From the NCBI GenBank assembly GCA_030390025.1, contig JASTWF010000328.1:62001-126000 (forward strand): a DNA stretch of 64,000 nt. Direction: 5' to 3'. Positions 1-64,000 of the stretch are shown one piece after another (the stretch's first letter is position 1; each line of letters opens with the position of its first letter). The notes beneath the pieces are model-generated. The model saw only the letters and a program-made list of their open reading frames with translations, did no database searches and was not told the origin of the DNA. Made by a program: the position numbers and the translations under genes. This stretch comes from Squalus acanthias. Taxonomy: Eukaryota.

Positions 1-200
1 CGGAGTTTAATAACCCGCTCCCTGAGCTCTCTCACTGATGTGTCAGCGGCTGCTGCCAAGGTCCGCGCATGCTCAGCTCACACTGCCCGGGTGATTGACG
101 GGAGCTCCGGACCAATAGAAGAGTGGGGCGGGGCTGGAGGACCGAGCGGGCGGCGGGTCCTCCAACTAATGGCGGTGCAGCAAGGGGGCGGGGCCTGGTG
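1..200. promoter_or_regulatory. CpG-rich promoter module (CCAAT boxes, GC boxes, NRF1-like GCGCATGC)
   Basis: CGCGCATGC at ~64, CCAAT at ~112, GGGGCGGG at ~125 and ~185; same module as 54800-54990. Confidence 0.55.
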
Positions 201-440
201 AGCAGCTCAGGTGCGCTGGGGCCGATTGTGACGCGCTGTCCCCAGGTGAGAGCAGCTCAGTCAGCACAGAGCTGGGGCTGGAATCTGGGAGAGGGGCCAC
301 AGTCAGCGGGCCTGGCAAAGGGCCAGAGCGACAGCAGCTTCACTAAAGAAGATTATTTAAAGACAAATTCCTGTAGTTTTAGAGACAGCCCTGGTCACTG
401 CAATAATTTCTTAAATGTTTAATAATTAAATCAAAAGCAT

Positions 441-2685
441 CAAAAAGGAAGAGTAGCAAAAGTAAAGAAAGAAGAAAGACTTGCATTTATATAGCGCCAT
501 TCACGACCACCGGACGTCTCAAAGCTCTTTACAGCCAATGAAGTACTTTTTGAAGTGGAGTCATTGTTGTAATGTGGGAAACACAGCAGCCAATTTGCGC
601 TCAGCAAGCTCCCACAAACAGCAATGTGATAATGACCAGATAATCTGTTTTTGTTATGTTGGTTGAGGGATAAATATTGGCCAGGACACTGGGGAGAACT
701 CACCTACTCTTCTTCGAAATAGTGCCATGGGATCTTTTACATCCACCTGAGAGGGCAGACGGGGCCTCGGTTTAACGTCTCATCCGAAAGACGGCACCTC
801 TGACAGTGCAGCACTCCCTCAGCACTGCACTGGAGTGTCAACCTAGCTTTATGTGCTCAAGTCCCATGGAGCGGGACTTGAACCCACAACCCTTTGACTG
901 AGAGACGAGTGTGCTACCAACTGAGCCATAGCTGACGTTGGTCCCTTAGAGGTACAGACACGAGAAATTATTATGGGGAATAAGGAAATGGCAGAAACGT
1001 AGAAGACACAAAAGCATACCAAAGATGGTGGGGAACCGAGGGTCTAATGAGGGTGAGGAACTTAATGTAATTAATATAAGTACCAGAGTACTAGAGAAAC
1101 GAATGGTACTAAAAGCTGACAAATCCCCTGGACCTGACGGCCTACATCCTAGGGTTCTAAAAGAGGTGGCTGAAGAGATAGTGGATGCATTGGTTTTGAT
1201 CTTCCAAAATTCCCTAGATTTTGGAACGGTCCCAGCGAATTGGATGGTCGCAAATGTAACACCGCTATTCAAGAAAGGAGGGAGTGAAAAAACAGGGAAC
1301 GACAGGCCAGTTAGCCTGACATCAGTCATTGGGAAAATGCTGGAATCCATTGTTACGGAAGTGGTATCAGGGCACTTAGAAAATCATAACATGATTAGAC
1401 AGAGTCAACATGGTTTTATGAAAGGGAAATCATGTTTGAGTTTTTTGAGGATGTAACTAGCAGGGTAGATAAAGGGGAGTCAGTGGATGTAGTATATTTG
1501 GATTTCCAAAAGGCATTCGATAAGGTGCCACATAAAAGGTTATTACACAAGATTAGGGCTCACGGGGTTGGGGGTAATATAGTAGCTTGGATAGAGGATT
1601 GGTTAACGGACAGAAAACAGAGAGTAGGGATAAACTGATCTTTTTCAGGTTGGCAGGCTGTAACTAGTGGGGTGCCGCAAGGATCAGTGTTGGGGCCTCA
1701 GCTATTTACAATCTATATTAATGACCTAGATGAAGGGACCGAGTGTAATGTATCCAAGTTTGCTGATGATACAAAGCTAGGTGGGACAGTAAGCTGTGAG
1801 GAGAACACAAAGAGTCTGCAAAGGGATATAGATAGACTGAGTGAGTGGGCTGTAAGGTGGCAGATGGAGTATAATGTAGGGAAATGTGAGGTTATTCACT
1901 TTGGTAGGAAGAATAGAAAAACAGAATATTTTTTAAATGGTGAGACACTTTCAAATGTCGGTGTTCAGAGAGATTTGGGTGTCCTCGTGCAAGAAACACA
2001 GAAAGCTAGCATGCAGGTACAGCAAGCAATAAGGAAGGCAAATGGCATGTTGGCCTTTATGCAAGGGGGTTGGAGTATAAGAGTAAGGAAGTCTTGCTAC
2101 AATTGTACAGGGCCTTGGTGAGACCACACCTGGAGTACTGTGCACAGTTTTGGTCTCCTTATCTAAGGAAGGATATACTTGCCTTGGAGGCAGTGCAACG
2201 AAGGTTCACTAGATTGATTCCTGGGATGAGAGGGCTGTCCTATGATGAGAGATTGTGTAGAATGGGCCTATACTCTCTGGAGTTTAGAAGAATGAGAGGT
2301 GATCTCATTGAAACATACAAGATTCTGAAGGGGATTGACAGGGTAGATGCTGAGAGGTTGTTTCCCCTGGCTGGAGTGTCTAGAACTAGGGGCATAGTCT
2401 CAGGATAAGCGGTCGGCCATTTAAGACTGAGATGAGGAGGAATTTCTTCACTCAGAGGGTTGTGAATCTTTGGAATTCTCTGCCCCAGAGGGCTGTGAAT
2501 GCTGAGTCTTTGAGCATATTCAAGGCTGAGATCGATAGATTTTTGGACTCTGGGGGAATCAAGGGAAATGGAGATCGGACAGGAAAGTGGAGTTGAGGTC
2601 GATGATCAGCCATGATCTTACTGAATGGTGGAGCAGGCTCGAGGGGCCGTATGGCCCAGTCCTGCTCCTATTTCTTATGTTCTTA
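441..2685 (+). mobile_element. CR1 LINE, 5'-truncated, ORF2 broken; interrupted by a SINE
   Basis: ORF fragments KSPGPDG, LDFQKAFDKVPH, PQGSVLGP, KFADDTKL, RPHLEYC; 3' tail CCTGCTCCTATTTCTTATGTTCTTA. Confidence 0.93.
468..936 (-). mobile_element. tRNA-derived SINE (DeuSINE/SacSINE1-like)
   Basis: Minus-strand tRNA-like head (GGCTCAGTTGGTAGC ... GGTTCAAGTCCC), conserved body, L2-like tail AAATGCAAGTCTTTCTT; second copy at 11905-12375. Confidence 0.8.
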
Positions 2686-5395
<2,710 letters not shown>

Positions 5396-5922
5396 GTGCA
5401 AAGGCCGATGATGTTCAGGTCCTGATGAATCAAGCGACTCTGTCAGATCTTGACGTGTTGTTTGGTCTGAGCTTCCCGCCTGTAACTGCTCCACTTCTAT
5501 AACCCTGTAAAATGAGTTCAGAAAAGGATCAGAGGCAAACTGTGTTTAATTTTCCCCTTTCCGAACCTAGGGGCAGTGAAGCTGATTTTCAGGCTCCAGC
5601 TGCTGCACAGGTTGGTTGAAAGGATCAGCAGTAATGGCGGCTGTAATACCCACAAGCCCCGGCCATTCAGCCCCTCGAGCCTGTTCCGCCATTCAATGAG
5701 ATCATGGCTGATCTGTGATCTAACTCCATACACCTGCCTTTGGCCCATATCCCGTAATACCTTTGGGTAACAAAAACCTATCAATCTCAGATTTAAAATT
5801 AACAATTGATCTCGCATCAATTGCCGTTTGCGGAAGAGAGTTCCAAACTTCTACCACCCTTTGTGTGTAGAAGTGTTTCCTAATTTCACTCCTGAAAGGT
5901 CTGGCTCTAATTTTTAGACTAT

Positions 5923-8900
5923 AAGAACATAAGAACATAAGAAATAGGAGCAGGAGTAGACCAATCGGCCCCTCGAGCCTGCTCCGCCATTCAATAAGAT
6001 CATGGCTGATCTGATCCAACCTCAACTCTAAAGAACACAAGAAGCAGGAGAAGGACCAGGCCACTCGGCCCCTGGCCCCGCTCCGCCACCCACAGCGCCT
6101 TGACCGATCCGAACTCAAACTCATGTCCAATTTCCTGCCCGCTCCCCGTAACCCCTGATTCCCTTTACTTCTAGGAAACGGTCTATTTCTGTTTTAAATT
6201 TATTTAATGAAGTAGCTTCCACAGCTTCCTGGGGTAGCAAATTCCACAGACCCACTACCCTCTGAGTGAAAAAGTTTCTCCTCATCTCAGTTTTGAAGAG
6301 GAGCCCCTTATTCTAAGATTATGTCCCCTAGTTCTAGTTTCACCCATCATTGGGAACATCCTCACCGCGTCCACCCGATCAAGTCCCTTCACAATCTTAT
6401 ATGTTTCAATAAGATCGCCTCTCATTCTTCTGAACTCCAATGAGTAGAGTCCCAATCTACTCAACCTCTCCTCGTATGTCCACTCCCTCATCCCCGGAAT
6501 TAACCGAGTGAACCTTCTTTGTACTGCCTCGAGAGCAAGTATGTCTTTTCTTAAGTATGGACACCAAAACTGTATGCAGTACTCCAGGTGCGGTCTCACC
6601 AATACCCTATACAACTGCAGCAATACCTCCCTGTTTTTATATTCTATCCCCCTAGCAATAAAAGCCAACATTCCATTGGCTTTCTTGATCACCTGCTGCA
6701 CCTGCATACTAACTTTTTGATTTTCTTGCACCAAGACCCCCAGATCCCTTTGTACTGCAGTACTTTCCAGTTTATCGCCATTAAGATAATAACTTGCTCT
6801 CTGATTTTTCCTGCCAAAGTGCATAACCTCACATTTTCCAATATTGTATTGCATCTGCCAAATCTCTGCCCACTCACCCAGCCTGTCTATATCCCCTTGT
6901 AGGTTTTTTATGTCCTCCTCACTCTCTACTTTCCCTCCCATCTTTGTATCATCTGCAAACTTCGATATGTTACACTCGGTCCCCTCCTCCAAATCGTTAA
7001 TATAGATTGTAAAGAGTTGGGGACCCAGCACCGACCCCTGCGGAACACCACTTGCGACTGGTTGCCAGTCCGAGAATGAACCATTTATCCCAACTCTCTG
7101 CTTCCTGTTAGATAACCAATCCTCCACCCATGCCAGAATATTACCCCCAATCCAGTGATTTTTTATCTTAAGTAATAATCTTTTATGTGGCACCTTGTCG
7201 AATGCCTTCTGGAAGTCTAAATACACTACATCCACTGGTTCCCCTTTATCCACCCTGTACGTTATGTCCTCAAAGAACTCGAGCAAATTTGTCAGACGTG
7301 ACTTCCCCTTCATAAAGCCATGCTGACTTTGTCCTATTAAATTATGTTTATCTAAATGTTCCGTTACTGTCTCCTTAATAATAGACTCCAAAATTTTACC
7401 CACCACAGATGTTAGGCTAACTGGTCTATAATTCCCAGCCTTCTGCCTACAACCCTTTTTAAATAAGGGTGTTACATTAGCAGTTTTCCAATCTGCCAGG
7501 AGCTTTGCTGAGTTCAGGGAGTTTTGGAAAATTATTACCAAAGCATCCACAATTCCTACTGCCACTTCCCTCAAGACCCTAGGATGTAAGCCATCAGGTC
7601 CAGGGGATTTATCCGCCTTGAGTCCCATTATTTTACTGAGTACCAATTCCTTAGTGATTTTAATCGTATTTAGCTCCTCCCCCACTAGAGCCCCCTGTTT
7701 GTCCAGTGTTGGGATATTCTTAGTGTCCTCTACCGTAAAGACTGAAACAAAATATTTGTTCAGCATTTTTGCCATCTCCATGTTTCCCACCATTAATTTC
7801 CTGATCTCATCCTCTAAGGGACCTATGTTTGCCTTAACCACCCTTTTTCTTTTTATATAACTATAGAAACTCTTGCTATCTGTTTTTATATATTTTGCTA
7901 ATTTATTTTCATAGTCTATTTTCCCTTTCTTAATCAATCCTTTAGTTACTTTTTGTTGTCTTTTGAAGACTTCCCAATCTTCTATCCTCCCACTAACTTT
8001 GGCTACCTTATATGTCCTTGTTTTTAGTTGGATACTTTCTTTAATTTCTTTACTTAGCCATGGATGGCTGTCATTTCTTTTACACCCTTTTTTCCTCAGT
8101 GGAATATATTTATTTTGAAAGTTGTAAAATAACTCCTTGAATGAACACCACTGCTCATGCACCGTCTTACCCTTTAATCTATTTTCCCAGTCCACTTTAA
8201 TCAATTCTGCTCTCATGCCATCATAGTCTCCTTTATTCAAGCTCAGTATGCTTGTTTGAGAACCAACCTTCTCACCCTCTAATTGGATATGGAATTCAAC
8301 CATGTTATGGTCACTCATTCGAAGGGGATCCTTAACTAGGACATTATTAATTAATCCAGACTCATTACACAGTACCAGGTCCAAGGTTGCTTGCCCCCTT
8401 GTAGGATCAGTTAGATACTGCTCAAGAAATCCATCCCTAAGACACTCAATAAACTCTTCCTCAAGGCTGCCCTGCCCAATTTGATTTGTCCAGTTAATAT
8501 GATAGTTAAAATCCCCCATAATTATAGCTGTTCCCTTATTACATGCCCCAACTATTTCCTGATTAATACTTCTTCCAACAGAGTTGCAACTATTAGGAGG
8601 CCTATATACTACGCCCACCAGTGTTTTTTTCCCCTTATTATTCCTAATCTCTACCCAAACTGTTTCATTATCCTGATCTTTTGACCCAATATCATTTCTC
8701 TGTATTACAGTGATTCCTTCCTTTATTAACATAGCCACCCCTCCTCCCCTTCCTTCCTGCCTGTCCTTCCTGATTGTTAAATACCCTGGCATATTTAATT
8801 CCCAGACGTTTTCACCCTGCAGCCATGTTTCTGTAATGGCCACAAGATCATACCCATACATAGTTATTTGTGCCGTTAACTCTTCAATTTTGTTACGAAT

Positions 8901-9434
8901 GCTACGTGCATTCAGATAAAGAACTTTCAAATGTGTTTTGCGACACTTACTTCCTGCTTTTTCCTTATTTAACACTTTACCTTTTACTCCATACCTTCTG
9001 TCCTTTCCTGACATGCTTTCCTCTGTCTCCCTGCTCAGGTTCCCAACCCCCTGCCACATTAGTTTAAATCCTCCCCAACAGCACTAGCAAACACTCCCCC
9101 TAGGACAGCGGTCCCGGCCCTGCCTAGGTGCAGACCGTCCGGTTTGTACTGGTCCCACCTCCCCCAGAACCGGTTCCAATGTCCCAGGAATTTGAATCCC
9201 TCCCCCTTGCACCATTCCTCTAGCCACGTATTCATTTGAAGTATCCTCCTATTTCTACTCTGACTAGCACGTGGCACTGGTAGCAATCCTGAGATTACTA
9301 CCTTTGAGGTCCTCTTTTTTAATTTAACTCCTAACTCCCTGTATTCTGCTTTTAGGACCTCATCCCCTTTTTTACCTATATCGTTGGTGCCTATGTGCAC
9401 CACGACAGCTGGCTGTTCGCCCTCCCCCTCCAAT
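5923..9434 (-). mobile_element. Young CR1 LINE with 3' part of ORF1 (SGNH esterase-like) and near-intact ORF2
   Basis: ORF1 motifs VVVHIGTNDIG and DGLHL; 925-aa ORF2; repeated TTCTTATG tail. Confidence 0.95.
6282..9059 (-). CDS. CR1 ORF2 (APE endonuclease plus reverse transcriptase), frameshifted close to the C-terminus
   Basis: YLNARS, ITETWL, GDFN, SDH endonuclease motifs; PQGSVLGP and FADD RT motifs; ends RGSSSKLR instead of the FKTEMRR continuation seen in the 14358-14762 ORF. Confidence 0.9.
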   Translation of the reverse strand: MWQGVGNLSRETEESMSGKDRRYGVKGKVLNKEKAGSKCRKTHLKVLYLNARSIRNKIEELTAQITMYGYDLVAITETWLQGENVWELNMPGYLTIRKDRQEGRGGGVAMLIKEGITVIQRNDIGSKDQDNETVWVEIRNNKGKKTLVGVVYRPPNSCNSVGRSINQEIVGACNKGTAIIMGDFNYHINWTNQIGQGSLEEEFIECLRDGFLEQYLTDPTRGQATLDLVLCNESGLINNVLVKDPLRMSDHNMVEFHIQLEGEKVGSQTSILSLNKGDYDGMRAELIKVDWENRLKGKTVHEQWCSFKELFYNFQNKYIPLRKKGCKRNDSHPWLSKEIKESIQLKTRTYKVAKVSGRIEDWEVFKRQQKVTKGLIKKGKIDYENKLAKYIKTDSKSFYSYIKRKRVVKANIGPLEDEIRKLMVGNMEMAKMLNKYFVSVFTVEDTKNIPTLDKQGALVGEELNTIKITKELVLSKIMGLKADKSPGPDGLHPRVLREVAVGIVDALVIIFQNSLNSAKLLADWKTANVTPLFKKGCRQKAGNYRPVSLTSVVGKILESIIKETVTEHLDKHNLIGQSQHGFMKGKSRLTNLLEFFEDITYRVDKGEPVDVVYLDFQKAFDKVPHKRLLLKIKNHWIGGNILAWVEDWLSNRKQRVGINGSFSDWQPVASGVPQGSVLGPQLFTIYINDLEEGTECNISKFADDTKMGGKVESEEDIKNLQGDIDRLGEWAEIWQMQYNIGKCEVMHFGRKNQRASYYLNGDKLESTAVQRDLGVLVQENQKVSMQVQQVIKKANGMLAFIARGIEYKNREVLLQLYRVLVRPHLEYCIQFWCPYLRKDILALEAVQRRFTRLIPGMREWTYEERLSRLGLYSLEFRRMRGDLIETYKIVKGLDRVDAVRMFPMMGETRTRGHNLRIRGSSSKLR

Positions 9435-9739
9435 ATGCCCCGAGTCCTAGAATCCCCAACCAGCGGAAATAGTTTCTCTCTATCTACCCTATCTGTTCCC
9501 CTTAATATCCTGAAAACTTCGATCAGATCAACCCTTAACCTTCTAAATTCCAGGGAACACAACCCTAATTTGTGTAATCTCTCCCCGTAACTTAACCCTT
9601 GAAGTCCGGGTATCATTCTGGTAAACCTGCGCTGCACTCCCTCCAAGGCCAATATATCCTTCCTAAGGTGTGGTGCCCAGAACTGCTCACAGTACTCCAG
9701 GTGTGGTCTAAGCAGGGTTTTGTACAGCTGCAGGGTTTT

Positions 9740-10293
9740 GGCCTCAGCTGGAGTCTTGTGTACAGTTCTGGGCACCACACTTTAGGAAGGATGTCAAGGC
9801 CTTGGAGAGGGTGCAGAGGAGGTTGACCAGGATGGTACCAGGGATGAGGGACTTCAGTTATGTGGAGAGATTGGAGAAGCTGGGATTGTTCCCCTTAGAG
9901 CAGAGAAGGTTAAGAGGAGACCTAATAGAGGTGTTCAAAATGATGAGGGGTTTTGATCGAGCAAGTAGGGAGAAACTGTTCACTCTGGCAAGTGGGTCGG
10001 TAACCAAAGGTCACAGATTTAAAATAGTTGCTAAAAGAACTAGAGGTGAACTGAGGAGAATTGTTTTCACACAGAGGGTTGTTAAGATCTGGAACGCACC
10101 ATCTGAAAGGATGCTGGAATCAGGTTCCACAGGAACTTTCAAAAGGTGATTGGACGTGTACTTGAAGAGGACTAGTTTGCAGAGTTCTGGGGATAAAGCT
10201 GGGGTTTGTGACTAAATTGGACAGTTCTTTCAAAGAGCCAGCACAGACACGATGGGCCGAATCACCTCCTTCTGTGCTGTTAGATTCGATGAT
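9740..10293 (+). mobile_element. CR1 3' fragment, duplicate of 3891-4445
   Basis: Near-identical to 3891-4445. Confidence 0.88.
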
Positions 10294-10347
10294 CAGTGTG
10301 AAGACGCTGGTGTCCCATAAACTTTTAAAGCTCTTCGCACAGTCAGA

Positions 10348-11235
10348 TCATTTAAAGGGGTTCTCCCCAGTGTGAACTCGCTGATGTGCCAGCAGGTTGG
10401 AGGACCGAGCGAATCCCTTCCCACACTCGGAGCAGGTGAATGGCCTCTTGCCAGTGTGTAGGTGTTGGTGTCTCTTGAGCTCCCCGGAGCTTTTAAAGCT
10501 CTTCCCACAATCAGAACATTTAAAGGGTCTCTCGTCAGTGTGAACTTTCTGATGTGTCTGCAGGGTGGAATACTGAGTGAATCCCTTCCCACATTCGGAG
10601 CAGATGAATATCCTCTCCCCAGTGTGGAGGCGCTGGTGTCTCTGCACGTTGGATGAATGAGTGAATCCCTTCCCACACTCGGAGCAGGTGAACGGCCTCT
10701 CCGCAGTGTGTAGGTGTTGGTGTCCCTTCAGATCCCCGGAACTTTTAAAGCTCTTCCCACAGTCAGAACATGTAAACGGCCTCTCCGCAGTGTGAACAAG
10801 CTGGTGTTGCTTCAGATCCCCGGAGCTTTTAAAGGTCTTCCCACAGTCAGAACATGTAAACGGTCGCTCATCGGTGTGAACTCGCTGGTGTCGCTTCAGC
10901 TCCCCGGGGCTTTTAAAGCTCTTCCCACAGTCAGAACACTGAAATGGTCTCTCGTCAGTGTGAACTCGCTGGTGTGTTTCCAGGTGGGATGAACAAACAA
11001 ATCCCTTTCCACACACGGAGCAGGTGAACGGACTGTCCCTGGTGTGACTGTGCCGTTGAACTTCTATTGCAGACGGGGAACTGAATCCCTTCCCACCGTC
11101 CCCACCTTTACCCGGTTTCTCCCCGGTGTGACGGTGCATGTGTCTCACCAGGTCAGGCGATCGGCTGAATCCGCGTCCACACACCGAACACGTGTGCGGT
11201 TTGTCATTGCTGCGATCGCTGCTTTCTCCTTCCAT
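10348..11235 (-). CDS. C2H2 zinc-finger protein ZNF-2 (9 intact fingers plus 1 degenerate); possibly a pseudogene
   Basis: Open frame from ATG (MEGESS) at 11235; last finger cut by TGT>TGA; upstream acceptor mutated to TTTTACAC. Confidence 0.7.
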
Positions 11236-11499
11236 GTGCAAAGGCCGATGATATTCAGGTCCGGATGAATCGAGCGACTCTGTCAGATCTTGACGTGATG
11301 TTTGGTCTGAGCTTCCCGCCTGTAACTGCTCCACTTCTATAATCGTGTAAAATGAGTTCAGAGAAGGATCAGAGGCAAAATGTTGTTTAATTTTCCCCTT
11401 TCCGAACCTAGGGGCAGTGAAGCTGATTTTCAGGCTCCAGCTGCTGCACAGGTTGGTTGAAAGGAGCAGCAGTAATGGCGGCTGTAATACCCACAAGCC

Positions 11500-11760
11500 C
11501 CGGCGCTCCAGAAAGCGCTCTGTTGACTCTGAGTCCCGCCCATGTGCTCATGGCCCCCGCGCGCTCCCTCCTGCACCACAATCGCCTGTCCTGATCGGTC
11601 CACAACGCGCATGCTCAGTGCACAAAACCCCGCGGTTGGGACATCGGGCGCGCATGTGGAGCCGCAACATCTGGTACGTGTGCGCGGCTCAGGTGGGGGC
11701 GAGTCGGTGTTTCGCCTCAGCCGCCAGGGAGGTGCGCATGCGCAGGACGACCCAATATTC
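11500..11760. promoter_or_regulatory. CpG-rich segment with NRF1-like motifs upstream of ZNF-2
   Basis: CGCGCATGC (~11606), GCGCGCATGTG (~11648), TGCGCATGCGCA (~11733). Confidence 0.5.
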
Positions 11761-11790
11761 TTCCTGTCAGCAATCACTCCCTCGTTTCTT

Positions 11791-11892
11791 TAATAAAAAC
11801 AGAAAATGCTGGAAATACTCAGCAGGTCAGGCAGCATCTGTGCAGAGAGAAACAGAGTTAACGTTTCAGGTCGATGACCTTTCGTCAGAACT
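11791..11892 (-). mobile_element. Penelope-like terminal-repeat fragment (family B) with minimal hammerhead at 11856-11892
   Basis: Minus strand agtt-CTGACGA-a-aggtc atc gacct-GAAA-cgtt-aact; same family as 58302-58679, which retains PLE coding sequence. Confidence 0.8.
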
Positions 11893-11904
11893 GCTTGTCC
11901 TTTA

Positions 11905-12375
11905 GTGTCAGCCAGTGGCTCAGTTGGTAGCACTCTCGCCTCTGAGTCAGAAAGTTGTGGGTTCAAGTCCCACTCCAGAGACTTGAGCACAGGAATCCAG
12001 GCTGATGCTCCAGTGCAGTGCTGAGGGAGTGCGGCACTGTCGGAGGTGCCGTCTTTTGGAGGAGACGTTAAACCGAGGCCCCGTCTGCTCTCTCAGGAGG
12101 ACGTCAACGATCCTATGGTACTATTTTGAATAAGAGCAGGGGAGTTATCCCTGGTGCCCTAGCCAATGTTTATCCCTCAATCACAATAACAAAAAAGATA
12201 GATTATCTGGTCATTATCAGATTGCTGTTTGTGGGAGCTTGCTGTGCACTAATTGGCTGCTGCGTTTCCTACATTACAACAGTGACTACACTTCAAAAAG
12301 TACTTCATTGGCTGTAAAGCGCTTTGGGACGTCGGGTGGTGGTGAAAGGCGCTATAGAAATGCAAGTCTTTCTTC
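11905..12375 (+). mobile_element. tRNA-derived SINE (DeuSINE/SacSINE1-like)
   Basis: A-box TGGCTCAGTTGG, B-box GGTTCAAGTCC; homologous to 468-936. Confidence 0.8.
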
Positions 12376-12409
12376 ACTGGTCTCACCAGCGACCTCTTCT
12401 GGCTGTTGG

Positions 12410-13088
12410 TTCAGAGTCCGCGCATGCGCACACGGAACGGCGGTTTGGGGGGAGTCCGGCACAGCGACACCTCCCGGTCGCCAAGGGTAATAACCGCGCA
12501 TGCCCAGAGGACACCAACCCGCCTCCCCCACTCGGAGCTGCGCGGGGCATTCCGGGGAAAGGTGTCGGTTACAGAGTCGCGATCGGTGACGCAAAGTGAG
12601 TTTTCTCCGCTCCGATTGGGTGGAGAATCGCGCGGGGTTGGGGGGAGGGGTGGATCGGGAGAGAATAAAGAGAAATAGAAAAACCTGAGAGTCCGCGAGG
12701 CCCCGGACCGAGCGGCGTCAGTTGGACGGAGCACGTGATTTCCGCGGGGCCACGTGACCCGGGCCCACGGCCTGATTGACGGGAGCTTCCGACCAATAGG
12801 GAGCGAGCGAGGCGGGACTGGAGGAGCGAACCGGCGGCGGGTCCTCCAACCAATCGGGGAGCCCGAGGGGCGGGACTAGCGCCGGCTGATTGTCTGATCC
12901 GCGGGGCAGCGAGTTTCTCCAGTCCCTTGTTCAGGGCCCGGGGAGGCTGTGGGCCTTTATTCCCCTTATTGGACACAAGGCTCTTTGTCTCACAACACAC
13001 TGGCTCAGGTTTTAATAGAGACTTTTAAAATTCATGAATAAAAGCAGATAAACCCCGTGCTTCTGTAGAACAAACTTTCTAATATTTT
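12410..13088. promoter_or_regulatory. CpG-island promoter (NRF1-like, E-box CACGTG, CCAAT, GC boxes)
   Basis: CGCATGCGCA, two CACGTG, two CCAAT, GGGGCGGG; 12770-13088 recurs inverted at ~61045-61375. Confidence 0.55.
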
Positions 13089-13634
13089 ATAGAATCATAG
13101 AATGGTTCCAGCACAGAAGGAGGCCATTCAGCCCGTCGAGCCCGTGCCGGCTCTCTGCAAGATCACTTCAGCTAGTCCCACTCCCCCGCCCTTTCCCCAC
13201 AGCCCTGCAAATTTCTTTACTTCAGATACTTATCCAATTCCCTTTTGAAAGCTGTGATTGAATCTGCCTCCACCACCCTTTCAGGCAGTGCATTCCAGAT
13301 CCTAACCACTCGCTGCGTAAAAAAGGTTTTCCTCATGTCGCCTTTGGTTCTTCTGCCAATCACCTTAAATCTGTGTCCTCTGGTTCTCAACCCTTCCGCC
13401 AATGGGAACAGTTTCTCTCTATCTACTCTGTCCCGACCCCTCGTGATTTTGAACACCTCTATCAAATCTCCTCTCAACCTTCTCTGCTCTAAGGAGAACA
13501 ACCCCAGCTTCTCCAGTCTATCCACGTAACTGAAGTCCCTCATCCCTGGAACCATTCTTGTAAATCTTTTCTGCACCCTCTCTAAGCCCTTCACATCCTT
13601 CATAAAGTGCGGTGCCCAGAATTGGACACAATAC

Positions 13635-15003
13635 TCCAGTTGAGGCCGAACCAGAGGATTGGCTATCTAACAGAAAGCAAAGAGTTGGGATAAATGGTTC
13701 ATTCTCGGGTTGGCAATCAGTAACTAGTGGTGTTCCACAGGGGTCAGTGCTGGGTCCCCAACTCTTTACAATCTATATTAACGATTTGGAGGAAGGGACC
13801 AAGTGTAACATATCAAAATTTGCAGATGATACAAAGATGGGAGGGAAAGTAGTGAGTGAGGAGGACATAAAAAACCTGCAAGGGGACATAGACAGGCTAA
13901 GTAAGTGGGCAGAGATTTGGCAGATGGAATACAACACTGGAAAGTGTGAGGTGATGCACTTTGGCAGGAAAAATCCTAGAGCAATTTATTATCTTAATGG
14001 CAAGAAACTGGAGAGTACTGAAGTGCAAAGGGATCTGGGGGTCCTGGTGCATGAAACTCAAAAGGTTAGTATGCAGGTGCAGCAAGTGATTAAGAAGGCA
14101 AATGGAATGTTGGCTTTCATTGCTAGGGGGATAGAATATAAAAATAGGGAGGTATTGCTTCAGTTGTACAAGGTATTGGTGAGACCGCACCTGGAATACT
14201 GCATACAGTTTTGGTGTAACAACAGAAAACGCTGGAAAAACTCAGCAGGCCAGGCAGCATCCGTGGAGAGAGAAAGAGAGTTAACGTTTCAGGTCGATGA
14301 CCTTTCGTCAGAACTTGGTGTCCTTACTTAAGGAAAGACATCCTTGCTCTCGAGGCAGTGCAAAAAAGGTTCACTCGGTTAATCCCGGGGATGAGGGGGT
14401 GGTCATATGAGGAGAGGTTGGGTAGATTGGGACTCTACTCATTGGAGTTCAGAAGAATGAGAGGCGATCTTATTGAAACATATAAGATTGTGAAGGGGTT
14501 GGACCGGGTGGATGCGGGGAGGATGTTCCCGATGACGGGTGAGACTAGAACTAGGGGACATAGTCTTAGAATAAGGGGCTGCTCTTTCAAAACTGAGATG
14601 AGGAGGAACTACTTCACTCAGAGGGTGGTAGGTCCATGGAATATGCTGCCACAAAAAGCTGTAGAAGCTACATCATTAAATAAATTTAAAACAGAAATTG
14701 ACAGTTTCCTAGAAGTAAAGGGCATTAAGGGTTACGGGGAGCGGGCAGGAATTTGGACATGAGTCTAGGTTCGGATCGGTCATGGCCCTGTGGGTAGTGG
14801 AGCGGGCCCAGGGACCGTGTAGCCTGATTCTGCTCCTATTTCGTGTGTGCAATTCTGTTAGATGCAGGAGATGGTTCTGTGATAGATAGTAGATTGGCGG
14901 TTAGGATCAGATCAGCCATGATCTTATTGAATGGCGGAGCAGGCTCGAGGAGCCGATTGGCCTACTCCTGCTCCTATTTCTTATGTTCTTATGTTCTTAT
15001 GTT
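13635..15003 (+). mobile_element. CR1 LINE, 5'-truncated, related to 5923-9434
   Basis: PQGSVLGP, FADD, RPHLEYC; TTCTTATG tail. Confidence 0.9.
14218..14314 (-). mobile_element. Penelope-like family B hammerhead fragment inserted in CR1
   Basis: HHR motif 14279-14315; target duplication TTGGTGT at 14211-14217 and 14315-14321. Confidence 0.82.
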
Positions 15004-16111
15004 ATAAAGGTTCATCATAACTTCCTTGCTTTTGGACTCTATGCCTCTATTTATAAAGCCCAGGATCCTGGAAGCTATTTTAACCCCTTTCTCAACCTGC
15101 CCTGCCACCTTCAACGATTTGTGCACACATACCCCCAGGTCTCTCTGTTCATGCACCCACTTTAGAATTGTACCCTTTAGTTTATATTGCCTCTCCTCGT
15201 TCTTCCTACCAAAATGTGTTACTTTGAACTTTTCTGCATTAAATTTCATCTGCCACGTGTCCACCCATTCCACCAGCCTGTCTATGTCTTCTTGAAGTCT
15301 ATCACTATCCTCCTCACTGTTCACTGTACTTCCAAGTTTTGTGTCATCTGCAAATTTTGAAATTGTGTCCTGTACACCCAAGTCATTAATATATATCAAG
15401 TAAAGCAGTGGTCCGAGTACCGACACCTGGGGAACACCACTGTGTACCTTCCTCCAGTCCGAAAAACAACCGTTCACCACTACTCTCTGTTTTCTGTCAC
15501 TTAGCCAATTTCGTATCCATGCTGCCATTGTCCCTTTTATTCCATGGGCTTCAATTTTGCTGGCAAGCCTCTTATGTGGCACTTGTCGAACGCCTTTTGG
15601 AAATCCATGTACACCACGTTAACCACATTGCCCTCATCAACCCTCTCTGTTACCTCATCAAAAAACTCAATCAGAATCAGAGCGGCCGGGCCCGGCGGAC
15701 GTGCGGCCAGGGCCCCGGCACCAGGAAACCCAGGGTGCAGCGCCTCCCCCAGACAGGAGAAACCACAACTGGCATCGACACAGCAGACCCGCCAATCCAG
15801 AGCCGGGTTGTATCAGGGCGGGCGCTGGATGCGGAAGTCGGTACCTGGCCGCCTGTGTAGGTCATTTTGTTGCTTCAGTTTGAGCTGGAGTGGAGATGGA
15901 GGAGAAGCTGCTGGGTTTAACCCCCAGTACTTCTGAGCCCAGGAGGACCCAACAATTTCCAATGTGAGACTGTCAGGGGAGGTGGATTCTGGGGGAGATT
16001 AGGTTGTTAAACAGACACTATCCCTACAATGTAAAAGAGCATTGTTTCAGAAACAAGTATTGTATTTCTGTAGAGGCTTTTAGTCCAGTTTACATCTACA
16101 GATGTGTTTTA

Positions 16112-16420
16112 ATTCATTCTTGGGATGTGGGCGTCGCTAGCAAGGCCAGCATATGTTGCCAATCCCCAGTTTCCCGTTGAGAAGGTGATGGTGGGCCGCC
16201 TTCTTGAACTGCTGCAGTCCGTGTGGTGAAGGTATTCTCACAATGCAGTTGTGCAAGGAGTTCCAGGATTATCACCCAGCGATGATGTAGCAACGACGAT
16301 ATATGTCTAAGTCAGGATGGTGTGTTACTTGGAGGGGAACTTGGAGGTGACGGTGCTCCCCTGCACCTTCTACCTTTGTCCTTCTAGGTGGTGGAGTTCT
16401 CGGGTTTTGGAGGTTCTGTC
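16112..16420 (-). mobile_element. 3' fragment of a CR1/L2-group LINE in the ZNF intron (also ~23478-23790 and ~52400-52705)
   Basis: Reverse complement of the tail GCCAGCGACGCCCACATCCCA seen at 22682. Confidence 0.7.
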
Positions 16421-16828
16421 AAAGTTCTGGTCGAGTTGCAGATGTATAAAGTCCATCTCCTTTGCCCCCCTCCCACTCCCACCTCTCTCTCTCTCCTCCC
16501 ATAGAGGCCAGAGTCGTGTGTAGGCCCAGACCAGGTGGTGGATTCCCTTCCTGAGGGACATTAGTGAACCAGTGAGATTTTACGACAATCCGGCAGTTTT
16601 CATGGTCACTTTTTTCTGGTGCCAGCCCCACAAATTACCAGCTTCATTAAACTCAATTTCACTACCTGCTTCTTTAGTGGGTTCTCTCTCACGCTCCCTG
16701 TTTTAAATTCATTTTACAGTGTATTAGAAGGGGAGGATTTGTTGACGGGAAACTCAAACTACACATCAAATCAAGATCTGACAGAGTCACTCGATTCATC
16801 GGAACTTGAATATCATCAGCCTTTGAAT

Positions 16829-17884
16829 ATGGAAGCAAAAAGCACCGTTCACAATGGGGAGAAACCGTACACGTGTTCTGTGTGTGGACGAGGCTTCAGC
16901 CGATCCTCTGGCCTGTCAATACACAAGCACAGTCACACTGGGGAGAGGCCGTTCACCTGCTCTGAGTGTGGGAAGGGATTCACAAATTCATCCCACATAC
17001 TGAGACACCAGCGAGTTCACACCGGGGAGAGATCATTCACTTGCTCCATGTGTGGGAAGGGATTCACTCAGTCATCCAACCTGCTGAGACACCAGCGAGT
17101 TCACACTGAGGAGAGGCCCTTCACCTGCTCTGTGTGTGGGAAGGGATTCAGTCAGTCATCCAACCTGCTGAGTCACCAGCGAGTTCACACTGATAAGAGA
17201 CCTTTTAACTGCTCGGACTGTGGGAAGTGCTATAAAAGTTCCGGGGAACTGACATGCCATCAACGTGTTCACACTGGGGATAGACCGTTCAGCTGCTCTC
17301 ACTGCGGGTCTGGGTTCAGGCGATCATCTGAACTCACTGTACACCAGCGCACTCACACTGGGGAGAGGCCATTCACCTGCTCCATGTGTGGGAAGGGATT
17401 CACTCAGTCATCCACCCTGCTGAAACACCAGCGAGTTCACACTGGGGAGAGGCCATTCACCTGCTCTAAGTGTGGGACGAGATTCACTAATTCATCCGAC
17501 CTTCGAACACACCAGCGAGTTCACACCGGGGAGAGGCCGTTCACCTGCTCTGAGTGTGGGAAGGGTTTCACTCGTTCATCCCACCTGATGACACACCAGC
17601 GAGTTCACACTGGGGAGAGGCCATTCACCTGCCTTGTGTGTGGGAAGGGATTCACTCAGTCATCTACCCTGCTGAATCACCAGCGAGTTCACTCTGATAA
17701 GAGACCATTTAAATGCCTGGACTGTGGGAAGTGTTATAAAAGTTCCGGGGAACTGACATGCCATCAACGTGTTCACACTAACAAGACAGTACACACTGGG
17801 GAGAGGCCGTTCACCTGCTCTGAGTGTGGGAAGGGATTCACTCAGTCATCCACCCTGCTGACACACCAGCGAGTTCACAATTGA
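16829..17884 (+). CDS. C2H2 zinc-finger protein ZNF-3, 12 fingers, 351 aa, no KRAB visible
   Basis: Intact frame from ATG (MEAKS); acceptor TTTTACAG ending 16719; AATAAA at ~18029. Confidence 0.88.
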
Positions 17885-18289
17885 CTGCAGGGGTTGGATT
17901 CTGCTGTTATTGTTGCTGTTAATCACATCCAGGACTGAACCATGTTCATTCTGACAGTTGGGGTTTGTTTCTGCTGATGTCAATAACACCTATAACTGGG
18001 CTGGAGTTTAATATTCTGGATATATGTCAAATAAATCAGCTTTGTGTTAAACACATTGTTGTAGATTTTTGTCTTTCCCACCTGAGTGTTTAGCATCACC
18101 TGGCTGGAGCTCAGAAAGGACAATCTGGGGGAGGATCGTACGGCGGGAACAGAACTTCAGCCTGGACACAGTCCTTCAGGGCCACACTGAGAGGGGCAGA
18201 CGGCACTTTGGCCTTTCTTGAGGTGTGTATGAAATGTGTCCCAGCCGCTCTCTGCCATGGTTCTGAGCTCCCGGGCACGGAGCAGACGG

Positions 18290-18772
18290 CTCCTCTAGAA
18301 ATGAGCCCCAGTCCATTGTTTGCTTCTTTTATGGCCTCATTAACCTGCGTCGCTACTTTTAGTGATTTGTGTATCTGGACCCCGAGATCCCTTTGTTCCT
18401 CGACCCCATTTAGATTCTTATTTTCCAAGTAGTGTGTGGTCTCCTTATTCTTCCTACCAAAACACACCACCTCACACTGATCTATACTGAAATATATCCA
18501 AATTACAGGCCCATTCTGCAAATTTATTCATGTCTTCTTGCATTTAGTCCCAGTTTTCCTCAGTATTAACTTTACCTCCCAATTTGGTGTCATTGACAAA
18601 TTTTGAAATTGTACTTCTGATTCCCGAGTCCAAACCGTTTAATAAATGATGAACAACAGTGATCCCAGCACCGATCCCCGTGGAACACCACTTCCCACCT
18701 ATTGTCAGTCTGAGTAGCTACTCCTAACCCCTACTCTCTGTTTTCTGTTTTGTGACCAGCTTGCTATCCATA
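18290..18772 (-). mobile_element. CR1 RT fragment (duplicate at ~25550-26033)
   Basis: EEQRDLGVQIHKSLK on minus strand. Confidence 0.8.
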
Positions 18773-18864
18773 ACAGTATGTACGGTCTACAAGAGGACCA
18801 AGGTCAGGCCGAGTGGAGTGAAGGGCCAGGCAGCAGAATGGATGGAAAGATGGCTACAAAACCA

Positions 18865-20775
18865 AACAATTGACAAAAAGGGAGAAAATAGAATGAGAGT
18901 AAATTAGCAAGAAATATAAAAACAGACTGTAAGAGCTTCTACAAGTATGTGAAAAGGACGAGAGTAGCAAAAGCAAGTGTTGGTCCATTAGAGGCTGAGA
19001 CAGGAGAAATTAAATTGGGGAACAAGGAAATGGCAGAGACTTTAAATAAATATTTTTTTATCTGTCTTCATAGTAGAAGACACAAAAAGTAAACCAAAAA
19101 TAGTGGGGAACCAAGGGGCTACTGAGAGCGAGGAACTTAAAGTCATTAATATCAGTGGAGAAAAAGTACTTGAGAAACTAATGGGACTAAAAGCCGACAA
19201 ATCCCCTGTACCTGACGGCCTACATCCTAGGGTTCTAAAAGAGGAGGCTGTGGAGATAGTGGATTCATTGGTTGTGATCTTCTAAAATTCCCTCGATTCA
19301 GGAATGGTCCCAGCGGATTGGAAGGTAATAAATGTAACCTCGCTATTCAAGAAAGGAGGGAGAGAGACAACAGGGAACTACAGGCCAGTTAGCCTGACAT
19401 CAGTTGTTGGGAAAATGCTGGAATCCATTATTAAGGAAGTGGTATCAGGGCACTTAGAAAATCATAATATGATTAGGCAGAGTCAACATGGTTTTATGAA
19501 AGGTAAATTGTGTTTGACAAATTTATTGGAGTTTTTTGAGAATGTAACTAGCAGGGTAGATAAAGGGGAACCAGTGGATGTGGTATATTTGGATTTCCAA
19601 AAGGCATTCGATAAGGTGCTACATAAGAGGTTGTTAAGCAAGATAAGGGCACACGGGGTTGGAGGTAATGTGTTGGCATGGATAGAGGATTGGTTAACAG
19701 ACAGAAAAGAGAGTAGGGATAAATGGGTCATTTTCAGATTGGCAGGCTGTAACTAGTGGGGTGCCGCAAGGATCAGTGCCTCAGCTATTTACAATCCATA
19801 TTAATGACTTAGATGAAGGGACTGAGTGCAATGTGTCCAAGTTTGCTGATGATACAAAGCTAGGTGGGACAGTAAGCTGTGAGGAGGACACAAAGAGCTT
19901 GCAAAGGGATATGGACAGGTTAAGTGAGTGGGCAAAAAGATGGCAGATGGAGTATAATGTGGGGAAATGTGAGGTTATTCACTTTGGTAGGACGAACAGA
20001 AAAATAGAATATTTTTTAAATGGTGGTAAACTATTAAATGTTGGTGTTCAGAGAGATTTAGGTGTCTTCATACAAGAAACACAGAAAGCTACCATGCAGG
20101 TACAACAAACAATTAGGAAGGCAAATGGCATGTTGGCCTTTATTGCAAGGGGGTTGGAGTATAAGAATAAGGAAGTCTTGCTACAATTATACAGGGCTTT
20201 GGTGAGACCACACCTGGAGTACTGTGCACAGTTTTGGTCTCCTTATTTAAGGAAGGATATAGCTGCCTTAGAGGCGGTGCAACAAAGGTTCACTAGATTG
20301 ATCCCTGGGATGAGAAGGTTGTTCTATGAGGAGAGATTGAGTAGATTGGGCCTATACTCTCTGGAGTTTAGAAGAATGAGAGGTGATCTCATTGAAACAT
20401 ATAAGATTATGAGGGGGATTGACAGGGTAGATGCTGAGAGGCTGTTTCTCCTGGCTGGAGAGTCGAGAACTAGGGGGCATAGTCTCAGGACAAGAGGGTC
20501 GGCCTTTTAAGACAGAGATCAGGAGAAATGTCTTCACTCAGAGGGTTGTAAATCTTTGGAATTCTCTGTCCCAAAATGTTGTGGATGCTCAGTGGTTGAG
20601 TATATTCAAGGCTGAGATAGTTAGATATTTGGACTCTGGGGGAATCAAGGGATATGGGGATAGTGCAGGAAAGTGGAGATGAGGTAGTAGATCAGCCATA
20701 ATCCTATTGAATGGTGGAGCAGGCTCGAGGGGCTGAATGGCCCACTCCTGCTGCTGATTCTTATGTTCTTATGTA
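18865..20775 (+). mobile_element. CR1 LINE, degenerate; contains the empty site of the 22-kb nested insertion
   Basis: RT ORF fragments 19103-20510; single TGAGTATATTCAA at 20597-20609. Confidence 0.9.
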
Positions 20776-21554
20776 AAATAGAAATCAGAGGGTTGGAGTT
20801 AAGGGAAGTTTGTTGCCATCTTTCCATCCATTCTGCTGCCTGGCCCTTGTCTCCACCCGGCCTGACTGTGGTCATCTTGTCGACTGTACATATTACAGAC
20901 ACAGTGCACCAGTGGTGGAGGGGGTGGATATCGAGTCCTGTGGCAGGGGCTCTGATGAAGTTGATTTCTCCGTCCCGTGTGTTTTGAGGCATCGCTAGTT
21001 GCGTTTTTCACCTCTTTCCACCTTTAAACAAAAATCTTTTTGCCATTTTATTAAAGCCATTAAAAACCTCCCAGATAAGTCACACAAAAAAATGAGGCCT
21101 TGTATGTTTCCGTCAGAATGACAGGCCTGAACTCGAGTTAGAAATCACAGTTAGAAAACATTCAGCAATTAAACCAGACTGGGCGGGGCCTGAGGTGTGA
21201 GTTAGTAATGGAAAAGTGGAAGCCAACTTCCTTTGCACCAGGGCTGAGGACCCGGGCACTAAGGTTTCTGTATAATTTATTTATTAATTTTGTTTAATGC
21301 CCAATATTGCCGGGCAGTGTCCTCGGCCCAACCATCTTCAGCTACTTCATCAATGACCTTCCCTCCATCATAAGGTCAGAAGTGGGGATGTTCGCTCTAG
21401 ATTGCACAGTGTTCAGTTCCATTCACGACTCCTCAGATAATGAAGCAGTCCATGCCCGCATTCAGCAAGACCTGGATGACATCCAGGCTTGGGCTGATAA
21501 GTGGCAGGTAACATTTGTGCCACACAAGTACCAGGCAATGACTATTTCCAACAA

Positions 21555-21966
21555 AATCATCGAGCAGAAACTGATAGCCAAGTTACGCACCCATGAGGAC
21601 GGTCTCAACCGGGATCTTGGTTTCATGTCACGCTACAGGACGTGACTCAACATCGTTGTCTGGTTCACAGATGTGATTTCCAGTTTTTAAAAAAAAGTAA
21701 AAAGCTTAAACTGCAGACTGCAGCATTTGACACGTTGGACCCCCTGTGACCCCACCTCATTGTCTTAGCTGTACTCTGCTGTGTCTTTGATGTAATGCCT
21801 CCCTGACGGATTGTATCTCTGCAGACACATTGTTCTCTGTCTATAGATACTTTGTAACCGATTTGTATTCCCTCACTGTACCTGACGAAGGAGCAGAGCT
21901 CCGAAAGCTCGTAATTTCAAATAAAACTGTTGGACTATAACCTGGTGTTGTGCGACTTCTCATTTT
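21555..21966 (+). mobile_element. Penelope-like element 3' fragment (family A) with hammerhead
   Basis: Encodes IEQKLIAKLRTHEDGLNRDLGFMSRY, resembling a GIY-YIG endonuclease C-terminus; TSD TATTTCCAACAA at 21543-21554 and 21967-21978; empty paralog at ~50775-50790. Confidence 0.85.
21879..21913 (+). ncRNA. Minimal type I hammerhead ribozyme motif
   Basis: tac-CTGACGA-a-ggagc aga gctcc-GAAA-gctc-gta. Confidence 0.75.
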
Positions 21967-22719
21967 TATTTCCAACAAGTGAGAGTCTAACCACCGCCCT
22001 TTGACATTCAACGGCATTACCATCGCCGAATCCCCCACCATCAACATCCTGGGGGTCACCATTGACCAGAAACTTAACTGGACCAGCCACATAAATACTG
22101 TGGCAACAAGAGCAGGTCAGAGGCTAGGTATTCTGCGGCGAGTGTCTCACCTCCTGACTCCCCAAAGCCTTTCTACCATTTACAAGTCACAAGTAAGGAG
22201 TGTGATGGAATACTCTCCACTTGCCTGGATGAGTGCAGCTCCAACAACACTCAAGAAGCTCGACACCATCCAGGACAAAGCAGCCCGCTTGATTGGCACC
22301 CTATCTACCACCTTAAACATTCACTCCCTCCACCACTGGCGTACCGTGGCTGCAGTGTATACCATCTACAAGATGCACTGCAGCAACGTGCCAGGGCTTC
22401 TTCGGCAGCACCTCCCAAACCCGCGACCTCTTCCTCCTAGAAAGACAAGGGCAGCAGTTGCATGGGAACACCATCAACTCCAAGTTCCCCTCCAAGTCAC
22501 ACACCATCCTGACTTAGACATATATCGCCATTCCTTCATCGTCACTGGGTCAAAATCCTGGAACTCCCTCCCTAACAGCATTGTGGGAGCACCTTCACCA
22601 CACGGACTGCAGCGGTTCAGGAAGGCGGCTCACCACCACCTTCTCAAGGGCACTTAGGGATGGGGAATAAATGCTGGCCTTGCCAGCGACGCCCACATCC
22701 CATGAAGGAATAAAGAACC

Positions 22720-23215
22720 AGAGTGCCCCGCGCGGGTGAATAGGGCCTATCTCCATCAGCAGGGGCGCAGTGCGCAGGCGCGAGAAGGGCTGGTCCCCGG
22801 ATACCGCCTTCCTGCGCGGAGCATGCGCGGTGCGGCTCCAGGAAACTGAGCGGGGGCGAGCGCGGCCTCAGCAACACCGAGTGCGCGTCTCAGGCCCCGA
22901 ATCAGAGCGGCCGGGCCCGGCGGACGTGCGGCCAAGGCCCCGGCACCAGGAAACCCAGGGTGCAGCGCCTCCCCCATCCGAGCCGCCGCTTCCCGGTTTC
23001 TTTAGCCGGTTCCACCGAGTCCGACCCGGGACAAAGGACAGGAGCCAGGCTCCTAGAATGGCCCACGGCCCCGGGGAGCATGCGCACTCTCAGCGGGGAA
23101 ATCAGCGCGTTGGATAGAGCGGTTTCTGGTGTGCAGGGAATTGTGGGTGCTGCGGTCGCCATTAGTCAGCGGCTGTGGGGAAGAGTTTTATTGCAGGCTG
23201 ACGGAAGGTAGGTCC
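22720..23215 (+). promoter_or_regulatory. CpG-island promoter / non-coding first exon of ZNF-4 (paralog ~51525-52020)
   Basis: GC/CpG-rich, GCATGCGC motifs, candidate donor AAG|GTAGG at ~23208. Confidence 0.5.
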
Positions 23216-24190
23216 CTGGCCGCCTGTGTAGGTCTTTCTGTTGCTTCAGTTTGAGCTGGAGTGGAGATGGAGGAGAAGTTGCTGGGTTTAACCCCCAGTA
23301 CTTCTGAGCCCAGGAGGACCCAACAATTTCCAATGTGAGACTGTCAAGAGAGGTGGATTCTGGGGGTGATTAGGTTGTTAAACAGACACTGTCCCTACAA
23401 TGTAAAAGAGTATTGTTTTAGGAACAAGTATTTCTGTAGAGGCTTTTAGTCCAGTTTACATATACAGATTTGTTTTAATTCATTCTTGGGATGTGGGTGT
23501 CGCTAGCAAGGCCAGAATATATTGCCAATCCCCAGCTTCCCGTTGAGAAGGTGATGGTGGGCCTTCTTCTTGAACCGCTGCAGTTCCTGTAGTGAAGGTG
23601 TTCTCACAGTGCAGTTGTGTAATGAGTTCCAGGATTTTGACCCAGCGATGATGTAGCAACAGCGACATATGTCCAAGTCAGGATGGTTTGTGACTAGGAG
23701 GGGAACTTGGAGATGATGGTGTTCCCGTGCACCTTCTACCTTTGTCCTTCTAGGTGGTGGAGTTCTCGGGTTTTGGAGGTTCTGTCAAAGTTCTGGTCGA
23801 GTTGCAGATGTATAAAGTCCATCTCCTTCGCCCCCTCCCACTCCCACCGCTCTCTCCTCCCATAGAGGCCAGAGTCGTGTGTCGGCCCAGACCAGGTGGT
23901 GGATTCCCTTCCCTGAGGGACATTAGTGAACCAGTGAGATTTTACGACAATCCGGCAGCTTTCATGGTCACTTTTTTCTGGTGCCGGCCCCACAAATTAC
24001 CATCTTCATTAAACTCAATTTCACAACCTGCCTCTTTAGTGTGTTCTCTCTCACACTCCCTGTTTTAAATTCATTTTACAGGGTATTAGAAGGGGAGGAT
24101 TTACAGACGGGAAACTCAAACCAAACATCACGTCAAGATCTGACAGAGTCACTCAATTCATCGGAACCTGAATATCATCAGCCTTTGAAC

Positions 24191-25144
<954 letters not shown>

Positions 25145-26124
25145 CTGCAGGGCTTGGATTCTGCTGTTATTGTTGCTGTTAATCACATCCAGGACTGAAC
25201 CATGTTCATTCTGACAGTTGGGGTTTTTTCTGCTGGTGTCAATAACGCCTATAACTGGGCTGGAGTTTAATATTCTGGATAGATGTCAAATAAATCAGCT
25301 TTGTGTTAAACACATTGTTGTAGATTTTTGTCTTTCCCACCTGAGTGTTTAGCATCACCTGGCTGGAGCTCAGAAAGGACAATCTGGGGGAGGATCGTAC
25401 GGCGGGAACAGAACTTCAGCCTGGACACAGTCCTTCAGGGCCACACTGAGAGGGGCAAACGGCACTTTGGCCTTTCTTGAGGTGTGTATGAAATGTGTCC
25501 CAGCCGCTCTCTGCCATGGTTCAGAGCTCCCGGGCACGGAGCAGACGGCTCCTCTAGAAATGAGCCCCAGTCCATTGTTTGCTTCTTTTATGGCCTCATT
25601 AACCTGCGTCGCTACTTTTAGTGATTTGTGTATCTGGACCCCGAGATCCCTTTGTTCCTCTACCCCATTTAAACTCTTATTTTCCAAGTAGTGAGTGGCC
25701 TCCTTATTCTTCCCAACAAAACACACCACCTCACACTGATTTATACTGAAATTCATTTGCCAATTACACGCCCGTTCTGCAAGTTTATTAATGTCTTCTT
25801 ACATTTAGTCCCAGTTTTCCTCAGTATTAACTTTACCTCCCAATTTGGTGTCATCGACAAATTTAGAAATTGTACTTCCGATTCCTGAGTCCAAATCGTT
25901 TAATAAATGGTGAACAACAGTGGTCCCAGCATCGATCCCTGTGGAACACCACTTCCCACCTTTTGTCAGTCTGAGTAGCTACTCCTAACCCCTACTCTCT
26001 GTTTTCTGTTTTGTGACCAGCTTGCTATCCATAACAGTATGTAAGATCGACAAGATACCCAAGGTCAGGCCGTGTGGAGTGAAGGGCCAGGCAGCAGAAT
26101 GGATGGAAAGATGGCTACAAAACC

Positions 26125-27866
26125 AAACAATTGACAAAAAGGGAGAAAATAGAATGAGAGTCAATTAGCAAGAAATATAAAAACAGACTGTAAGAGCTTC
26201 TACAAGTATGTGAAAAGGACGAGAGTAGCAAAAGCAAGTGTTGGTCCATTAGAGGCTGAGACAGGAGAAATTAAATTGGGGAACAAGGAAATGGCAGAGA
26301 CTTTAAATAAATATGTTTTATCTGTCTTCACAGTAGAAGACACAAAAAGTAAACCAAAAATAGTGGGGAACCAAGGGGCTACTGAGAGTGAGGAACTTAA
26401 AGTCATTAATATCAGTAGAGAAAAAGTACTTGAGAAACTAATGGGACTAAAAGCCGACAAATCCCCTGGACCTGACGGCCTACATCCTAGGGTTCTAAAA
26501 GAGAAGGCTGTGGAGATAGTGGATTCATTGGTTGTGATCTTCTAAAATTCCCTAGATTCAGGAATGGTCCCAGCGGATTGGAAGGTAATAAATGTAACCC
26601 CGCTATTCAAGAAAGGAGGGAGAGAGACAACAGGGAACTACAGGCCAGTTAGCCTGACATCAGTTGTTGGGAAAATGCTGGAATCCATTATTAAGGAAGT
26701 GGTATCAGGGCACTTAGAAAATCATAATATGATTAGGCAGAGTCAACATGGTTTTATGAAAGGTAAATTGTGTTTGACAAATTTATTGGAGTTTTTTGAG
26801 AATGGAACTAGCAGGGTAGATAAAGGGGAACCAGTGGATGTGGTATATTTGGATTTCCAAAAGGCATTCGGTAAGGTGCTACATAAGAGGTTCTTAAGCA
26901 AGATAAGGGCACATGGGGTTGGAGGTAATGTGTTGGCATGGATAGAGGATTGGTTAACAGACAGAAAAGAGAGTAGGGATAAATGGGTCATTTTCAGATT
27001 GGCAGGCTGTAACTAGTGGGGTGCCGCAAGGATCAGTGCCTCAGCTATTTACAATCCATATTAATGACTTAGATGAAGGGACTGAGTGCAATGTGTCCAA
27101 GTTTGCTGATGATACAAAGCTAGGTGGGACAGTAAGCTGTGAGGAGGACACAAAGAGCCTGCAAAGGGATATGGACAGGTTAAGTGAATGGGAAAAAAGA
27201 TGGCAGATGGAGTATAATGTGGGGAAATGTGAGGTTATTCACTTTGGTAGGACGAACAGAAAAATAGAATATTTTTTAAATGGTGGTAAACTATTAAATG
27301 TTGGTGTCCAGAGAGATTTAGGTGTCTTCGTACAAGAAACACAGAGAGTTAGCAAGCAGGTACAGCAGCAATTAGGAAGGCAAATGGCATGTTGGCCTTT
27401 ATTGCAAGGGGGTTGGAGTATAAGAGTAAGGAAGTCTTGCTACAATTGTACAGGGCTTTGGTGAGACCACACCTGGAGTACTGTGCACAGTTTTGGTCTC
27501 CTTATTTAAGGAAGGATATAGCTGCCTTCGAGGCGGTGCAACAAAGGTTCACTAGATTGATCCCTGGGATGAGAAGGTTGTCCTATGAGGAGAGGTTGAG
27601 TAGATTGGGCCTATACTCTGGAGTTTAGAAGAATGAGAGGTGATCTCATTGAAACATATAAGATTATGAGGGGGATTGACAGGGTAGATGCTGAGAGGCT
27701 GTTTCTCCTGGCTGGAGAGTCGAGAACTAGGGGGCATAGTCTCAGGACAAGAGGGTCGGCCTTTTAAGACAGAGATCAGGAGAAATGTCTTCACTCAGAG
27801 GGTTGTAAATCTTTGGAATTCTCTGTCCCAAAATGTTGTGGATGCTCAGTGGTTGAGTATATTGAA
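26125..27866 (+). mobile_element. CR1 LINE (duplicate of 18865-20775), left part; resumes at 49829-50005
   Basis: Near-identical to 18865-20609. Confidence 0.9.
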
Positions 27867-27915
27867 ATGAGAAGTCGCACAACACCAGGTTATAGTCCAA
27901 CAGATTTATTTAATT

Positions 27916-27954
27916 TTACAAGCTTTCGGAACAGTTCGCTCCTTCGTCAGGTAA
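27916..27954 (-). ncRNA. Minimal hammerhead ribozyme motif (left arm)
   Basis: Minus strand ttac-CTGACGA-a-ggagc gaact gttcc-GAAA-gctt-gtaa. Confidence 0.75.
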
Positions 27955-28157
27955 GTTAGCAGTGACAGAATCTCCCAGAATTCACAATTTAAACACAGAC
28001 AAAATATATTCAAATCTTTCCTACATCAAAGAGCACAGCCAAGACAATGAGATGTGTCCCAGGGGATCCAACGTGTCAAACCACCTGCTGGCTGCATATC
28101 GAATATATTTTGTCTGTGTTTAAATTGTGAATTCTGGGAGATTCTCTCACTGCTAAC

Positions 28158-28196
28158 TTACCTGACGAAGGAGCGAACTGTTCCGAAAGCTTGTAA
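28158..28196 (+). ncRNA. Minimal hammerhead ribozyme motif (right arm)
   Basis: ttac-CTGACGA-a-ggagc gaact gttcc-GAAA-gctt-gtaa; stem I ttac/gtaa, palindromic AAGCTT at stem III. Confidence 0.75.
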
Positions 28197-28298
28197 AATT
28201 AACTAAATCTGTTGGACTATAACCTGGTGTTGATCTTTTGGTTGGACAAACACAAATTTACTGCAAATCAATTAAAACTTTAAATGAAACTTAACAAA

Positions 28299-31200
28299 TC
28301 AAATCAAAATTTGGAAGTCCGGGGTGACGATGCACTCCAGTCCCCGCGGCGCCCACCGGTCGCGGAAAAACTCAAGCGTGCCGGCGGACACCGCGTGCTC
28401 CATCTCCAGGGCCACCCGGGCGCGAACATGGCCGCGGAAGAGAGGCAGGCAATCGGGCCGAACGACCCCCTCGACCGCCCGCTGCCTGGACCAATTAATG
28501 GCTTTCTTGGCCAGGCCCAGGAGCAGTCCTACGAGGAGGTCCTCCGACCTACCCGCTCCCCTCCGCACCGGGTGACCGTAGATCAGGAGCGTGGGGCTGA
28601 AGTGCAACCAGAAATTGAGGAGCAGCCCCTTCAAATAATGAAAGAGGGGCTGCAACCTCTCACACTCAATATAAATGTGATAGACGGACTCCTCTAGGCC
28701 GCAGAAATGACAAGCAGCCTGGGAGTCCGTAAACCTACTTAAAATCCTATTGCACGGGACTGCTCCGTGCAACACCCTCCAGGCCAAGTCCCCAATAGAA
28801 CAAGGGAAGACTCCCGCGTAGAGAGCCTTCCAATGGGGACCTTCGCCTCCGCCGGACGGCAGGATGGTACGCCAAGGCGTGTCCGGACGGCAGACGAAGA
28901 TGGCAAAGTGGAGAGTGTGCAGGAGCAGCCCGTACAGGAAACGCCTCCGTGCGGATTGAAAGGGCACGGAGGGCATTTCTCCGAGAAGGCTCAAGTGGTG
29001 AGGCGGCGGCTCCCGAGGGAGGATTCGGGGCCGGGCGCCGATAAGGAATTCCGTCCGAACGGGGGTCAGTTCGGACGGGATCGCCCCACGTGCTTGAGCC
29101 TCCTCGACACACCTAGTGGAGACGGGGCCCAGTGCCACTTTTAGCGACTCGATGGCTTTGACCGCGAGCCGGACGTTGACCCAAGACATGCGCCTCGCCA
29201 ACTCCTCCGGCGCCATCCAGCCCGCTCCTCCGCCATCGAGCAGGTCCCCGACTCTGGTCACCTTACCGGGCACAGCCCTGCCCTCCGCCAGCCAGCCGAA
29301 CCCGCGGTCGTGGAGGTGCGGATTCCTGAACAGCGGCTCCCGAAGGACGGCCGCCGCTCCTGACGGGGGAGAACTGCGCTCGGAGGCGACGCTGTTCCAA
29401 ACCCATAGCAGTTCCTGGTAGAAGACAGGCAGCTCCCGCAGGCTGGCACGCGTGCCACCCACTCTCACAAACAGGAGCTGCGTGTCGTAATTGAGGCCGT
29501 GCAGCTGGCGGAAGAAATACGTCGCCAGCGCACGCCACCTAGGAGGATTCTCCACGTACAGGTATCTCTGCAGCGTCTGAAGACGGAAAGTCGCCGCCTG
29601 GGTGCGAAGGCACACCAGCGCCTGACCGCCCTCCCTAAGCGGGAGACTCAAAACCGCGGCAGAGACCCAGTGCTTCCTTTTGTCCCAGAAGAAGTCGACG
29701 AGCTTCTTCTGCATCTTGGCGACAAACGCAGGGGGAGGGATCAAAGTGATCAACCGGTACCACAACATGGCGGCCACCTGCTGGTTTATGACCAGCGCTC
29801 GACCCCTGTAGGACAACACTCGGAGCAACCCCGTCCAGCGTCCTAGGCGAGCGGTGACCTTGGCCTCCAGCTCTTGCCAGTTCGCCGGCCAGGCGTCCTC
29901 GGCCGGGCTGAGGTAGACTCCCAGGTAGAGGAGGTGCGTGGTGCTCCAGGCGAAAGGCCCGAACTCCTCCGGCAGGGAGTCCACCTGCCATGGGCCCACC
30001 AGGAGTCCAGAACATTTCTCCCAGTTGATCTTGGCGGAGGATGCGTCCGAGTAAATCTGCTGGCATTCTCGCATCCTCCGCAAGTCGACGGGATCCGTGA
30101 CCGCGAGGAGCACGTCATCGGCGTAAGCCGAGAGGACCACCTCCACGCCCGGCCCTTGCAGAGCCAGTCCCGTCAACCTCTTCCGCAAGAGGCGCAGGAA
30201 AGGCTCCACGCAAACGGCGTATAACTGACCGGACATGGGGCATCCCTGACGCACCCCCCTCCCGAAGCGAAGGGGCGCCGTCAAAGACCCGTTAACTTTA
30301 ATGAGACACTCCGCGGCGGCGTACAGAAGTCGGATCCGGGCGACGAAATGCGTCCTGAACCCGAATGCGCGCAGAGTCCCGAAAAGATACTCGTGATCCA
30401 CCCTGTCGAACGCCTTCTCCTGATCCAGGGAAAGGAAGGCGACCGACAGACCAGCCCTCTGGGAATGGTGGACCAGGTCCCGGACCAGATGGATGTTATC
30501 GTGGATACTCCGGCCCGGGACCGTGTAGGACTGGTCGGGGTGGATCATGCGGGCCAGCACGGTGCCAAGGCGAGCAGACATAGCCCTGGCGAAAATTTTG
30601 TAGTCCGTGCTGAGGAGGGAGACCGGGCGCCAGTTCTTAAGTAGGCGGAGATCGCCCTTCTTGGGCAGCAGGACGATGACCGCCCTGCGCCAAGAGAGGG
30701 GCATCTCCCCGGTCGCCAGACTTTCCCCCAGGACCCGCGCGTAGTCGTCCCCCAAGACGTCCCAGAACGCCCTGTGGAACTCCACGGTCAGCCCGTCCAG
30801 CCCCGGGGACTTGCCCCTCGAGAGCTGGCGCAGGGCGCCGGTCAGCTCCGCCAGGCTTAGCGGAGCTTCTAAATTCTCGGCGCCCTCCGGGCCGACCTTC
30901 GGCAGGTCCTCCCACAAAACTCTGCGCGCATCCTCGCTGGACGGATCCGAAGAGAACAGAGCCCCGTAATAGGCCCGGGCCTCCGCGCTGATGCCCTCCG
31001 GATCCGAGACCAGAGATCCGTCGTCGGCCAGCAGCCCCAAGAGCTGCTTACGGACCCCCCGTCTTTTTTCCAGCGAGTAGAAGAAGGGGGAGCCGCGGTC
31101 CAGGTCCCGCAGGAACTGGATCCGCGACCTCACGTACGCGCCTCGGGACCCGACCAGCTGCAGGTCCTTCAGCGCGCCCTTCTTCTCTTCGTACACCTTC

Positions 31201-32198
31201 CGCAGGGCCGGGTCCTCGACGACTTGACCGAGACGGGACTCCAGGTCGAGCACTTCTTTCTCCAATCGCCCGACCCGGGCCTCCCGCCTCTTGGTCGACC
31301 CCTTCGCGTACTCCTGACAGAAGACGCGGACGTGAGCCTTGCCCACGTCCCACCATAGCCTCAAGGAGGGGAAGCCTCCCCGCTTCCTTCTCCAGTCGGC
31401 CCAGAACCGGCGAAACGAATCCCGGAACCGCGCGTCCTCCAGCAGCAGGTTGTTAAAATGCCAGTACGCGGACCCCCCCCGTGCGCGCAGCGGAGCGAGC
31501 TCCGCCCACACCAGGTGGTGGTCCGTGCACGGCACCGGCCGCATGGAAGCCGCCGGAACGCAGGAGACGTACGCCCGGGAAATGTAAAGGCGGTCGATTC
31601 TGGACCTTCCTCCTCCAGACCTCACGCTCGTGAAGGCGCTGGAGTCGGGATGGAGATTTCGCCAGACGTCCACCAAGTCGAAGGACCCGACCAGGTCCCG
31701 CAACTTCTCCATCGCCGCCGGGCTTCGCGGGGGACCCGACCGGTCCCGCGCCTCGAGGGTACAATTGAAATCCCCCCCGAGGATGACGCACTCGCCCACG
31801 TCGATGGAGCCCAGAAGAGCGGACACTTCTCCGAAGAAGCGCACTTGCTGCGCACCGGTCCGGGGGGCGTACACGTTCACTAAATGGAGCGGCACGCCTC
31901 CCAGGCGAACAGTGACCTGGAGCAAGCGGCCCGGCACGTGCTCCTTGACCCTCAAGATCTCCGGCTGAAAATGCGGGGCCAGCAAGACAGCCACCCCGCA
32001 GGAATTGTTGGAGAGGTGACTCATGCTGACCCCTCCTTGCCACTCCAGGAGCCACGTGGCCTCGTCTCCCGGAACGGTGTGGGTTTCTTGCAGGAAGCAC
32101 ACCGCATATTTCCCGTCCCGAAGGACCGAGAAGTTATTGAATCTACGGCGCGCCTCCCTGCTGCCATTGATGTTGAGGCTGGCTATGGTTATCTTCAT
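28299..32198 (-). CDS. Tx1 ORF2 (APE endonuclease, RT, C-terminal zinc finger), copy A
   Basis: SLNING, FLQETH, GGDFNC, SRIDR, TDHH; LDQEKAFD, RQGCP, YADD; CHFC..H..C; ATG at MKITIAS. Confidence 0.93.
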   Translation of the reverse strand: MKITIASLNINGSREARRRFNNFSVLRDGKYAVCFLQETHTVPGDEATWLLEWQGGVSMSHLSNNSCGVAVLLAPHFQPEILRVKEHVPGRLLQVTVRLGGVPLHLVNVYAPRTGAQQVRFFGEVSALLGSIDVGECVILGGDFNCTLEARDRSGPPRSPAAMEKLRDLVGSFDLVDVWRNLHPDSSAFTSVRSGGGRSRIDRLYISRAYVSCVPAASMRPVPCTDHHLVWAELAPLRARGGSAYWHFNNLLLEDARFRDSFRRFWADWRRKRGGFPSLRLWWDVGKAHVRVFCQEYAKGSTKRREARVGRLEKEVLDLESRLGQVVEDPALRKVYEEKKGALKDLQLVGSRGAYVRSRIQFLRDLDRGSPFFYSLEKRRGVRKQLLGLLADDGSLVSDPEGISAEARAYYGALFSSDPSSEDARRVLWEDLPKVGPEGAENLEAPLSLAELTGALRQLSRGKSPGLDGLTVEFHRAFWDVLGDDYARVLGESLATGEMPLSWRRAVIVLLPKKGDLRLLKNWRPVSLLSTDYKIFARAMSARLGTVLARMIHPDQSYTVPGRSIHDNIHLVRDLVHHSQRAGLSVAFLSLDQEKAFDRVDHEYLFGTLRAFGFRTHFVARIRLLYAAAECLIKVNGSLTAPLRFGRGVRQGCPMSGQLYAVCVEPFLRLLRKRLTGLALQGPGVEVVLSAYADDVLLAVTDPVDLRRMRECQQIYSDASSAKINWEKCSGLLVGPWQVDSLPEEFGPFAWSTTHLLYLGVYLSPAEDAWPANWQELEAKVTARLGRWTGLLRVLSYRGRALVINQQVAAMLWYRLITLIPPPAFVAKMQKKLVDFFWDKRKHWVSAAVLSLPLREGGQALVCLRTQAATFRLQTLQRYLYVENPPRWRALATYFFRQLHGLNYDTQLLFVRVGGTRASLRELPVFYQELLWVWNSVASERSSPPSGAAAVLREPLFRNPHLHDRGFGWLAEGRAVPGKVTRVGDLLDGGGAGWMAPEELARRMSWVNVRLAVKAIESLKVALGPVSTRCVEEAQARGAIPSELTPVRTEFLIGARPRILPREPPPHHLSLLGEMPSVPFQSARRRFLYGLLLHTLHFAIFVCRPDTPWRTILPSGGGEGPHWKALYAGVFPCSIGDLAWRVLHGAVPCNRILSRFTDSQAACHFCGLEESVYHIYIECERLQPLFHYLKGLLLNFWLHFSPTLLIYGHPVRRGAGRSEDLLVGLLLGLAKKAINWSRQRAVEGVVRPDCLPLFRGHVRARVALEMEHAVSAGTLEFFRDRWAPRGLECIVTPDFQILI

Positions 32199-32223
32199 CT
32201 CAGAAGCATAGTGCAACCTCTAC

Positions 32224-34381
32224 CTAACGGAGGGGAGGGAGGGCGGTCACTGACGACCGCCACTCCCTCAGCAGCCCAGTGTGGAAGCTCTTGAGCCGAC
32301 GCAGCTCGAGCCGGCCAACGTCCTTGTCCGCGCCCATGATTTTAACGGCGGCGCGGATGGACACGACGAGCAGCGCCAGCTCCGACCACTTGTCGAGGGC
32401 CAGCCGGATCTTCTTGTGACGACCCTGGCTCACGGCCATAAAATCCCGGAGTTCCCCTACGGGGATGAGGGGAGAGTCGGTGAAGGGCACGAGGGCGTCC
32501 ATCACCTCGCTGCCGATGGACTCCAAATCGTCCTCGTTGCCCAACACCGAGTCCCCGTCCTCCTCCGGGAGGTCGTCACCGGCGGCCAACCCGTCCGTCA
32601 CACAGGGTGCAGCGAACGGCTCGGCCGCACCGGCCGGCCCCGCCTCCGTCACGATCCCACCCCCAGGATCGGTGGCAGAGGAGTCCACCCTGGGCTCCTT
32701 CAGGGGCGCCGGGCCGGGAGGCGGCGGCGGCGGTTCGGGGCCCCCCCCCGCCTCAGGCGCCGGAGCGACCGGAGAAACCGGGGAGAAAATAATCTCAATT
32801 TCCTCCAGCACGTCCGGCGCCAACATCAGAGACGGAGTCAGGGGGCTTTCTGTCTCCCCGCCACCAACCTCCGACCCAGCGGGCTGGGGATTGTTAAAGT
32901 CCTCCACCAGGTCGAGCAGTCCCTGGGAGATATCTGGATTGTAAAAGGCGGGCTCGGCTTCAGCCTCTTTGGCCTCGCCCGCCCCAGTCCCCAGGACGCC
33001 CGACCCGGCGAGGAGCAACGGTTCCGTAACTACATTTCCCTCCGCGGGTTGTTCCGCGCCCCCCCCCCACAGGCAGGGTCTCTTCCCCATCCCCGGGAGG
33101 CACAGGTCGGACAGACTCGGCTGTCTCACCCTCCCGAGGGACAGACGACCCCTGCCGATCGCGCGCGACGATGACGGTGGTGGGGTGGGGCGCAGCACCC
33201 GCGGCGGGCGACTGCCCCCCTTTTGCGGAGGGACCTTCCTCCTCGCAGTCCTCCTGCTGGGGGCGGAGCTTTCTTTTTAACAAGTTGGGGCCCGGAGAGG
33301 GGGAGGCCTCCATGTCTGCTGGGGCCTCCCTCTCTGCCCCCTTCCGACGACTGGGTTTCTTGGGCCCCTCGGGCCCGAGCCCGGCCGCAGGTCTTGATTT
33401 AGCCGCCTCGGCGGTTGCGGTCACGGTCACGGGCCCGGGCACGAGGACCCCCCCAGTCTCATGCGTCCCGACCAACTCCGCGATATACTCGGGCGTGAGT
33501 TCGGTCAATTCCGATGTTTCCTCCGCGAGGGGATCCGCCCTTAGGTGTTTAGTTTTCCTACGCGCCTTCCTTCCCCCCGGACGCTCTCCCTCCTCCCCGC
33601 CGGAGGCCGTGGTGGTGTTGGCCTCCGATTTCGACCGCGCATCCGTCGCCGTCGACGCGCGGACAGTATCAGGGGGAGGGGGGGCGGCGGCGCCAACCCT
33701 GGCCGCGCCAGGTGTCGTGGCGGCCTTGGAGGCGGGGCAGTTTTTGCGGACGTGCCCCACCTCCTTACAGGCGTAGCACCGCACGCCGTCCGAGGTCCAG
33801 AAGACGCGGTGGGCGGTGCCCCCGTGGAGCACCGTGAACGCGCCGTCCGCGTCCTCCTCCCGCGCCAGCCGGACGAAAAGCTGGCGCCGGAAGGAGAAGA
33901 CGTGCCGAAGGCTGGCTTCCCGGAAGCCGAGCGGGATGGGTGTGATCCCCGACCTCACCTCCCCCAGTTGACGTAGGTGGGGGAGGAGGAGCTCACCCGG
34001 AACAAAGGGCGGGACGTTGGAAACCACAATCCTTTGCGCGGTGGCCTCAAGGGGGTCCACCGGCAGGAAGGTCCCGCCCACGGTGAGCCCCTTCTCGATG
34101 GCCAGGGACACCGCCCGCTCCGACCCCAGGAAGAACACAGCCTTGCCGTACATTTTAGAGGCGGCGACGATGGCTGAAGGGCCGACAACCCCAGCCATGG
34201 CTTTTACACACGCCTCTATTGTCATATTGGGGTGAGTGTAGCTCTTGACCCCATTCTTCCTCGTAAGGAGGGTAAAAGGTGACGGGGTAACAGGAGGACT
34301 CGTGGCTGCGGCCGTGGCCGCGGCTGCCACGCTCGCATACGTCCTCGCTGCCCCCGCCACCGACGAAGATGTACTCGCCAT
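32224..34381 (-). pseudogene. Tx1 ORF1 copy A, +1 frameshift in a homopolymer at ~33059-33068
   Basis: C10 versus C9 in copy B; CYACKEVGHVRKNC knuckle; may be a sequencing error. Confidence 0.75.
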
Positions 34382-35475
34382 AATGGAGGGTTCTTTAAGG
34401 GCTACACTCACCCCAAGTCACAGGCCTGAAGGTGTTAATGGCCTCGGTTTTTTTTTTGTTTTCCCCTGAGCAGAGGGAGCTCTTAAATTGAAGGCACACC
34501 TCTCCCTTTTTATGAATTAATTAGGAGAGGGGCCTTCTGCCCTCTGCTCAATGGGTACTTAATAAAAGTAAATTGAGGTGCCTCTTAGAGAGAGAGGCAG
34601 AGAGAGACAAGAGACAAAGAGAGAGAGAGAGGGGGTAGGAAGGAGGGAAGCCGCAAGGGCAGGGTCGCCACTCAGGATGGTGGGTGGGTGGGTGTTGGCA
34701 GGGGGGGTGCACTCTCCGATGTAATAAAAGTCTTTGGTGGTGGTGGTCTTCTGGTGGGGGGAGAAGATGTCTTCACCTGGGATAGCTGGAGATGCCCAGG
34801 CTCAGTCCTGCACCAGGTCTTAACGATGCCCAATTGGATTAAATTAATTGGGGAACTTCACCTAGGCAGCTCCAGCTGTCCCAGGTCAGGCAATGGGAAA
34901 GGGGTGTTTAATATGGTGTGTGCGGCCTAGCTTTTACAGAAGCCACACACACTCACACACACACCCCTTAGATGTTCCGGCCTTCTTTTCTTCTTTCCTC
35001 CCCCCACCTACAAAACAAAGTCTCTGGGAGAGTGCCCCAGAATCACACCCACCTGTAGCTGTTGTTCTTTCCTTCCTCCCTCCTTCCAAACAGATGATGG
35101 ATGTTGTCGATGTTTTCTCCCCTCTCTCCCTCTCCTTAAATGGAGGCCAATTGAGGAGGCAGTGTGGAAAGGCCTCTCCTTTGATGTTGATGGCCTTGGC
35201 CTTCCCTTCTTTTCACTCTCCTCTCCTGTCCTCTCTCTCCAGGCACCTCAGTTGTGGTTGTTGGTTGTTGGTGGTGGCCTGCTGTCTGGTCTCCTTCTCC
35301 TTCTCCTCTTCCTGCTCACAGAGACCACCACTCTGCTGCTGCTGCTCCTCCGTCAGCAGCTCCGAAAGCTTGTGATTTCAAATAAAGCTGTTCGACTATA
35401 ACCTGGTGTTGCTCTTTTTGGTTGAACCCAAATTTACTGTAAATCAAATTAAAACTTTAAATGAAACTTAATAAA

Positions 35476-38400
35476 TCAAATTAAAATTTGAAAGTCCGGG
35501 GTGACGATGCACTCCAGTCCCCGCGGCGCCCACCGGTCGCGGAAAAACTCAAGCGTGCCGGCGGACACCGCGTGCTCCATCTCCAGGGCCACCCGGGCGC
35601 GAACATGGCCGCGGAAGAGAGGCAGGCAATCGGGCCGAACGACCCCCTCGACCGCCCGCTGCCTGGACCAATTAATGGCTTTCTTGGCCAGGCCCAGGAG
35701 CAGTCCTACGAGGAGGTCCTCCGACCTACCCGCTCCCCTCCGCACCGGGTGACCGTAGATCAGGAGCGTGGGGCTGAAGTGCAACCAGAAATTGAGGAGC
35801 AGCCCCTTCAAATAATGAAAGAGGGGCTGCAACCTCTCACACTCAATATAAATGTGATAGACGGACTCCTCTAGGCCGCAGAAATGACAAGCAGCCTGGG
35901 AGTCCGTAAACCTACTTAAAATCCTATTGCACGGGACTGCTCCGTGCAACACCCTCCAGGCCAAGTCCCCAATAGAACAAGGGAAGACTCCCGCGTAGAG
36001 AGCCTTCCAATGGGGACCTTCGCCTCCGCCGGACGGCAGGATGGTACGCCAAGGCGTGTCCGGACGGCAGACGAAGATGGCAAAGTGGAGAGTGTGCAGG
36101 AGCAGCCCGTACAGGAAACGCCTCCGTGCGGATTGAAAGGGCACGGAGGGCATTTCTCCGAGAAGGCTCAAGTGGTGAGGCGGCGGCTCCCGAGGGAGGA
36201 TTCGGGGCCGGGCGCCGATAAGGAATTCCGTCCGAACGGGGGTCAGTTCGGACGGGATCGCCCCACGTGCTTGAGCCTCCTCGACACACCTAGTGGAGAC
36301 GGGGCCCAGTGCCACTTTTAGCGACTCGATGGCTTTGACCGCGAGCCGGACGTTGACCCAAGACATGCGCCTCGCCAACTCCTCCGGCGCCATCCAGCCC
36401 GCTCCTCCGCCATCGAGCAGGTCCCCGACTCTGGTCACCTTACCGGGCACAGCCCTGCCCTCCGCCAGCCAGCCGAACCCGCGGTCGTGGAGGTGCGGAT
36501 TCCTGAACAGCGGCTCCCGAAGGACGGCCGCCGCTCCTGACGGGGGAGAACTGCGCTCGGAGGCGACGCTGTTCCAAACCCATAGCAGTTCCTGGTAGAA
36601 GACAGGCAGCTCCCGCAGGCTGGCACGCGTGCCACCCACTCTCACAAACAGGAGCTGCGTGTCGTAATTGAGGCCGTGCAGCTGGCGGAAGAAATACGTC
36701 GCCAGCGCACGCCACCTAGGAGGATTCTCCACGTACAGGTATCTCTGCAGCGTCTGAAGACGGAAAGTCGCCGCCTGGGTGCGAAGGCACACCAGCGCCT
36801 GACCGCCCTCCCTAAGCGGGAGACTCAAAACCGCGGCAGAGACCCAGTGCTTCCTTTTGTCCCAGAAGAAGTCGACGAGCTTCTTCTGCATCTTGGCGAC
36901 AAACGCAGGGGGAGGGATCAAAGTGACCAACCGGTACCACAACATGGCGGCCACCAGCTGGTTTATGACCAGCGCTCGACCCCTGTAGGACAACACTCGG
37001 AGCAGTCCTGTCCAGCGTCCTAGGCGAGCGGTGACTTTGGCCTCCAGCTCTTGCCAGTTCGCCGGCCAGGCGTCCTCGGCCGGGCTGAGGTAGACTCCCA
37101 GGTAGAGGAGGTGCGTGGTGCTCCAGGCGAAAGGCCCGAACTCCTCCGGCAGGGAGTCCACCTGCCATGGGCCCACCAGGAGTCCAGAACATTTCTCCCA
37201 GTTGATCTTGGCGGAGGATGCGTCCGAGTAAATCTGCTGGCATTCTCGCATCCTCCGCAAGTCGACGGGATCCGTGACCGCGAGGAGCACATCATCGGCG
37301 TAAGCCGAGAGGACCACCTCCACGCCCGGCCCTTGCAGAGCCAGTCCCGTCAACCTCTTCCGCAAGAGGCGCAGGAAAGGCTCCACGCAAACGGCGTATA
37401 ACTGACCGGACATGGGGCATCCCTGACGCACCCCCCTCCCGAAGCGAAGGGGCGCCGTCAAAGACCCGTTAACTTTAATGAGACACTCCGCGGCGGCGTA
37501 CAGAAGTCGGATCCGGGCGACGAAATGCGTCCCGAACCCGAAAGCGCGCAGAGTCCCGAAAAGATACTCGTGATCCACCCTGTCGAACGCCTTCTCCTGA
37601 TCCAGGGAAAGGAAGGCGACCGACAGACCAGCCCTCTGGGAATGGTGGACCAGGTCCCGGACCAGATGGATGTTATCGTGGATGCTCCGGCCCGGGACCG
37701 TGTAGGACTGGTCGGGGTGGATCATGCGGGCCAGCACGGTGCCAAGGCGAGCAGACATAGCCCTGGCGAAAATTTTGTAGTCCGTGCTGAGGAGGGAGAC
37801 CGGGCGCCAGTTCTTAAGTAGGCGGAGATCGCCCTTCTTGGGCAGCAGGACGATGACCGCCCTGCGCCAAGAGAGGGGCATCTCCCCGGTCGCCAGACTT
37901 TCCCCCAGGACCCGCGCGTAGTCGTCCCCCAAGACGTCCCAGAACGCCCTGTGGAACTCCACGGTCAGCCCGTCCAGCCCCGGGGACTTGCCCCTCGAGA
38001 GCTGGCGCAGGGCGCCGGTCAGCTCCGCCAGGCTTAGCGGAGCTTCTAAATTCTCGGCGCCCTCCGGGCCGACCTTCGGCAGGTCCTCCCACAAAACTCT
38101 GCGCGCATCCTCGCTGGACGGATCCGAAGAGAACAGAGCCCCGTAATAGGCCCGGGCCTCCGCGCTGATGCCCTCCGGATCCGAGACCAGAGATCCGTCG
38201 TCGGCCAGCAGCCCCAAGAGCTGCTTACGGACCCCCCGTCTTTTTTCCAGCGAGTAGAAGAAGGGGGAGCCGCGGTCCAGGTCCCGCAGGAACTGGATCC
38301 GCGACCTCACGTACGCGCCTCGGGACCCGACCAGCTGCAGGTCCTTCAGCGCGCCCTTCTTCTCTTCGTACACCTTCCGCAGGGCCGGGTCCTCGACGAC

Positions 38401-39375
38401 TTGACCGAGACGGGACTCCAGGTCGAGCACTTCTTTCTCCAATCGCCCGACCCGGGCCTCCCGCCTCTTGGTCGACCCCTTCGCGTACTCCTGACAGAAG
38501 ACGCGGACGTGAGCCTTGCCCACATCCCACCATAGCCTCAAGGAGGGGAAGCCTCCCCGCTTCCTTCTCCAGTCGGCCCAGAACCGGCGAAACGAATCCC
38601 GGAACCGCGCGTCCTCCAGCAGCAGGTTGTTAAAATGCCAGTACGCGGACCCCCCCCGTGCGCGCAGCGGAGCGAGCTCCGCCCACACCAGGTGGTGGTC
38701 CGTGCACGGCACCGGCCGCATGGAAGCCGCCGGAACGCAGGAGACGTACGCCCGGGAAATGTAAAGGCGGTCGATTCTGGACCTTCCTCCTCCAGACCTC
38801 ACGCTCGTGAAGGCGCTGGAGTCGGGATGGAGATTTCGCCAGACGTCCACCAAGTCGAAGGACCCGACCAGGTCCCGCAACTTCTCCATCGCCGCCGGGC
38901 TTCGCGGGGGACCCGACCGGTCCCGCGCCTCGAGGGTACAATTGAAATCCCCCCCGAGGATGACGCACTCGCCCACGTCGATGGAGCCCAGAAGAGCGGA
39001 CACTTCTCCGAAGAAGCGCACTTGCTGCGCACCGGTCCGGGGGGCGTACACGTTCACTAAATGGAGCGGCACGCCTCCCAGGCGAACAGTGACCTGGAGC
39101 AAGCGGCCCGGCACGTGCTCCTTGACCCTCAAGATCTCCGGCTGAAAATGCGGGGCCAGCAAGACAGCCACCCCGCAGGAATTGTTGGAGAGGTGACTCA
39201 TGCTGACCCCTCCTTGCCACTCCAGGAGCCACGTGGCCTCGTCTCCCGGAACGGTGTGGGTTTCTTGCAGGAAGCACACCGCATATTTCCCGTCCCGAAG
39301 GACCGAGAAGTTATTGAATCTACGGCGCGCCTCCCTGCTGCCGTTGATGTTGAGGCTGGCTATGGTTATCTTCAT
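35476..39375 (-). CDS. Tx1 ORF2, copy B (intact)
   Basis: Same motifs as copy A. Confidence 0.95.
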   Translation of the reverse strand: MKITIASLNINGSREARRRFNNFSVLRDGKYAVCFLQETHTVPGDEATWLLEWQGGVSMSHLSNNSCGVAVLLAPHFQPEILRVKEHVPGRLLQVTVRLGGVPLHLVNVYAPRTGAQQVRFFGEVSALLGSIDVGECVILGGDFNCTLEARDRSGPPRSPAAMEKLRDLVGSFDLVDVWRNLHPDSSAFTSVRSGGGRSRIDRLYISRAYVSCVPAASMRPVPCTDHHLVWAELAPLRARGGSAYWHFNNLLLEDARFRDSFRRFWADWRRKRGGFPSLRLWWDVGKAHVRVFCQEYAKGSTKRREARVGRLEKEVLDLESRLGQVVEDPALRKVYEEKKGALKDLQLVGSRGAYVRSRIQFLRDLDRGSPFFYSLEKRRGVRKQLLGLLADDGSLVSDPEGISAEARAYYGALFSSDPSSEDARRVLWEDLPKVGPEGAENLEAPLSLAELTGALRQLSRGKSPGLDGLTVEFHRAFWDVLGDDYARVLGESLATGEMPLSWRRAVIVLLPKKGDLRLLKNWRPVSLLSTDYKIFARAMSARLGTVLARMIHPDQSYTVPGRSIHDNIHLVRDLVHHSQRAGLSVAFLSLDQEKAFDRVDHEYLFGTLRAFGFGTHFVARIRLLYAAAECLIKVNGSLTAPLRFGRGVRQGCPMSGQLYAVCVEPFLRLLRKRLTGLALQGPGVEVVLSAYADDVLLAVTDPVDLRRMRECQQIYSDASSAKINWEKCSGLLVGPWQVDSLPEEFGPFAWSTTHLLYLGVYLSPAEDAWPANWQELEAKVTARLGRWTGLLRVLSYRGRALVINQLVAAMLWYRLVTLIPPPAFVAKMQKKLVDFFWDKRKHWVSAAVLSLPLREGGQALVCLRTQAATFRLQTLQRYLYVENPPRWRALATYFFRQLHGLNYDTQLLFVRVGGTRASLRELPVFYQELLWVWNSVASERSSPPSGAAAVLREPLFRNPHLHDRGFGWLAEGRAVPGKVTRVGDLLDGGGAGWMAPEELARRMSWVNVRLAVKAIESLKVALGPVSTRCVEEAQARGAIPSELTPVRTEFLIGARPRILPREPPPHHLSLLGEMPSVPFQSARRRFLYGLLLHTLHFAIFVCRPDTPWRTILPSGGGEGPHWKALYAGVFPCSIGDLAWRVLHGAVPCNRILSRFTDSQAACHFCGLEESVYHIYIECERLQPLFHYLKGLLLNFWLHFSPTLLIYGHPVRRGAGRSEDLLVGLLLGLAKKAINWSRQRAVEGVVRPDCLPLFRGHVRARVALEMEHAVSAGTLEFFRDRWAPRGLECIVTPDFQILI

Positions 39376-39400
39376 CTCAGAAGCATAGTGCAACCTCTAC

Positions 39401-41557
39401 CTAACGGAGGGGAGGGAGGGCGGTCACTGACGACCGCCACTCCCTCAGCAGCCCAGTGTGGAACGTCTTGAGCCGACGCAGCTCGAGCCGGCCAAGGTCC
39501 TTGTCCGCGCCCATGATTTTAACGGCGGCGCGGACGGACACGACGAGCAGCGTCAGCTCCGACCACTTGTCGAGGGCCAGCCGGATCTTCTTGTGACGAC
39601 CCTGGCTCATGGCCATAAAATCCCGGAGTTCCCCTACGGGGATGAGGGGAGAGTCGGTGAAGGGCACGAGGGCGTCCATCGCCTCGCTGCCGATGGACTC
39701 CAAATCGTCCTCGATGCCCCCCACCGAGTCCCTGTCCTCCTCCGGGAGGTCGTCACCGGCGGCCAACCCGTCCGTCACACAGGGTGCAGCGAACGGCTCG
39801 GCCGCACCGGCCGGCCCCGCCTCCGTCACGATCCCACCCCCAGGATCGGTGGCAGAGGAGTCCACCCTGGGCTCCTTCAGGGGCGCCGGGCCGGGAGGCG
39901 GCGGCGGCGGTTCGGGGCCCCCCCCCGCCTCAGGCGCCGGGGCGACCGGAGAAACCGGGGAGAAAATAATCCCAAATTCCTCCAGCACGTCCGGCGCCAA
40001 CAACAGAGACGGAGTCAGGGGGCTTTCCGTCTCCCCGCCACCAACCTCCGACCCAGCGGGCTGGGGATTGCTACACTCCTCCACCAGGTCGAGCAGTCCC
40101 TGGGAGATATCTGGGTTATAAAAGGCGGGCTCGGCTTCAGCCTCTTTGGCCTCGCCCGCCCCAGTCCCCAGGACGCCCGACCCGGCGAGGAGCAACGGTT
40201 CAGGTTCTACATTTCCCTCCGCGGGTTGTTCCGCGCCCCCCCCCACAGGCAGGGTCTCTTCCCCATCCCCGGGAGGCACAGGTCGGACAGACTCGGCTGT
40301 CTCACCCTCCCGAGGGACAGACGACCCCTGCCGATCGCGCGCGACGATGACGGTGGTGGGGTGGGGCGCAGCACCCGCGGCGGGCGACTGCCCCCCTTTT
40401 GCGGAGGGACCTTCCTCCTCGCAGTCCTCCTGCTGGGGGCGGAGCTTTCTTTTTAACAAGTTGGGGCCCGGAGAGGGGGAGGCCTCCATGTCTGCTGGGG
40501 CCTCCCTCTCTGCCCCCTTCCGACGACTGGGTTTCTTGGGCCCCTCGGGCCCGAGCCCGGCCACAGGTCTTGATTCAGCTGCCTCAGCAGTTGCGGTCAC
40601 GGTCGCGGGCCCGGGCACGAGGACCCCCCCAGTCTCATGCGTCCCGACCAACTCCGCCATGTACTCGGGCGTGAGTTCGGTCAATTCCGATGTTTCCTCC
40701 GCGAGGGGATCCGCCCTTAGGTGTTTAGTTTTCCTACGCGCCTTCCTTCCCCCCGGACGCTCTCCCTCCTCCCCGCCGGAGGCCGTGGTGGTGTTGGCCT
40801 CCGATTTCGACCGCGCATCCGTCGCCGTCGACGCGCGGACAGTATCAGGGGGAGGGGGGGCGGCGGCGCCAACCCTGGCCGCGCCAGGTGTCGTGGCGGC
40901 CTTGGAGGCGGGGCAGTTTTTGCGGACGTGCCCCACCTCCTTACAGGCGTAGCACCGCACGCCGTCCGAGGTCCAGAAGACGCGGTGGGCGGTCCCCCCG
41001 TGGAGCACCGTGAACGCGCCGTCCGCGTCCTCCTCCCGCGCCAGCCGGACGAAAAGCTGGCGCCGGAAGGAGAAGACGTGCCGAAGGCTGGCTTCCCGGA
41101 AGCCGAGCGGGATGGGTGTGATCCCCGACCTCACCTCCCCCAGTTGACGTAGGTGGGGGAGGAGGAGCTCACCCGGAACAAAGGGCGGGACGTTGGAAAC
41201 CACAATCCTTTGCGCGGTGGCCTCAAGGGGGTCCACCGGCAGGAAGGTCCCGCCCACGGTGAGCCCCTTCTCGATGGCCAGGGACACCGCCCGCTCCGAC
41301 CCCAGGAAGAACACAGCCTTGCCGTACATTTTAGAGGCGGCGACGATGGCTGAAGGGCCGACAACCCCAGCCATGGCTTTAACGCACGCCTCTATAGTCA
41401 TGTTGGGGTGAGTGTAGCTCTTGACCCCATTCTTCCTCGTAAGGAGGGTAAAAGGTGACGGGGTAACAGGAGGACTCGTGGCTGCGGCCGTGGCCGCGGC
41501 TGCCACGCTCGCATACGTCCTCGCTGCCCCCGCCACCGGCGAAGATGTGGTCGCCAT
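39401..41557 (-). CDS. Tx1 ORF1, copy B (718 aa from first ATG; CCHC knuckle and long low-complexity region)
   Basis: MATTSS start, IVVSNVPPF, CYACKEVGHVRKNC. Confidence 0.9.
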   Translation of the reverse strand: MATTSSPVAGAARTYASVAAAATAAATSPPVTPSPFTLLTRKNGVKSYTHPNMTIEACVKAMAGVVGPSAIVAASKMYGKAVFFLGSERAVSLAIEKGLTVGGTFLPVDPLEATAQRIVVSNVPPFVPGELLLPHLRQLGEVRSGITPIPLGFREASLRHVFSFRRQLFVRLAREEDADGAFTVLHGGTAHRVFWTSDGVRCYACKEVGHVRKNCPASKAATTPGAARVGAAAPPPPDTVRASTATDARSKSEANTTTASGGEEGERPGGRKARRKTKHLRADPLAEETSELTELTPEYMAELVGTHETGGVLVPGPATVTATAEAAESRPVAGLGPEGPKKPSRRKGAEREAPADMEASPSPGPNLLKRKLRPQQEDCEEEGPSAKGGQSPAAGAAPHPTTVIVARDRQGSSVPREGETAESVRPVPPGDGEETLPVGGGAEQPAEGNVEPEPLLLAGSGVLGTGAGEAKEAEAEPAFYNPDISQGLLDLVEECSNPQPAGSEVGGGETESPLTPSLLLAPDVLEEFGIIFSPVSPVAPAPEAGGGPEPPPPPPGPAPLKEPRVDSSATDPGGGIVTEAGPAGAAEPFAAPCVTDGLAAGDDLPEEDRDSVGGIEDDLESIGSEAMDALVPFTDSPLIPVGELRDFMAMSQGRHKKIRLALDKWSELTLLVVSVRAAVKIMGADKDLGRLELRRLKTFHTGLLREWRSSVTALPPLR

Positions 41558-42713
41558 AATGGAGGGTTCTTTAAGGGCTACACTCACCCCAAGTCACAGG
41601 CCTGAAGGTGTTAATGGCCTTGGTTTTTTTTTGTTTTAGTTTTCCCCTGAGCAGAGGGAGCTCTTAAATTGAAGGCACACCTCTCCCTTTAGTTGATTGA
41701 ATTGGGAGAGGGGCCTTCTCCCCTCTGCTCAATGGGTACTTAATTAAAAATAGATGAGGTGCCTCTTAGAGAGAGAGGCAGAGAGAGACAAGAGACAAAG
41801 AGAGAGAGAGAGGGGGTGGAAGGAGGGAAGCCGCACGGGCAGGGTCGCCACTCAGGATGGTGGGTGGGTGGGTGTTGGCAGGGGGGGTGCACTCTCCGAT
41901 GTAATAAAAGTCTTTGGTGGTGGTGGTCTTCTGGTGGGGGGAGAAGATGTCTTCACCTGGGATAGCTGGAGATGCCCAGGCTCAGTCCTGCACCAGGTCT
42001 TAACGATGCCCAATTGGATTAAATTAATTGGGGAACTTCACCTAGGCAGCTCCAGCTGTCCCAGGTCAGGCAATGGGAAAGGGGTGTTTAATATGGTGTG
42101 TGCGGCCTAGCTTTTACAGAAGCCACACACACTCACACACACACCCCTTAGATGTTCCGGCCTTCTTTTCTTCTTTCCTCCCCCCACCTACAAAACAAAG
42201 TCTCTGGGAGAGTGCCCCAGAATCACACCCACCTGTAGCTGTTGTTCTTTCCTTCCTCCCTCCTTCCAAACAGATGATGGATGTTGTCGATGTTTTCTCC
42301 CCTCTCTCCCTCTCCTTAAATGGAGGCCAATTGAGGAGGCAGTGTGGAAAGGCCTCTCCTTTGATGTTGATGGCCTTGGCCTTCCCTTCTTTTCACTCTC
42401 CTCTCCTGTCCTCTCTCTCCAGGCACCTCAGTTGTGGTTGTTGGTTGTTGGTGGTGGCCTGCTGTCTGGTCTCCTTCTCCTTCTCCTCTTCCTGCTCACA
42501 GAGACCACCACTCTGCTGCTGCTGCTCCTCCGTCAGCAGCTCCGAAAGCTTGTGATTTCAAATAAAGCTGTTCGACTATAACCTGGTGTTGATCTTTTTG
42601 GTTTGACAGAACGCAAATTTACTGTAAATCAATTAAAACTTGAAATGAAACTTAATAAATCAAATTAAAATTTGAAAGTCCGGGGTGACGATGCACTCCA
42701 GTCCCCGCGGCGC

Positions 42714-45700
42714 TCACCGGTCACGGAAAAACTCAAGCGTGCCGGCGGACACCGCGTGCTCCATCTCCAGGGCCACCCGGGCGCGAACATGGCCGCGGAA
42801 GAGAGGCAGGCAATCGGGCCGAACGACCCCCTCGACCGCCCGCTGCCTGGACCAATTAATGGCTTTCTTGGCCAGGCCCAGGAGCAGTCCTACGAGGAGG
42901 TCCTCCGACCTACCCGCTCCCCTCCGCACCGGGTGACCGTAGATCAGGAGCGTGGGGCTGAAGTGCAACCAGAAATTGAGGAGCAGCCCCTTCAAATAAT
43001 GAAAGAGGGGCTGCAACCTCTCACATTCAACATAAATGTGATAAACGGACTCCTCCAGGCCGCAAAAATGGCAAGCAGCCTGGGAGTCCGTAAACCTACT
43101 TAAAATCCTATTGCACGGGACTGCTCCGTGCAACACCCTCCAGGCCAAGTCCCCAATAGAACAAGGGAAGACTCCCGCGTAGAGAGCCTTCCAATGGGGA
43201 CCTTCGCCTCCGCCGGACGGCAGGATGGTACGCCAAGGCGTGTCCGGACGGCAGACGAAGATGGCAAAGTGGAGAGTGTGCAGGAGCAGCCCGTACAGGA
43301 AACGCCTCCGTGCGGATTGAAAGGGCACGGAGGGCATTTCTCCGAGAAGGCTCAAGTGGTGAGGCGGCGGCTCCCGAGGGAGGATTCGGGGCCGGGCGCC
43401 GATAAGGAATTCCGTCCGAACGGGGGTCAGTTCGGACGGGATCGCCCCACGTGCTTGAGCCTCCTCGACACACCTAGTGGAGACGGGGCCCAGTGCCACT
43501 TTTAGCGACTCGATGGCTTTGACCGCGAGCCGGACGTTGACCCAAGACATGCGCCTCGCCAACTCCTCCGGCGCCATCCAGCCCGCTCCTCCGCCATCGA
43601 GCAGGTCCCCGACTCTGGTCACCTTACCGGGCACAGCCCTGCCCTCCGCCAGCCAGCCGAACCCGCGGTCGTGGAGGTGCGGATTCCTGAACAGCGGCTC
43701 CCGAAGGACGGCCGCCGCTCCTGACGGGGGAGAACTGCGCTCGGAGGCGACGCTGTTCCAAACCCATAGCAGTTCCTGGTAGAAGACAGGCAGCTCCCGC
43801 AGGCTGGCACGCGTGCCACCCACTCTCACAAACAGGAGCTGCGTGTCGTAATTGAGGCCGTGCAGCTGGCGGAAGAAATACGTCGCCAGCGCACGCCACC
43901 TAGGAGGATTCTCCACGTACAGGTATCTTTGCAGCGTCTGAAGACGGAAAGTCGCCGCCTGGGTGCGAAGGCACACCAGCGCCTGACCGCCCTCCCTAAG
44001 CGGGAGACTCAAAACCGCGGCAGAGACCCAGTGCTTCCTTTTGTCCCAGAAGAAGTCGACGAGCTTCTTCTGCATCTTGGCGACAAACGCAGGGGGAGGG
44101 ATCAAAGTGACCAACCGGTACCACAACATGGCGGCCACCAGCTGGTTTATGACCAGCGCTCGACCCCTGTAGGACAACACTCGGAGCAGTCCTGTCCAGC
44201 GTCCTAGGCGAGCGGTGACTTTGGCCTCCAGCTCTTGCCAGTTCGCCGGCCAGGCGTCCTCGGCCGGGCTGAGGTAGACTCCCAGGTAGAGGAGGTGCGT
44301 GGTGCTCCAGGCGAAAGGCCCGAACTCCTCCGGCAGGGAGTCCACCCGCCATGGGCCCACCAGGAGTCCAGAACATTTCTCCCAGTTGATCTTGGCGGAG
44401 GATGCGTCCGAGTAAATCTGCTGGCATTCTCGCATCCTCCGCAAGTCGACGGGATCCGTGACCGCGAGGAGCACGTCATCGGCGTAAGCCGAGAGGACCA
44501 CCTCCACGCCCGGCCCTTGCAGAGCCAGTCCCGTCAACCTCTTCCGCAAGAGGCGCAGGAAAGGCTCCACGCAAACGGCGTATAACTGACCGGACATGGG
44601 GCATCCCTGACGCACCCCCCTCCCGAAGCGAAGGGGCGCCGTCAAAGACCCGTTAACTTTAATCAGACACTCCGCGGCGGCGTACAGAAGTCGGATCCGG
44701 GCGACGAAATGCGTCCCGAACCCGAATGCGCGCAGAGTCCCGAAAAGATACTCGTGATCCACCCTGTCGAACGCCTTCTCCTGATCCAGGGAAAGGAAGG
44801 CGACCGACAGACCAGCCCTCTGGGAATGGTGGACCAGGTCCCGGACCAGATGGATGTTATCGTGGATACTCCGGCCCGGGACCGTGTAGGACTGGTCGGG
44901 GTGGATCATGCGGGCCAGCACGGTGCCAAGGCGAGCAGACATAGCCCTGGCGAAAATTTTGTAGTCCGTGCTGAGGAGGGAGACCGGGCGCCAGTTCTTA
45001 AGTAGGCGGAGATCGCCCTTCTTGGGCAGCAGGACGATGACCGCCCTGTGCCAAGAGAGGGGCATCTCCCCGGTCGCCAGACTTTCCCCCAGGACCCGCG
45101 CGTAGTCGTCCCCCAAGACGTCCCAGAACGCCCTGTGGAACTCCACGGTCAGCCCGTCCAGCCCCGGGGACTTGCCCCTCGAGAGCTGGCGCAGGGCGCC
45201 GGTCAGCTCCGCCAGGCTTAGCGGAGCTTCTAAATTCTCGGCGCCCTCCGGGCCGACCTTCGGCAGGTCCTCCCACAAAACTCTGCGCGCATCCTCGCTG
45301 GACGGATCCGAAGAGAACAGAGCCCCGTAATAGGCCCGGGCCTCCGCGCTGATGCCCTCCGGATCCGAGACCAGAGATCCGTCGTCGGCCAGCAGCCCCA
45401 AGAGCTGCTTACGGACCCCCCGCCTTTTTTCCAGCGAGTAGAAGAAGGGGGAGCCGCGGTCCAGGTCCCGCAGGAACTGGATCCGCGACCTCACGTACGC
45501 GCCTCGGGACCCGACCAGCTGCAGGTCCTTCAGCGCGCCCTTCTTCTCTTCGTACACCTTCCGCAGGGCCGGGTCCTCGACGACTTGACCGAGACGGGAC
45601 TCCAGGTCGAGCACTTCTTTCTCCAATCGCCCGACCCGGGCCTCCCGCCTCTTGGTCGACCCCTTCGCGTACTCCTGACAGAAGACGCGGACGTGAGCCT

Positions 45701-46559
45701 TGCCCACGTCCCACCATAGCCTCAAGGAGGGGAAGCCTCCCCGCTTCCTTCTCCAGTCGGCCCAGAACCGGCGAAACGAATCCCGGAACCGCGCGTCCTC
45801 CAGCAGCAGGTTGTTAAAATGCCAGTACGCGGACCCCCCCCGCGCGCGCAGCGGAGCGAGCTCCGCCCACACCAGGTGGTGGTCCGTGCACGGCACCGGC
45901 CGCATGGAAGCCGCCGGAATGCAGGAGACGTACGCCCGGGAAATGTAAAGGCGGTCGATTCTGGACCTTCCTCCTCCAGACCTCACGCTCGTGAAGGCGC
46001 TGGAGTCGGGATGGAGATTTCGCCAGACGTCCACCAAGTCGAAGGACCCGACCAGGTCCCGCAACTTCTCCATCGCCGCCGGGCTTCGCGGGGGACCTGA
46101 CCGGTCCCGCGCCTCGAGGGTACAATTGAAATCCCCCCCGAGGATGACGCACTCGCCCACGTCGATGGAGCCCAGAAGAGCGGACACTTCTCCGAAGAAG
46201 CGCACTTGCTGCGCACCGGTCCGGGGGGCGTACACGTTCACTAAATGGAGCGGCACGCCTCCCAGGCGAACAGTGACCTGGAGCAAGCGGCCCGGCACGT
46301 GCTCCTTGACCCTCAAGATCTCCGGCTGAAAATGCGGGGCCAGCAAGACAGCCACCCCGCAGGAATTGTTGGAGAGGTGACTCATGCTGACCCCTCCTTG
46401 CCACTCCAGGAGCCACGTGGCCTCGTCTCCCGGAACGGTGTGGGTTTCTTGCAGGAAGCACACCGCATATTTCCCGTCCCGAAGGACCGAGAAGTTATTG
46501 AATCTACGGCGCGCCTCCCTGCTGCCGTTGATGTTGAGGCTGGCTATGGTTATCTTCAT
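42714..46559 (-). CDS. Tx1 ORF2, copy C, last 18 aa lost by TGG>TGA
   Basis: Ends FFRDR versus FFRDRWAPRG... in A and B. Confidence 0.9.
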   Translation of the reverse strand: MKITIASLNINGSREARRRFNNFSVLRDGKYAVCFLQETHTVPGDEATWLLEWQGGVSMSHLSNNSCGVAVLLAPHFQPEILRVKEHVPGRLLQVTVRLGGVPLHLVNVYAPRTGAQQVRFFGEVSALLGSIDVGECVILGGDFNCTLEARDRSGPPRSPAAMEKLRDLVGSFDLVDVWRNLHPDSSAFTSVRSGGGRSRIDRLYISRAYVSCIPAASMRPVPCTDHHLVWAELAPLRARGGSAYWHFNNLLLEDARFRDSFRRFWADWRRKRGGFPSLRLWWDVGKAHVRVFCQEYAKGSTKRREARVGRLEKEVLDLESRLGQVVEDPALRKVYEEKKGALKDLQLVGSRGAYVRSRIQFLRDLDRGSPFFYSLEKRRGVRKQLLGLLADDGSLVSDPEGISAEARAYYGALFSSDPSSEDARRVLWEDLPKVGPEGAENLEAPLSLAELTGALRQLSRGKSPGLDGLTVEFHRAFWDVLGDDYARVLGESLATGEMPLSWHRAVIVLLPKKGDLRLLKNWRPVSLLSTDYKIFARAMSARLGTVLARMIHPDQSYTVPGRSIHDNIHLVRDLVHHSQRAGLSVAFLSLDQEKAFDRVDHEYLFGTLRAFGFGTHFVARIRLLYAAAECLIKVNGSLTAPLRFGRGVRQGCPMSGQLYAVCVEPFLRLLRKRLTGLALQGPGVEVVLSAYADDVLLAVTDPVDLRRMRECQQIYSDASSAKINWEKCSGLLVGPWRVDSLPEEFGPFAWSTTHLLYLGVYLSPAEDAWPANWQELEAKVTARLGRWTGLLRVLSYRGRALVINQLVAAMLWYRLVTLIPPPAFVAKMQKKLVDFFWDKRKHWVSAAVLSLPLREGGQALVCLRTQAATFRLQTLQRYLYVENPPRWRALATYFFRQLHGLNYDTQLLFVRVGGTRASLRELPVFYQELLWVWNSVASERSSPPSGAAAVLREPLFRNPHLHDRGFGWLAEGRAVPGKVTRVGDLLDGGGAGWMAPEELARRMSWVNVRLAVKAIESLKVALGPVSTRCVEEAQARGAIPSELTPVRTEFLIGARPRILPREPPPHHLSLLGEMPSVPFQSARRRFLYGLLLHTLHFAIFVCRPDTPWRTILPSGGGEGPHWKALYAGVFPCSIGDLAWRVLHGAVPCNRILSRFTDSQAACHFCGLEESVYHIYVECERLQPLFHYLKGLLLNFWLHFSPTLLIYGHPVRRGAGRSEDLLVGLLLGLAKKAINWSRQRAVEGVVRPDCLPLFRGHVRARVALEMEHAVSAGTLEFFRDR

Positions 46560-46584
46560 CTCAGAAGCATAGTGCAACCTCTAC

Positions 46585-48742
46585 CTAACGGAGGGGAGGG
46601 AGGGCGGTCACTGACGACCGCCACTCCCTCAGCAGCCCAGTGTGGAACGTCTTGAGCCGACGCAGCTCGAGCCGGCCAACGTCCTTGTCCGCGCCCATGA
46701 TTTTAACGGCGGCGCGGACGGACACGACGAGCAGCGTCAGTTCCGACCACTTGTCGAGGGCCAGCTGGATCTTCTTGTGACGACCCTGGCTCACGGCCAT
46801 AAAATCCCGGAGTTCCCCTACGGGGATGAGGGGAGAGTCGGTGAAGGGCACGAGGGCGTCCATCGCCTCACTGCCGATGGACTCCAAATCGTCCTCGTTG
46901 CCCAACACCGAGTCCCCGTCCTCCTCCGGGAGGTCGTCACCGGCGGCCAACCCGTCCGTCACACAGGGTGCAGCGAACGGCTCGGCCGCACCGGCCGGCC
47001 CCGCCTCCGTCACGATCCCACCCCCAGGATCGGTGGCAGAGGAGTCCACCCTGGGCTCCTTCAGGGGCGCCGGGCCGGGAGGCGGCGGCGGCGGTTCGGG
47101 GCCCCCCCCCCGCCTCAGGCGCCGGGGCGACCGGAGAAACCGGGGAGAAAATAATCCCAAATTCCTCCAGCACGTCCGGCGCCAACAACAGAGACGGAGT
47201 CAGGGGGCTTTCCGTCTCCCCGCCACCAACCTCCGACCCAGCGGGCTGGGGATTGCTACACTCCTCCACCAGGTCGAGCAGTCCCTGGGAGATATCTGGG
47301 TTATAAAAGGCGGGCTCGGCTTCAGCCTCTTTGGCCTCGCCCGCCCCAGTCCCCAGGACGCCCGACCCGGCGAGGAGCAACGGTTCAGGTTCTACATTTT
47401 CTTCCGCGGGTTGTTCCGCGCCCCCCCCCACGGGCAGGGTCTCTTCCCCATCCCCGGGAGGCACAGGTCGGACAGACTCGGCTGTCTCACCCTCCCGAGG
47501 GACAGACGACCCCTGCCGATCGCGCGCGACGATGACGGTGGTGGGGTGGGGCGCAGCACCCGCGGCGGGCGACTGCCCCCCTTTTGCGGAGGGACCTTCC
47601 TCCTCGCAGTCCTCCTGCTGGGGGCGGAGCTTTCTTTTTAACGTATTGGGGCCCGGAGAGGGGGAGGCCTCCATGTCTGCTGGGGCCTCCCTCTCTGCCC
47701 CCTTCCGACGACTGGGTTTCTTGGGCCCCTCGGGCCCGAGCCCGGCCGCAGGTCTTGATTCAGCTGCCTCAGCAGTTGCCGTCACGGTCACGGGCCCGGG
47801 CACGAGGACCCCCCCAGTCTCATGCGTCCCGACCAACTCCGCGATATACTCGGGCGTGAGTTCGGTCAATTCCGATGTTTCCTCCGCGAGGGGATCCGCC
47901 CTTAGGTGTTTAGTTTTCCTACGCGCCTTCCTTCCCCCCGGACGCTCTCCCTCCTCCCCGCCGGAGGCCGTGGTGGTGTTGGCCTCCGATTTCGACCGCG
48001 CATCCGTCGCCGTCGACGCGCGGACAGTATCAGGGGGAGGGGGGGCGGCGGCGCCAACCCTGGCCGCGCCAGGTGTCGTGGCGGCCTTGGAGGCGGGGCA
48101 GTTTTTGCGGACGTGCCCCACCTCCTTACAGGCGTAGCACCGCGCGCCGTCCGAGGTCCAGAAGACGCGGTGGGCGGTCCCCCCGTGGAGCACCGTGAAC
48201 GCGCCATCCGCGTCCTCCTCCCGCGCCAGCCGGACGAAAAGCTGGCGCCGGAAGGAGAAGACGTGCCGAAGGCTGGCTTCCCGGAAGCCGAGCGGGATGG
48301 GTGTGATCCCCGACCTCACCTCCCCCAGTTGACGTAGGTGGGGGAGGAGGAGCTCACCCGGAACAAAGGGCGGGACGTTGGAAACCACAATCCTTTGCGC
48401 GGTGGCCTCAAGGGGGTCCACCGGCAGGAAGGTCCCGCCCACGGTGAGCCCCTTCTCGATGGCCAGGGACACCGCCCGCTCCGACCCCAGGAAGAACACA
48501 GCCTTGCCGTACATTTTAGAGGCGGCGACGATGGCTGAAGGGCCGACAACCCCAGCCATGGCTTTTACACACGCCTCTATAGTCATGTTGGGGTGAGTGT
48601 AGCTCTTGACCCCATTCTTCCTCGTAAGGAGGGTAAAAGGTGACGGGGTAACAGGAGGACTCGTGGCTGCGGCCGTGGCCGCGGCTGCCACGCTCGCGTA
48701 CGTCCTCGCTGCCCCCGCCACCGGCGAAGATGTGGTCGCCAT
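46585..48742 (-). pseudogene. Tx1 ORF1 copy C, +1 frameshift in a homopolymer at ~47102-47111
   Basis: C10 versus C9 in copy B; may be a sequencing error. Confidence 0.75.
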
Positions 48743-49776
48743 AATGGAGGGTTCTTTAAGGGCTACACTCACCCCAAGTCACAGGCCTGAAGGTGTTAAT
48801 GGCCTTGGTTTTTTTTGTTTTAGTTTTCCCCTGAGCAGAGGGAGCTCTTAAATTGAAGGCACACCTCTCCCTTTAGTTGATTGAATTGGGAGAGGGGCCT
48901 TCTCCCCTCTGCTCAATGGGTACTTAATTAAAAATAGATGAGGTGCCTCTTAGAGAGAGAGGCAGAGAGAGACAAGAGACAAAGAGAGAGAGAGAGGGGG
49001 TGGAAGGAGGGAAGCCGCAAGGGCAGGGTCGCCACTCAGGATGGTGGGTGGGTGGGTGTTGGCAGGGGGGTGCACTCTCCGATGTAATACAAGTCTTTGG
49101 TGGTGGTCTTCTGGTGGGGGGAGAAGATGTCTTCACCTGGGATAGCTGGAGATGCCCAGGCTCAGTCCTGCACCAGGTCTTAACGATGCCCAATAATATT
49201 AAGTTAATTGGGGACTTCACCTAGGCAGCTCCAGCTGTCCCAGGTCAGGCAATAGAAAGGGGGTGTTTAATATGGTGTGTGCGGCCTAGCTTTTACAAAA
49301 GCCACACACACACACACACACCCCTTGGATGTTCCGGCCTTCTTCTTTTTCTTCTTTCCTCCCCCCACCTACAAAACAAAGTCTCTGGGAGAGTGCCCCA
49401 GAATCACACCCACCTGTAGCTGCTGTTCTTTCCTTCCTTCCTCCTTCCAAACAGTTGATGGATGTTGTTGTTGTTTTCTCCCCTCTCTCCCTCTCCTAAA
49501 ATGGAGGCCAATTGAGGAGGCAGTGTGGAAAGGCCTCTCCTCTGGTGTTAATGGCCTTGGCCTTCCTTTCCTTCTTTTCTTCTCTTTCTCCTGTCCTCCC
49601 TCTCCAGGCACCTCAGTTGTGGTTGTTGGTTGTTGGTGGTGGTCTGCTGTCTGGTCTCCTTCTCCTTCTCCTCTTCCTGGTCACAGAGACCACCACTCTG
49701 CTGCTTCTGCTCCTTCGTCAGCAGCTCCGAAAGCTTGTGATTTCAAATAAAACTGTTGGACTATAACCTGGTGTTG

Positions 49777-49828
49777 TGCGACTTCTCATTTTTGTCCACC
49801 CAAGTCCAACGCCGGCATCTCCACATCA
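49777..49828 (+). mobile_element. Distal end of the interrupted PLE terminal repeat
   Basis: TGCGACTTCTCATTTTT continues 28232 exactly as at 21951-21967. Confidence 0.88.
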
Positions 49829-50544
49829 TGAGTATATTGAAGGCTGAGATAGTTAGATATTTGGACTCCAGAGGAATCAAGGGATATGGGGATAGGGCAG
49901 GAAAGTGGAGATGAGATAGTAGATCAGCCACGATCCTATTGAATGGCGGAGCAGGCTCGAGGGGCCGAATGGCCCACTCCTGCTCCTGATTCTTATGTTC
50001 TTATGTAAAATAGAAATCAGAGGGTTGGAGTTAAGGGAAGTTTGTTGCCATCTTTCCATCCATTCTGCTGCCTGACCCTTTGACTCCACACGGCCTGACC
50101 GTGGTCATCTTGTAGACCGTACATACTGCAGACACAGTGCACCAGTGGTGGAGGGGGTGGATATTGAGTCCTGTGGCAGGGGCTCTGATGAAGTTGATTT
50201 CTCCGTCCCGTGTATTTTCAGGCATCGCTAGTTGCGTTTTTCACCTCTTTCCACCTTTAAAAAAAAATCTTTTTGCCAGTTTATTAAAGCCATTAAAAAC
50301 CTTCCAGATAAGTCACACAAAAAAATGAGGCCTTGTATGTTTCCATCAAAATGACAGGCCTGAACTCGAGTTAGAAATCACAGTTAGAAAACATTCAGCA
50401 ATTAAACCAGACTGGGCGGGGACTGAGGTGCGAGTTAGTAATGGAAAAGTGGAGGCCAACGTCCTTTGCACCAGGGCTGAGGACCCGGGCACTAAGGTTT
50501 CTGTCTAATTTATTTATTAATTTTGTTTAATGCCCAATATTGCA

Positions 50545-51525
50545 GGGCAGTGCCCTCGGCCCAACCATCTTCAGCTACTTCATCAATGACCTTCCCTCCA
50601 TCATAAGGTCAGAATTGGGGATGTTCGCTGATGATTGCACAGTGTTCAGTTCCATTCACAACTCCTCAGATAATGAAGCAGTCCATGCCCACATGCAGCA
50701 AGACCTGGTTGACATTCAGGCTTGGGCTGATAAGTGGCAGGTAACATTCGTGCCACACAAGTACCAGGCAATGACTATCTCCAACAAGTGAGAGTCTAAC
50801 CACCGCCACTTGACATTCAACGGCATTACCATCGCCGAATCCCCCACCATTAACATCCTGGGGGGTCACCATTGACCAGAAACTTAACTGGACCAGCCAC
50901 ATAAATACTGTAGCAACAAGAGCAGGTCAGAGGCTGGGTATTCTGCGGCGAGTGTCTCACCTCCTGACTCCCCAAAGCCTTTCTACTATTTACAAGTCAC
51001 AAGTAAGGAGTGTGATGGAATACTCTCCACTTGCCTGGATGAGTGCAGCTCCAACAACACTCAAGAAGCTCGACACCATCCAGGACAAAGCAGCCCGCTT
51101 GATTGGCACCCTATCTACCACCTTAAACATTCACTCCCTCCACCACTGGCGTACCGTGGCTGCAGTGTGTACCATCTACAAGATGCACTGCAGCAATTTG
51201 CCAGGGCTTCTTTGGCAGCACCTCCCAAACCCGCGACCTCTTCCTCCTAGAAAGACAAGGGTAGCAGTTGCGTGGGAACACCATCAACTCCAAGTTCCCC
51301 TCCAAGTCACACACTATCCTGACTTCGAGATATATCGCCATTCCTTCATAGTGGCTGTGTCAAAATCCTGAAACCCCCTCCCTAACAGCATTGTGGGAGC
51401 ACCTTCACCACACAGACTGCAGCTGTTGAAGAAGGCGGCTCACCAGCACCTTCTCAAGGGCACTTAGGAACGGGTAATAAATGCTGGCCTTGCCAGCGAC
51501 GCCCACATCCCATGAAGGAATAAAG
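50545..51525 (+). mobile_element. CR1/L2-group LINE 3' part (duplicate of 21310-22715, without the PLE)
   Basis: MFADDC motif; contiguous CCAACAAGTGAGAG. Confidence 0.85.
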
Positions 51526-52142
51526 AACCAGAGTGCCCCGCGCGGGTGAATACGGCCTATCTCCTTCAGCAGCAGCGCAGCGCGCAGGCGCGGGAAGGAC
51601 CGGTCCCCGGAGACCGTCTTCCTGCGCGGAGCATGCGCGGTGCGGTTCCAGGAAACTGAGCGGAGGCGAGCGCGGCCTCAGCAACACCGAGTGCGCGTCT
51701 CAGGCCCGAATCAGAGCGGCCGGGCCCGGCGGACGTGCGGCCAGGGCCCCGGCACCAGGAAACCCAGGGTGCAGCGCCTCCCCCATCCGAGCCGCAGCTT
51801 CCCGGTTTCTTCAGCCGGTTCCAACGAGTCCGACTCGGGACAAAGGACAGGAGTCAGGCTCCCAGAATGGCCCGCGGCCCCGGGGAGCATGCGCACTCTC
51901 AGCGGGGAAATCAGCGCCTTGGATAGAGCGGTTTCTGGGGCGCGGGGAATTGTGGGTGCTGCGGGCGCCATTAATCAGCGGCTGTCGGGAAGAGTTTTAT
52001 CGCAGGCTGACGGAAGGTCGGTCCCTGGCCGCCTGTGTAGGTCTTTCATGGTGTATCAGTTTGATCTGGAGTGGAGATGGAGGAGAAGCTGCTGGGTTTA
52101 AGCCCGAGTAATTTTGAGGCCAGGAGGGCCCAACAATTTCCA

Positions 52143-52245
52143 GTTCTGACGAAAGGTCATCGATCTGAAACGTTAATTCTGTTTCTCGCTTCACAGATGC
52201 TGCCTGACCTGCTGAGTATCTCCAGCATTTTCTGTTTTTATTTCA
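52143..52245 (+). mobile_element. Penelope-like family B hammerhead fragment
   Basis: agtt-CTGACGA-a-aggtc atc gatct-GAAA-cgtt-aatt; TSD AATTTCCA at 52135-52142 and 52246-52253; empty paralogous sites at ~15954 and ~23325. Confidence 0.85.
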
Positions 52246-53137
52246 AATTTCCAATGTGAGACTGTCAAGGGGGTTGGATTCTAGGGGAGATGAGATTGTT
52301 AAACAGACACTTTCCGTACAATGTAAAATAGTATTATTTTAGGAACAAGTATTTCTGTAGAGGCTTTTAAACCATTTTACATATACAGATATTTTTAATT
52401 AATTATTGGGATGTGGGTGTTCCTGGCAAGGCCAGCATTTATTGCCCATCCCTAATTGCCCTTGAGATGGTGAGCCACCTTCTTGAACTGCTGCAGTCCG
52501 TGTGGCGAAGGTACTCCCACAATGCTGTTAGGGAGGGAGTTCCAGGATTTTGACCCAGTGACGATGAAGGAACGGCGATATATGTCTAGATCAGGAGTGG
52601 TGTATGACTTGGAGGGGAACTTGGAGTTGATGGTGTTCCCACGCAACTGCTGCCCTTGTCTTTCGAGGTGGTGGATGTCGCAGGTTTGGGAGGTTCTGTT
52701 AAAGAAGACCTGTCCAGTTGTAAATATATGCAGTCCCTCTCTTTCACCCCCTTCCCCTCCCCTCCCCTCCCACCCCTCTCTCTCTTTCTGCTCTCATAGA
52801 GGCTAGAGTCATGTGTCGGCCCAGACCGGGTGGTGGTTTCCCTTGCCTGAAGGACATCAGTGAACCAGTTGGGTTTTTACGACAATCCGGCAGTTTTCAG
52901 GGTCACTTGTTTCTAGCGCTGGCCCCACAAATGACCAGATTCATTGAGCTCAATTTCACAACCTGCCTTTGTGTTTTTGTGGGTTCTCTCTCACACTCCC
53001 TTTTACCTGTTTGAAATTCATTTCACAGGGTATTAGAAGGGGAGGATTTTCAGACCGTAAGCTCAAACCAAACATTACATCAAGATCTGACAGAGTCACG
53101 TGATTCATCAGGACCTGAATATCATCGGCCTTTGAAC

Positions 53138-54175
53138 ATGGAAACAAAAAGCACCGTTCACAGTGGGGAGAAACCGTACACGTGTTCTGTGTGTGGACGA
53201 GGATTCAGCCGATCACTTGGCCTGTCAAGACATAAGTGCAGTCACACCACGGAGAAACCGTGTAAATGTGGGCACTGTGGGAAGGGATTCAGTTCCCCGT
53301 CCCAGCTGGAAACTCATCGACGCAGTCACACTGGGGAGAGACCGTTCACCTGCTCCGAGTGTGGGAAAGGATTCACTAATTCATCCAATCTGCTGAAACA
53401 CTGGCGAGTTCACACTGATGAAAGACCGTTCAGGTGCTCTCACTGCAGCACTGGGTTCAGGCAGTCATCTGACCTCATTGTGCACCAGCGTACTCACACT
53501 GGGGAGAGGCCATTCACCTGCTCCGTGTGTGGGAAAGGATTCACTTGTTCATCCCACCTACTGACACACCAGCGAGTTCACACTGGGGAGAGGCCATTCA
53601 CCTGCTCTGCGTGTGGGAAAGGATTCACTCAGTCATCAAGCCTCACTTCACATCAACTTGTTCACACTGATAAGAGACCTTTTAAATGTTGTGACTGCGA
53701 GAAGAGATTTAAAAGCAAAAATGATCTGCTGACACACCAACGCACTCACACTGGGGAGAAGCAATTTACCTGCTCTGAATGTTGGAAGGGATTCACTCAG
53801 TCTTCCGACCTTTTGATACACCAGCGAGTTCACACTGGGGAGAGGCCATTCACCTGCTCTGAGTGTGGGAAGGGATTCACTCAGTCAAACAACCTGCTGA
53901 GACACCAGCGAGTTCACACTGGGGAGAGGCTGTTCACCTGCTCCGTGTGTGGGAAGGGATTCACTCAATCATCCCAGCTCACTACACACCAACTTGTTCA
54001 CACCAGTGAGAGACCTTTTAAATGTTCTGACTGTGAGAAGACATTTAAAAGTAAAAAGAATCTGCTGACACACCAACACACTCACACTAGGGAGACGCCG
54101 TTCACCTGCCCTGTGTGTGGGAAGGGATTCACTCAGTCATCCAACCTGCTGACACACGAGCGAGTTCACATGTGA
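53138..54175 (+). CDS. C2H2 zinc-finger protein ZNF-5, 12 fingers, 345 aa
   Basis: Intact frame from ATG (METKS); acceptor TTTCACAG at ~53028; AATAAA at ~54251. Confidence 0.88.
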
Positions 54176-54327
54176 TTACAGGGTTTGGATTCTGCTGTTA
54201 CTGCTGCTGATAATAACTAGGCTGGACTTTATTATTCTGGATATATGTTAAATAAATGAGCTTTGTTTTAAACACATTGTTGTAGATTTTTGTCTTTCCC
54301 ACCTGAGTGTTTAGCATCACCTGTCTT

Positions 54328-54655
54328 ATTTATAGACGCTCCCTAACGAGTCTCCATTTCTCCTCCATTTACAGACGCACCCTGACCAGTCACTATTTCT
54401 CCTTCATTTACAGACACTCCCTGACCAGTCACCATTTCTCCTTCATTTACAGACGCTCCCTGACCAGTCCCCATTCCTCCTTTACAGACGCTCCCTGATC
54501 AGTCTCCATTTCTCCTTCATTTACAGACGCTCCCTGACCAGTCACCAGTTCTCCTCCATTTAGAGACGCTCCCTGACCAGTCTCCATTTGTCTTCCATTT
54601 ACAGACGCTCCCTGATCAGTCTCCATTTCTGCTTCATTGACAGACGCTCCCTGAC
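54328..54655. repeat. 39-bp minisatellite, ~8.5 copies
   Basis: Unit ATTTACAGACGCTCCCTGACCAGTCACCATTTCTCCTTC. Confidence 0.92.
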
Positions 54656-54725
54656 TTCCTGTCTGTCCCGGAGTTTGGCGCGGGGCCCCTTTGCTGAACG
54701 AATCGGGAGCAACCGGGATCGGCGG

Positions 54726-55170
54726 GCGGATAATGTTGAGTGTTTTAATAATGGGGCCTGGGGCCGCACTCGGGGTGTGTGCAGCCCGCGTCCCCCCGGG
54801 GTTTATTAACCCGCTCCCTGAGCTCTCTCACCTGATGTGTCAGCGGCTGCTGCCAACGTCCGCGCATGCTCAGCTCACACTGCCCTGGTGATTGACGGGA
54901 GCTCCGGACCAATAGGAAGAGCGGGGCGGGACTGGAGGACCGAGCGGGCGGCGGGTCCTCCAACCAATCGGCGTGTGTGAGGGGCGGGGCTTGGCCTTTA
55001 AACATGAACAATAGAAGGTGAGCTGAGCATGCGCGGACCTTGGCAGCAGCCGCTGACACATCAGGTGAGAGAGCTCAGGGAGCGGGTTAATAAACCCCGG
55101 GGGGACGCGGGCTGCACACACCCCGAGTGCGGCCCCAGGCCCCATTATTAAAACACTCAACATTATCCGC
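54726..55170. repeat. 153-bp near-perfect inverted repeat around a 139-bp CCAAT/GC-box core
   Basis: 54726-54878 is the reverse complement of 55018-55170 with one mismatch seen. Confidence 0.92.
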
Positions 55171-55189
55171 TTCACAAACACCCGGGGTG

Positions 55190-55345
55190 GGCCTCAGGCC
55201 CCGAACAAGAGCCTCCGGGCCGGGCGTTTGCCCCGAGCGGGGCGGCAGCTGCGGGGCTTTCTCCCGGTGACAGGCCCGGGTTAACGGCCGCCATCTTGAC
55301 AGGCTCAGGGGGCAGCAGGGCGCATGCGCGGCCCCCTTGGCCAGG
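55190..55345 (+). promoter_or_regulatory. CpG-rich 5' region with YY1-like GCCGCCATCTTG and NRF1-like GCGCATGCGC (paralog ~61505-61680)
   Basis: Motifs at ~55287 and ~55320. Confidence 0.5.
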
Positions 55346-55418
55346 AACCAGGAGGAGAGAATCTTGTCAATTTCTATCCTGGACTCACAGTCATGGCTTT
55401 TGGAAACTCCTTTTACAG

Positions 55419-56022
55419 GCTGTGAGAAGGGCAGCATTTACACACCGCAAACTCAAACCAAACATCACATCAAGATCTGACAGAGTCACTCCATTCATCA
55501 GGACCCGAATATCATCGGCCTTTGAATGTGGAAGGAGAAATGTTTGTTCTGTCTGTGGGAAAAGATTTCAAACATCAGTGTGACTGGAAAAGCACCGAGA
55601 CACACACACCCGAGTGAGAGTGTTCCAGTGCACTGACTGTGGAAAGAGCTTTAACCAGTTACACAGCCTGAAAAAACATCGCACCATTCACAGCGGGGAG
55701 AAACCGTACACGTGTTCTGTGTGTGGACGAGGCTTCAACTGATCGTCCAACCTGGAGAGACACAAGGACACCCGCACCATGGAGAAACCGTGGAAATGTG
55801 GGGACTGTGGGAAGGGATCCACTTAGCCGACCCAGCTGGAAAATCATCGGCGCAGTCACACTGTTCACCTGCTCCGAGTGTGGGAAGGGATTCACTCACT
55901 CATCCAACCTGTTGAAACACCAACCTATTCACACTGGGGAGAGGCCGTTCACCTGCCAAGTGCGTGAGAAGGGATTCACTCGGTCAACCCACCTGCTGAG
56001 ACACCAGCGAGTTCACAAGTGA
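55419..56022 (+). pseudogene. C2H2 zinc-finger pseudogene ZNF-6 (MEKPWKC type)
   Basis: TGA at 55581 and 55740; ATG at 55779; frameshifting linker deletion at ~55863. Confidence 0.82.
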
Positions 56023-56352
56023 CTGCAGGTGTTGGAGTCTGCTACTTTTCCTGCTGTTAATCACATCCAGGACTGAACCATGTTTATTCTGACAGTTGGG
56101 GTTTGTTTCTGCTGATGTTAACCTGTGCAGCTGATGTAACCTGTGCAGCAGCTGGAGCCTTGAAATCAGCTTCACTGCCCCTGGGCTGGGAAAGAGGAAC
56201 ATGAGACAGGATTCTCCCTCTTACCTCTTTCTAAACTCATTTTACAGGATTTTAGAAGTGGAGCATTTACAGACAGGAAGCTCCGACCAAACATCACATC
56301 AAGATCTGAATCGCTCGATTGATCAGGACCTGAATATCATCGGCCTTTGCAC

Positions 56353-57569
56353 ATGGAAGGAGAAAGCAGCGAATGCAGCGATGACAATCCGCACACGTGT
56401 TCCGTGTGTGGACGCGGATTCAGCCGATCTCCTGACCTGGCGAGACACGTGCACCGTCACACCGGGGAGAATCTGAGCCAAGGTGCGGATGGCGGGAAGG
56501 GCTTCAGTTCCCCGTCTGCGTTGGAAGTTCATCGGCACAGTCACACCGGGGACAGTCCATTCACTTGCTCTGTGTGTGGGAAGGGATTCACCCTGTCATC
56601 CACCCTGCTGAGACACCAGCTTGTTCACACTGATGAGAGACCGTGTAAATGCTCTGACTGTGGGAAGAGCTTTAAATGTTCCGGGGATCTGAAGGGACAC
56701 CAGCGTGTTCACACTGATGAGAGACCATTTACGTGTTCTGACTGTGGGAAGAGCTTTAAAAGCTTCGGGATCTGACAACACACCAGGGAGCTCACACTGG
56801 GGAGAGGCTGTTCACCTGCTCCGTGTGTGGGAAGGGATTCACTGGTTCATCCACCCTGCTGAGACACCAGCTTGCTCACACTGATGAAAGACCATTTAAA
56901 TGTTCCCACTGTGGGATGAGCTTTAAAAGCCCCGGGGAGCTGAAGGGACACCAGCGAGCTCACACTGGTGAGAGGCCGTTCACCTGCTCCGCGTGTGGGA
57001 AGGGATTCACTCGGTCAACCAACCTGCTGAGACACCAGCACCTCCACACTGGTGAGAGGCCGTTCACCTGCTCCGAATGTGGGAAGGGATTCACTGATTC
57101 ATCCACTCTGCTGTCACACCAGCTTGTTCACACTGACGAGAGACTCTTGAAATGTTCTGACTGTGGGAAGAGCTTTAAACGCTTCCGGGAGCTGAAGCGA
57201 CACCGGCTCCTCCACACTGGAGAGAGGCCATTCACCTGCTCCGTGTGTGGGAAGGGATTCGCTCGGTCCTCCAACCTGCTGACACACCAGCTTGTTCACA
57301 CTGACGAGAGACCGTTTAAATGTTCTGATTGTGGGAAAGGCTTTAAAAGCTCCCGGGAGTTGAAGAAACACCAGCGAGTTCACACTGGAGAGTGGCCGTT
57401 CACCTGCTCCGTGTGTGGGAAGGGATTCACTCATTCATCCACCCTCCTGTCACACCAGCAAGTTCACACTGACGAGAGACCCTTTAAATGTTCTGACTGT
57501 GGGAAGAGCTTTAAAAGCTCGAAGAGCCTTAAGAGACACCAGCGTGTTCACACTGATCATCGAATCTAA
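56353..57569 (+). pseudogene. C2H2 zinc-finger gene ZNF-7 (inverted paralog of ZNF-1/2), frameshift at ~56765
   Basis: MEGESS start and HTDHRI end, split over ORFs 56347-56775 and 56823-57569. Confidence 0.85.
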
Positions 57570-60225
57570 CAGCACAGAAGGAGGTGATTCGGCCCATTGT
57601 GTCTGTGCCGGCTCTTTGAAAGAACTGTCCAATTTAGTCCCAAACCCCAGCTTTATCCCCAGAACTCTGCAAACTAGTCCTCTTCAAGTACACGTCCAAT
57701 CACCGTTTGAAAGTTCCTGTGGAACCTGATTCCAGTATCCTTTCAGATGGTGCGTTCCAGATCTTAACAACCCTCTGTGTGAAAACAATTCTCTCATTCA
57801 CCTCTAGTTCTTTTAGCAACTATTTTAAATCTGTGACCTTTGGTTACCGACCCACTTGCCAGAGTGAACAGTTTCTCCCTACTTGTTCAATCAATACCCC
57901 TCATCATTTTGAACACCTCTATTAGGTCTCCTCTTAACCTTCTCTGCTCTAAGGGGAACAATCCCAGCTTCTCCAATCTCTCCACATAACTGAAGTCCCT
58001 CATCCCTGGTACCATCCTGGTCAACCTCCTCTGTACCCTCTCCAAGGCCTTGACATCCTTCCTAAAGTGTGGTGCCCAGAACTGTACACAAGACTCCAGC
58101 TGAGGCCTAACTAGTGATTTGTAAAGGTTTAGTGTAACTTCCTTGTTTTTATATTCAATGGCCCTATTTACAAAGCCAAGTATCCCATACGCTTTCTGAA
58201 CCGCCTCACCAACTTGCCGTGGCACTTTCAAAGATTTGTGAATATGGACCCCCAGGTCCCTCTGCTCTTGCACCCCCTCAAAATAGTATCATTTATATTA
58301 TGAAATAACAACAGAAAATGCTGGAAACACTCAGCAGGCCAGGCAGCATCCATGGAGAGAGAAACAGAGTTAACGTTTCAGGTCTGTGACCCTTCATCAG
58401 AACTGGTAAAAGTTGGAGATGTAACAGGTTTTAAGCAGGTGCAGAGGCAGAGAAAGGGGGGGGGGAGGGGAGGAAGGAACTAAAGGAACGGTCTGTGTTC
58501 GGATTAAAGGCAGGAAAGATAAAATGTTGCAAATGGGGATGGCAGAATAATCAACAGCTGCTGCCTGAAAAAATGGGGGGTTATTGTCTGAAATTGTTGA
58601 ACTCAATGTTGAATCCAGAAGGCTGTAATGTGCCTAATCGAAAGATGAGGTGCTGTTCCTCGAGCTTACGTTGTGCTTCTATATTATATTATGTTCTATA
58701 TTACACCATTTATATTATACTGCCTCTCCATGTTGTTTCTCCATAAGTGCATAATTTCACACATATTCACATTTAATTGCATCTGCCATGTGTCTGCTCA
58801 TTTCACAGTCTGTCTATGTCCTCCTGAAGTCTGCTACTTTTTTGCTCACTATTTACAATGTTATCAAGTTTTGTATCATCCGTAAACTCCAAAATTGTCC
58901 ACCGATACCCAAGTCCAGGTCATTTATATATAACAAGAAAAGCAATGGTCCTAATCCCGACCCCTGGGGGAACCCACTGCATACTTCCCTCCAGTCAGAA
59001 AAACATCCCTCAGCACTGCTCACTGCCTCCTCTCCCTTAGCCAATTATATACCCAAATTACCATCAGCCCTTTAATTCCCTGTGCTTCTATTCTCCAAGT
59101 AAGTCTCTTTTGTGGTACTTTATCAAATGCCTTTTGAAAGTCCATATAAACAACATCTGCTGCACTACCTTCATCAACCCTCTGTTACTTCATCAAAGAA
59201 CTCAATCAGGTTAGTCAGACACGATTTACCTTTAACAAATCCATACTGGCTGCCCCTTATTAACCCATGCTTCTCCAAGTGAGAATTAATTTTGTCCTTG
59301 ACAATGGTCTCTAGTCGTTCACCCACCACTGACATTAGACTGATTGGCCTGTAGTTACCAGGTTTATCCCTCTCCCCTTTTTTAAACAGGGGTGTAACAT
59401 TTGCAATCCTCCAGTCTTCTGGCACCACTCCCATATATCTGAGGGAGATTGAAAGATTGTGGTCAGAGCTTCTGCTGTCTCCACCCTAGCTTCCCTCAGC
59501 AACCTAGGATGATCCCATCTGGACCCGGGTGACTTGTTAACTTTGAGTGTTGACAACCTATTGAGCACCTCCTTTCTATCTAATTTTATCCAATTTCTCT
59601 ACTCCCCCCTCCTCTACGGCGACATTAACTTCATCTTCTTTTGTGAAGACAGATGCTAAGTACTCATTCAGTACCTCAGCTATGCCGTCTGCCTCCGTAT
59701 GATCAGCTCTTTTTTGGTCCCTAATCGGCCCCACCATTCCTTTAACTATCCTTTTACTTTTCGTATGTTCATAGAAAATTTTTGGTTTCCCTTTTATGTT
59801 ACCCGCTAATCTTTTCTCATATTGTCTCTTTGCCCTTCTTATATCCTGTTTCAATTTCCCCCACACTCTCTGTATTCTCCTGGTTTTTGACTGTATTCTG
59901 TACCTGACATTTGTCATAAACCTCCTTTTTCTGTTTTATTTTAACCTCTATATCCTTTGTCATTGGGAGCTCTAGCTTTGGATGCCCCATCTTTCCTCCT
60001 TATGGGAATATGCTTGGTTTGTACCCGAACTATCTCATCCTTGAAGGCCTGCCATTGGTCATTCACTGTTTTCCTGGACAATCTTTGTTTCCAGTCCACC
60101 TGTGCTCGATCCCTTCTCAAATCACTGAAATTGGCTCTCTTCCAGCTGGGTATTTTCACCATTGATTTTTCTTTGTCCCTTTCCTTAACTACTTTAAACC
60201 TAATGATATTGTGATCACTGTTAAC
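57556..60225 (-). mobile_element. CR1 LINE, degenerate (paralog of 2686-4445, extending further 5')
   Basis: SDHNII, WRIANVTPLFKKG, EQRDLGVHIHKS. Confidence 0.88.
58302..58679 (-). mobile_element. Penelope-like family B 3' fragment with hammerhead at 58368-58404
   Basis: Minus strand encodes EAQRKLEEQHLIFRLGTLQPSGFNIEFNNFR (GIY-YIG C-terminus-like), then agtt-CTGATGA-a-gggtc aca gacct-GAAA-cgtt-aact; TSD TATATTAT. Confidence 0.85.
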
Positions 60226-60247
60226 CAGATCCTTCCTGCCCCAGAAC

Positions 60248-60330
60248 CGATGAGAAACCTTTAAATGTTCTGACTGCAAAGAGGTTTCAGAGTTCATCCA
60301 ACCTGCTGAGTCACCAGCCTGTTCACACAG
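60248..60330 (+). pseudogene. Single degenerate zinc-finger fragment
   Basis: GATGAGAAACCTTTAAATGTTCTGACTGC ... TCATCCAACCTGCTGAGTCACCAG ... GTTCACAC. Confidence 0.6.
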
Positions 60331-60584
60331 ATCCTCAAAGAAAGGAAGAGGTTTTAGAAAGGCTGGTGGCACTAAAAGTTCGCAGCCATCTCAGAGTAGT
60401 GTCCCTTTAATTACAATCTCGCAAAACAAGGAGAATCACTGTCCCTTTAACTACCACAAATCCCTGTGTGGAGGAGAGGGGGAGATACAGTCTGTCCCAG
60501 TAACTGTCGCAGAACAGAATTAGCGACCCTGTCCCTTTAAGGGCTTGACCCTCCCCCACTCCCTGCTTTTCCTCAAGTGTCTCA

Positions 60585-60990
60585 TCCTTAAAATTCTCAT
60601 CCCTGTTTTCAAATCCCTCCGTGGCCTCGCCCCTCCCTATCTCTGTCATCTCTTCCAGCCCCGACAACCTTCCGAGATGTTTGCGCTCCTCTAATTCCGG
60701 CCTCTTGAGCATCCCCGATTTTAATCGCTCCACCATTGGTGGCCGTGCCTTCAGTTGCCTGGGCCCTAAGCTCTGGAATTCCCTCCCTAAACCTCTCCAT
60801 ATCTCTACCTCTCTCTCCTTCTTTAAGATGCTCCTTAAAACCTACCTCTTTGACCAAGCTTTTGGTCATCTGCCCGAATATCTCCTTATGTGGCTTGGTG
60901 TCAATTTTTGTTTTATAATGATCCTGTGAAGAGCCTTGGGACGTTTTACTACATTAAAGGCGCTTTATAAATACAAGTTGCTGTTGTTTC
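60585..60990 (+). mobile_element. L2-like LINE 3' end
   Basis: GGRAFSCLGPKLWNSLP...LKTYLF; tail AAAGGCGCTTTATAAATACAAGTTGCTGTTG. Confidence 0.8.
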
Positions 60991-61044
60991 TGAAATTAAT
61001 AATAAATTCCCCAGAGGGAAAAAAACTTGTACTTTTACTCCCAA

Positions 61045-61680
61045 ATATTAGAAAGTTTGTTCCACAGAAGCACGGGGTTTATCTGCTTTTATTCATGAAT
61101 TTAAAAAGTCTATTAAAACCTGAGCCAGTGTGTTGTGAGACAAAGAGCCTTGTGTCCAATAAGGGGAATAAAGGCCCACAGCCTCCCCTGGCCCCGGGCC
61201 CTGAACAAGGGACTGGAGAAACTCGCTGCCCCGCGGATCAGACAATCAGCCGGCGCTAGTCCCGCCCCTCGGGCTCCCCGATTGGTTGGAGGACCCGCCG
61301 CCGGCTCGCTCCTCCAGCCCCGCCCTGCTCGCTCTCTATTGGTCGGAAGCTCCCGTCAATCAGGCCCGGATCACGTGTCCCTCACCGAATTTACAAAGAA
61401 AGCCCCGCGCGGTCGCCGGGCGGAGCAGCAGGTCGGCGGGAGCGGGGTCGGGAGATTAATCAACTGCGGGTAGGCCGCGCCGCAGGGTTTATAAAGTTGG
61501 AGAACGGCCTGAGGCCCGAATGAGATCCCCCGGCCCGGTCTGTGTTGCGCCGGACGGCAGCGGTGAGGCTTTTTCTCGGTGACAGGCCCAGGTTACGCGC
61601 CGCCATCTTGGTGGAGGAAAGACAGACCGGTTCCACTTGCAGCAGGGCGCATGCGCGGCCATCTTGGTACAGGAACAGGG
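61045..61680. promoter_or_regulatory. CpG-island promoter of ZNF-8; left part is an inverted copy of 12770-13088
   Basis: Two ATTGG, CCCGCCCC, CACGTG, CGCCATCTTG, GCGCATGCGC. Confidence 0.55.
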
Positions 61681-62123
61681 AGTGGGCGGGGCTTCAGGGT
61701 CCCAGTGACCAGGAGAGACAATCATTGACTCATTGATTTTATTCTCACTCTGCACACAGCGGGTGTGGAACTGAACCCAACCAGAGTAGAGGGAGGGGAA
61801 AACTGGGAGTGGAGGAAAGAAATGTTGGAGATAGTGCGATGGGTTTGGATTTCAGCACAGGGAGGAGGGAGAGTGTGTGGGACGGGGATTTACAGCTTTG
61901 GGGGAACAAGAGAGGAAAGAATGTTCCACAGAAACTAGAATTGTCTGTTCTGAATTTCTATCCTGGACTTACAGTGATGACTTTTGTAAACTCCTTTTAC
62001 AGGGTATTAGAAGGGCAGGATTTACTGATGGGAAACTCAAACCAAACATCATGTCAAGATCTGACAGAGTCACTCCATTCATCAGGATCTGAATATCATC
62101 GGCCTTTGAATGTGGAAGGAGGA

Positions 62124-62873
62124 ATGTTTGTCTGTTCTGTCTGTGGGAAAAGATTTCAAACATCAGTGTGACTGGAAAAGCACCGAGACACACACACCCG
62201 AGTGAGAGTGTTCCAGTGCACTGACTGTCGAAAGAGCTTTAACCAGTTACACAGCCTGAAAAAACATCGCACCATTCACAGCGGGGAGAAACCGTACACG
62301 TGTTGTGTGTGTGGACGAGGCTTTAACTGATCGTCCAACCTGGAGAGACAGAAGGACACCCGCACCACGGAGAAACCGTGGAAATGTGGGGACTGTGGGA
62401 AGGGATTCAGTTATCCATCCCAACTGGAAACTCATCGATGCAGTTACACTGGGGAGAGGCCGTTCACCTGCTCCGAGTGTGGGAAGGGATTCATTCGGTC
62501 ATCCCACCTGCTGACACACCAGCGAGTTCACACTGGGGAGAGACCGTTCAGTTGCTCTCACTGTGGGAAGAGGTTCAGGCAGTCATCTCACCTCATTGCA
62601 CACCAGCGAAATCACACTGGGGAGAGGCCGTTCACCTGCTCCGTGTGTGGGAAGGGATTCATTCGGTCATCCAACCTGCTGACACACCAGCAAGTTCACA
62701 CTGGGGAGATGCCATTCACCTGCTCCGTGTGTGGGAAGGGATTCACTCAGTCATCCAACCTGTTGGCACACCAGCGAGTTCACACTGGGGAGAGGCCGTT
62801 CACCTGCTCCGTGTGTGGGAAGGGATTCAATCAGTCATCCAACCTGCTGAGACACCAGCGAGTTCACAAGTGA
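62124..62873 (+). pseudogene. C2H2 zinc-finger gene ZNF-8: one continuous frame interrupted by two TGA
   Basis: ATG 62124, TGA 62169 and 62328, then open to 62873; ACG at 62367 where ZNF-6 has ATG. Confidence 0.75.
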
Positions 62874-63419
62874 CTGCAGAGGTTCGATTCTGCTGTTATT
62901 GCTGCTGTTAATCACATCCAGGACTGAACCATGTTCATTCTGAAAGTTGGGGTTTGTTTCTGCTGATATTAATAACCCCTATAACTGGGCTGGAGTTTAA
63001 TATTCTGGATATATAGCTGAGTGACTTGTCGGGGCTGCAGTGTTCGTTTAAGAACCGCTGTCTGATCTTTCCCCTTAATTTCTGATGAGAGTCCCTGAAT
63101 TATTTTACAATAAAATTATGAACTTTTACTTCAATCCTAAATTGATCTTTGGTACAAAATCTGCAATTCAGTGTCTGAAAGGTTTCACTGATTAACATCT
63201 CCAATTAGAAAGTGCTGATTAATCCTCGCTGACAATTCTTACTGACTTGCACATTACACACAGTGGCACCTCCATTATCCACCAGAAAGAAGGGGAATGG
63301 GAATTGGTGGAGAATCGAGAGTCCCCAAATGTTGCCCCTCCCGTCTGGTACAGCAATCCCCTCGGCACGGGAATGGAGACAAGTCCAGTTATAGTAACGG
63401 GATGAGTTAAAGGTATTTA

Positions 63420-63590
63420 CTCAGACGGGCGGAAGGTGGGAAGTGGTGTTCCACGGGGATCGGTGCTGGGACCACTGTTGTTCACCATTTATATCAATGA
63501 TTTGGACTTGGGAATCAGAGGTACAATTTCAAAATTTGCTGATGACACTAAATTGGGGGGTGTAGTTAATACTGAGGAAGACTGCGATAG
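63420..63590 (+). mobile_element. CR1 RT fragment
   Basis: GVPRGSVLGPLLFTIYINDLD...KFADDTKL. Confidence 0.85.
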
Positions 63591-64000
63591 CATCCTTGTA
63601 GAATTATTCAGTTGTGTTCAGTAAATAGCAGCATCTTTTAATTTGCTTTGACTGATCACATCACTATATAGTTATGTGAAAACAGAAATCATTAACAGCT
63701 CCCAATTTCAGAATTGTCAGATTCAAACTCAACTTCTTCCAAGTACAATCTAACATTTCAAAAATTGTAATGGATGTAGGCGAGATATTAGGACTGTTGT
63801 CTAACACAATCCAAACACAGTGACACACAGACCGATGGGCAGGTGCAGCTTCACAGCGAATCCTTTCAAGCCTCACTAAAAAGTGGCAGACTGGCAATCC
63901 ATTGTTCACTAATGGAGTTGTGATCTTTGTAAATTAAGAAAGGAAATGCATGGGAATGTGTCAAAAGAGTTGATTAACAGAGTGGGGCATCATCTCCCTT

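What the first reader, a model, noticed from the sequence alone, without database searches (positions are those of the whole stretch)
27854..49841. Tx1 retrotransposon that appears to target the hammerhead-bearing repeat of a Penelope-like element
Seen: all four junctions of the three Tx1 copies (28232, 35411, 42591, 49776) fall immediately after GACTATAACCTGGTGTTG. Removing the array restores the PLE repeat ...GGTGTTG|TGCGACTTCTCATTTTT as found uninterrupted at 21927-21967 and, inverted, at 27867-27903. The site is 36 bp downstream of the PLE hammerhead motif, and Tx1 is antisense to it. Established: Tx1-clade elements often have sequence-specific APE endonucleases (Xenopus Tx1L targets the Tx1D transposon, Keno U2 snRNA genes, Mutsu 5S rDNA, Dewa tRNA arrays). 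Inference: this family uses a high-copy PLE terminal repeat as its safe-haven target. I do not know of a described Tx1 family with this target, but cannot confirm novelty without a search.
Basis: partly seen in the sequence, partly recalled or inferred. Interest (0 to 1): 0.92.

Follow-up and report, generated by a model that had tools for sequence, protein, structure and literature searches.

The report
Tx1 retrotransposon that targets Penelope-element tails
A jumping gene of the Tx1 type in this shark-like genome inserts almost only at one exact spot near the end of another, very abundant jumping gene (a Penelope-like element), and builds head-to-tail arrays there; the behaviour is known for Tx1 elements, but this target appears to be new.

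Summary
The window carries three 7.2-kb Tx1 units (minus strand, 98.3-98.9% alike). They lie inside a fold-back copy of a Penelope-like element (PLE), which itself sits in a CR1-like LINE with a 12-bp duplication. ORF2 is 50% identical over its full length to Xenopus Tx1L.

Genome-wide, 95 of 104 sampled 3' junctions are followed by CAACACCAGG. Of these, 64 run on into antisense PLE sequence of several subfamilies and 29 into the next Tx1 unit. All 14 array starts sampled are preceded by the other PLE half. The intact site occurs about 108,000 times.

Four off-target copies have 13-15-bp target duplications, three beginning CAACAC, so the real duplication is about 14-16 bp. Full-length copies also carry an inherited PLE-derived 5' leader of about 55-75 nt (37 of 37). 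This leader recreates the site and probably explains the 7.2-kb arrays.

The target is a true PLE 3' end (RT, GIY-YIG-like C-terminus, minimal hammerhead), 40 nt past the predicted ribozyme cut. Rfam does not recognise the hammerhead.

Tx1 families that target other transposons, and tandem insertions around a 16-bp duplication, are already published. This is therefore a new member with a new target, not a new principle.

The parts
27855..27866 (.). Left copy of the 12-bp target duplication (GAGTATATTGAA) made when the PLE fold-back copy inserted into a CR1-like LINE tail
   Evidence: The same 12-mer lies at 49830-49841. A paralogous copy of the LINE at 20242-20967 is continuous across this point (96.4% over 727 columns).
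27867..28011 (-). Inverted 5' arm of the PLE insertion (antisense copy of the PLE 3' end), carrying an unoccupied Tx1 site (motif 27880-27897 on the - strand)
   Evidence: Inverted repeat 27880-28011 / 28101-28232, 132 nt, 98% complementary. Sequence read. Motif found.
28101..28232 (+). Sense arm of the PLE 3' end up to the Tx1 nick site, with the hammerhead core starting at 28162. This is a B-type subfamily (..AAAATTAACTAAATCTGTTGG..).
28233..35411 (-). Tx1 unit 1 (7179 bp). ORF2 28299-32216 is open (1305 codons). ORF1 is split into two frames (32224-33198 and 32960-34411). The PLE-derived leader is about 35335-35411.
35412..42591 (-). Tx1 unit 2 (7180 bp). ORF2 35476-39393 is open (APE endonuclease, RT, zf-RVT). 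ORF1 39401-41587 is open (first Met at 41557, CCHC knuckle). The leader is about 42515-42591.
42592..49776 (-). Tx1 unit 3 (7185 bp). ORF2 42714-46577 ends 18 codons early (1287 codons). ORF1 is split (46585-47160 and 46937-48772). The leader is about 49700-49776.
49777..49829 (+). Remainder of the PLE 3' end after the Tx1 site: TGCGACTTCTCA plus a roughly 41-nt tail (TTTTTGTCCACCCAAGTCCAACGCCGGCATCTCCACATCAT)
   Evidence: Other PLE copies have the same tail or lack it.
49830..49841 (.). Right copy of the 12-bp target duplication of the PLE insertion
21555..21967 (+). Separate 5'-truncated PLE copy (end of the ORF, 3' UTR, hammerhead core at 21882) with the Tx1 site uninterrupted at 21950|21951. 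It is flanked by an 11-bp duplication, ATTTCCAACAA (21544-21554 and 21968-21978), inside another LINE.
20242..20967 (+). Paralogous CR1-like LINE tail without the PLE+Tx1 block (an empty site)

Best explanation
A young, abundant Tx1-clade LINE inserts in one orientation at one position of the conserved 3' end of a very abundant PLE. Its 25-27-nt probes give about 1,000-1,500 hits in the genome. Shown: in Tx1-sense the element sits between ...GAGAAGTCGCA and CAACACCAGGTTATAGTCC.... In PLE-sense this is GGTGTTG^TGCGAC, 40 nt after the predicted hammerhead cut and 12 nt before the PLE body ends. Inferred, by analogy with target-primed reverse transcription and with the published site-specific Tx1L endonuclease: the APE endonuclease nicks the PLE-sense strand at ^, and the ...GGTGTTG-3' end primes cDNA synthesis on an RNA ending ...AAAAAGA(U/G). 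The other strand is cut 14-16 nt away, giving a 14-16-bp duplication, CAACACCAGGTTATA(G). Shown: full-length copies carry a heritable PLE-derived 5' leader of about 55-75 nt that starts with this same sequence. Each insertion therefore rebuilds a complete site at its 5' border. Inferred: renewed insertion there, or at the downstream duplicate, builds the 7.2-kb head-to-tail arrays, and the leader may also act as a homology arm for joining the 5' end. Because PLE copies are 5'-truncated, their 3' ends are the most numerous part (about 108,000 sites). They are mostly dead copies, so they form a safe landing place.
For: Tx1 identity:
- ORF2 has Exo_endo_phos, RVT_1 and zf-RVT; ORF1 has zf-CCHC.
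- ORF2 is 50% identical over 99% of its length to YTX2_XENLA at 1389 bits. Human L1 ORF2p scores 285.7 bits.

Target abundance:
- The 28-mer across the intact site gives 108,208 hits at up to 1 mismatch; the reversed control gives 0.

3' junctions:
- Set A comes from the 173 hits of one tail variant. It has 84 distinct contexts: 46 PLE of 45 nt or more, 3 PLE of 24-45 nt, 18 next full-length unit, 6 spacer of up to 16 nt then Tx1 interior, 3 with 12-21 nt, and 8 with under 10 nt.
- Set B comes from the 1,088 hits of a conserved 27-mer. 60 places were asked for and 20 obtained: 15 PLE, 3 next unit, 1 with 18 nt, 1 off-target.
- Together, 95 of 104 junctions have at least 10 nt of CAACACCAGG.

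5' borders:
- 37 places were fetched from the 40 scored. All 37 carry the leader. 23 are preceded by a Tx1 3' end. 14 (11 distinct flanks) are preceded by the PLE left half.
- Leader/body junction variants recur at 7-8 separate loci each and differ between units of one array (C18:52756347-52777816). They are therefore inherited, and the units are separate insertions.
- The window's leaders are A-type although the local PLE arm is B-type.

Target duplication:
- Off-target copies have duplications CAACACCAGTGATG, CAACACCTAAAACAG, CAACACTCGAGGGCT and about 13-14 nt at L185.
- Spacers of 15-16 nt separate units in 5'-truncated arrays.

Arrays:
- 45 of the 100 listed 5'-UTR hits have a same-strand neighbour 7,145-7,201 bp away.

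PLE identity:
-.

Hammerhead:
-.
Against: - 9 of 104 3' junctions have under 10 nt of the motif and no PLE. Four of these are clear off-target insertions, so specificity is strong but not absolute.
- Nothing shows whether specificity lies in the endonuclease or in pairing of a read-through RNA 3' end (..CAACACC) with the nicked DNA. No enzyme or RNA data exist. No run listed is on record as RNA, and the one raw RNA run gave 0 reads.
- The samples are not random. They follow contig order, set A covers one tail variant, arrays contribute several junctions, and 40 of the 60 places planned for set B could not be fetched.
- Arrays of 5'-truncated units with identical truncation points (C18:15.297 Mb, C3256, C8, C2:150.17 Mb) look more like DNA-level amplification than repeated insertion.
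- Rfam finds no hammerhead at any threshold, and Pfam GIY-YIG does not hit this PLE directly.
- No tree was built for the Tx1 placement.
- The role of the leader in 5' joining is inference only.
Confidence: 0.82

Rival explanations
1. The three units are a local tandem (segmental) duplication of one chance insertion. The repeated motif at the borders only reflects copying of one junction, so there is no target specificity.
For: The units are head-to-tail with near-equal length. Some arrays elsewhere repeat an identical truncated unit, which fits DNA-level amplification.
Against: The same junction is found at 95 of 104 sampled 3' ends across many contigs. 14 of 14 array starts have the PLE left half. 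Units of one array carry different leader/body junction variants, each shared with other loci. The units in the window differ by 1.1-1.7% in a mosaic pattern.
Confidence: 0.04
2. CAACACCAGGTTATAG... is simply the element's own 3' end (a transduced PLE fragment), not a target. On this reading Tx1 inserts at random and carries the PLE piece with it.
For: Every 3' end sampled, including off-target ones, is followed by at least (C/G)AAC. The 5' leader shows that this family can carry PLE-derived sequence.
Against: The flanks continue for more than 45 nt into at least three different PLE subfamilies and into whole PLE fold-back structures. The left PLE half is present upstream in 14 of 14 cases. 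Removing the array in the window restores an intact PLE inside its own 12-bp duplication. In off-target copies the CAACAC is part of a locus-specific 14-15-bp duplication present on both sides, so it was in the genome before insertion.
Confidence: 0.04
3. The specificity lies mainly in RNA-DNA pairing, not in the endonuclease. Read-through transcripts end in target sequence (..GAU CAACACC..) and can prime only where a nick exposes ...GGTGTTG-3'. The endonuclease itself would be relaxed.
For: All three clear off-target duplications begin with CAACAC, exactly at the primer end. Array members are followed by another copy of the motif, so read-through RNAs would carry it. According to PMC4494074 (passage citing Eickbush 2000 and Fujimoto 2004), cotranscription with the target strengthens target-specific integration.
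Against: According to PMC4494074 (passages), target choice in non-LTR elements is mainly set by the endonuclease, and that paper cites Christensen et al. 2000 for Tx1L; the original was not available to me. A fixed second-strand cut 14-16 nt away also suggests recognition of the DNA. The two mechanisms are not exclusive.
Confidence: 0.1

Closest known systems
Xenopus laevis Tx1L (ORF2 = YTX2_XENLA), which inserts into the non-autonomous piggyBac-type transposon Tx1D
   Same: Same clade: ORF2 is 50% identical over 99% of its length. It has an APE endonuclease, RT and a C-terminal zinc motif, and ORF1 has a CCHC knuckle. It inserts at one site in one orientation inside another, abundant transposon (PMC4494074, passage).
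   Different: The target here is the 3' end of a retroelement (PLE), not a DNA transposon. Full-length copies carry a target-derived 5' leader, and about half of them lie in 7.2-kb head-to-tail arrays. Endonuclease specificity is not tested here.
Crocodilian Tx1-Mar families and SINEU-3, which target Mariner-N4_AMi (Kojima 2015, PMC4494074)
   Same: A Tx1 lineage specialised on a high-copy transposon. [quoted passage not shown] This is the same geometry as the 15-16-nt spacers seen here.
   Different: The target and host lineage differ. Here the autonomous element itself forms long arrays, and the spacer in full-length arrays is a heritable leader of 55-75 nt rather than a bare duplication.
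Tx1-8_Crp / Tx1-4_AMi (inserted into specific LTR retrotransposons) and Tx1-9_AMi (Harbinger) (PMC4494074, section 15)
   Same: They show that Tx1 families can specialise on other retrotransposons and transposons.
   Different: A PLE is not among the targets named in the parts of that paper I read, and the word 'Penelope' does not occur in it (listing).
R2 and R1 elements of rDNA
   Same: Site-specific LINEs for which target sequence carried on the RNA is thought to help precise integration (PMC4494074, passage citing Eickbush 2000 and Fujimoto 2004).
   Different: They belong to different clades (R2 has a restriction-like endonuclease). Their target is a host gene, and the carried sequence is upstream target, not a copy of the downstream half-site.
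Canonical EN+ Penelope-like elements (Penelope/Poseidon, Neptune, Nematis): the target, not the finding
   Same: RT followed by a C-terminal GIY-YIG-type domain, heavy 5' truncation, an adjacent inverted 5'-truncated copy, a tail of 30-40 bp at one end, and a hammerhead motif in the terminal region (PMC8557442 passages, compared).
   Different: I did not determine which PLE clade it belongs to. The hammerhead has an extra A after A9. Partial-tandem pLTRs were not examined.

Membership tests
Tx1 clade of non-LTR retrotransposons | ORF2 with an N-terminal APE-type endonuclease followed by a reverse transcriptase | tested here: met
   Exo_endo_phos at residues 12-233 (E 1.7e-11), RVT_1 at 518-767 (E 8.4e-38), and zf-RVT at 1127-1187 (23.7 bits, below its cut-off of 27.5).
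Tx1 clade of non-LTR retrotransposons | Closer to Tx1L than to L1 in ORF2 | tested here: met
   YTX2_XENLA: 1389 bits, 50% identity, 99% coverage. Human L1 ORF2p chains: 281-286 bits. No phylogenetic tree was built.
Tx1 clade of non-LTR retrotransposons | ORF1 with a zinc knuckle (CCHC); feature recalled, not taken from a call | tested here: met
   zf-CCHC at residues 211-226, 21.5 bits against a cut-off of 20.8. An RRM was not detected by Pfam.
Target-specific Tx1 family (criterion of Kojima 2015: one sequence type in more than 20% of flanks) | One kind of flanking sequence, at a fixed position and in a fixed orientation | tested here: met
   95 of 104 3' junctions carry the motif. 64 of 104 run directly into PLE and 29 into another Tx1 unit (28 of those carry the motif; L091 does not). 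14 of 14 outer 5' borders have the PLE left half.
Target-specific Tx1 family | Sequence-specific nicking by the endonuclease domain | not testable with these tools
   This needs a recombinant endonuclease assay. Only indirect evidence exists: off-target duplications begin with CAACAC.
Penelope-like element (the target) | [quoted passage not shown] | tested here: met
   The 587-aa ORF in L082 hits RVT_1 (E 1.5e-8). Pfam GIY-YIG does not hit the 219-aa C-terminus directly. However, that C-terminus aligns (E 1e-28) to residues 698-869 of homolog P0168, whose Pfam GIY-YIG hit is at 811-852. Several homologs carry PF01541.
Penelope-like element (the target) | Heavy 5' truncation, adjacent inverted 5'-truncated copy, tail of 30-40 bp | tested here: met
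   5' ends vary among 29 copies. Inverted pairs are common. A tail of about 41 nt is present in some copies and absent in others.
Penelope-like element (the target) | Partial tandem copies forming pseudo-LTRs | not tested
Hammerhead ribozyme (minimal type I, as reported for PLEs) | Conserved core CUGANGA ... GAAA with the N position free | tested here: met
   C, U, G, A, G, A are invariant in 75 distinct copies, and N7 varies among C, A, U and G. There is an extra A between A9 and helix II in all copies. That such an insertion is tolerated is recalled from viroid work, not tested.
Hammerhead ribozyme (minimal type I, as reported for PLEs) | Helices I and II supported by pairing and covariation; helix III minimal | tested here: met
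   Helix II is 98.7% paired. Three helix I pairs are solid, one with a compensatory UA (41) / CG (29) change. The covariation score is 0.125 against 0.088 in shuffles (0 of 500 shuffles reach it). Slid controls pair in 21-50% of cells. Helix III is one A-U pair around GC (the palindrome AGCU). The alignment was chosen by a downstream motif, and the copies are related.
Hammerhead ribozyme (minimal type I, as reported for PLEs) | Match to a curated hammerhead model | tested here: not met
   No Rfam hit at gathering score, at E up to 10 on 32 kb, or at E up to 10 on 121 nt. The review PMC6155905 (passages) says PLE hammerheads usually lack helix III, which may explain the miss.
Hammerhead ribozyme (minimal type I, as reported for PLEs) | Self-cleavage | not testable with these tools
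   This needs in vitro transcription of monomer and dimer constructs.

The most novel reading that the evidence does not exclude
This Tx1 lineage has made a piece of its own target part of itself. The heritable PLE-derived 5' leader lets every full-length insertion carry a fresh landing site and a homology arm for 5' joining. The element therefore extends its own head-to-tail arrays and integrates at full length unusually often (1,030 5'-UTR hits against 1,455 mid-ORF2 hits). In short, it is a LINE that brings its landing pad with it while parasitising the one sequence that every PLE copy must keep.
Probability: 0.45. Interest if true: 0.62.

Novelty: new member of a known kind. Interest (0 to 1): 0.45.

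Why it matters
The finding adds a retroelement of a different class (a PLE) to the list of things a Tx1 endonuclease can be tuned to. It comes with a very large natural data set: about 108,000 sites, over 1,000 insertions, and off-target events with clean duplications. From these the recognition rules (CAACAC at the nick, second cut 14-16 nt away) can be read directly. Site-specific LINEs are being developed as tools for safe-harbour gene insertion (I saw only the search listing and abstract start of PMC11371274). A new, well-defined APE-type specificity, and a natural case of a self-renewing target, would be of use there. It also gives a concrete case of one retroelement living on the indispensable 3' end of another. 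Finally, it explains part of the 7-kb tandem arrays that complicate assembly of shark-type genomes. It does not change the known principle.

Tried and rejected
- Rfam gave no hammerhead or any credible family. This held for the whole window at gathering score, for 20-52 kb at E up to 10, and for 121 nt at E up to 10. The hammerhead therefore rests on my own alignment and pair counts.
- Pfam GIY-YIG did not hit the PLE C-terminus directly. It was shown through a homolog instead.
- Expression: no listed holder is on record as RNA. The one raw RNA run gave 0 laid reads, which is no test. Contig runs X1, X2 and X10 hold parts of the stretch, but no listed piece bridges the unit border with 31 letters on both sides. 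Nothing can be said about transcription or the RNA 5' end.
I used short stretches instead, so 5' and 3' ends of the same full-length copy were seen together only in the window.
- Of the 7 off-target candidates fetched, L183 gave no clear duplication, L184 was not 5'-truncated within 1.5 kb, and L186 is rearranged.
- Conservation of the site among hammerhead-selected PLE copies was dropped as evidence, because the loci had been chosen by the site or by Tx1.
- Earlier findings of this scan: three look-ups gave nothing.
- Christensen et al. 2000 on the Tx1L endonuclease is not held. It is cited only through PMC4494074.
- I considered and rejected the idea that the PLE inserts next to Tx1 rather than the reverse. 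The PLE's own 12-bp duplication encloses the whole block, and intact PLE sites outnumber Tx1 copies about 100 to 1.
Full report
**What is in the window**

The 18-mer GACTATAACCTGGTGTTG occurs six times in the window and never in 100 shuffles. Four occurrences end at 28232, 35411, 42591 and 49776. These delimit three head-to-tail units of 7179, 7180 and 7185 bp. The units are 98.3-98.9% identical, and their differences come in blocks shared by different pairs of units.

Each unit, read on the minus strand, carries:
- a 5' region rich in simple repeats;
- an ORF1, open only in unit 2 (728 codons, CCHC knuckle);
- an ORF2 of 1305 codons, open in units 1 and 2 and ending 18 codons early in unit 3.

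ORF2 has an APE-type endonuclease, a reverse transcriptase and a C-terminal zinc motif. It is 50% identical over 99% of its length to the Xenopus Tx1 149-kDa protein (1389 bits). Human L1 ORF2p scores 286 bits. It is therefore a Tx1-clade element. I built no tree.

**The surroundings**

The block 27867-49829 is an insertion into the tail of a CR1-like LINE and is flanked by a 12-bp duplication, GAGTATATTGAA. A paralogous copy of that LINE at 20242-20967, part of a segmental duplication that also holds a zinc-finger gene, runs straight through the point at 96.4% identity.

Without Tx1, the insert is a 419-bp fold-back:
- an antisense arm at 27867-28011;
- a sense arm at 28101-28232, which continues after the array as TGCGACTTCTCA plus a tail of about 41 nt (49777-49829).

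Removing the array therefore restores ...GGTGTTG|TGCGACTTCTCA. The same sequence is seen uninterrupted at 21950|21951 in a second copy (21555-21967, with its own 11-bp duplication) and in the antisense arm.

**What the target is**

A probe from the second copy finds copies 96-98% identical with varied 5' ends. The longest copies extend into an ORF. A 587-codon frame in locus L082 hits RVT_1. Its relatives are mostly unnamed proteins of sharks (up to 91% identity), turtles, amphibians and invertebrates, and several carry Pfam GIY-YIG.

The C-terminal 219 residues do not reach Pfam GIY-YIG themselves. They do align at E 1e-28 with a relative across its GIY-YIG hit.

Four features match the published hallmarks of endonuclease-bearing Penelope-like elements (PMC8557442, abstract and passages):
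- RT plus a C-terminal GIY-YIG domain;
- heavy 5' truncation;
- an adjacent inverted truncated copy;
- a 30-40-bp tail at one end.

The Tx1 site lies about 300 nt after the stop codon and 12 nt before the end of the PLE body.

**The hammerhead**

Rfam finds none. In an alignment of 75 distinct copies, the core C-U-G-A-N-G-A and GAAA are invariant while N varies.

For the structure I proposed:
- helix II is paired in 98.7% of cells;
- three helix I pairs hold, one with a compensatory UA/CG change (41 and 29 copies);
- versions slid by 1-3 columns pair in only 21-50% of cells.

Helix III is reduced to one A-U pair around GC, giving the palindrome AGCU. This fits the review statement that PLE hammerheads are minimal and lack helix III (PMC6155905, passages). 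An extra A follows A9. The copies are related and were selected by a downstream motif, so this is support, not proof. Cleavage is untested. The predicted cut is at 21910|21911, 40 nt before the Tx1 site.

**Is the association more than local?**

The window's genome (3.7 Gb) could be searched. The 28-mer spanning the intact site occurs 108,208 times at up to one mismatch, and the reversed control gives none. Tx1 probes of 25-27 nt give 1,030 hits (5' UTR), 1,455 hits (mid-ORF2) and 1,088 hits (3' region).

I read 104 distinct 3' junctions:
- 84 from the 173 hits of one tail variant;
- 20 from a more conserved 3' probe.

Of the 104, 95 are followed by at least 10 nt of CAACACCAGG. Their continuations are:

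| Continuation | Junctions |
|---|---|
| Antisense PLE of at least three subfamilies, often into whole fold-back copies | 64 |
| Another Tx1 unit | 29 (28 carry the motif; L091 does not) |
| 12-21 nt of the motif, then other DNA | 3 |

The remaining nine junctions have fewer than 10 nt of the motif, and one of them (L091) is among the 29.

At the other end I read 37 of the 40 best 5'-UTR matches. Two of the 40 were the window itself and one lay at a contig end. All 37 begin with the same PLE-derived leader. 23 are preceded by a Tx1 3' end. 14 (11 distinct flanks) are preceded by the other PLE half...GGAGATGCCGGTGTTGGACTGGGGTGGACAAAANTGAGAAGTCGCA. A truncated array on contig 18 shows the same left border.

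**Mechanistic reading**

Seven of the short-motif junctions were fetched with 1.5 kb upstream. Four are plain off-target insertions of 5'-truncated copies with duplications of 13-15 bp. Three of these duplications begin CAACAC (CAACACCAGTGATG, CAACACCTAAAACAG, CAACACTCGAGGGCT). The other three were uninformative.

So the genome already held CAACAC at the nick, and the second-strand cut lies 14-16 nt away. This agrees with the 15-16-nt spacers CAACACCAGGTTATA(G) between truncated units. It also resembles the 16-bp duplications and 'tandem insertions sandwiching a TSD' described for Tx1-mobilised SINEU-3 (PMC4494074, passages).

The 55-75-nt leader of full-length copies is longer than any duplication, and three observations show that it is not local:
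- In the window it is A-type although the local arm is B-type.
- It is A-type in 37 of 37 copies, whereas many of the true right-hand flanks belong to other (B- or C-type) subfamilies.
- Idiosyncratic leader/body junctions such as ..AAGCTTGTGGTGAGCAGCAG.. and ..GCTGCTGACTGAGGAGCAG.. recur at seven or eight separate loci each and differ between neighbouring units of one array.

The leader is therefore inherited with the element, and array units are separate insertions. Because the leader starts with the right half-site, each full-length insertion rebuilds a complete site at its 5' border. 45 of the 100 listed 5'-UTR hits have a same-strand neighbour 7,145-7,201 bp away.

Two steps remain inference: that renewed insertion at this rebuilt site makes the arrays, and that the leader helps 5' joining. 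Arrays of truncated units with identical truncation points may instead have grown by DNA-level amplification.

**What remains open**

- Whether the endonuclease or RNA-DNA pairing sets the specificity.
- Where transcription starts. No usable RNA data were found.
- Which PLE clade the target belongs to.
- Whether the family is already in Repbase or Dfam.

**Comparison and novelty**

Tx1-clade families are known to be target-specific for the following (PMC4494074, passages and section 15):
- the piggyBac-type Tx1D;
- U2 genes;
- microsatellites;
- Mariner-N4_AMi;
- Harbinger transposons;
- particular LTR retrotransposons.

Four full-text searches found no report of a Tx1 or other LINE that targets a Penelope-like element. 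The whale-shark genome paper only notes that Tx1 and Penelope repeats are present (PMC8455134, passages). I therefore file this as a new member of a known kind with a new target class. The inherited landing-pad leader is its most unusual trait. Interest is moderate.

Noticed in passing
window 16568-20967 versus 23930-27866 plus 49842-50200: Segmental duplication carrying a C2H2 zinc-finger gene and a CR1-like LINE. The joined flanks of the PLE+Tx1 block align to 20242-20967 at 96.4%. The ORFs at 16568-17884 and 23930-25048 begin with the same residues. Only the second copy received the PLE+Tx1 block.
   Followed up: partly
window 4445-5260, 10321-11038, 16933-17879, 24295-25139, 53326-54170, 56541-57555, 62394-62868: Seven arrays of 84-bp (28-codon) C2H2 zinc-finger repeats on both strands. 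The window lies in a zinc-finger gene cluster.
   Followed up: no
G000 C18:15297776-15300344; C3256:711057-712745; C8:141707978-141710908; C2:150174924-150183962: Tandem arrays of 5'-truncated Tx1 units with the same truncation point repeated. The periods are about 763/782, 287, about 332 and 2289 bp, and the first two have 15-16-nt CAACACC.. spacers. They may be satellite-like amplification or re-mobilised truncated units; this is unresolved.
   Followed up: partly
L026 (G000 C402:13373-16397): One Tx1 3' end has a run of about 29 A in place of ..AAAAAGAT CA before ACACCAGGTTATAG.
   Followed up: no
window 21544-21978: A 413-bp 5'-truncated PLE copy sits inside the RT region of another LINE, with an 11-bp duplication ATTTCCAACAA. 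The host LINE frame resumes right after it.
   Followed up: yes
PLE copies in L039-L080: The PLE 3' end exists in two forms: ending at ..GCGACTTCTCA(TTTT), or extended by a tail of about 41 nt, GTCCACCCCAGTCCAACACCGGCATCTCCGCATCATG. The tail itself contains CAACACC in PLE-sense. I did not check whether Tx1 ever uses that second motif.
   Followed up: no
window 54328-54655: A 39-bp tandem repeat, 8.5 copies, 86% matches.
   Followed up: no
window 41900-43100 against public runs: Runs of seven coded organisms (A-G) hold 31-56% of the sampled 31-mers of the unit border region. Near-identical Tx1 and PLE sequence therefore exists in several data sets or species. Independence from the source of the window is unknown.
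   Followed up: partly
window units 1-3 (28233-49776): Differences between the three units are block-wise: unit 3 is the odd one at unit positions 1-720 and 6716-6761, and unit 1 at 760-1220, 2390-2660 and 5567-5676. This suggests recombination or template switching between lineages.
   Followed up: no

Follow-up and report, generated by a model that had tools for sequence, protein, structure and literature searches.

The stretch of Squalus acanthias DNA analysed here (64,000 nt, hereafter the window) contains a segmental duplication of ~7.26 kb, whose unit 2, compared with unit 1, carries an insertion at 27865-49829. This composite insertion is bordered by a 10-bp target-site duplication (TSD), and its empty site is present in the paralogous unit 1 at 20597-20606. 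It holds a tandem of three ~7.18-kb LINEs (28233-49776), arranged head to tail on the minus strand and inserted antisense to a host Penelope-like element (PLE), in the 3′ region of the latter; with the LINEs subtracted, a short inverted PLE dimer and a 53-nt tail (49777-49829) are left. The elements of the locus, together with a separate PLE fragment in unit 1, are:

21555..21966, plus strand: separate 5′-truncated PLE fragment, with the C-terminus of an ORF, a hammerhead-like core (21882-21912) and an unoccupied full target (21935-21956)
27855..27864: left copy of the composite-insertion TSD, 10 bp, GAGTATATTG, identical to the 10-mer at 49830-49839
27865..28232, plus strand: local host, the 3′ part of a PLE as an inverted dimer
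28162-28192: hammerhead-like core of the local host, CTGACGA..GGAGC/GTTCC..GAAAGCTT
28233..35411, minus strand: LINE copy A, 7179 nt including a 54-nt 5′ segment (35358-35411)
28299-32198: ORF2 of copy A, intact, 1299 aa
32224-33090 and 32960-34381: ORF1 of copy A, split
35412..42591, minus strand: LINE copy B, 7180 nt, 5′ segment at 42538-42591
35476-39375: ORF2 of copy B, 1299 aa
39401-41557: ORF1 of copy B, 718 aa
42592..49776, minus strand: LINE copy C, 7185 nt
42714-46559: ORF2 of copy C, 1281 aa
46937-48742: ORF1 of copy C, 601 aa
49777..49829, plus strand: 3′ tail of the host PLE, 53 nt, flanking the array upstream when read in LINE orientation
49830..49839: right copy of the composite-insertion TSD, 10 bp, GAGTATATTG

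The LINEs and their host

Among the three LINE copies, both frames are full length only in copy B. Pfam searches identified Exo_endo_phos (1.7e-11), RVT_1 (4.4e-38) and zf-RVT (7.5e-5) in ORF2 and a zf-CCHC knuckle in ORF1, which lies upstream of it. This is the layout of the Tx1 clade, with an N-terminal APE-type endonuclease, a reverse transcriptase (RT) and a C-terminal zinc-binding domain in ORF2 and with ORF1 upstream. The Xenopus laevis "Transposon TX1 149 kDa protein" was the fourth match to ORF2 (50% identity, 100% coverage), and the sequence-specific insertion described below is a trait that is common, if not universal, in the clade. The label "Tx1", which is based on ORF2 similarity and not on a tree, appears well founded.

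The host is most likely a PLE. Its inverted-dimer arms at 27880-28011 (reverse) and 28101-28232 (forward) are 98.5% identical, and it belongs to a subfamily that we call type 1, with the sequence GTAAAATTAA(A/C)TAAAT. The PLE fragment in unit 1 opens with the end of an ORF, ..GLNRDLGFMSRYRT followed by the stop, and is bordered by a ~11-nt duplication, ATTTCCAACAA (21543-21554 and 21966-21977). At another locus in the genome (L050), 395 aa of this ORF precede the same 3′ region. Pfam and PDB sequence searches gave no usable match to the 395-aa ORF end; a YIGET-type motif is visible in it, its nearest Atlas clusters carried HTH_animal, GIY-YIG and RVT_1, and, among 74 longer homologues, RVT_1 was found in 55 and GIY-YIG additionally in 18. 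The fragment of unit 1 stops ~17 nt beyond the LINE target and many PLE copies have the 53-nt tail, indicating two classes of PLE 3′ ends.

A motif of the form CTGACGA-A-GGAGC-loop-GCTCC-GAAA-GCTT lies ~40-70 nt ahead of the LINE site in the PLE. In the available text of PMC4209133, the min-HHR of PLEs has a bulged base and a short, palindromic helix III, and its motifs often come in pairs, 100-700 bp apart on opposite strands; the PLE motif fits this partial description, including the close pairs on opposite strands. Rfam reported no hammerhead or other ribozyme, either in the whole window at the gathering threshold or in 21700-22000 at E ≤ 10. We thus treat the PLE hammerhead as a candidate ribozyme proposed from its motif.

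Target site and true target-site duplication

We searched the whole genome from which the window comes (3.7 Gb) for LINE junctions. The 30 best matches to the LINE 3′ end included 26 with a readable junction, the other four lacking an anchor, and all 26 abut ..CCTGGTGTT(G). Beyond this sequence lay a PLE in 11 cases, the 5′ end of another full-length LINE copy in 9 and a 5′-truncated copy in 6; the 11 PLE flanks comprised four of type 1, as in the window, six of a second subfamily (type 2) and one short palindrome. The first strand is nicked between 28232 and a PLE base now displaced to 49777. The junctions show a fixed site, and the endonuclease is accordingly predicted to nick GGTGTTG^TGCGAC on the sense strand of the PLE. 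Exact LINE 3′ junctions number 932 and exact full targets (22-mers) 96,573, so only ~1% of the perfect target sites are occupied.

The features of the target in the window are:

27880..27895, minus strand: perfect 16-mer target, empty, in the left host arm
28217..28232, plus strand: target core beside the 3′ end of copy A, 16 nt
49761..49776, minus strand: TSD copy bordering the array on its 5′ side, 16 nt

The initial annotation had limited any true TSD to the 18 nt that all junctions of the window have in common, and the duplication indeed falls within this limit. It is 16 nt long, CTATAACCTGGTGTTG, because 5′-truncated copies (L033-36, L058-59) and one near-full-length copy without a leader (L072) adjoin exactly this bare 16-mer. 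The two copies of a TSD should be identical at birth, which holds for the terminal 16 nt of the 54-nt segment and fails for the 54-mer. It had also been proposed that each insertion rebuilds a full target at its 5′ junction, and an exact 22-mer target is indeed found at 49761-49782; its source is the 16-nt TSD joined to the PLE tail (49777-49782), however, and not the 54-mer as such. Perfect empty sites also exist in the window, two in number, at 21935 and 27880. Beyond the 54-mer, all 30 of the best 5′-end loci have the same 52-53 nt of PLE tail before they diverge, in a sample biased by a query that contained the 54-nt segment and the PLE tail.

A leader of target sequence at the LINE 5′ end

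The ORFs and Pfam domains confirmed the positions and the minus-strand orientation of the 54-nt segment that had been noticed at the 5′ ends of the three copies. The first 29 nt of the segment occur without mismatch at 35358, 42538 and 49723 and with two mismatches at 21897, against an expectation of 0 in shuffled sequences. Against copy C, the PLE at 21897-21950 shows 2 mismatches in 54 positions and the local host at 28179-28232 shows 8, and the run common to all junctions in the window is 18 nt, exactly as the initial annotation had counted; the 54-mers of A and B are identical and differ from that of C at 2 of 54. Between the local host 54-mer and the reverse complement of the other arm (27880-27933) there is only 1 mismatch in 54, which indicates that 28179-28232 is truly local sequence. 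The 54-nt segment is thus composed of the 16-nt TSD and a 38-nt leader borne by the element:

49707..49721, minus strand: start of the LINE 5′UTR beside the leader, reverse complement of the hammerhead 5′ half, CTGACGAAGGAGCAG
49723..49760, minus strand: leader of copy C, 38 nt, of PLE type 2 sequence, unlike the local host

The segment matches PLE type 2 as found in the hosts at L046 and L055, which bears out the earlier suggestion that the element had assimilated target sequence from another PLE subfamily. What the leader copies is the target beyond the TSD, downstream of the nick. We considered 5′ transduction of the flank of a master copy and rejected it, as the 38 nt correspond to the beyond-TSD side and not to the upstream flank, which is the PLE tail (49777-49829).

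The complement of the hammerhead half, CTGACGAAGGAGCAG, recurs with one mismatch at 35342-35356 and 42522-42536, giving four matches in the window where 0 are expected. It places the boundary between UTR and leader in the helix II palindrome. Together, these features suggest that the leader may have been founded by a strand switch or by microhomology joining (..CAGC) in a type-2 PLE. The complementary stretch at the UTR start spans the first 15-17 nt next to the leader.

Sequencing data comprised 17 runs, all as Logan contigs and most of them labelled "RNA?" by guess. Over 49300-49900, the contigs of four runs (X1, X2, X5 and X17) covered the PLE part ~100- to 1000-fold more deeply than the LINE 5′UTR, and neither the start nor the strand of a transcript could be read from them. 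Runs X1 and X2 had a contig linking the 54-mer to a LINE 3′ end.

The leader follows the element, not the host

Type-1 hosts read GTAAAATTAAATAAAT where the leader has GTGATTTCAAATAAA(A/G), and the two can therefore be told apart. The initial annotation had proposed to align 5′ junctions and ask whether the 54-mer goes with the element or with the local host subfamily. To do this, we took the nine best previously unsampled type-1-host junctions from a ranked list and compared the host 54-mer with the stretch ~7.1 kb away in which a full-length copy was expected to end. A 5′ junction lay within the predicted stretch at all nine loci. Seven copies had a type-2 leader, one had a leader resembling the PLE at 21897 (GCTCGTAATTTC, a third type) and one had none; a type-1 leader was found in 0 of 9. 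In the eight loci with a leader, host and leader differed at 5-8 of 54 positions. Ten 10-kb loci gave the same answer. L069 is a solo copy with a type-2 segment in a type-1 host; the copy at L070 has all 54 nt although its host keeps just 24 nt of PLE; and L062 and L063 show 2-3 differences from their hosts, including one at position 17, counted from the nick. These comparisons agree with the earlier view that the segment is no duplication of the local site, and show a leader that is inherited with the element and not taken from the local host.

Genome-wide counts revealed several leader types, the counts being exact pattern matches and the locus samples small and drawn from ranked lists. With a type-2 leader, the exact 28-nt junction between UTR and leader is found in 516 copies, and with a type-1 leader the same junction is found in 11. 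A second junction, ..CTGCTCACCAC joined to AAGCTTGTG.., has a 30-nt leader and occurs in 111 copies on many contigs, and L069 shows a third. One near-full-length copy, L072, lacks a leader and shows just the 16-mer. The initial statement that each Tx1 carries the 54-nt segment thus holds for the three copies in the window and not for the family as a whole. A 54-mer of the "AAAT" type adjoins 101 LINE 3′ ends. We checked nine copies with a type-1 leader: three were in type-1 hosts, five in hosts of other types and one next to another LINE copy. Because three of the nine are in type-1 hosts, some local copying or conversion, or exchange of the leader with local sequence, does occur occasionally. 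The exact 5′ junctions (516+111+11), set against 932 exact 3′ junctions, point to a high share of full-length copies, although these are exact-match counts with unequal attrition and give an indication only.

Three of the ten long (10-kb) loci, L064, L065 and L067, have a different 5′ region altogether. They resemble the window copy only up to about position 6730, beyond which come a (CA)n run, a different 5′ region common to all three and then an inverted LINE that is ~78% related. They represent a second 5′ architecture within the LINE family.

Arrays and the history of copies A, B and C

Of the first 100 listed copies, 46 had a same-strand neighbour 7.05-7.3 kb away, as compared with ~1% expected from random use of the sites. 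Classified by leader lineage, the neighbour pairs comprised 28 of the 38-nt type, 3 of the 30-nt type and 0 mixed, where 7.7 mixed pairs were expected; the pairs were scored from exact matches on contigs C1-C8 only, and pairs inside one array are not independent. Head-to-tail clustering is thus far above chance, while assembly or polishing errors may be present in long tandem arrays. Internal array junctions read GTGTTG followed directly by (A/C)TCTTTTT, without the TGCGAC half of the target. A rare leader variant, GTTCGAC (scored as a 36-mer with 29 genome hits), is common to A and B and to three neighbours in another array. We dismissed the idea that it is private to A and B, given these 29 hits, some of which are in PLE pairs.

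Copies A, B and C are 98.0-98.8% identical to one another, that is, they differ at 1.2-2.0%. Copy B is 97.4-99.5% identical to unlinked copies, and the array members are no closer than that. The 3′-terminal 40 nt of the three copies represent three variants, each of which recurs at other loci, indicating that A, B and C are separate insertions and not duplications of a unit. Over the first 762 aligned columns, A equals B, and C differs there at 48 sites; after column 762, B switches to a match with C, and the pattern continues in further blocks. This mosaic is not accounted for by one unequal crossover between A and C that would have produced B, as 33 sites after column 762 still group A and B against C, 24 sites are found in B alone, and the 3′ end of B is its own. 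The growth order A, B, C predicted by the initial annotation is consequently unreadable from copies of such mosaic structure.

Two other kinds of arrangement were seen. Satellite-like arrays of 5′-truncated LINE 3′ ends occur at G000 C8:141708000-141710908 and C18:15297796-15299585 (L033-L036, L058-L059), with periods of ~330 and ~770 bp and a bare 16-mer target between the units. In addition, both arms of inverted PLE dimers are occupied at G000 C2:164562550(-)/164562682(+), C2:164776945(-)/164777077(+) and C4:152277724(-)/152277816(+), with the LINE 3′ junctions 92-132 bp apart, and arrays can thus diverge from one palindrome.

Proposed mechanism and alternatives

We infer, with somewhat better than even confidence, that a heritable leader derived from the target helps the joining of the 5′ end and that insertions recur at the site so regenerated. 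That the homology may help 5′ attachment, as the initial annotation proposed, is plausible. In such a cycle, the nick on the PLE sense strand (GGTGTTG^TGCGAC) would prime the cDNA, and a second cut 16 nt away would leave the upstream half with a 16-nt 3′ overhang. If the RNA starts in or upstream of the 16-mer, the finished cDNA would end in the complement of the target; this end could then anneal to the upstream target half, either at the 16-nt overhang or along the homologous 54 nt, and so prime or join the second strand. Joining by annealing would yield seamless junctions and mostly full-length copies, and every insertion would leave one perfect target, at its 5′ edge, to be used again. Beside a resident copy, the incoming cDNA would be homologous to its neighbour over its whole length, and an unfinished cDNA might be completed on the 5′ region of that neighbour, which would explain the A-like 5′ end of B, the assortment of leaders and the excess of arrays. 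The leader itself would go back to an aberrant joining in an ancestor, at the helix II palindrome of the hammerhead in a type-2 PLE.

A further-reaching form of this proposal is conceivable, and we advance it only tentatively: the leader would be a working, built-in homology arm that pairs the cDNA end with the target or with a resident neighbour, the 5′ end would be joined by annealing and copying and not by chance microhomology, unfinished cDNA would be completed on the neighbour, occupied sites would be far better landing places than empty ones, and insertions would seed self-extending arrays. Several points weigh against the proposed mechanism, also in its first form. The leader may simply have been carried along, as a neutral passenger, by lineages that were successful; L072 is near full length without one; L064, L065 and L067 have another 5′ region; three of the nine type-1-leader copies do sit in type-1 hosts; and C lacks the 5′ end of B, so that completion on a neighbour would not be general.

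Other explanations bear on the leader, on the arrays or on both. That the 54-nt segment is an ordinary long TSD, made afresh from the local PLE at each insertion, would fit its position, where it flanks each copy in direct orientation as a TSD would, and the three type-1-leader copies found in type-1 hosts. It is nevertheless highly improbable in view of the 8 mismatches to a local host whose own arms differ at 1 of 54, the lack of a type-1 leader in all nine type-1 hosts, the L070 host in which most of the 54 nt are missing, and the 16-nt TSD of truncated copies. The arrays, for their part, could each be the product of one event. A cDNA ending in the same 16-mer as the nicked target would allow the RT, on reaching the 5′ end of one RNA, to jump to the 3′ end of the next and build a concatemer, with no need for a preference for occupied sites. 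Arrays are ~50-fold commoner than random use of the 96,573 sites would give, the internal junctions pass from leader and 16-mer directly into the next 3′ end, neighbours have a common leader lineage (31 of 31 pairs), and end-to-end template jumping by LINE RTs is cited in the available text of PMC4494074. However, the truncated or leaderless members (L033-36, L058-59, L072) are flanked by a bare 16-mer that an RNA leader could not supply, and A, B and C, given their 1.2-2.0% divergence and different 3′ ends, do not come from one RNA. We consider this origin of the arrays quite unlikely.

It is also conceivable, if unlikely, that aberrant ancestral insertions, one or a few in number, left the leader behind as a neutral relic and that unequal exchange and gene conversion between tandem copies produced the arrays and the shared 5′ ends, with no part played by re-insertion or homology-assisted joining. 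The mosaic blocks in A, B and C, the satellite-like arrays of truncated copies of equal length (for example, that with the ~330-bp period on C8) and the assortment of leader lineages within arrays are all in line with such a history. Against it are the three different 3′-terminal variants of A, B and C, each present at other loci, and the identity among the three copies, which is not above that between B and unlinked copies; moreover, two or more distinct UTR-leader junctions have spread to >100 copies apiece.

Relation to known systems

Attachment of the 5′ end, with cleavage and synthesis of the second strand, is the least understood step of target-primed reverse transcription of LINEs. The elements described here offer a natural experiment on this step. 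Hundreds of young copies of one site-specific LINE, some with one of several heritable leaders, others leaderless or truncated, exist alongside ~96,000 identical targets that are empty. How leader homology affects the precision of junctions, the full-length rate and the growth of arrays should be readable from genomes and testable by a retrotransposition assay.

LINEs of the Tx1 clade that reside in other transposons are described in the available texts of PMC4494074, PMC1950540 and PMC1919474: Tx1L in Tx1D, Tx1-Mar in Mariner, and others in LTR elements and Harbingers. The PLE, a retroelement, would join this list of targets. Tx1L of Xenopus laevis, the archetype of the clade, resembles the LINEs of the window in its APE-type endonuclease, RT and C-terminal zinc domain, with an ORF2 that is 50% identical, and, as far as the accessible portions of PMC1950540 and PMC1919474 describe it, also inserts at one site of another transposon. 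Tx1L targets a DNA transposon, whereas the LINE here targets a Penelope-like retroelement. No description of a target-derived leader of Tx1L was found in the literature searched, which was without the original Tx1 papers.

Close parallels are found in the part of Kojima 2015 (PMC4494074) that is available, which deals with Tx1-Mar and SINEU of crocodilians. These combine Tx1-clade machinery with a transposon target, a 16-bp TSD and tandem insertions that sandwich the TSD, and the 16 nt found here equal the TSD length of the Tx1-mobilised SINEU-3. According to the same partial text, tandem insertions around a TSD were already known, as were 5′ heads or extensions from present or former targets; the 42-nt 5′ extension of SINEU-2B resembles the Mariner target, and some families have 5′ heads derived from a target or former target. 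There, in so far as that text covers it, the extension is flank carried along from a master copy, whereas the leader here copies the downstream, beyond-TSD side and so gives a 54-nt pseudo-TSD. Compared with Tx1-Mar and SINEU as presented there, the leader here belongs to full-length autonomous copies that number in the hundreds, and arrays, built of 7-kb units, are the usual arrangement. In literature searched without subscription papers or Repbase reports, we found neither a Tx1 element that targets a PLE nor a leader that copies the target beyond the TSD.

R2 offers a parallel to the mechanism proposed here. In the available text of Eickbush et al. 2013 (PMC3774820), a ribozyme cuts upstream in the 28S rRNA, so that the RNA 5′ end keeps upstream 28S sequence, and this 5′ target sequence is postulated to anneal the first cDNA strand and to prime the second strand uniformly. 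R2 differs in having another type of endonuclease, in being co-transcribed with rRNA and in carrying upstream target, and no duplication results. A ribozyme on the LINE strand was not found by Rfam, at the thresholds and over the intervals given above. A LINE for which 7-kb tandem arrays are a normal mode of existence also matters for the assembly and annotation of such genomes.

Other features of the window

The window also contains a cluster of C2H2 zinc-finger genes with 28-aa fingers (16829-17884, 10348-11235 and 53138-54175), part of which lies inside the ~7.26-kb segmental duplication. Families of 84-bp repeats at 4438-5375, 10276-11215, 16847-17818, 24209-25096, 53156-54127 and 56455-57089 reflect the zinc-finger periodicity. 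A different LINE, with APE and RT and a 925-aa ORF, lies at 6282-9059 on the minus strand and is also represented at 26200-27860, and RT-bearing fragments related to it at ~75-88% identity are found within the duplicated units. A tandem repeat of ~39 bp, in at least 8 copies, occupies 54290-54710.
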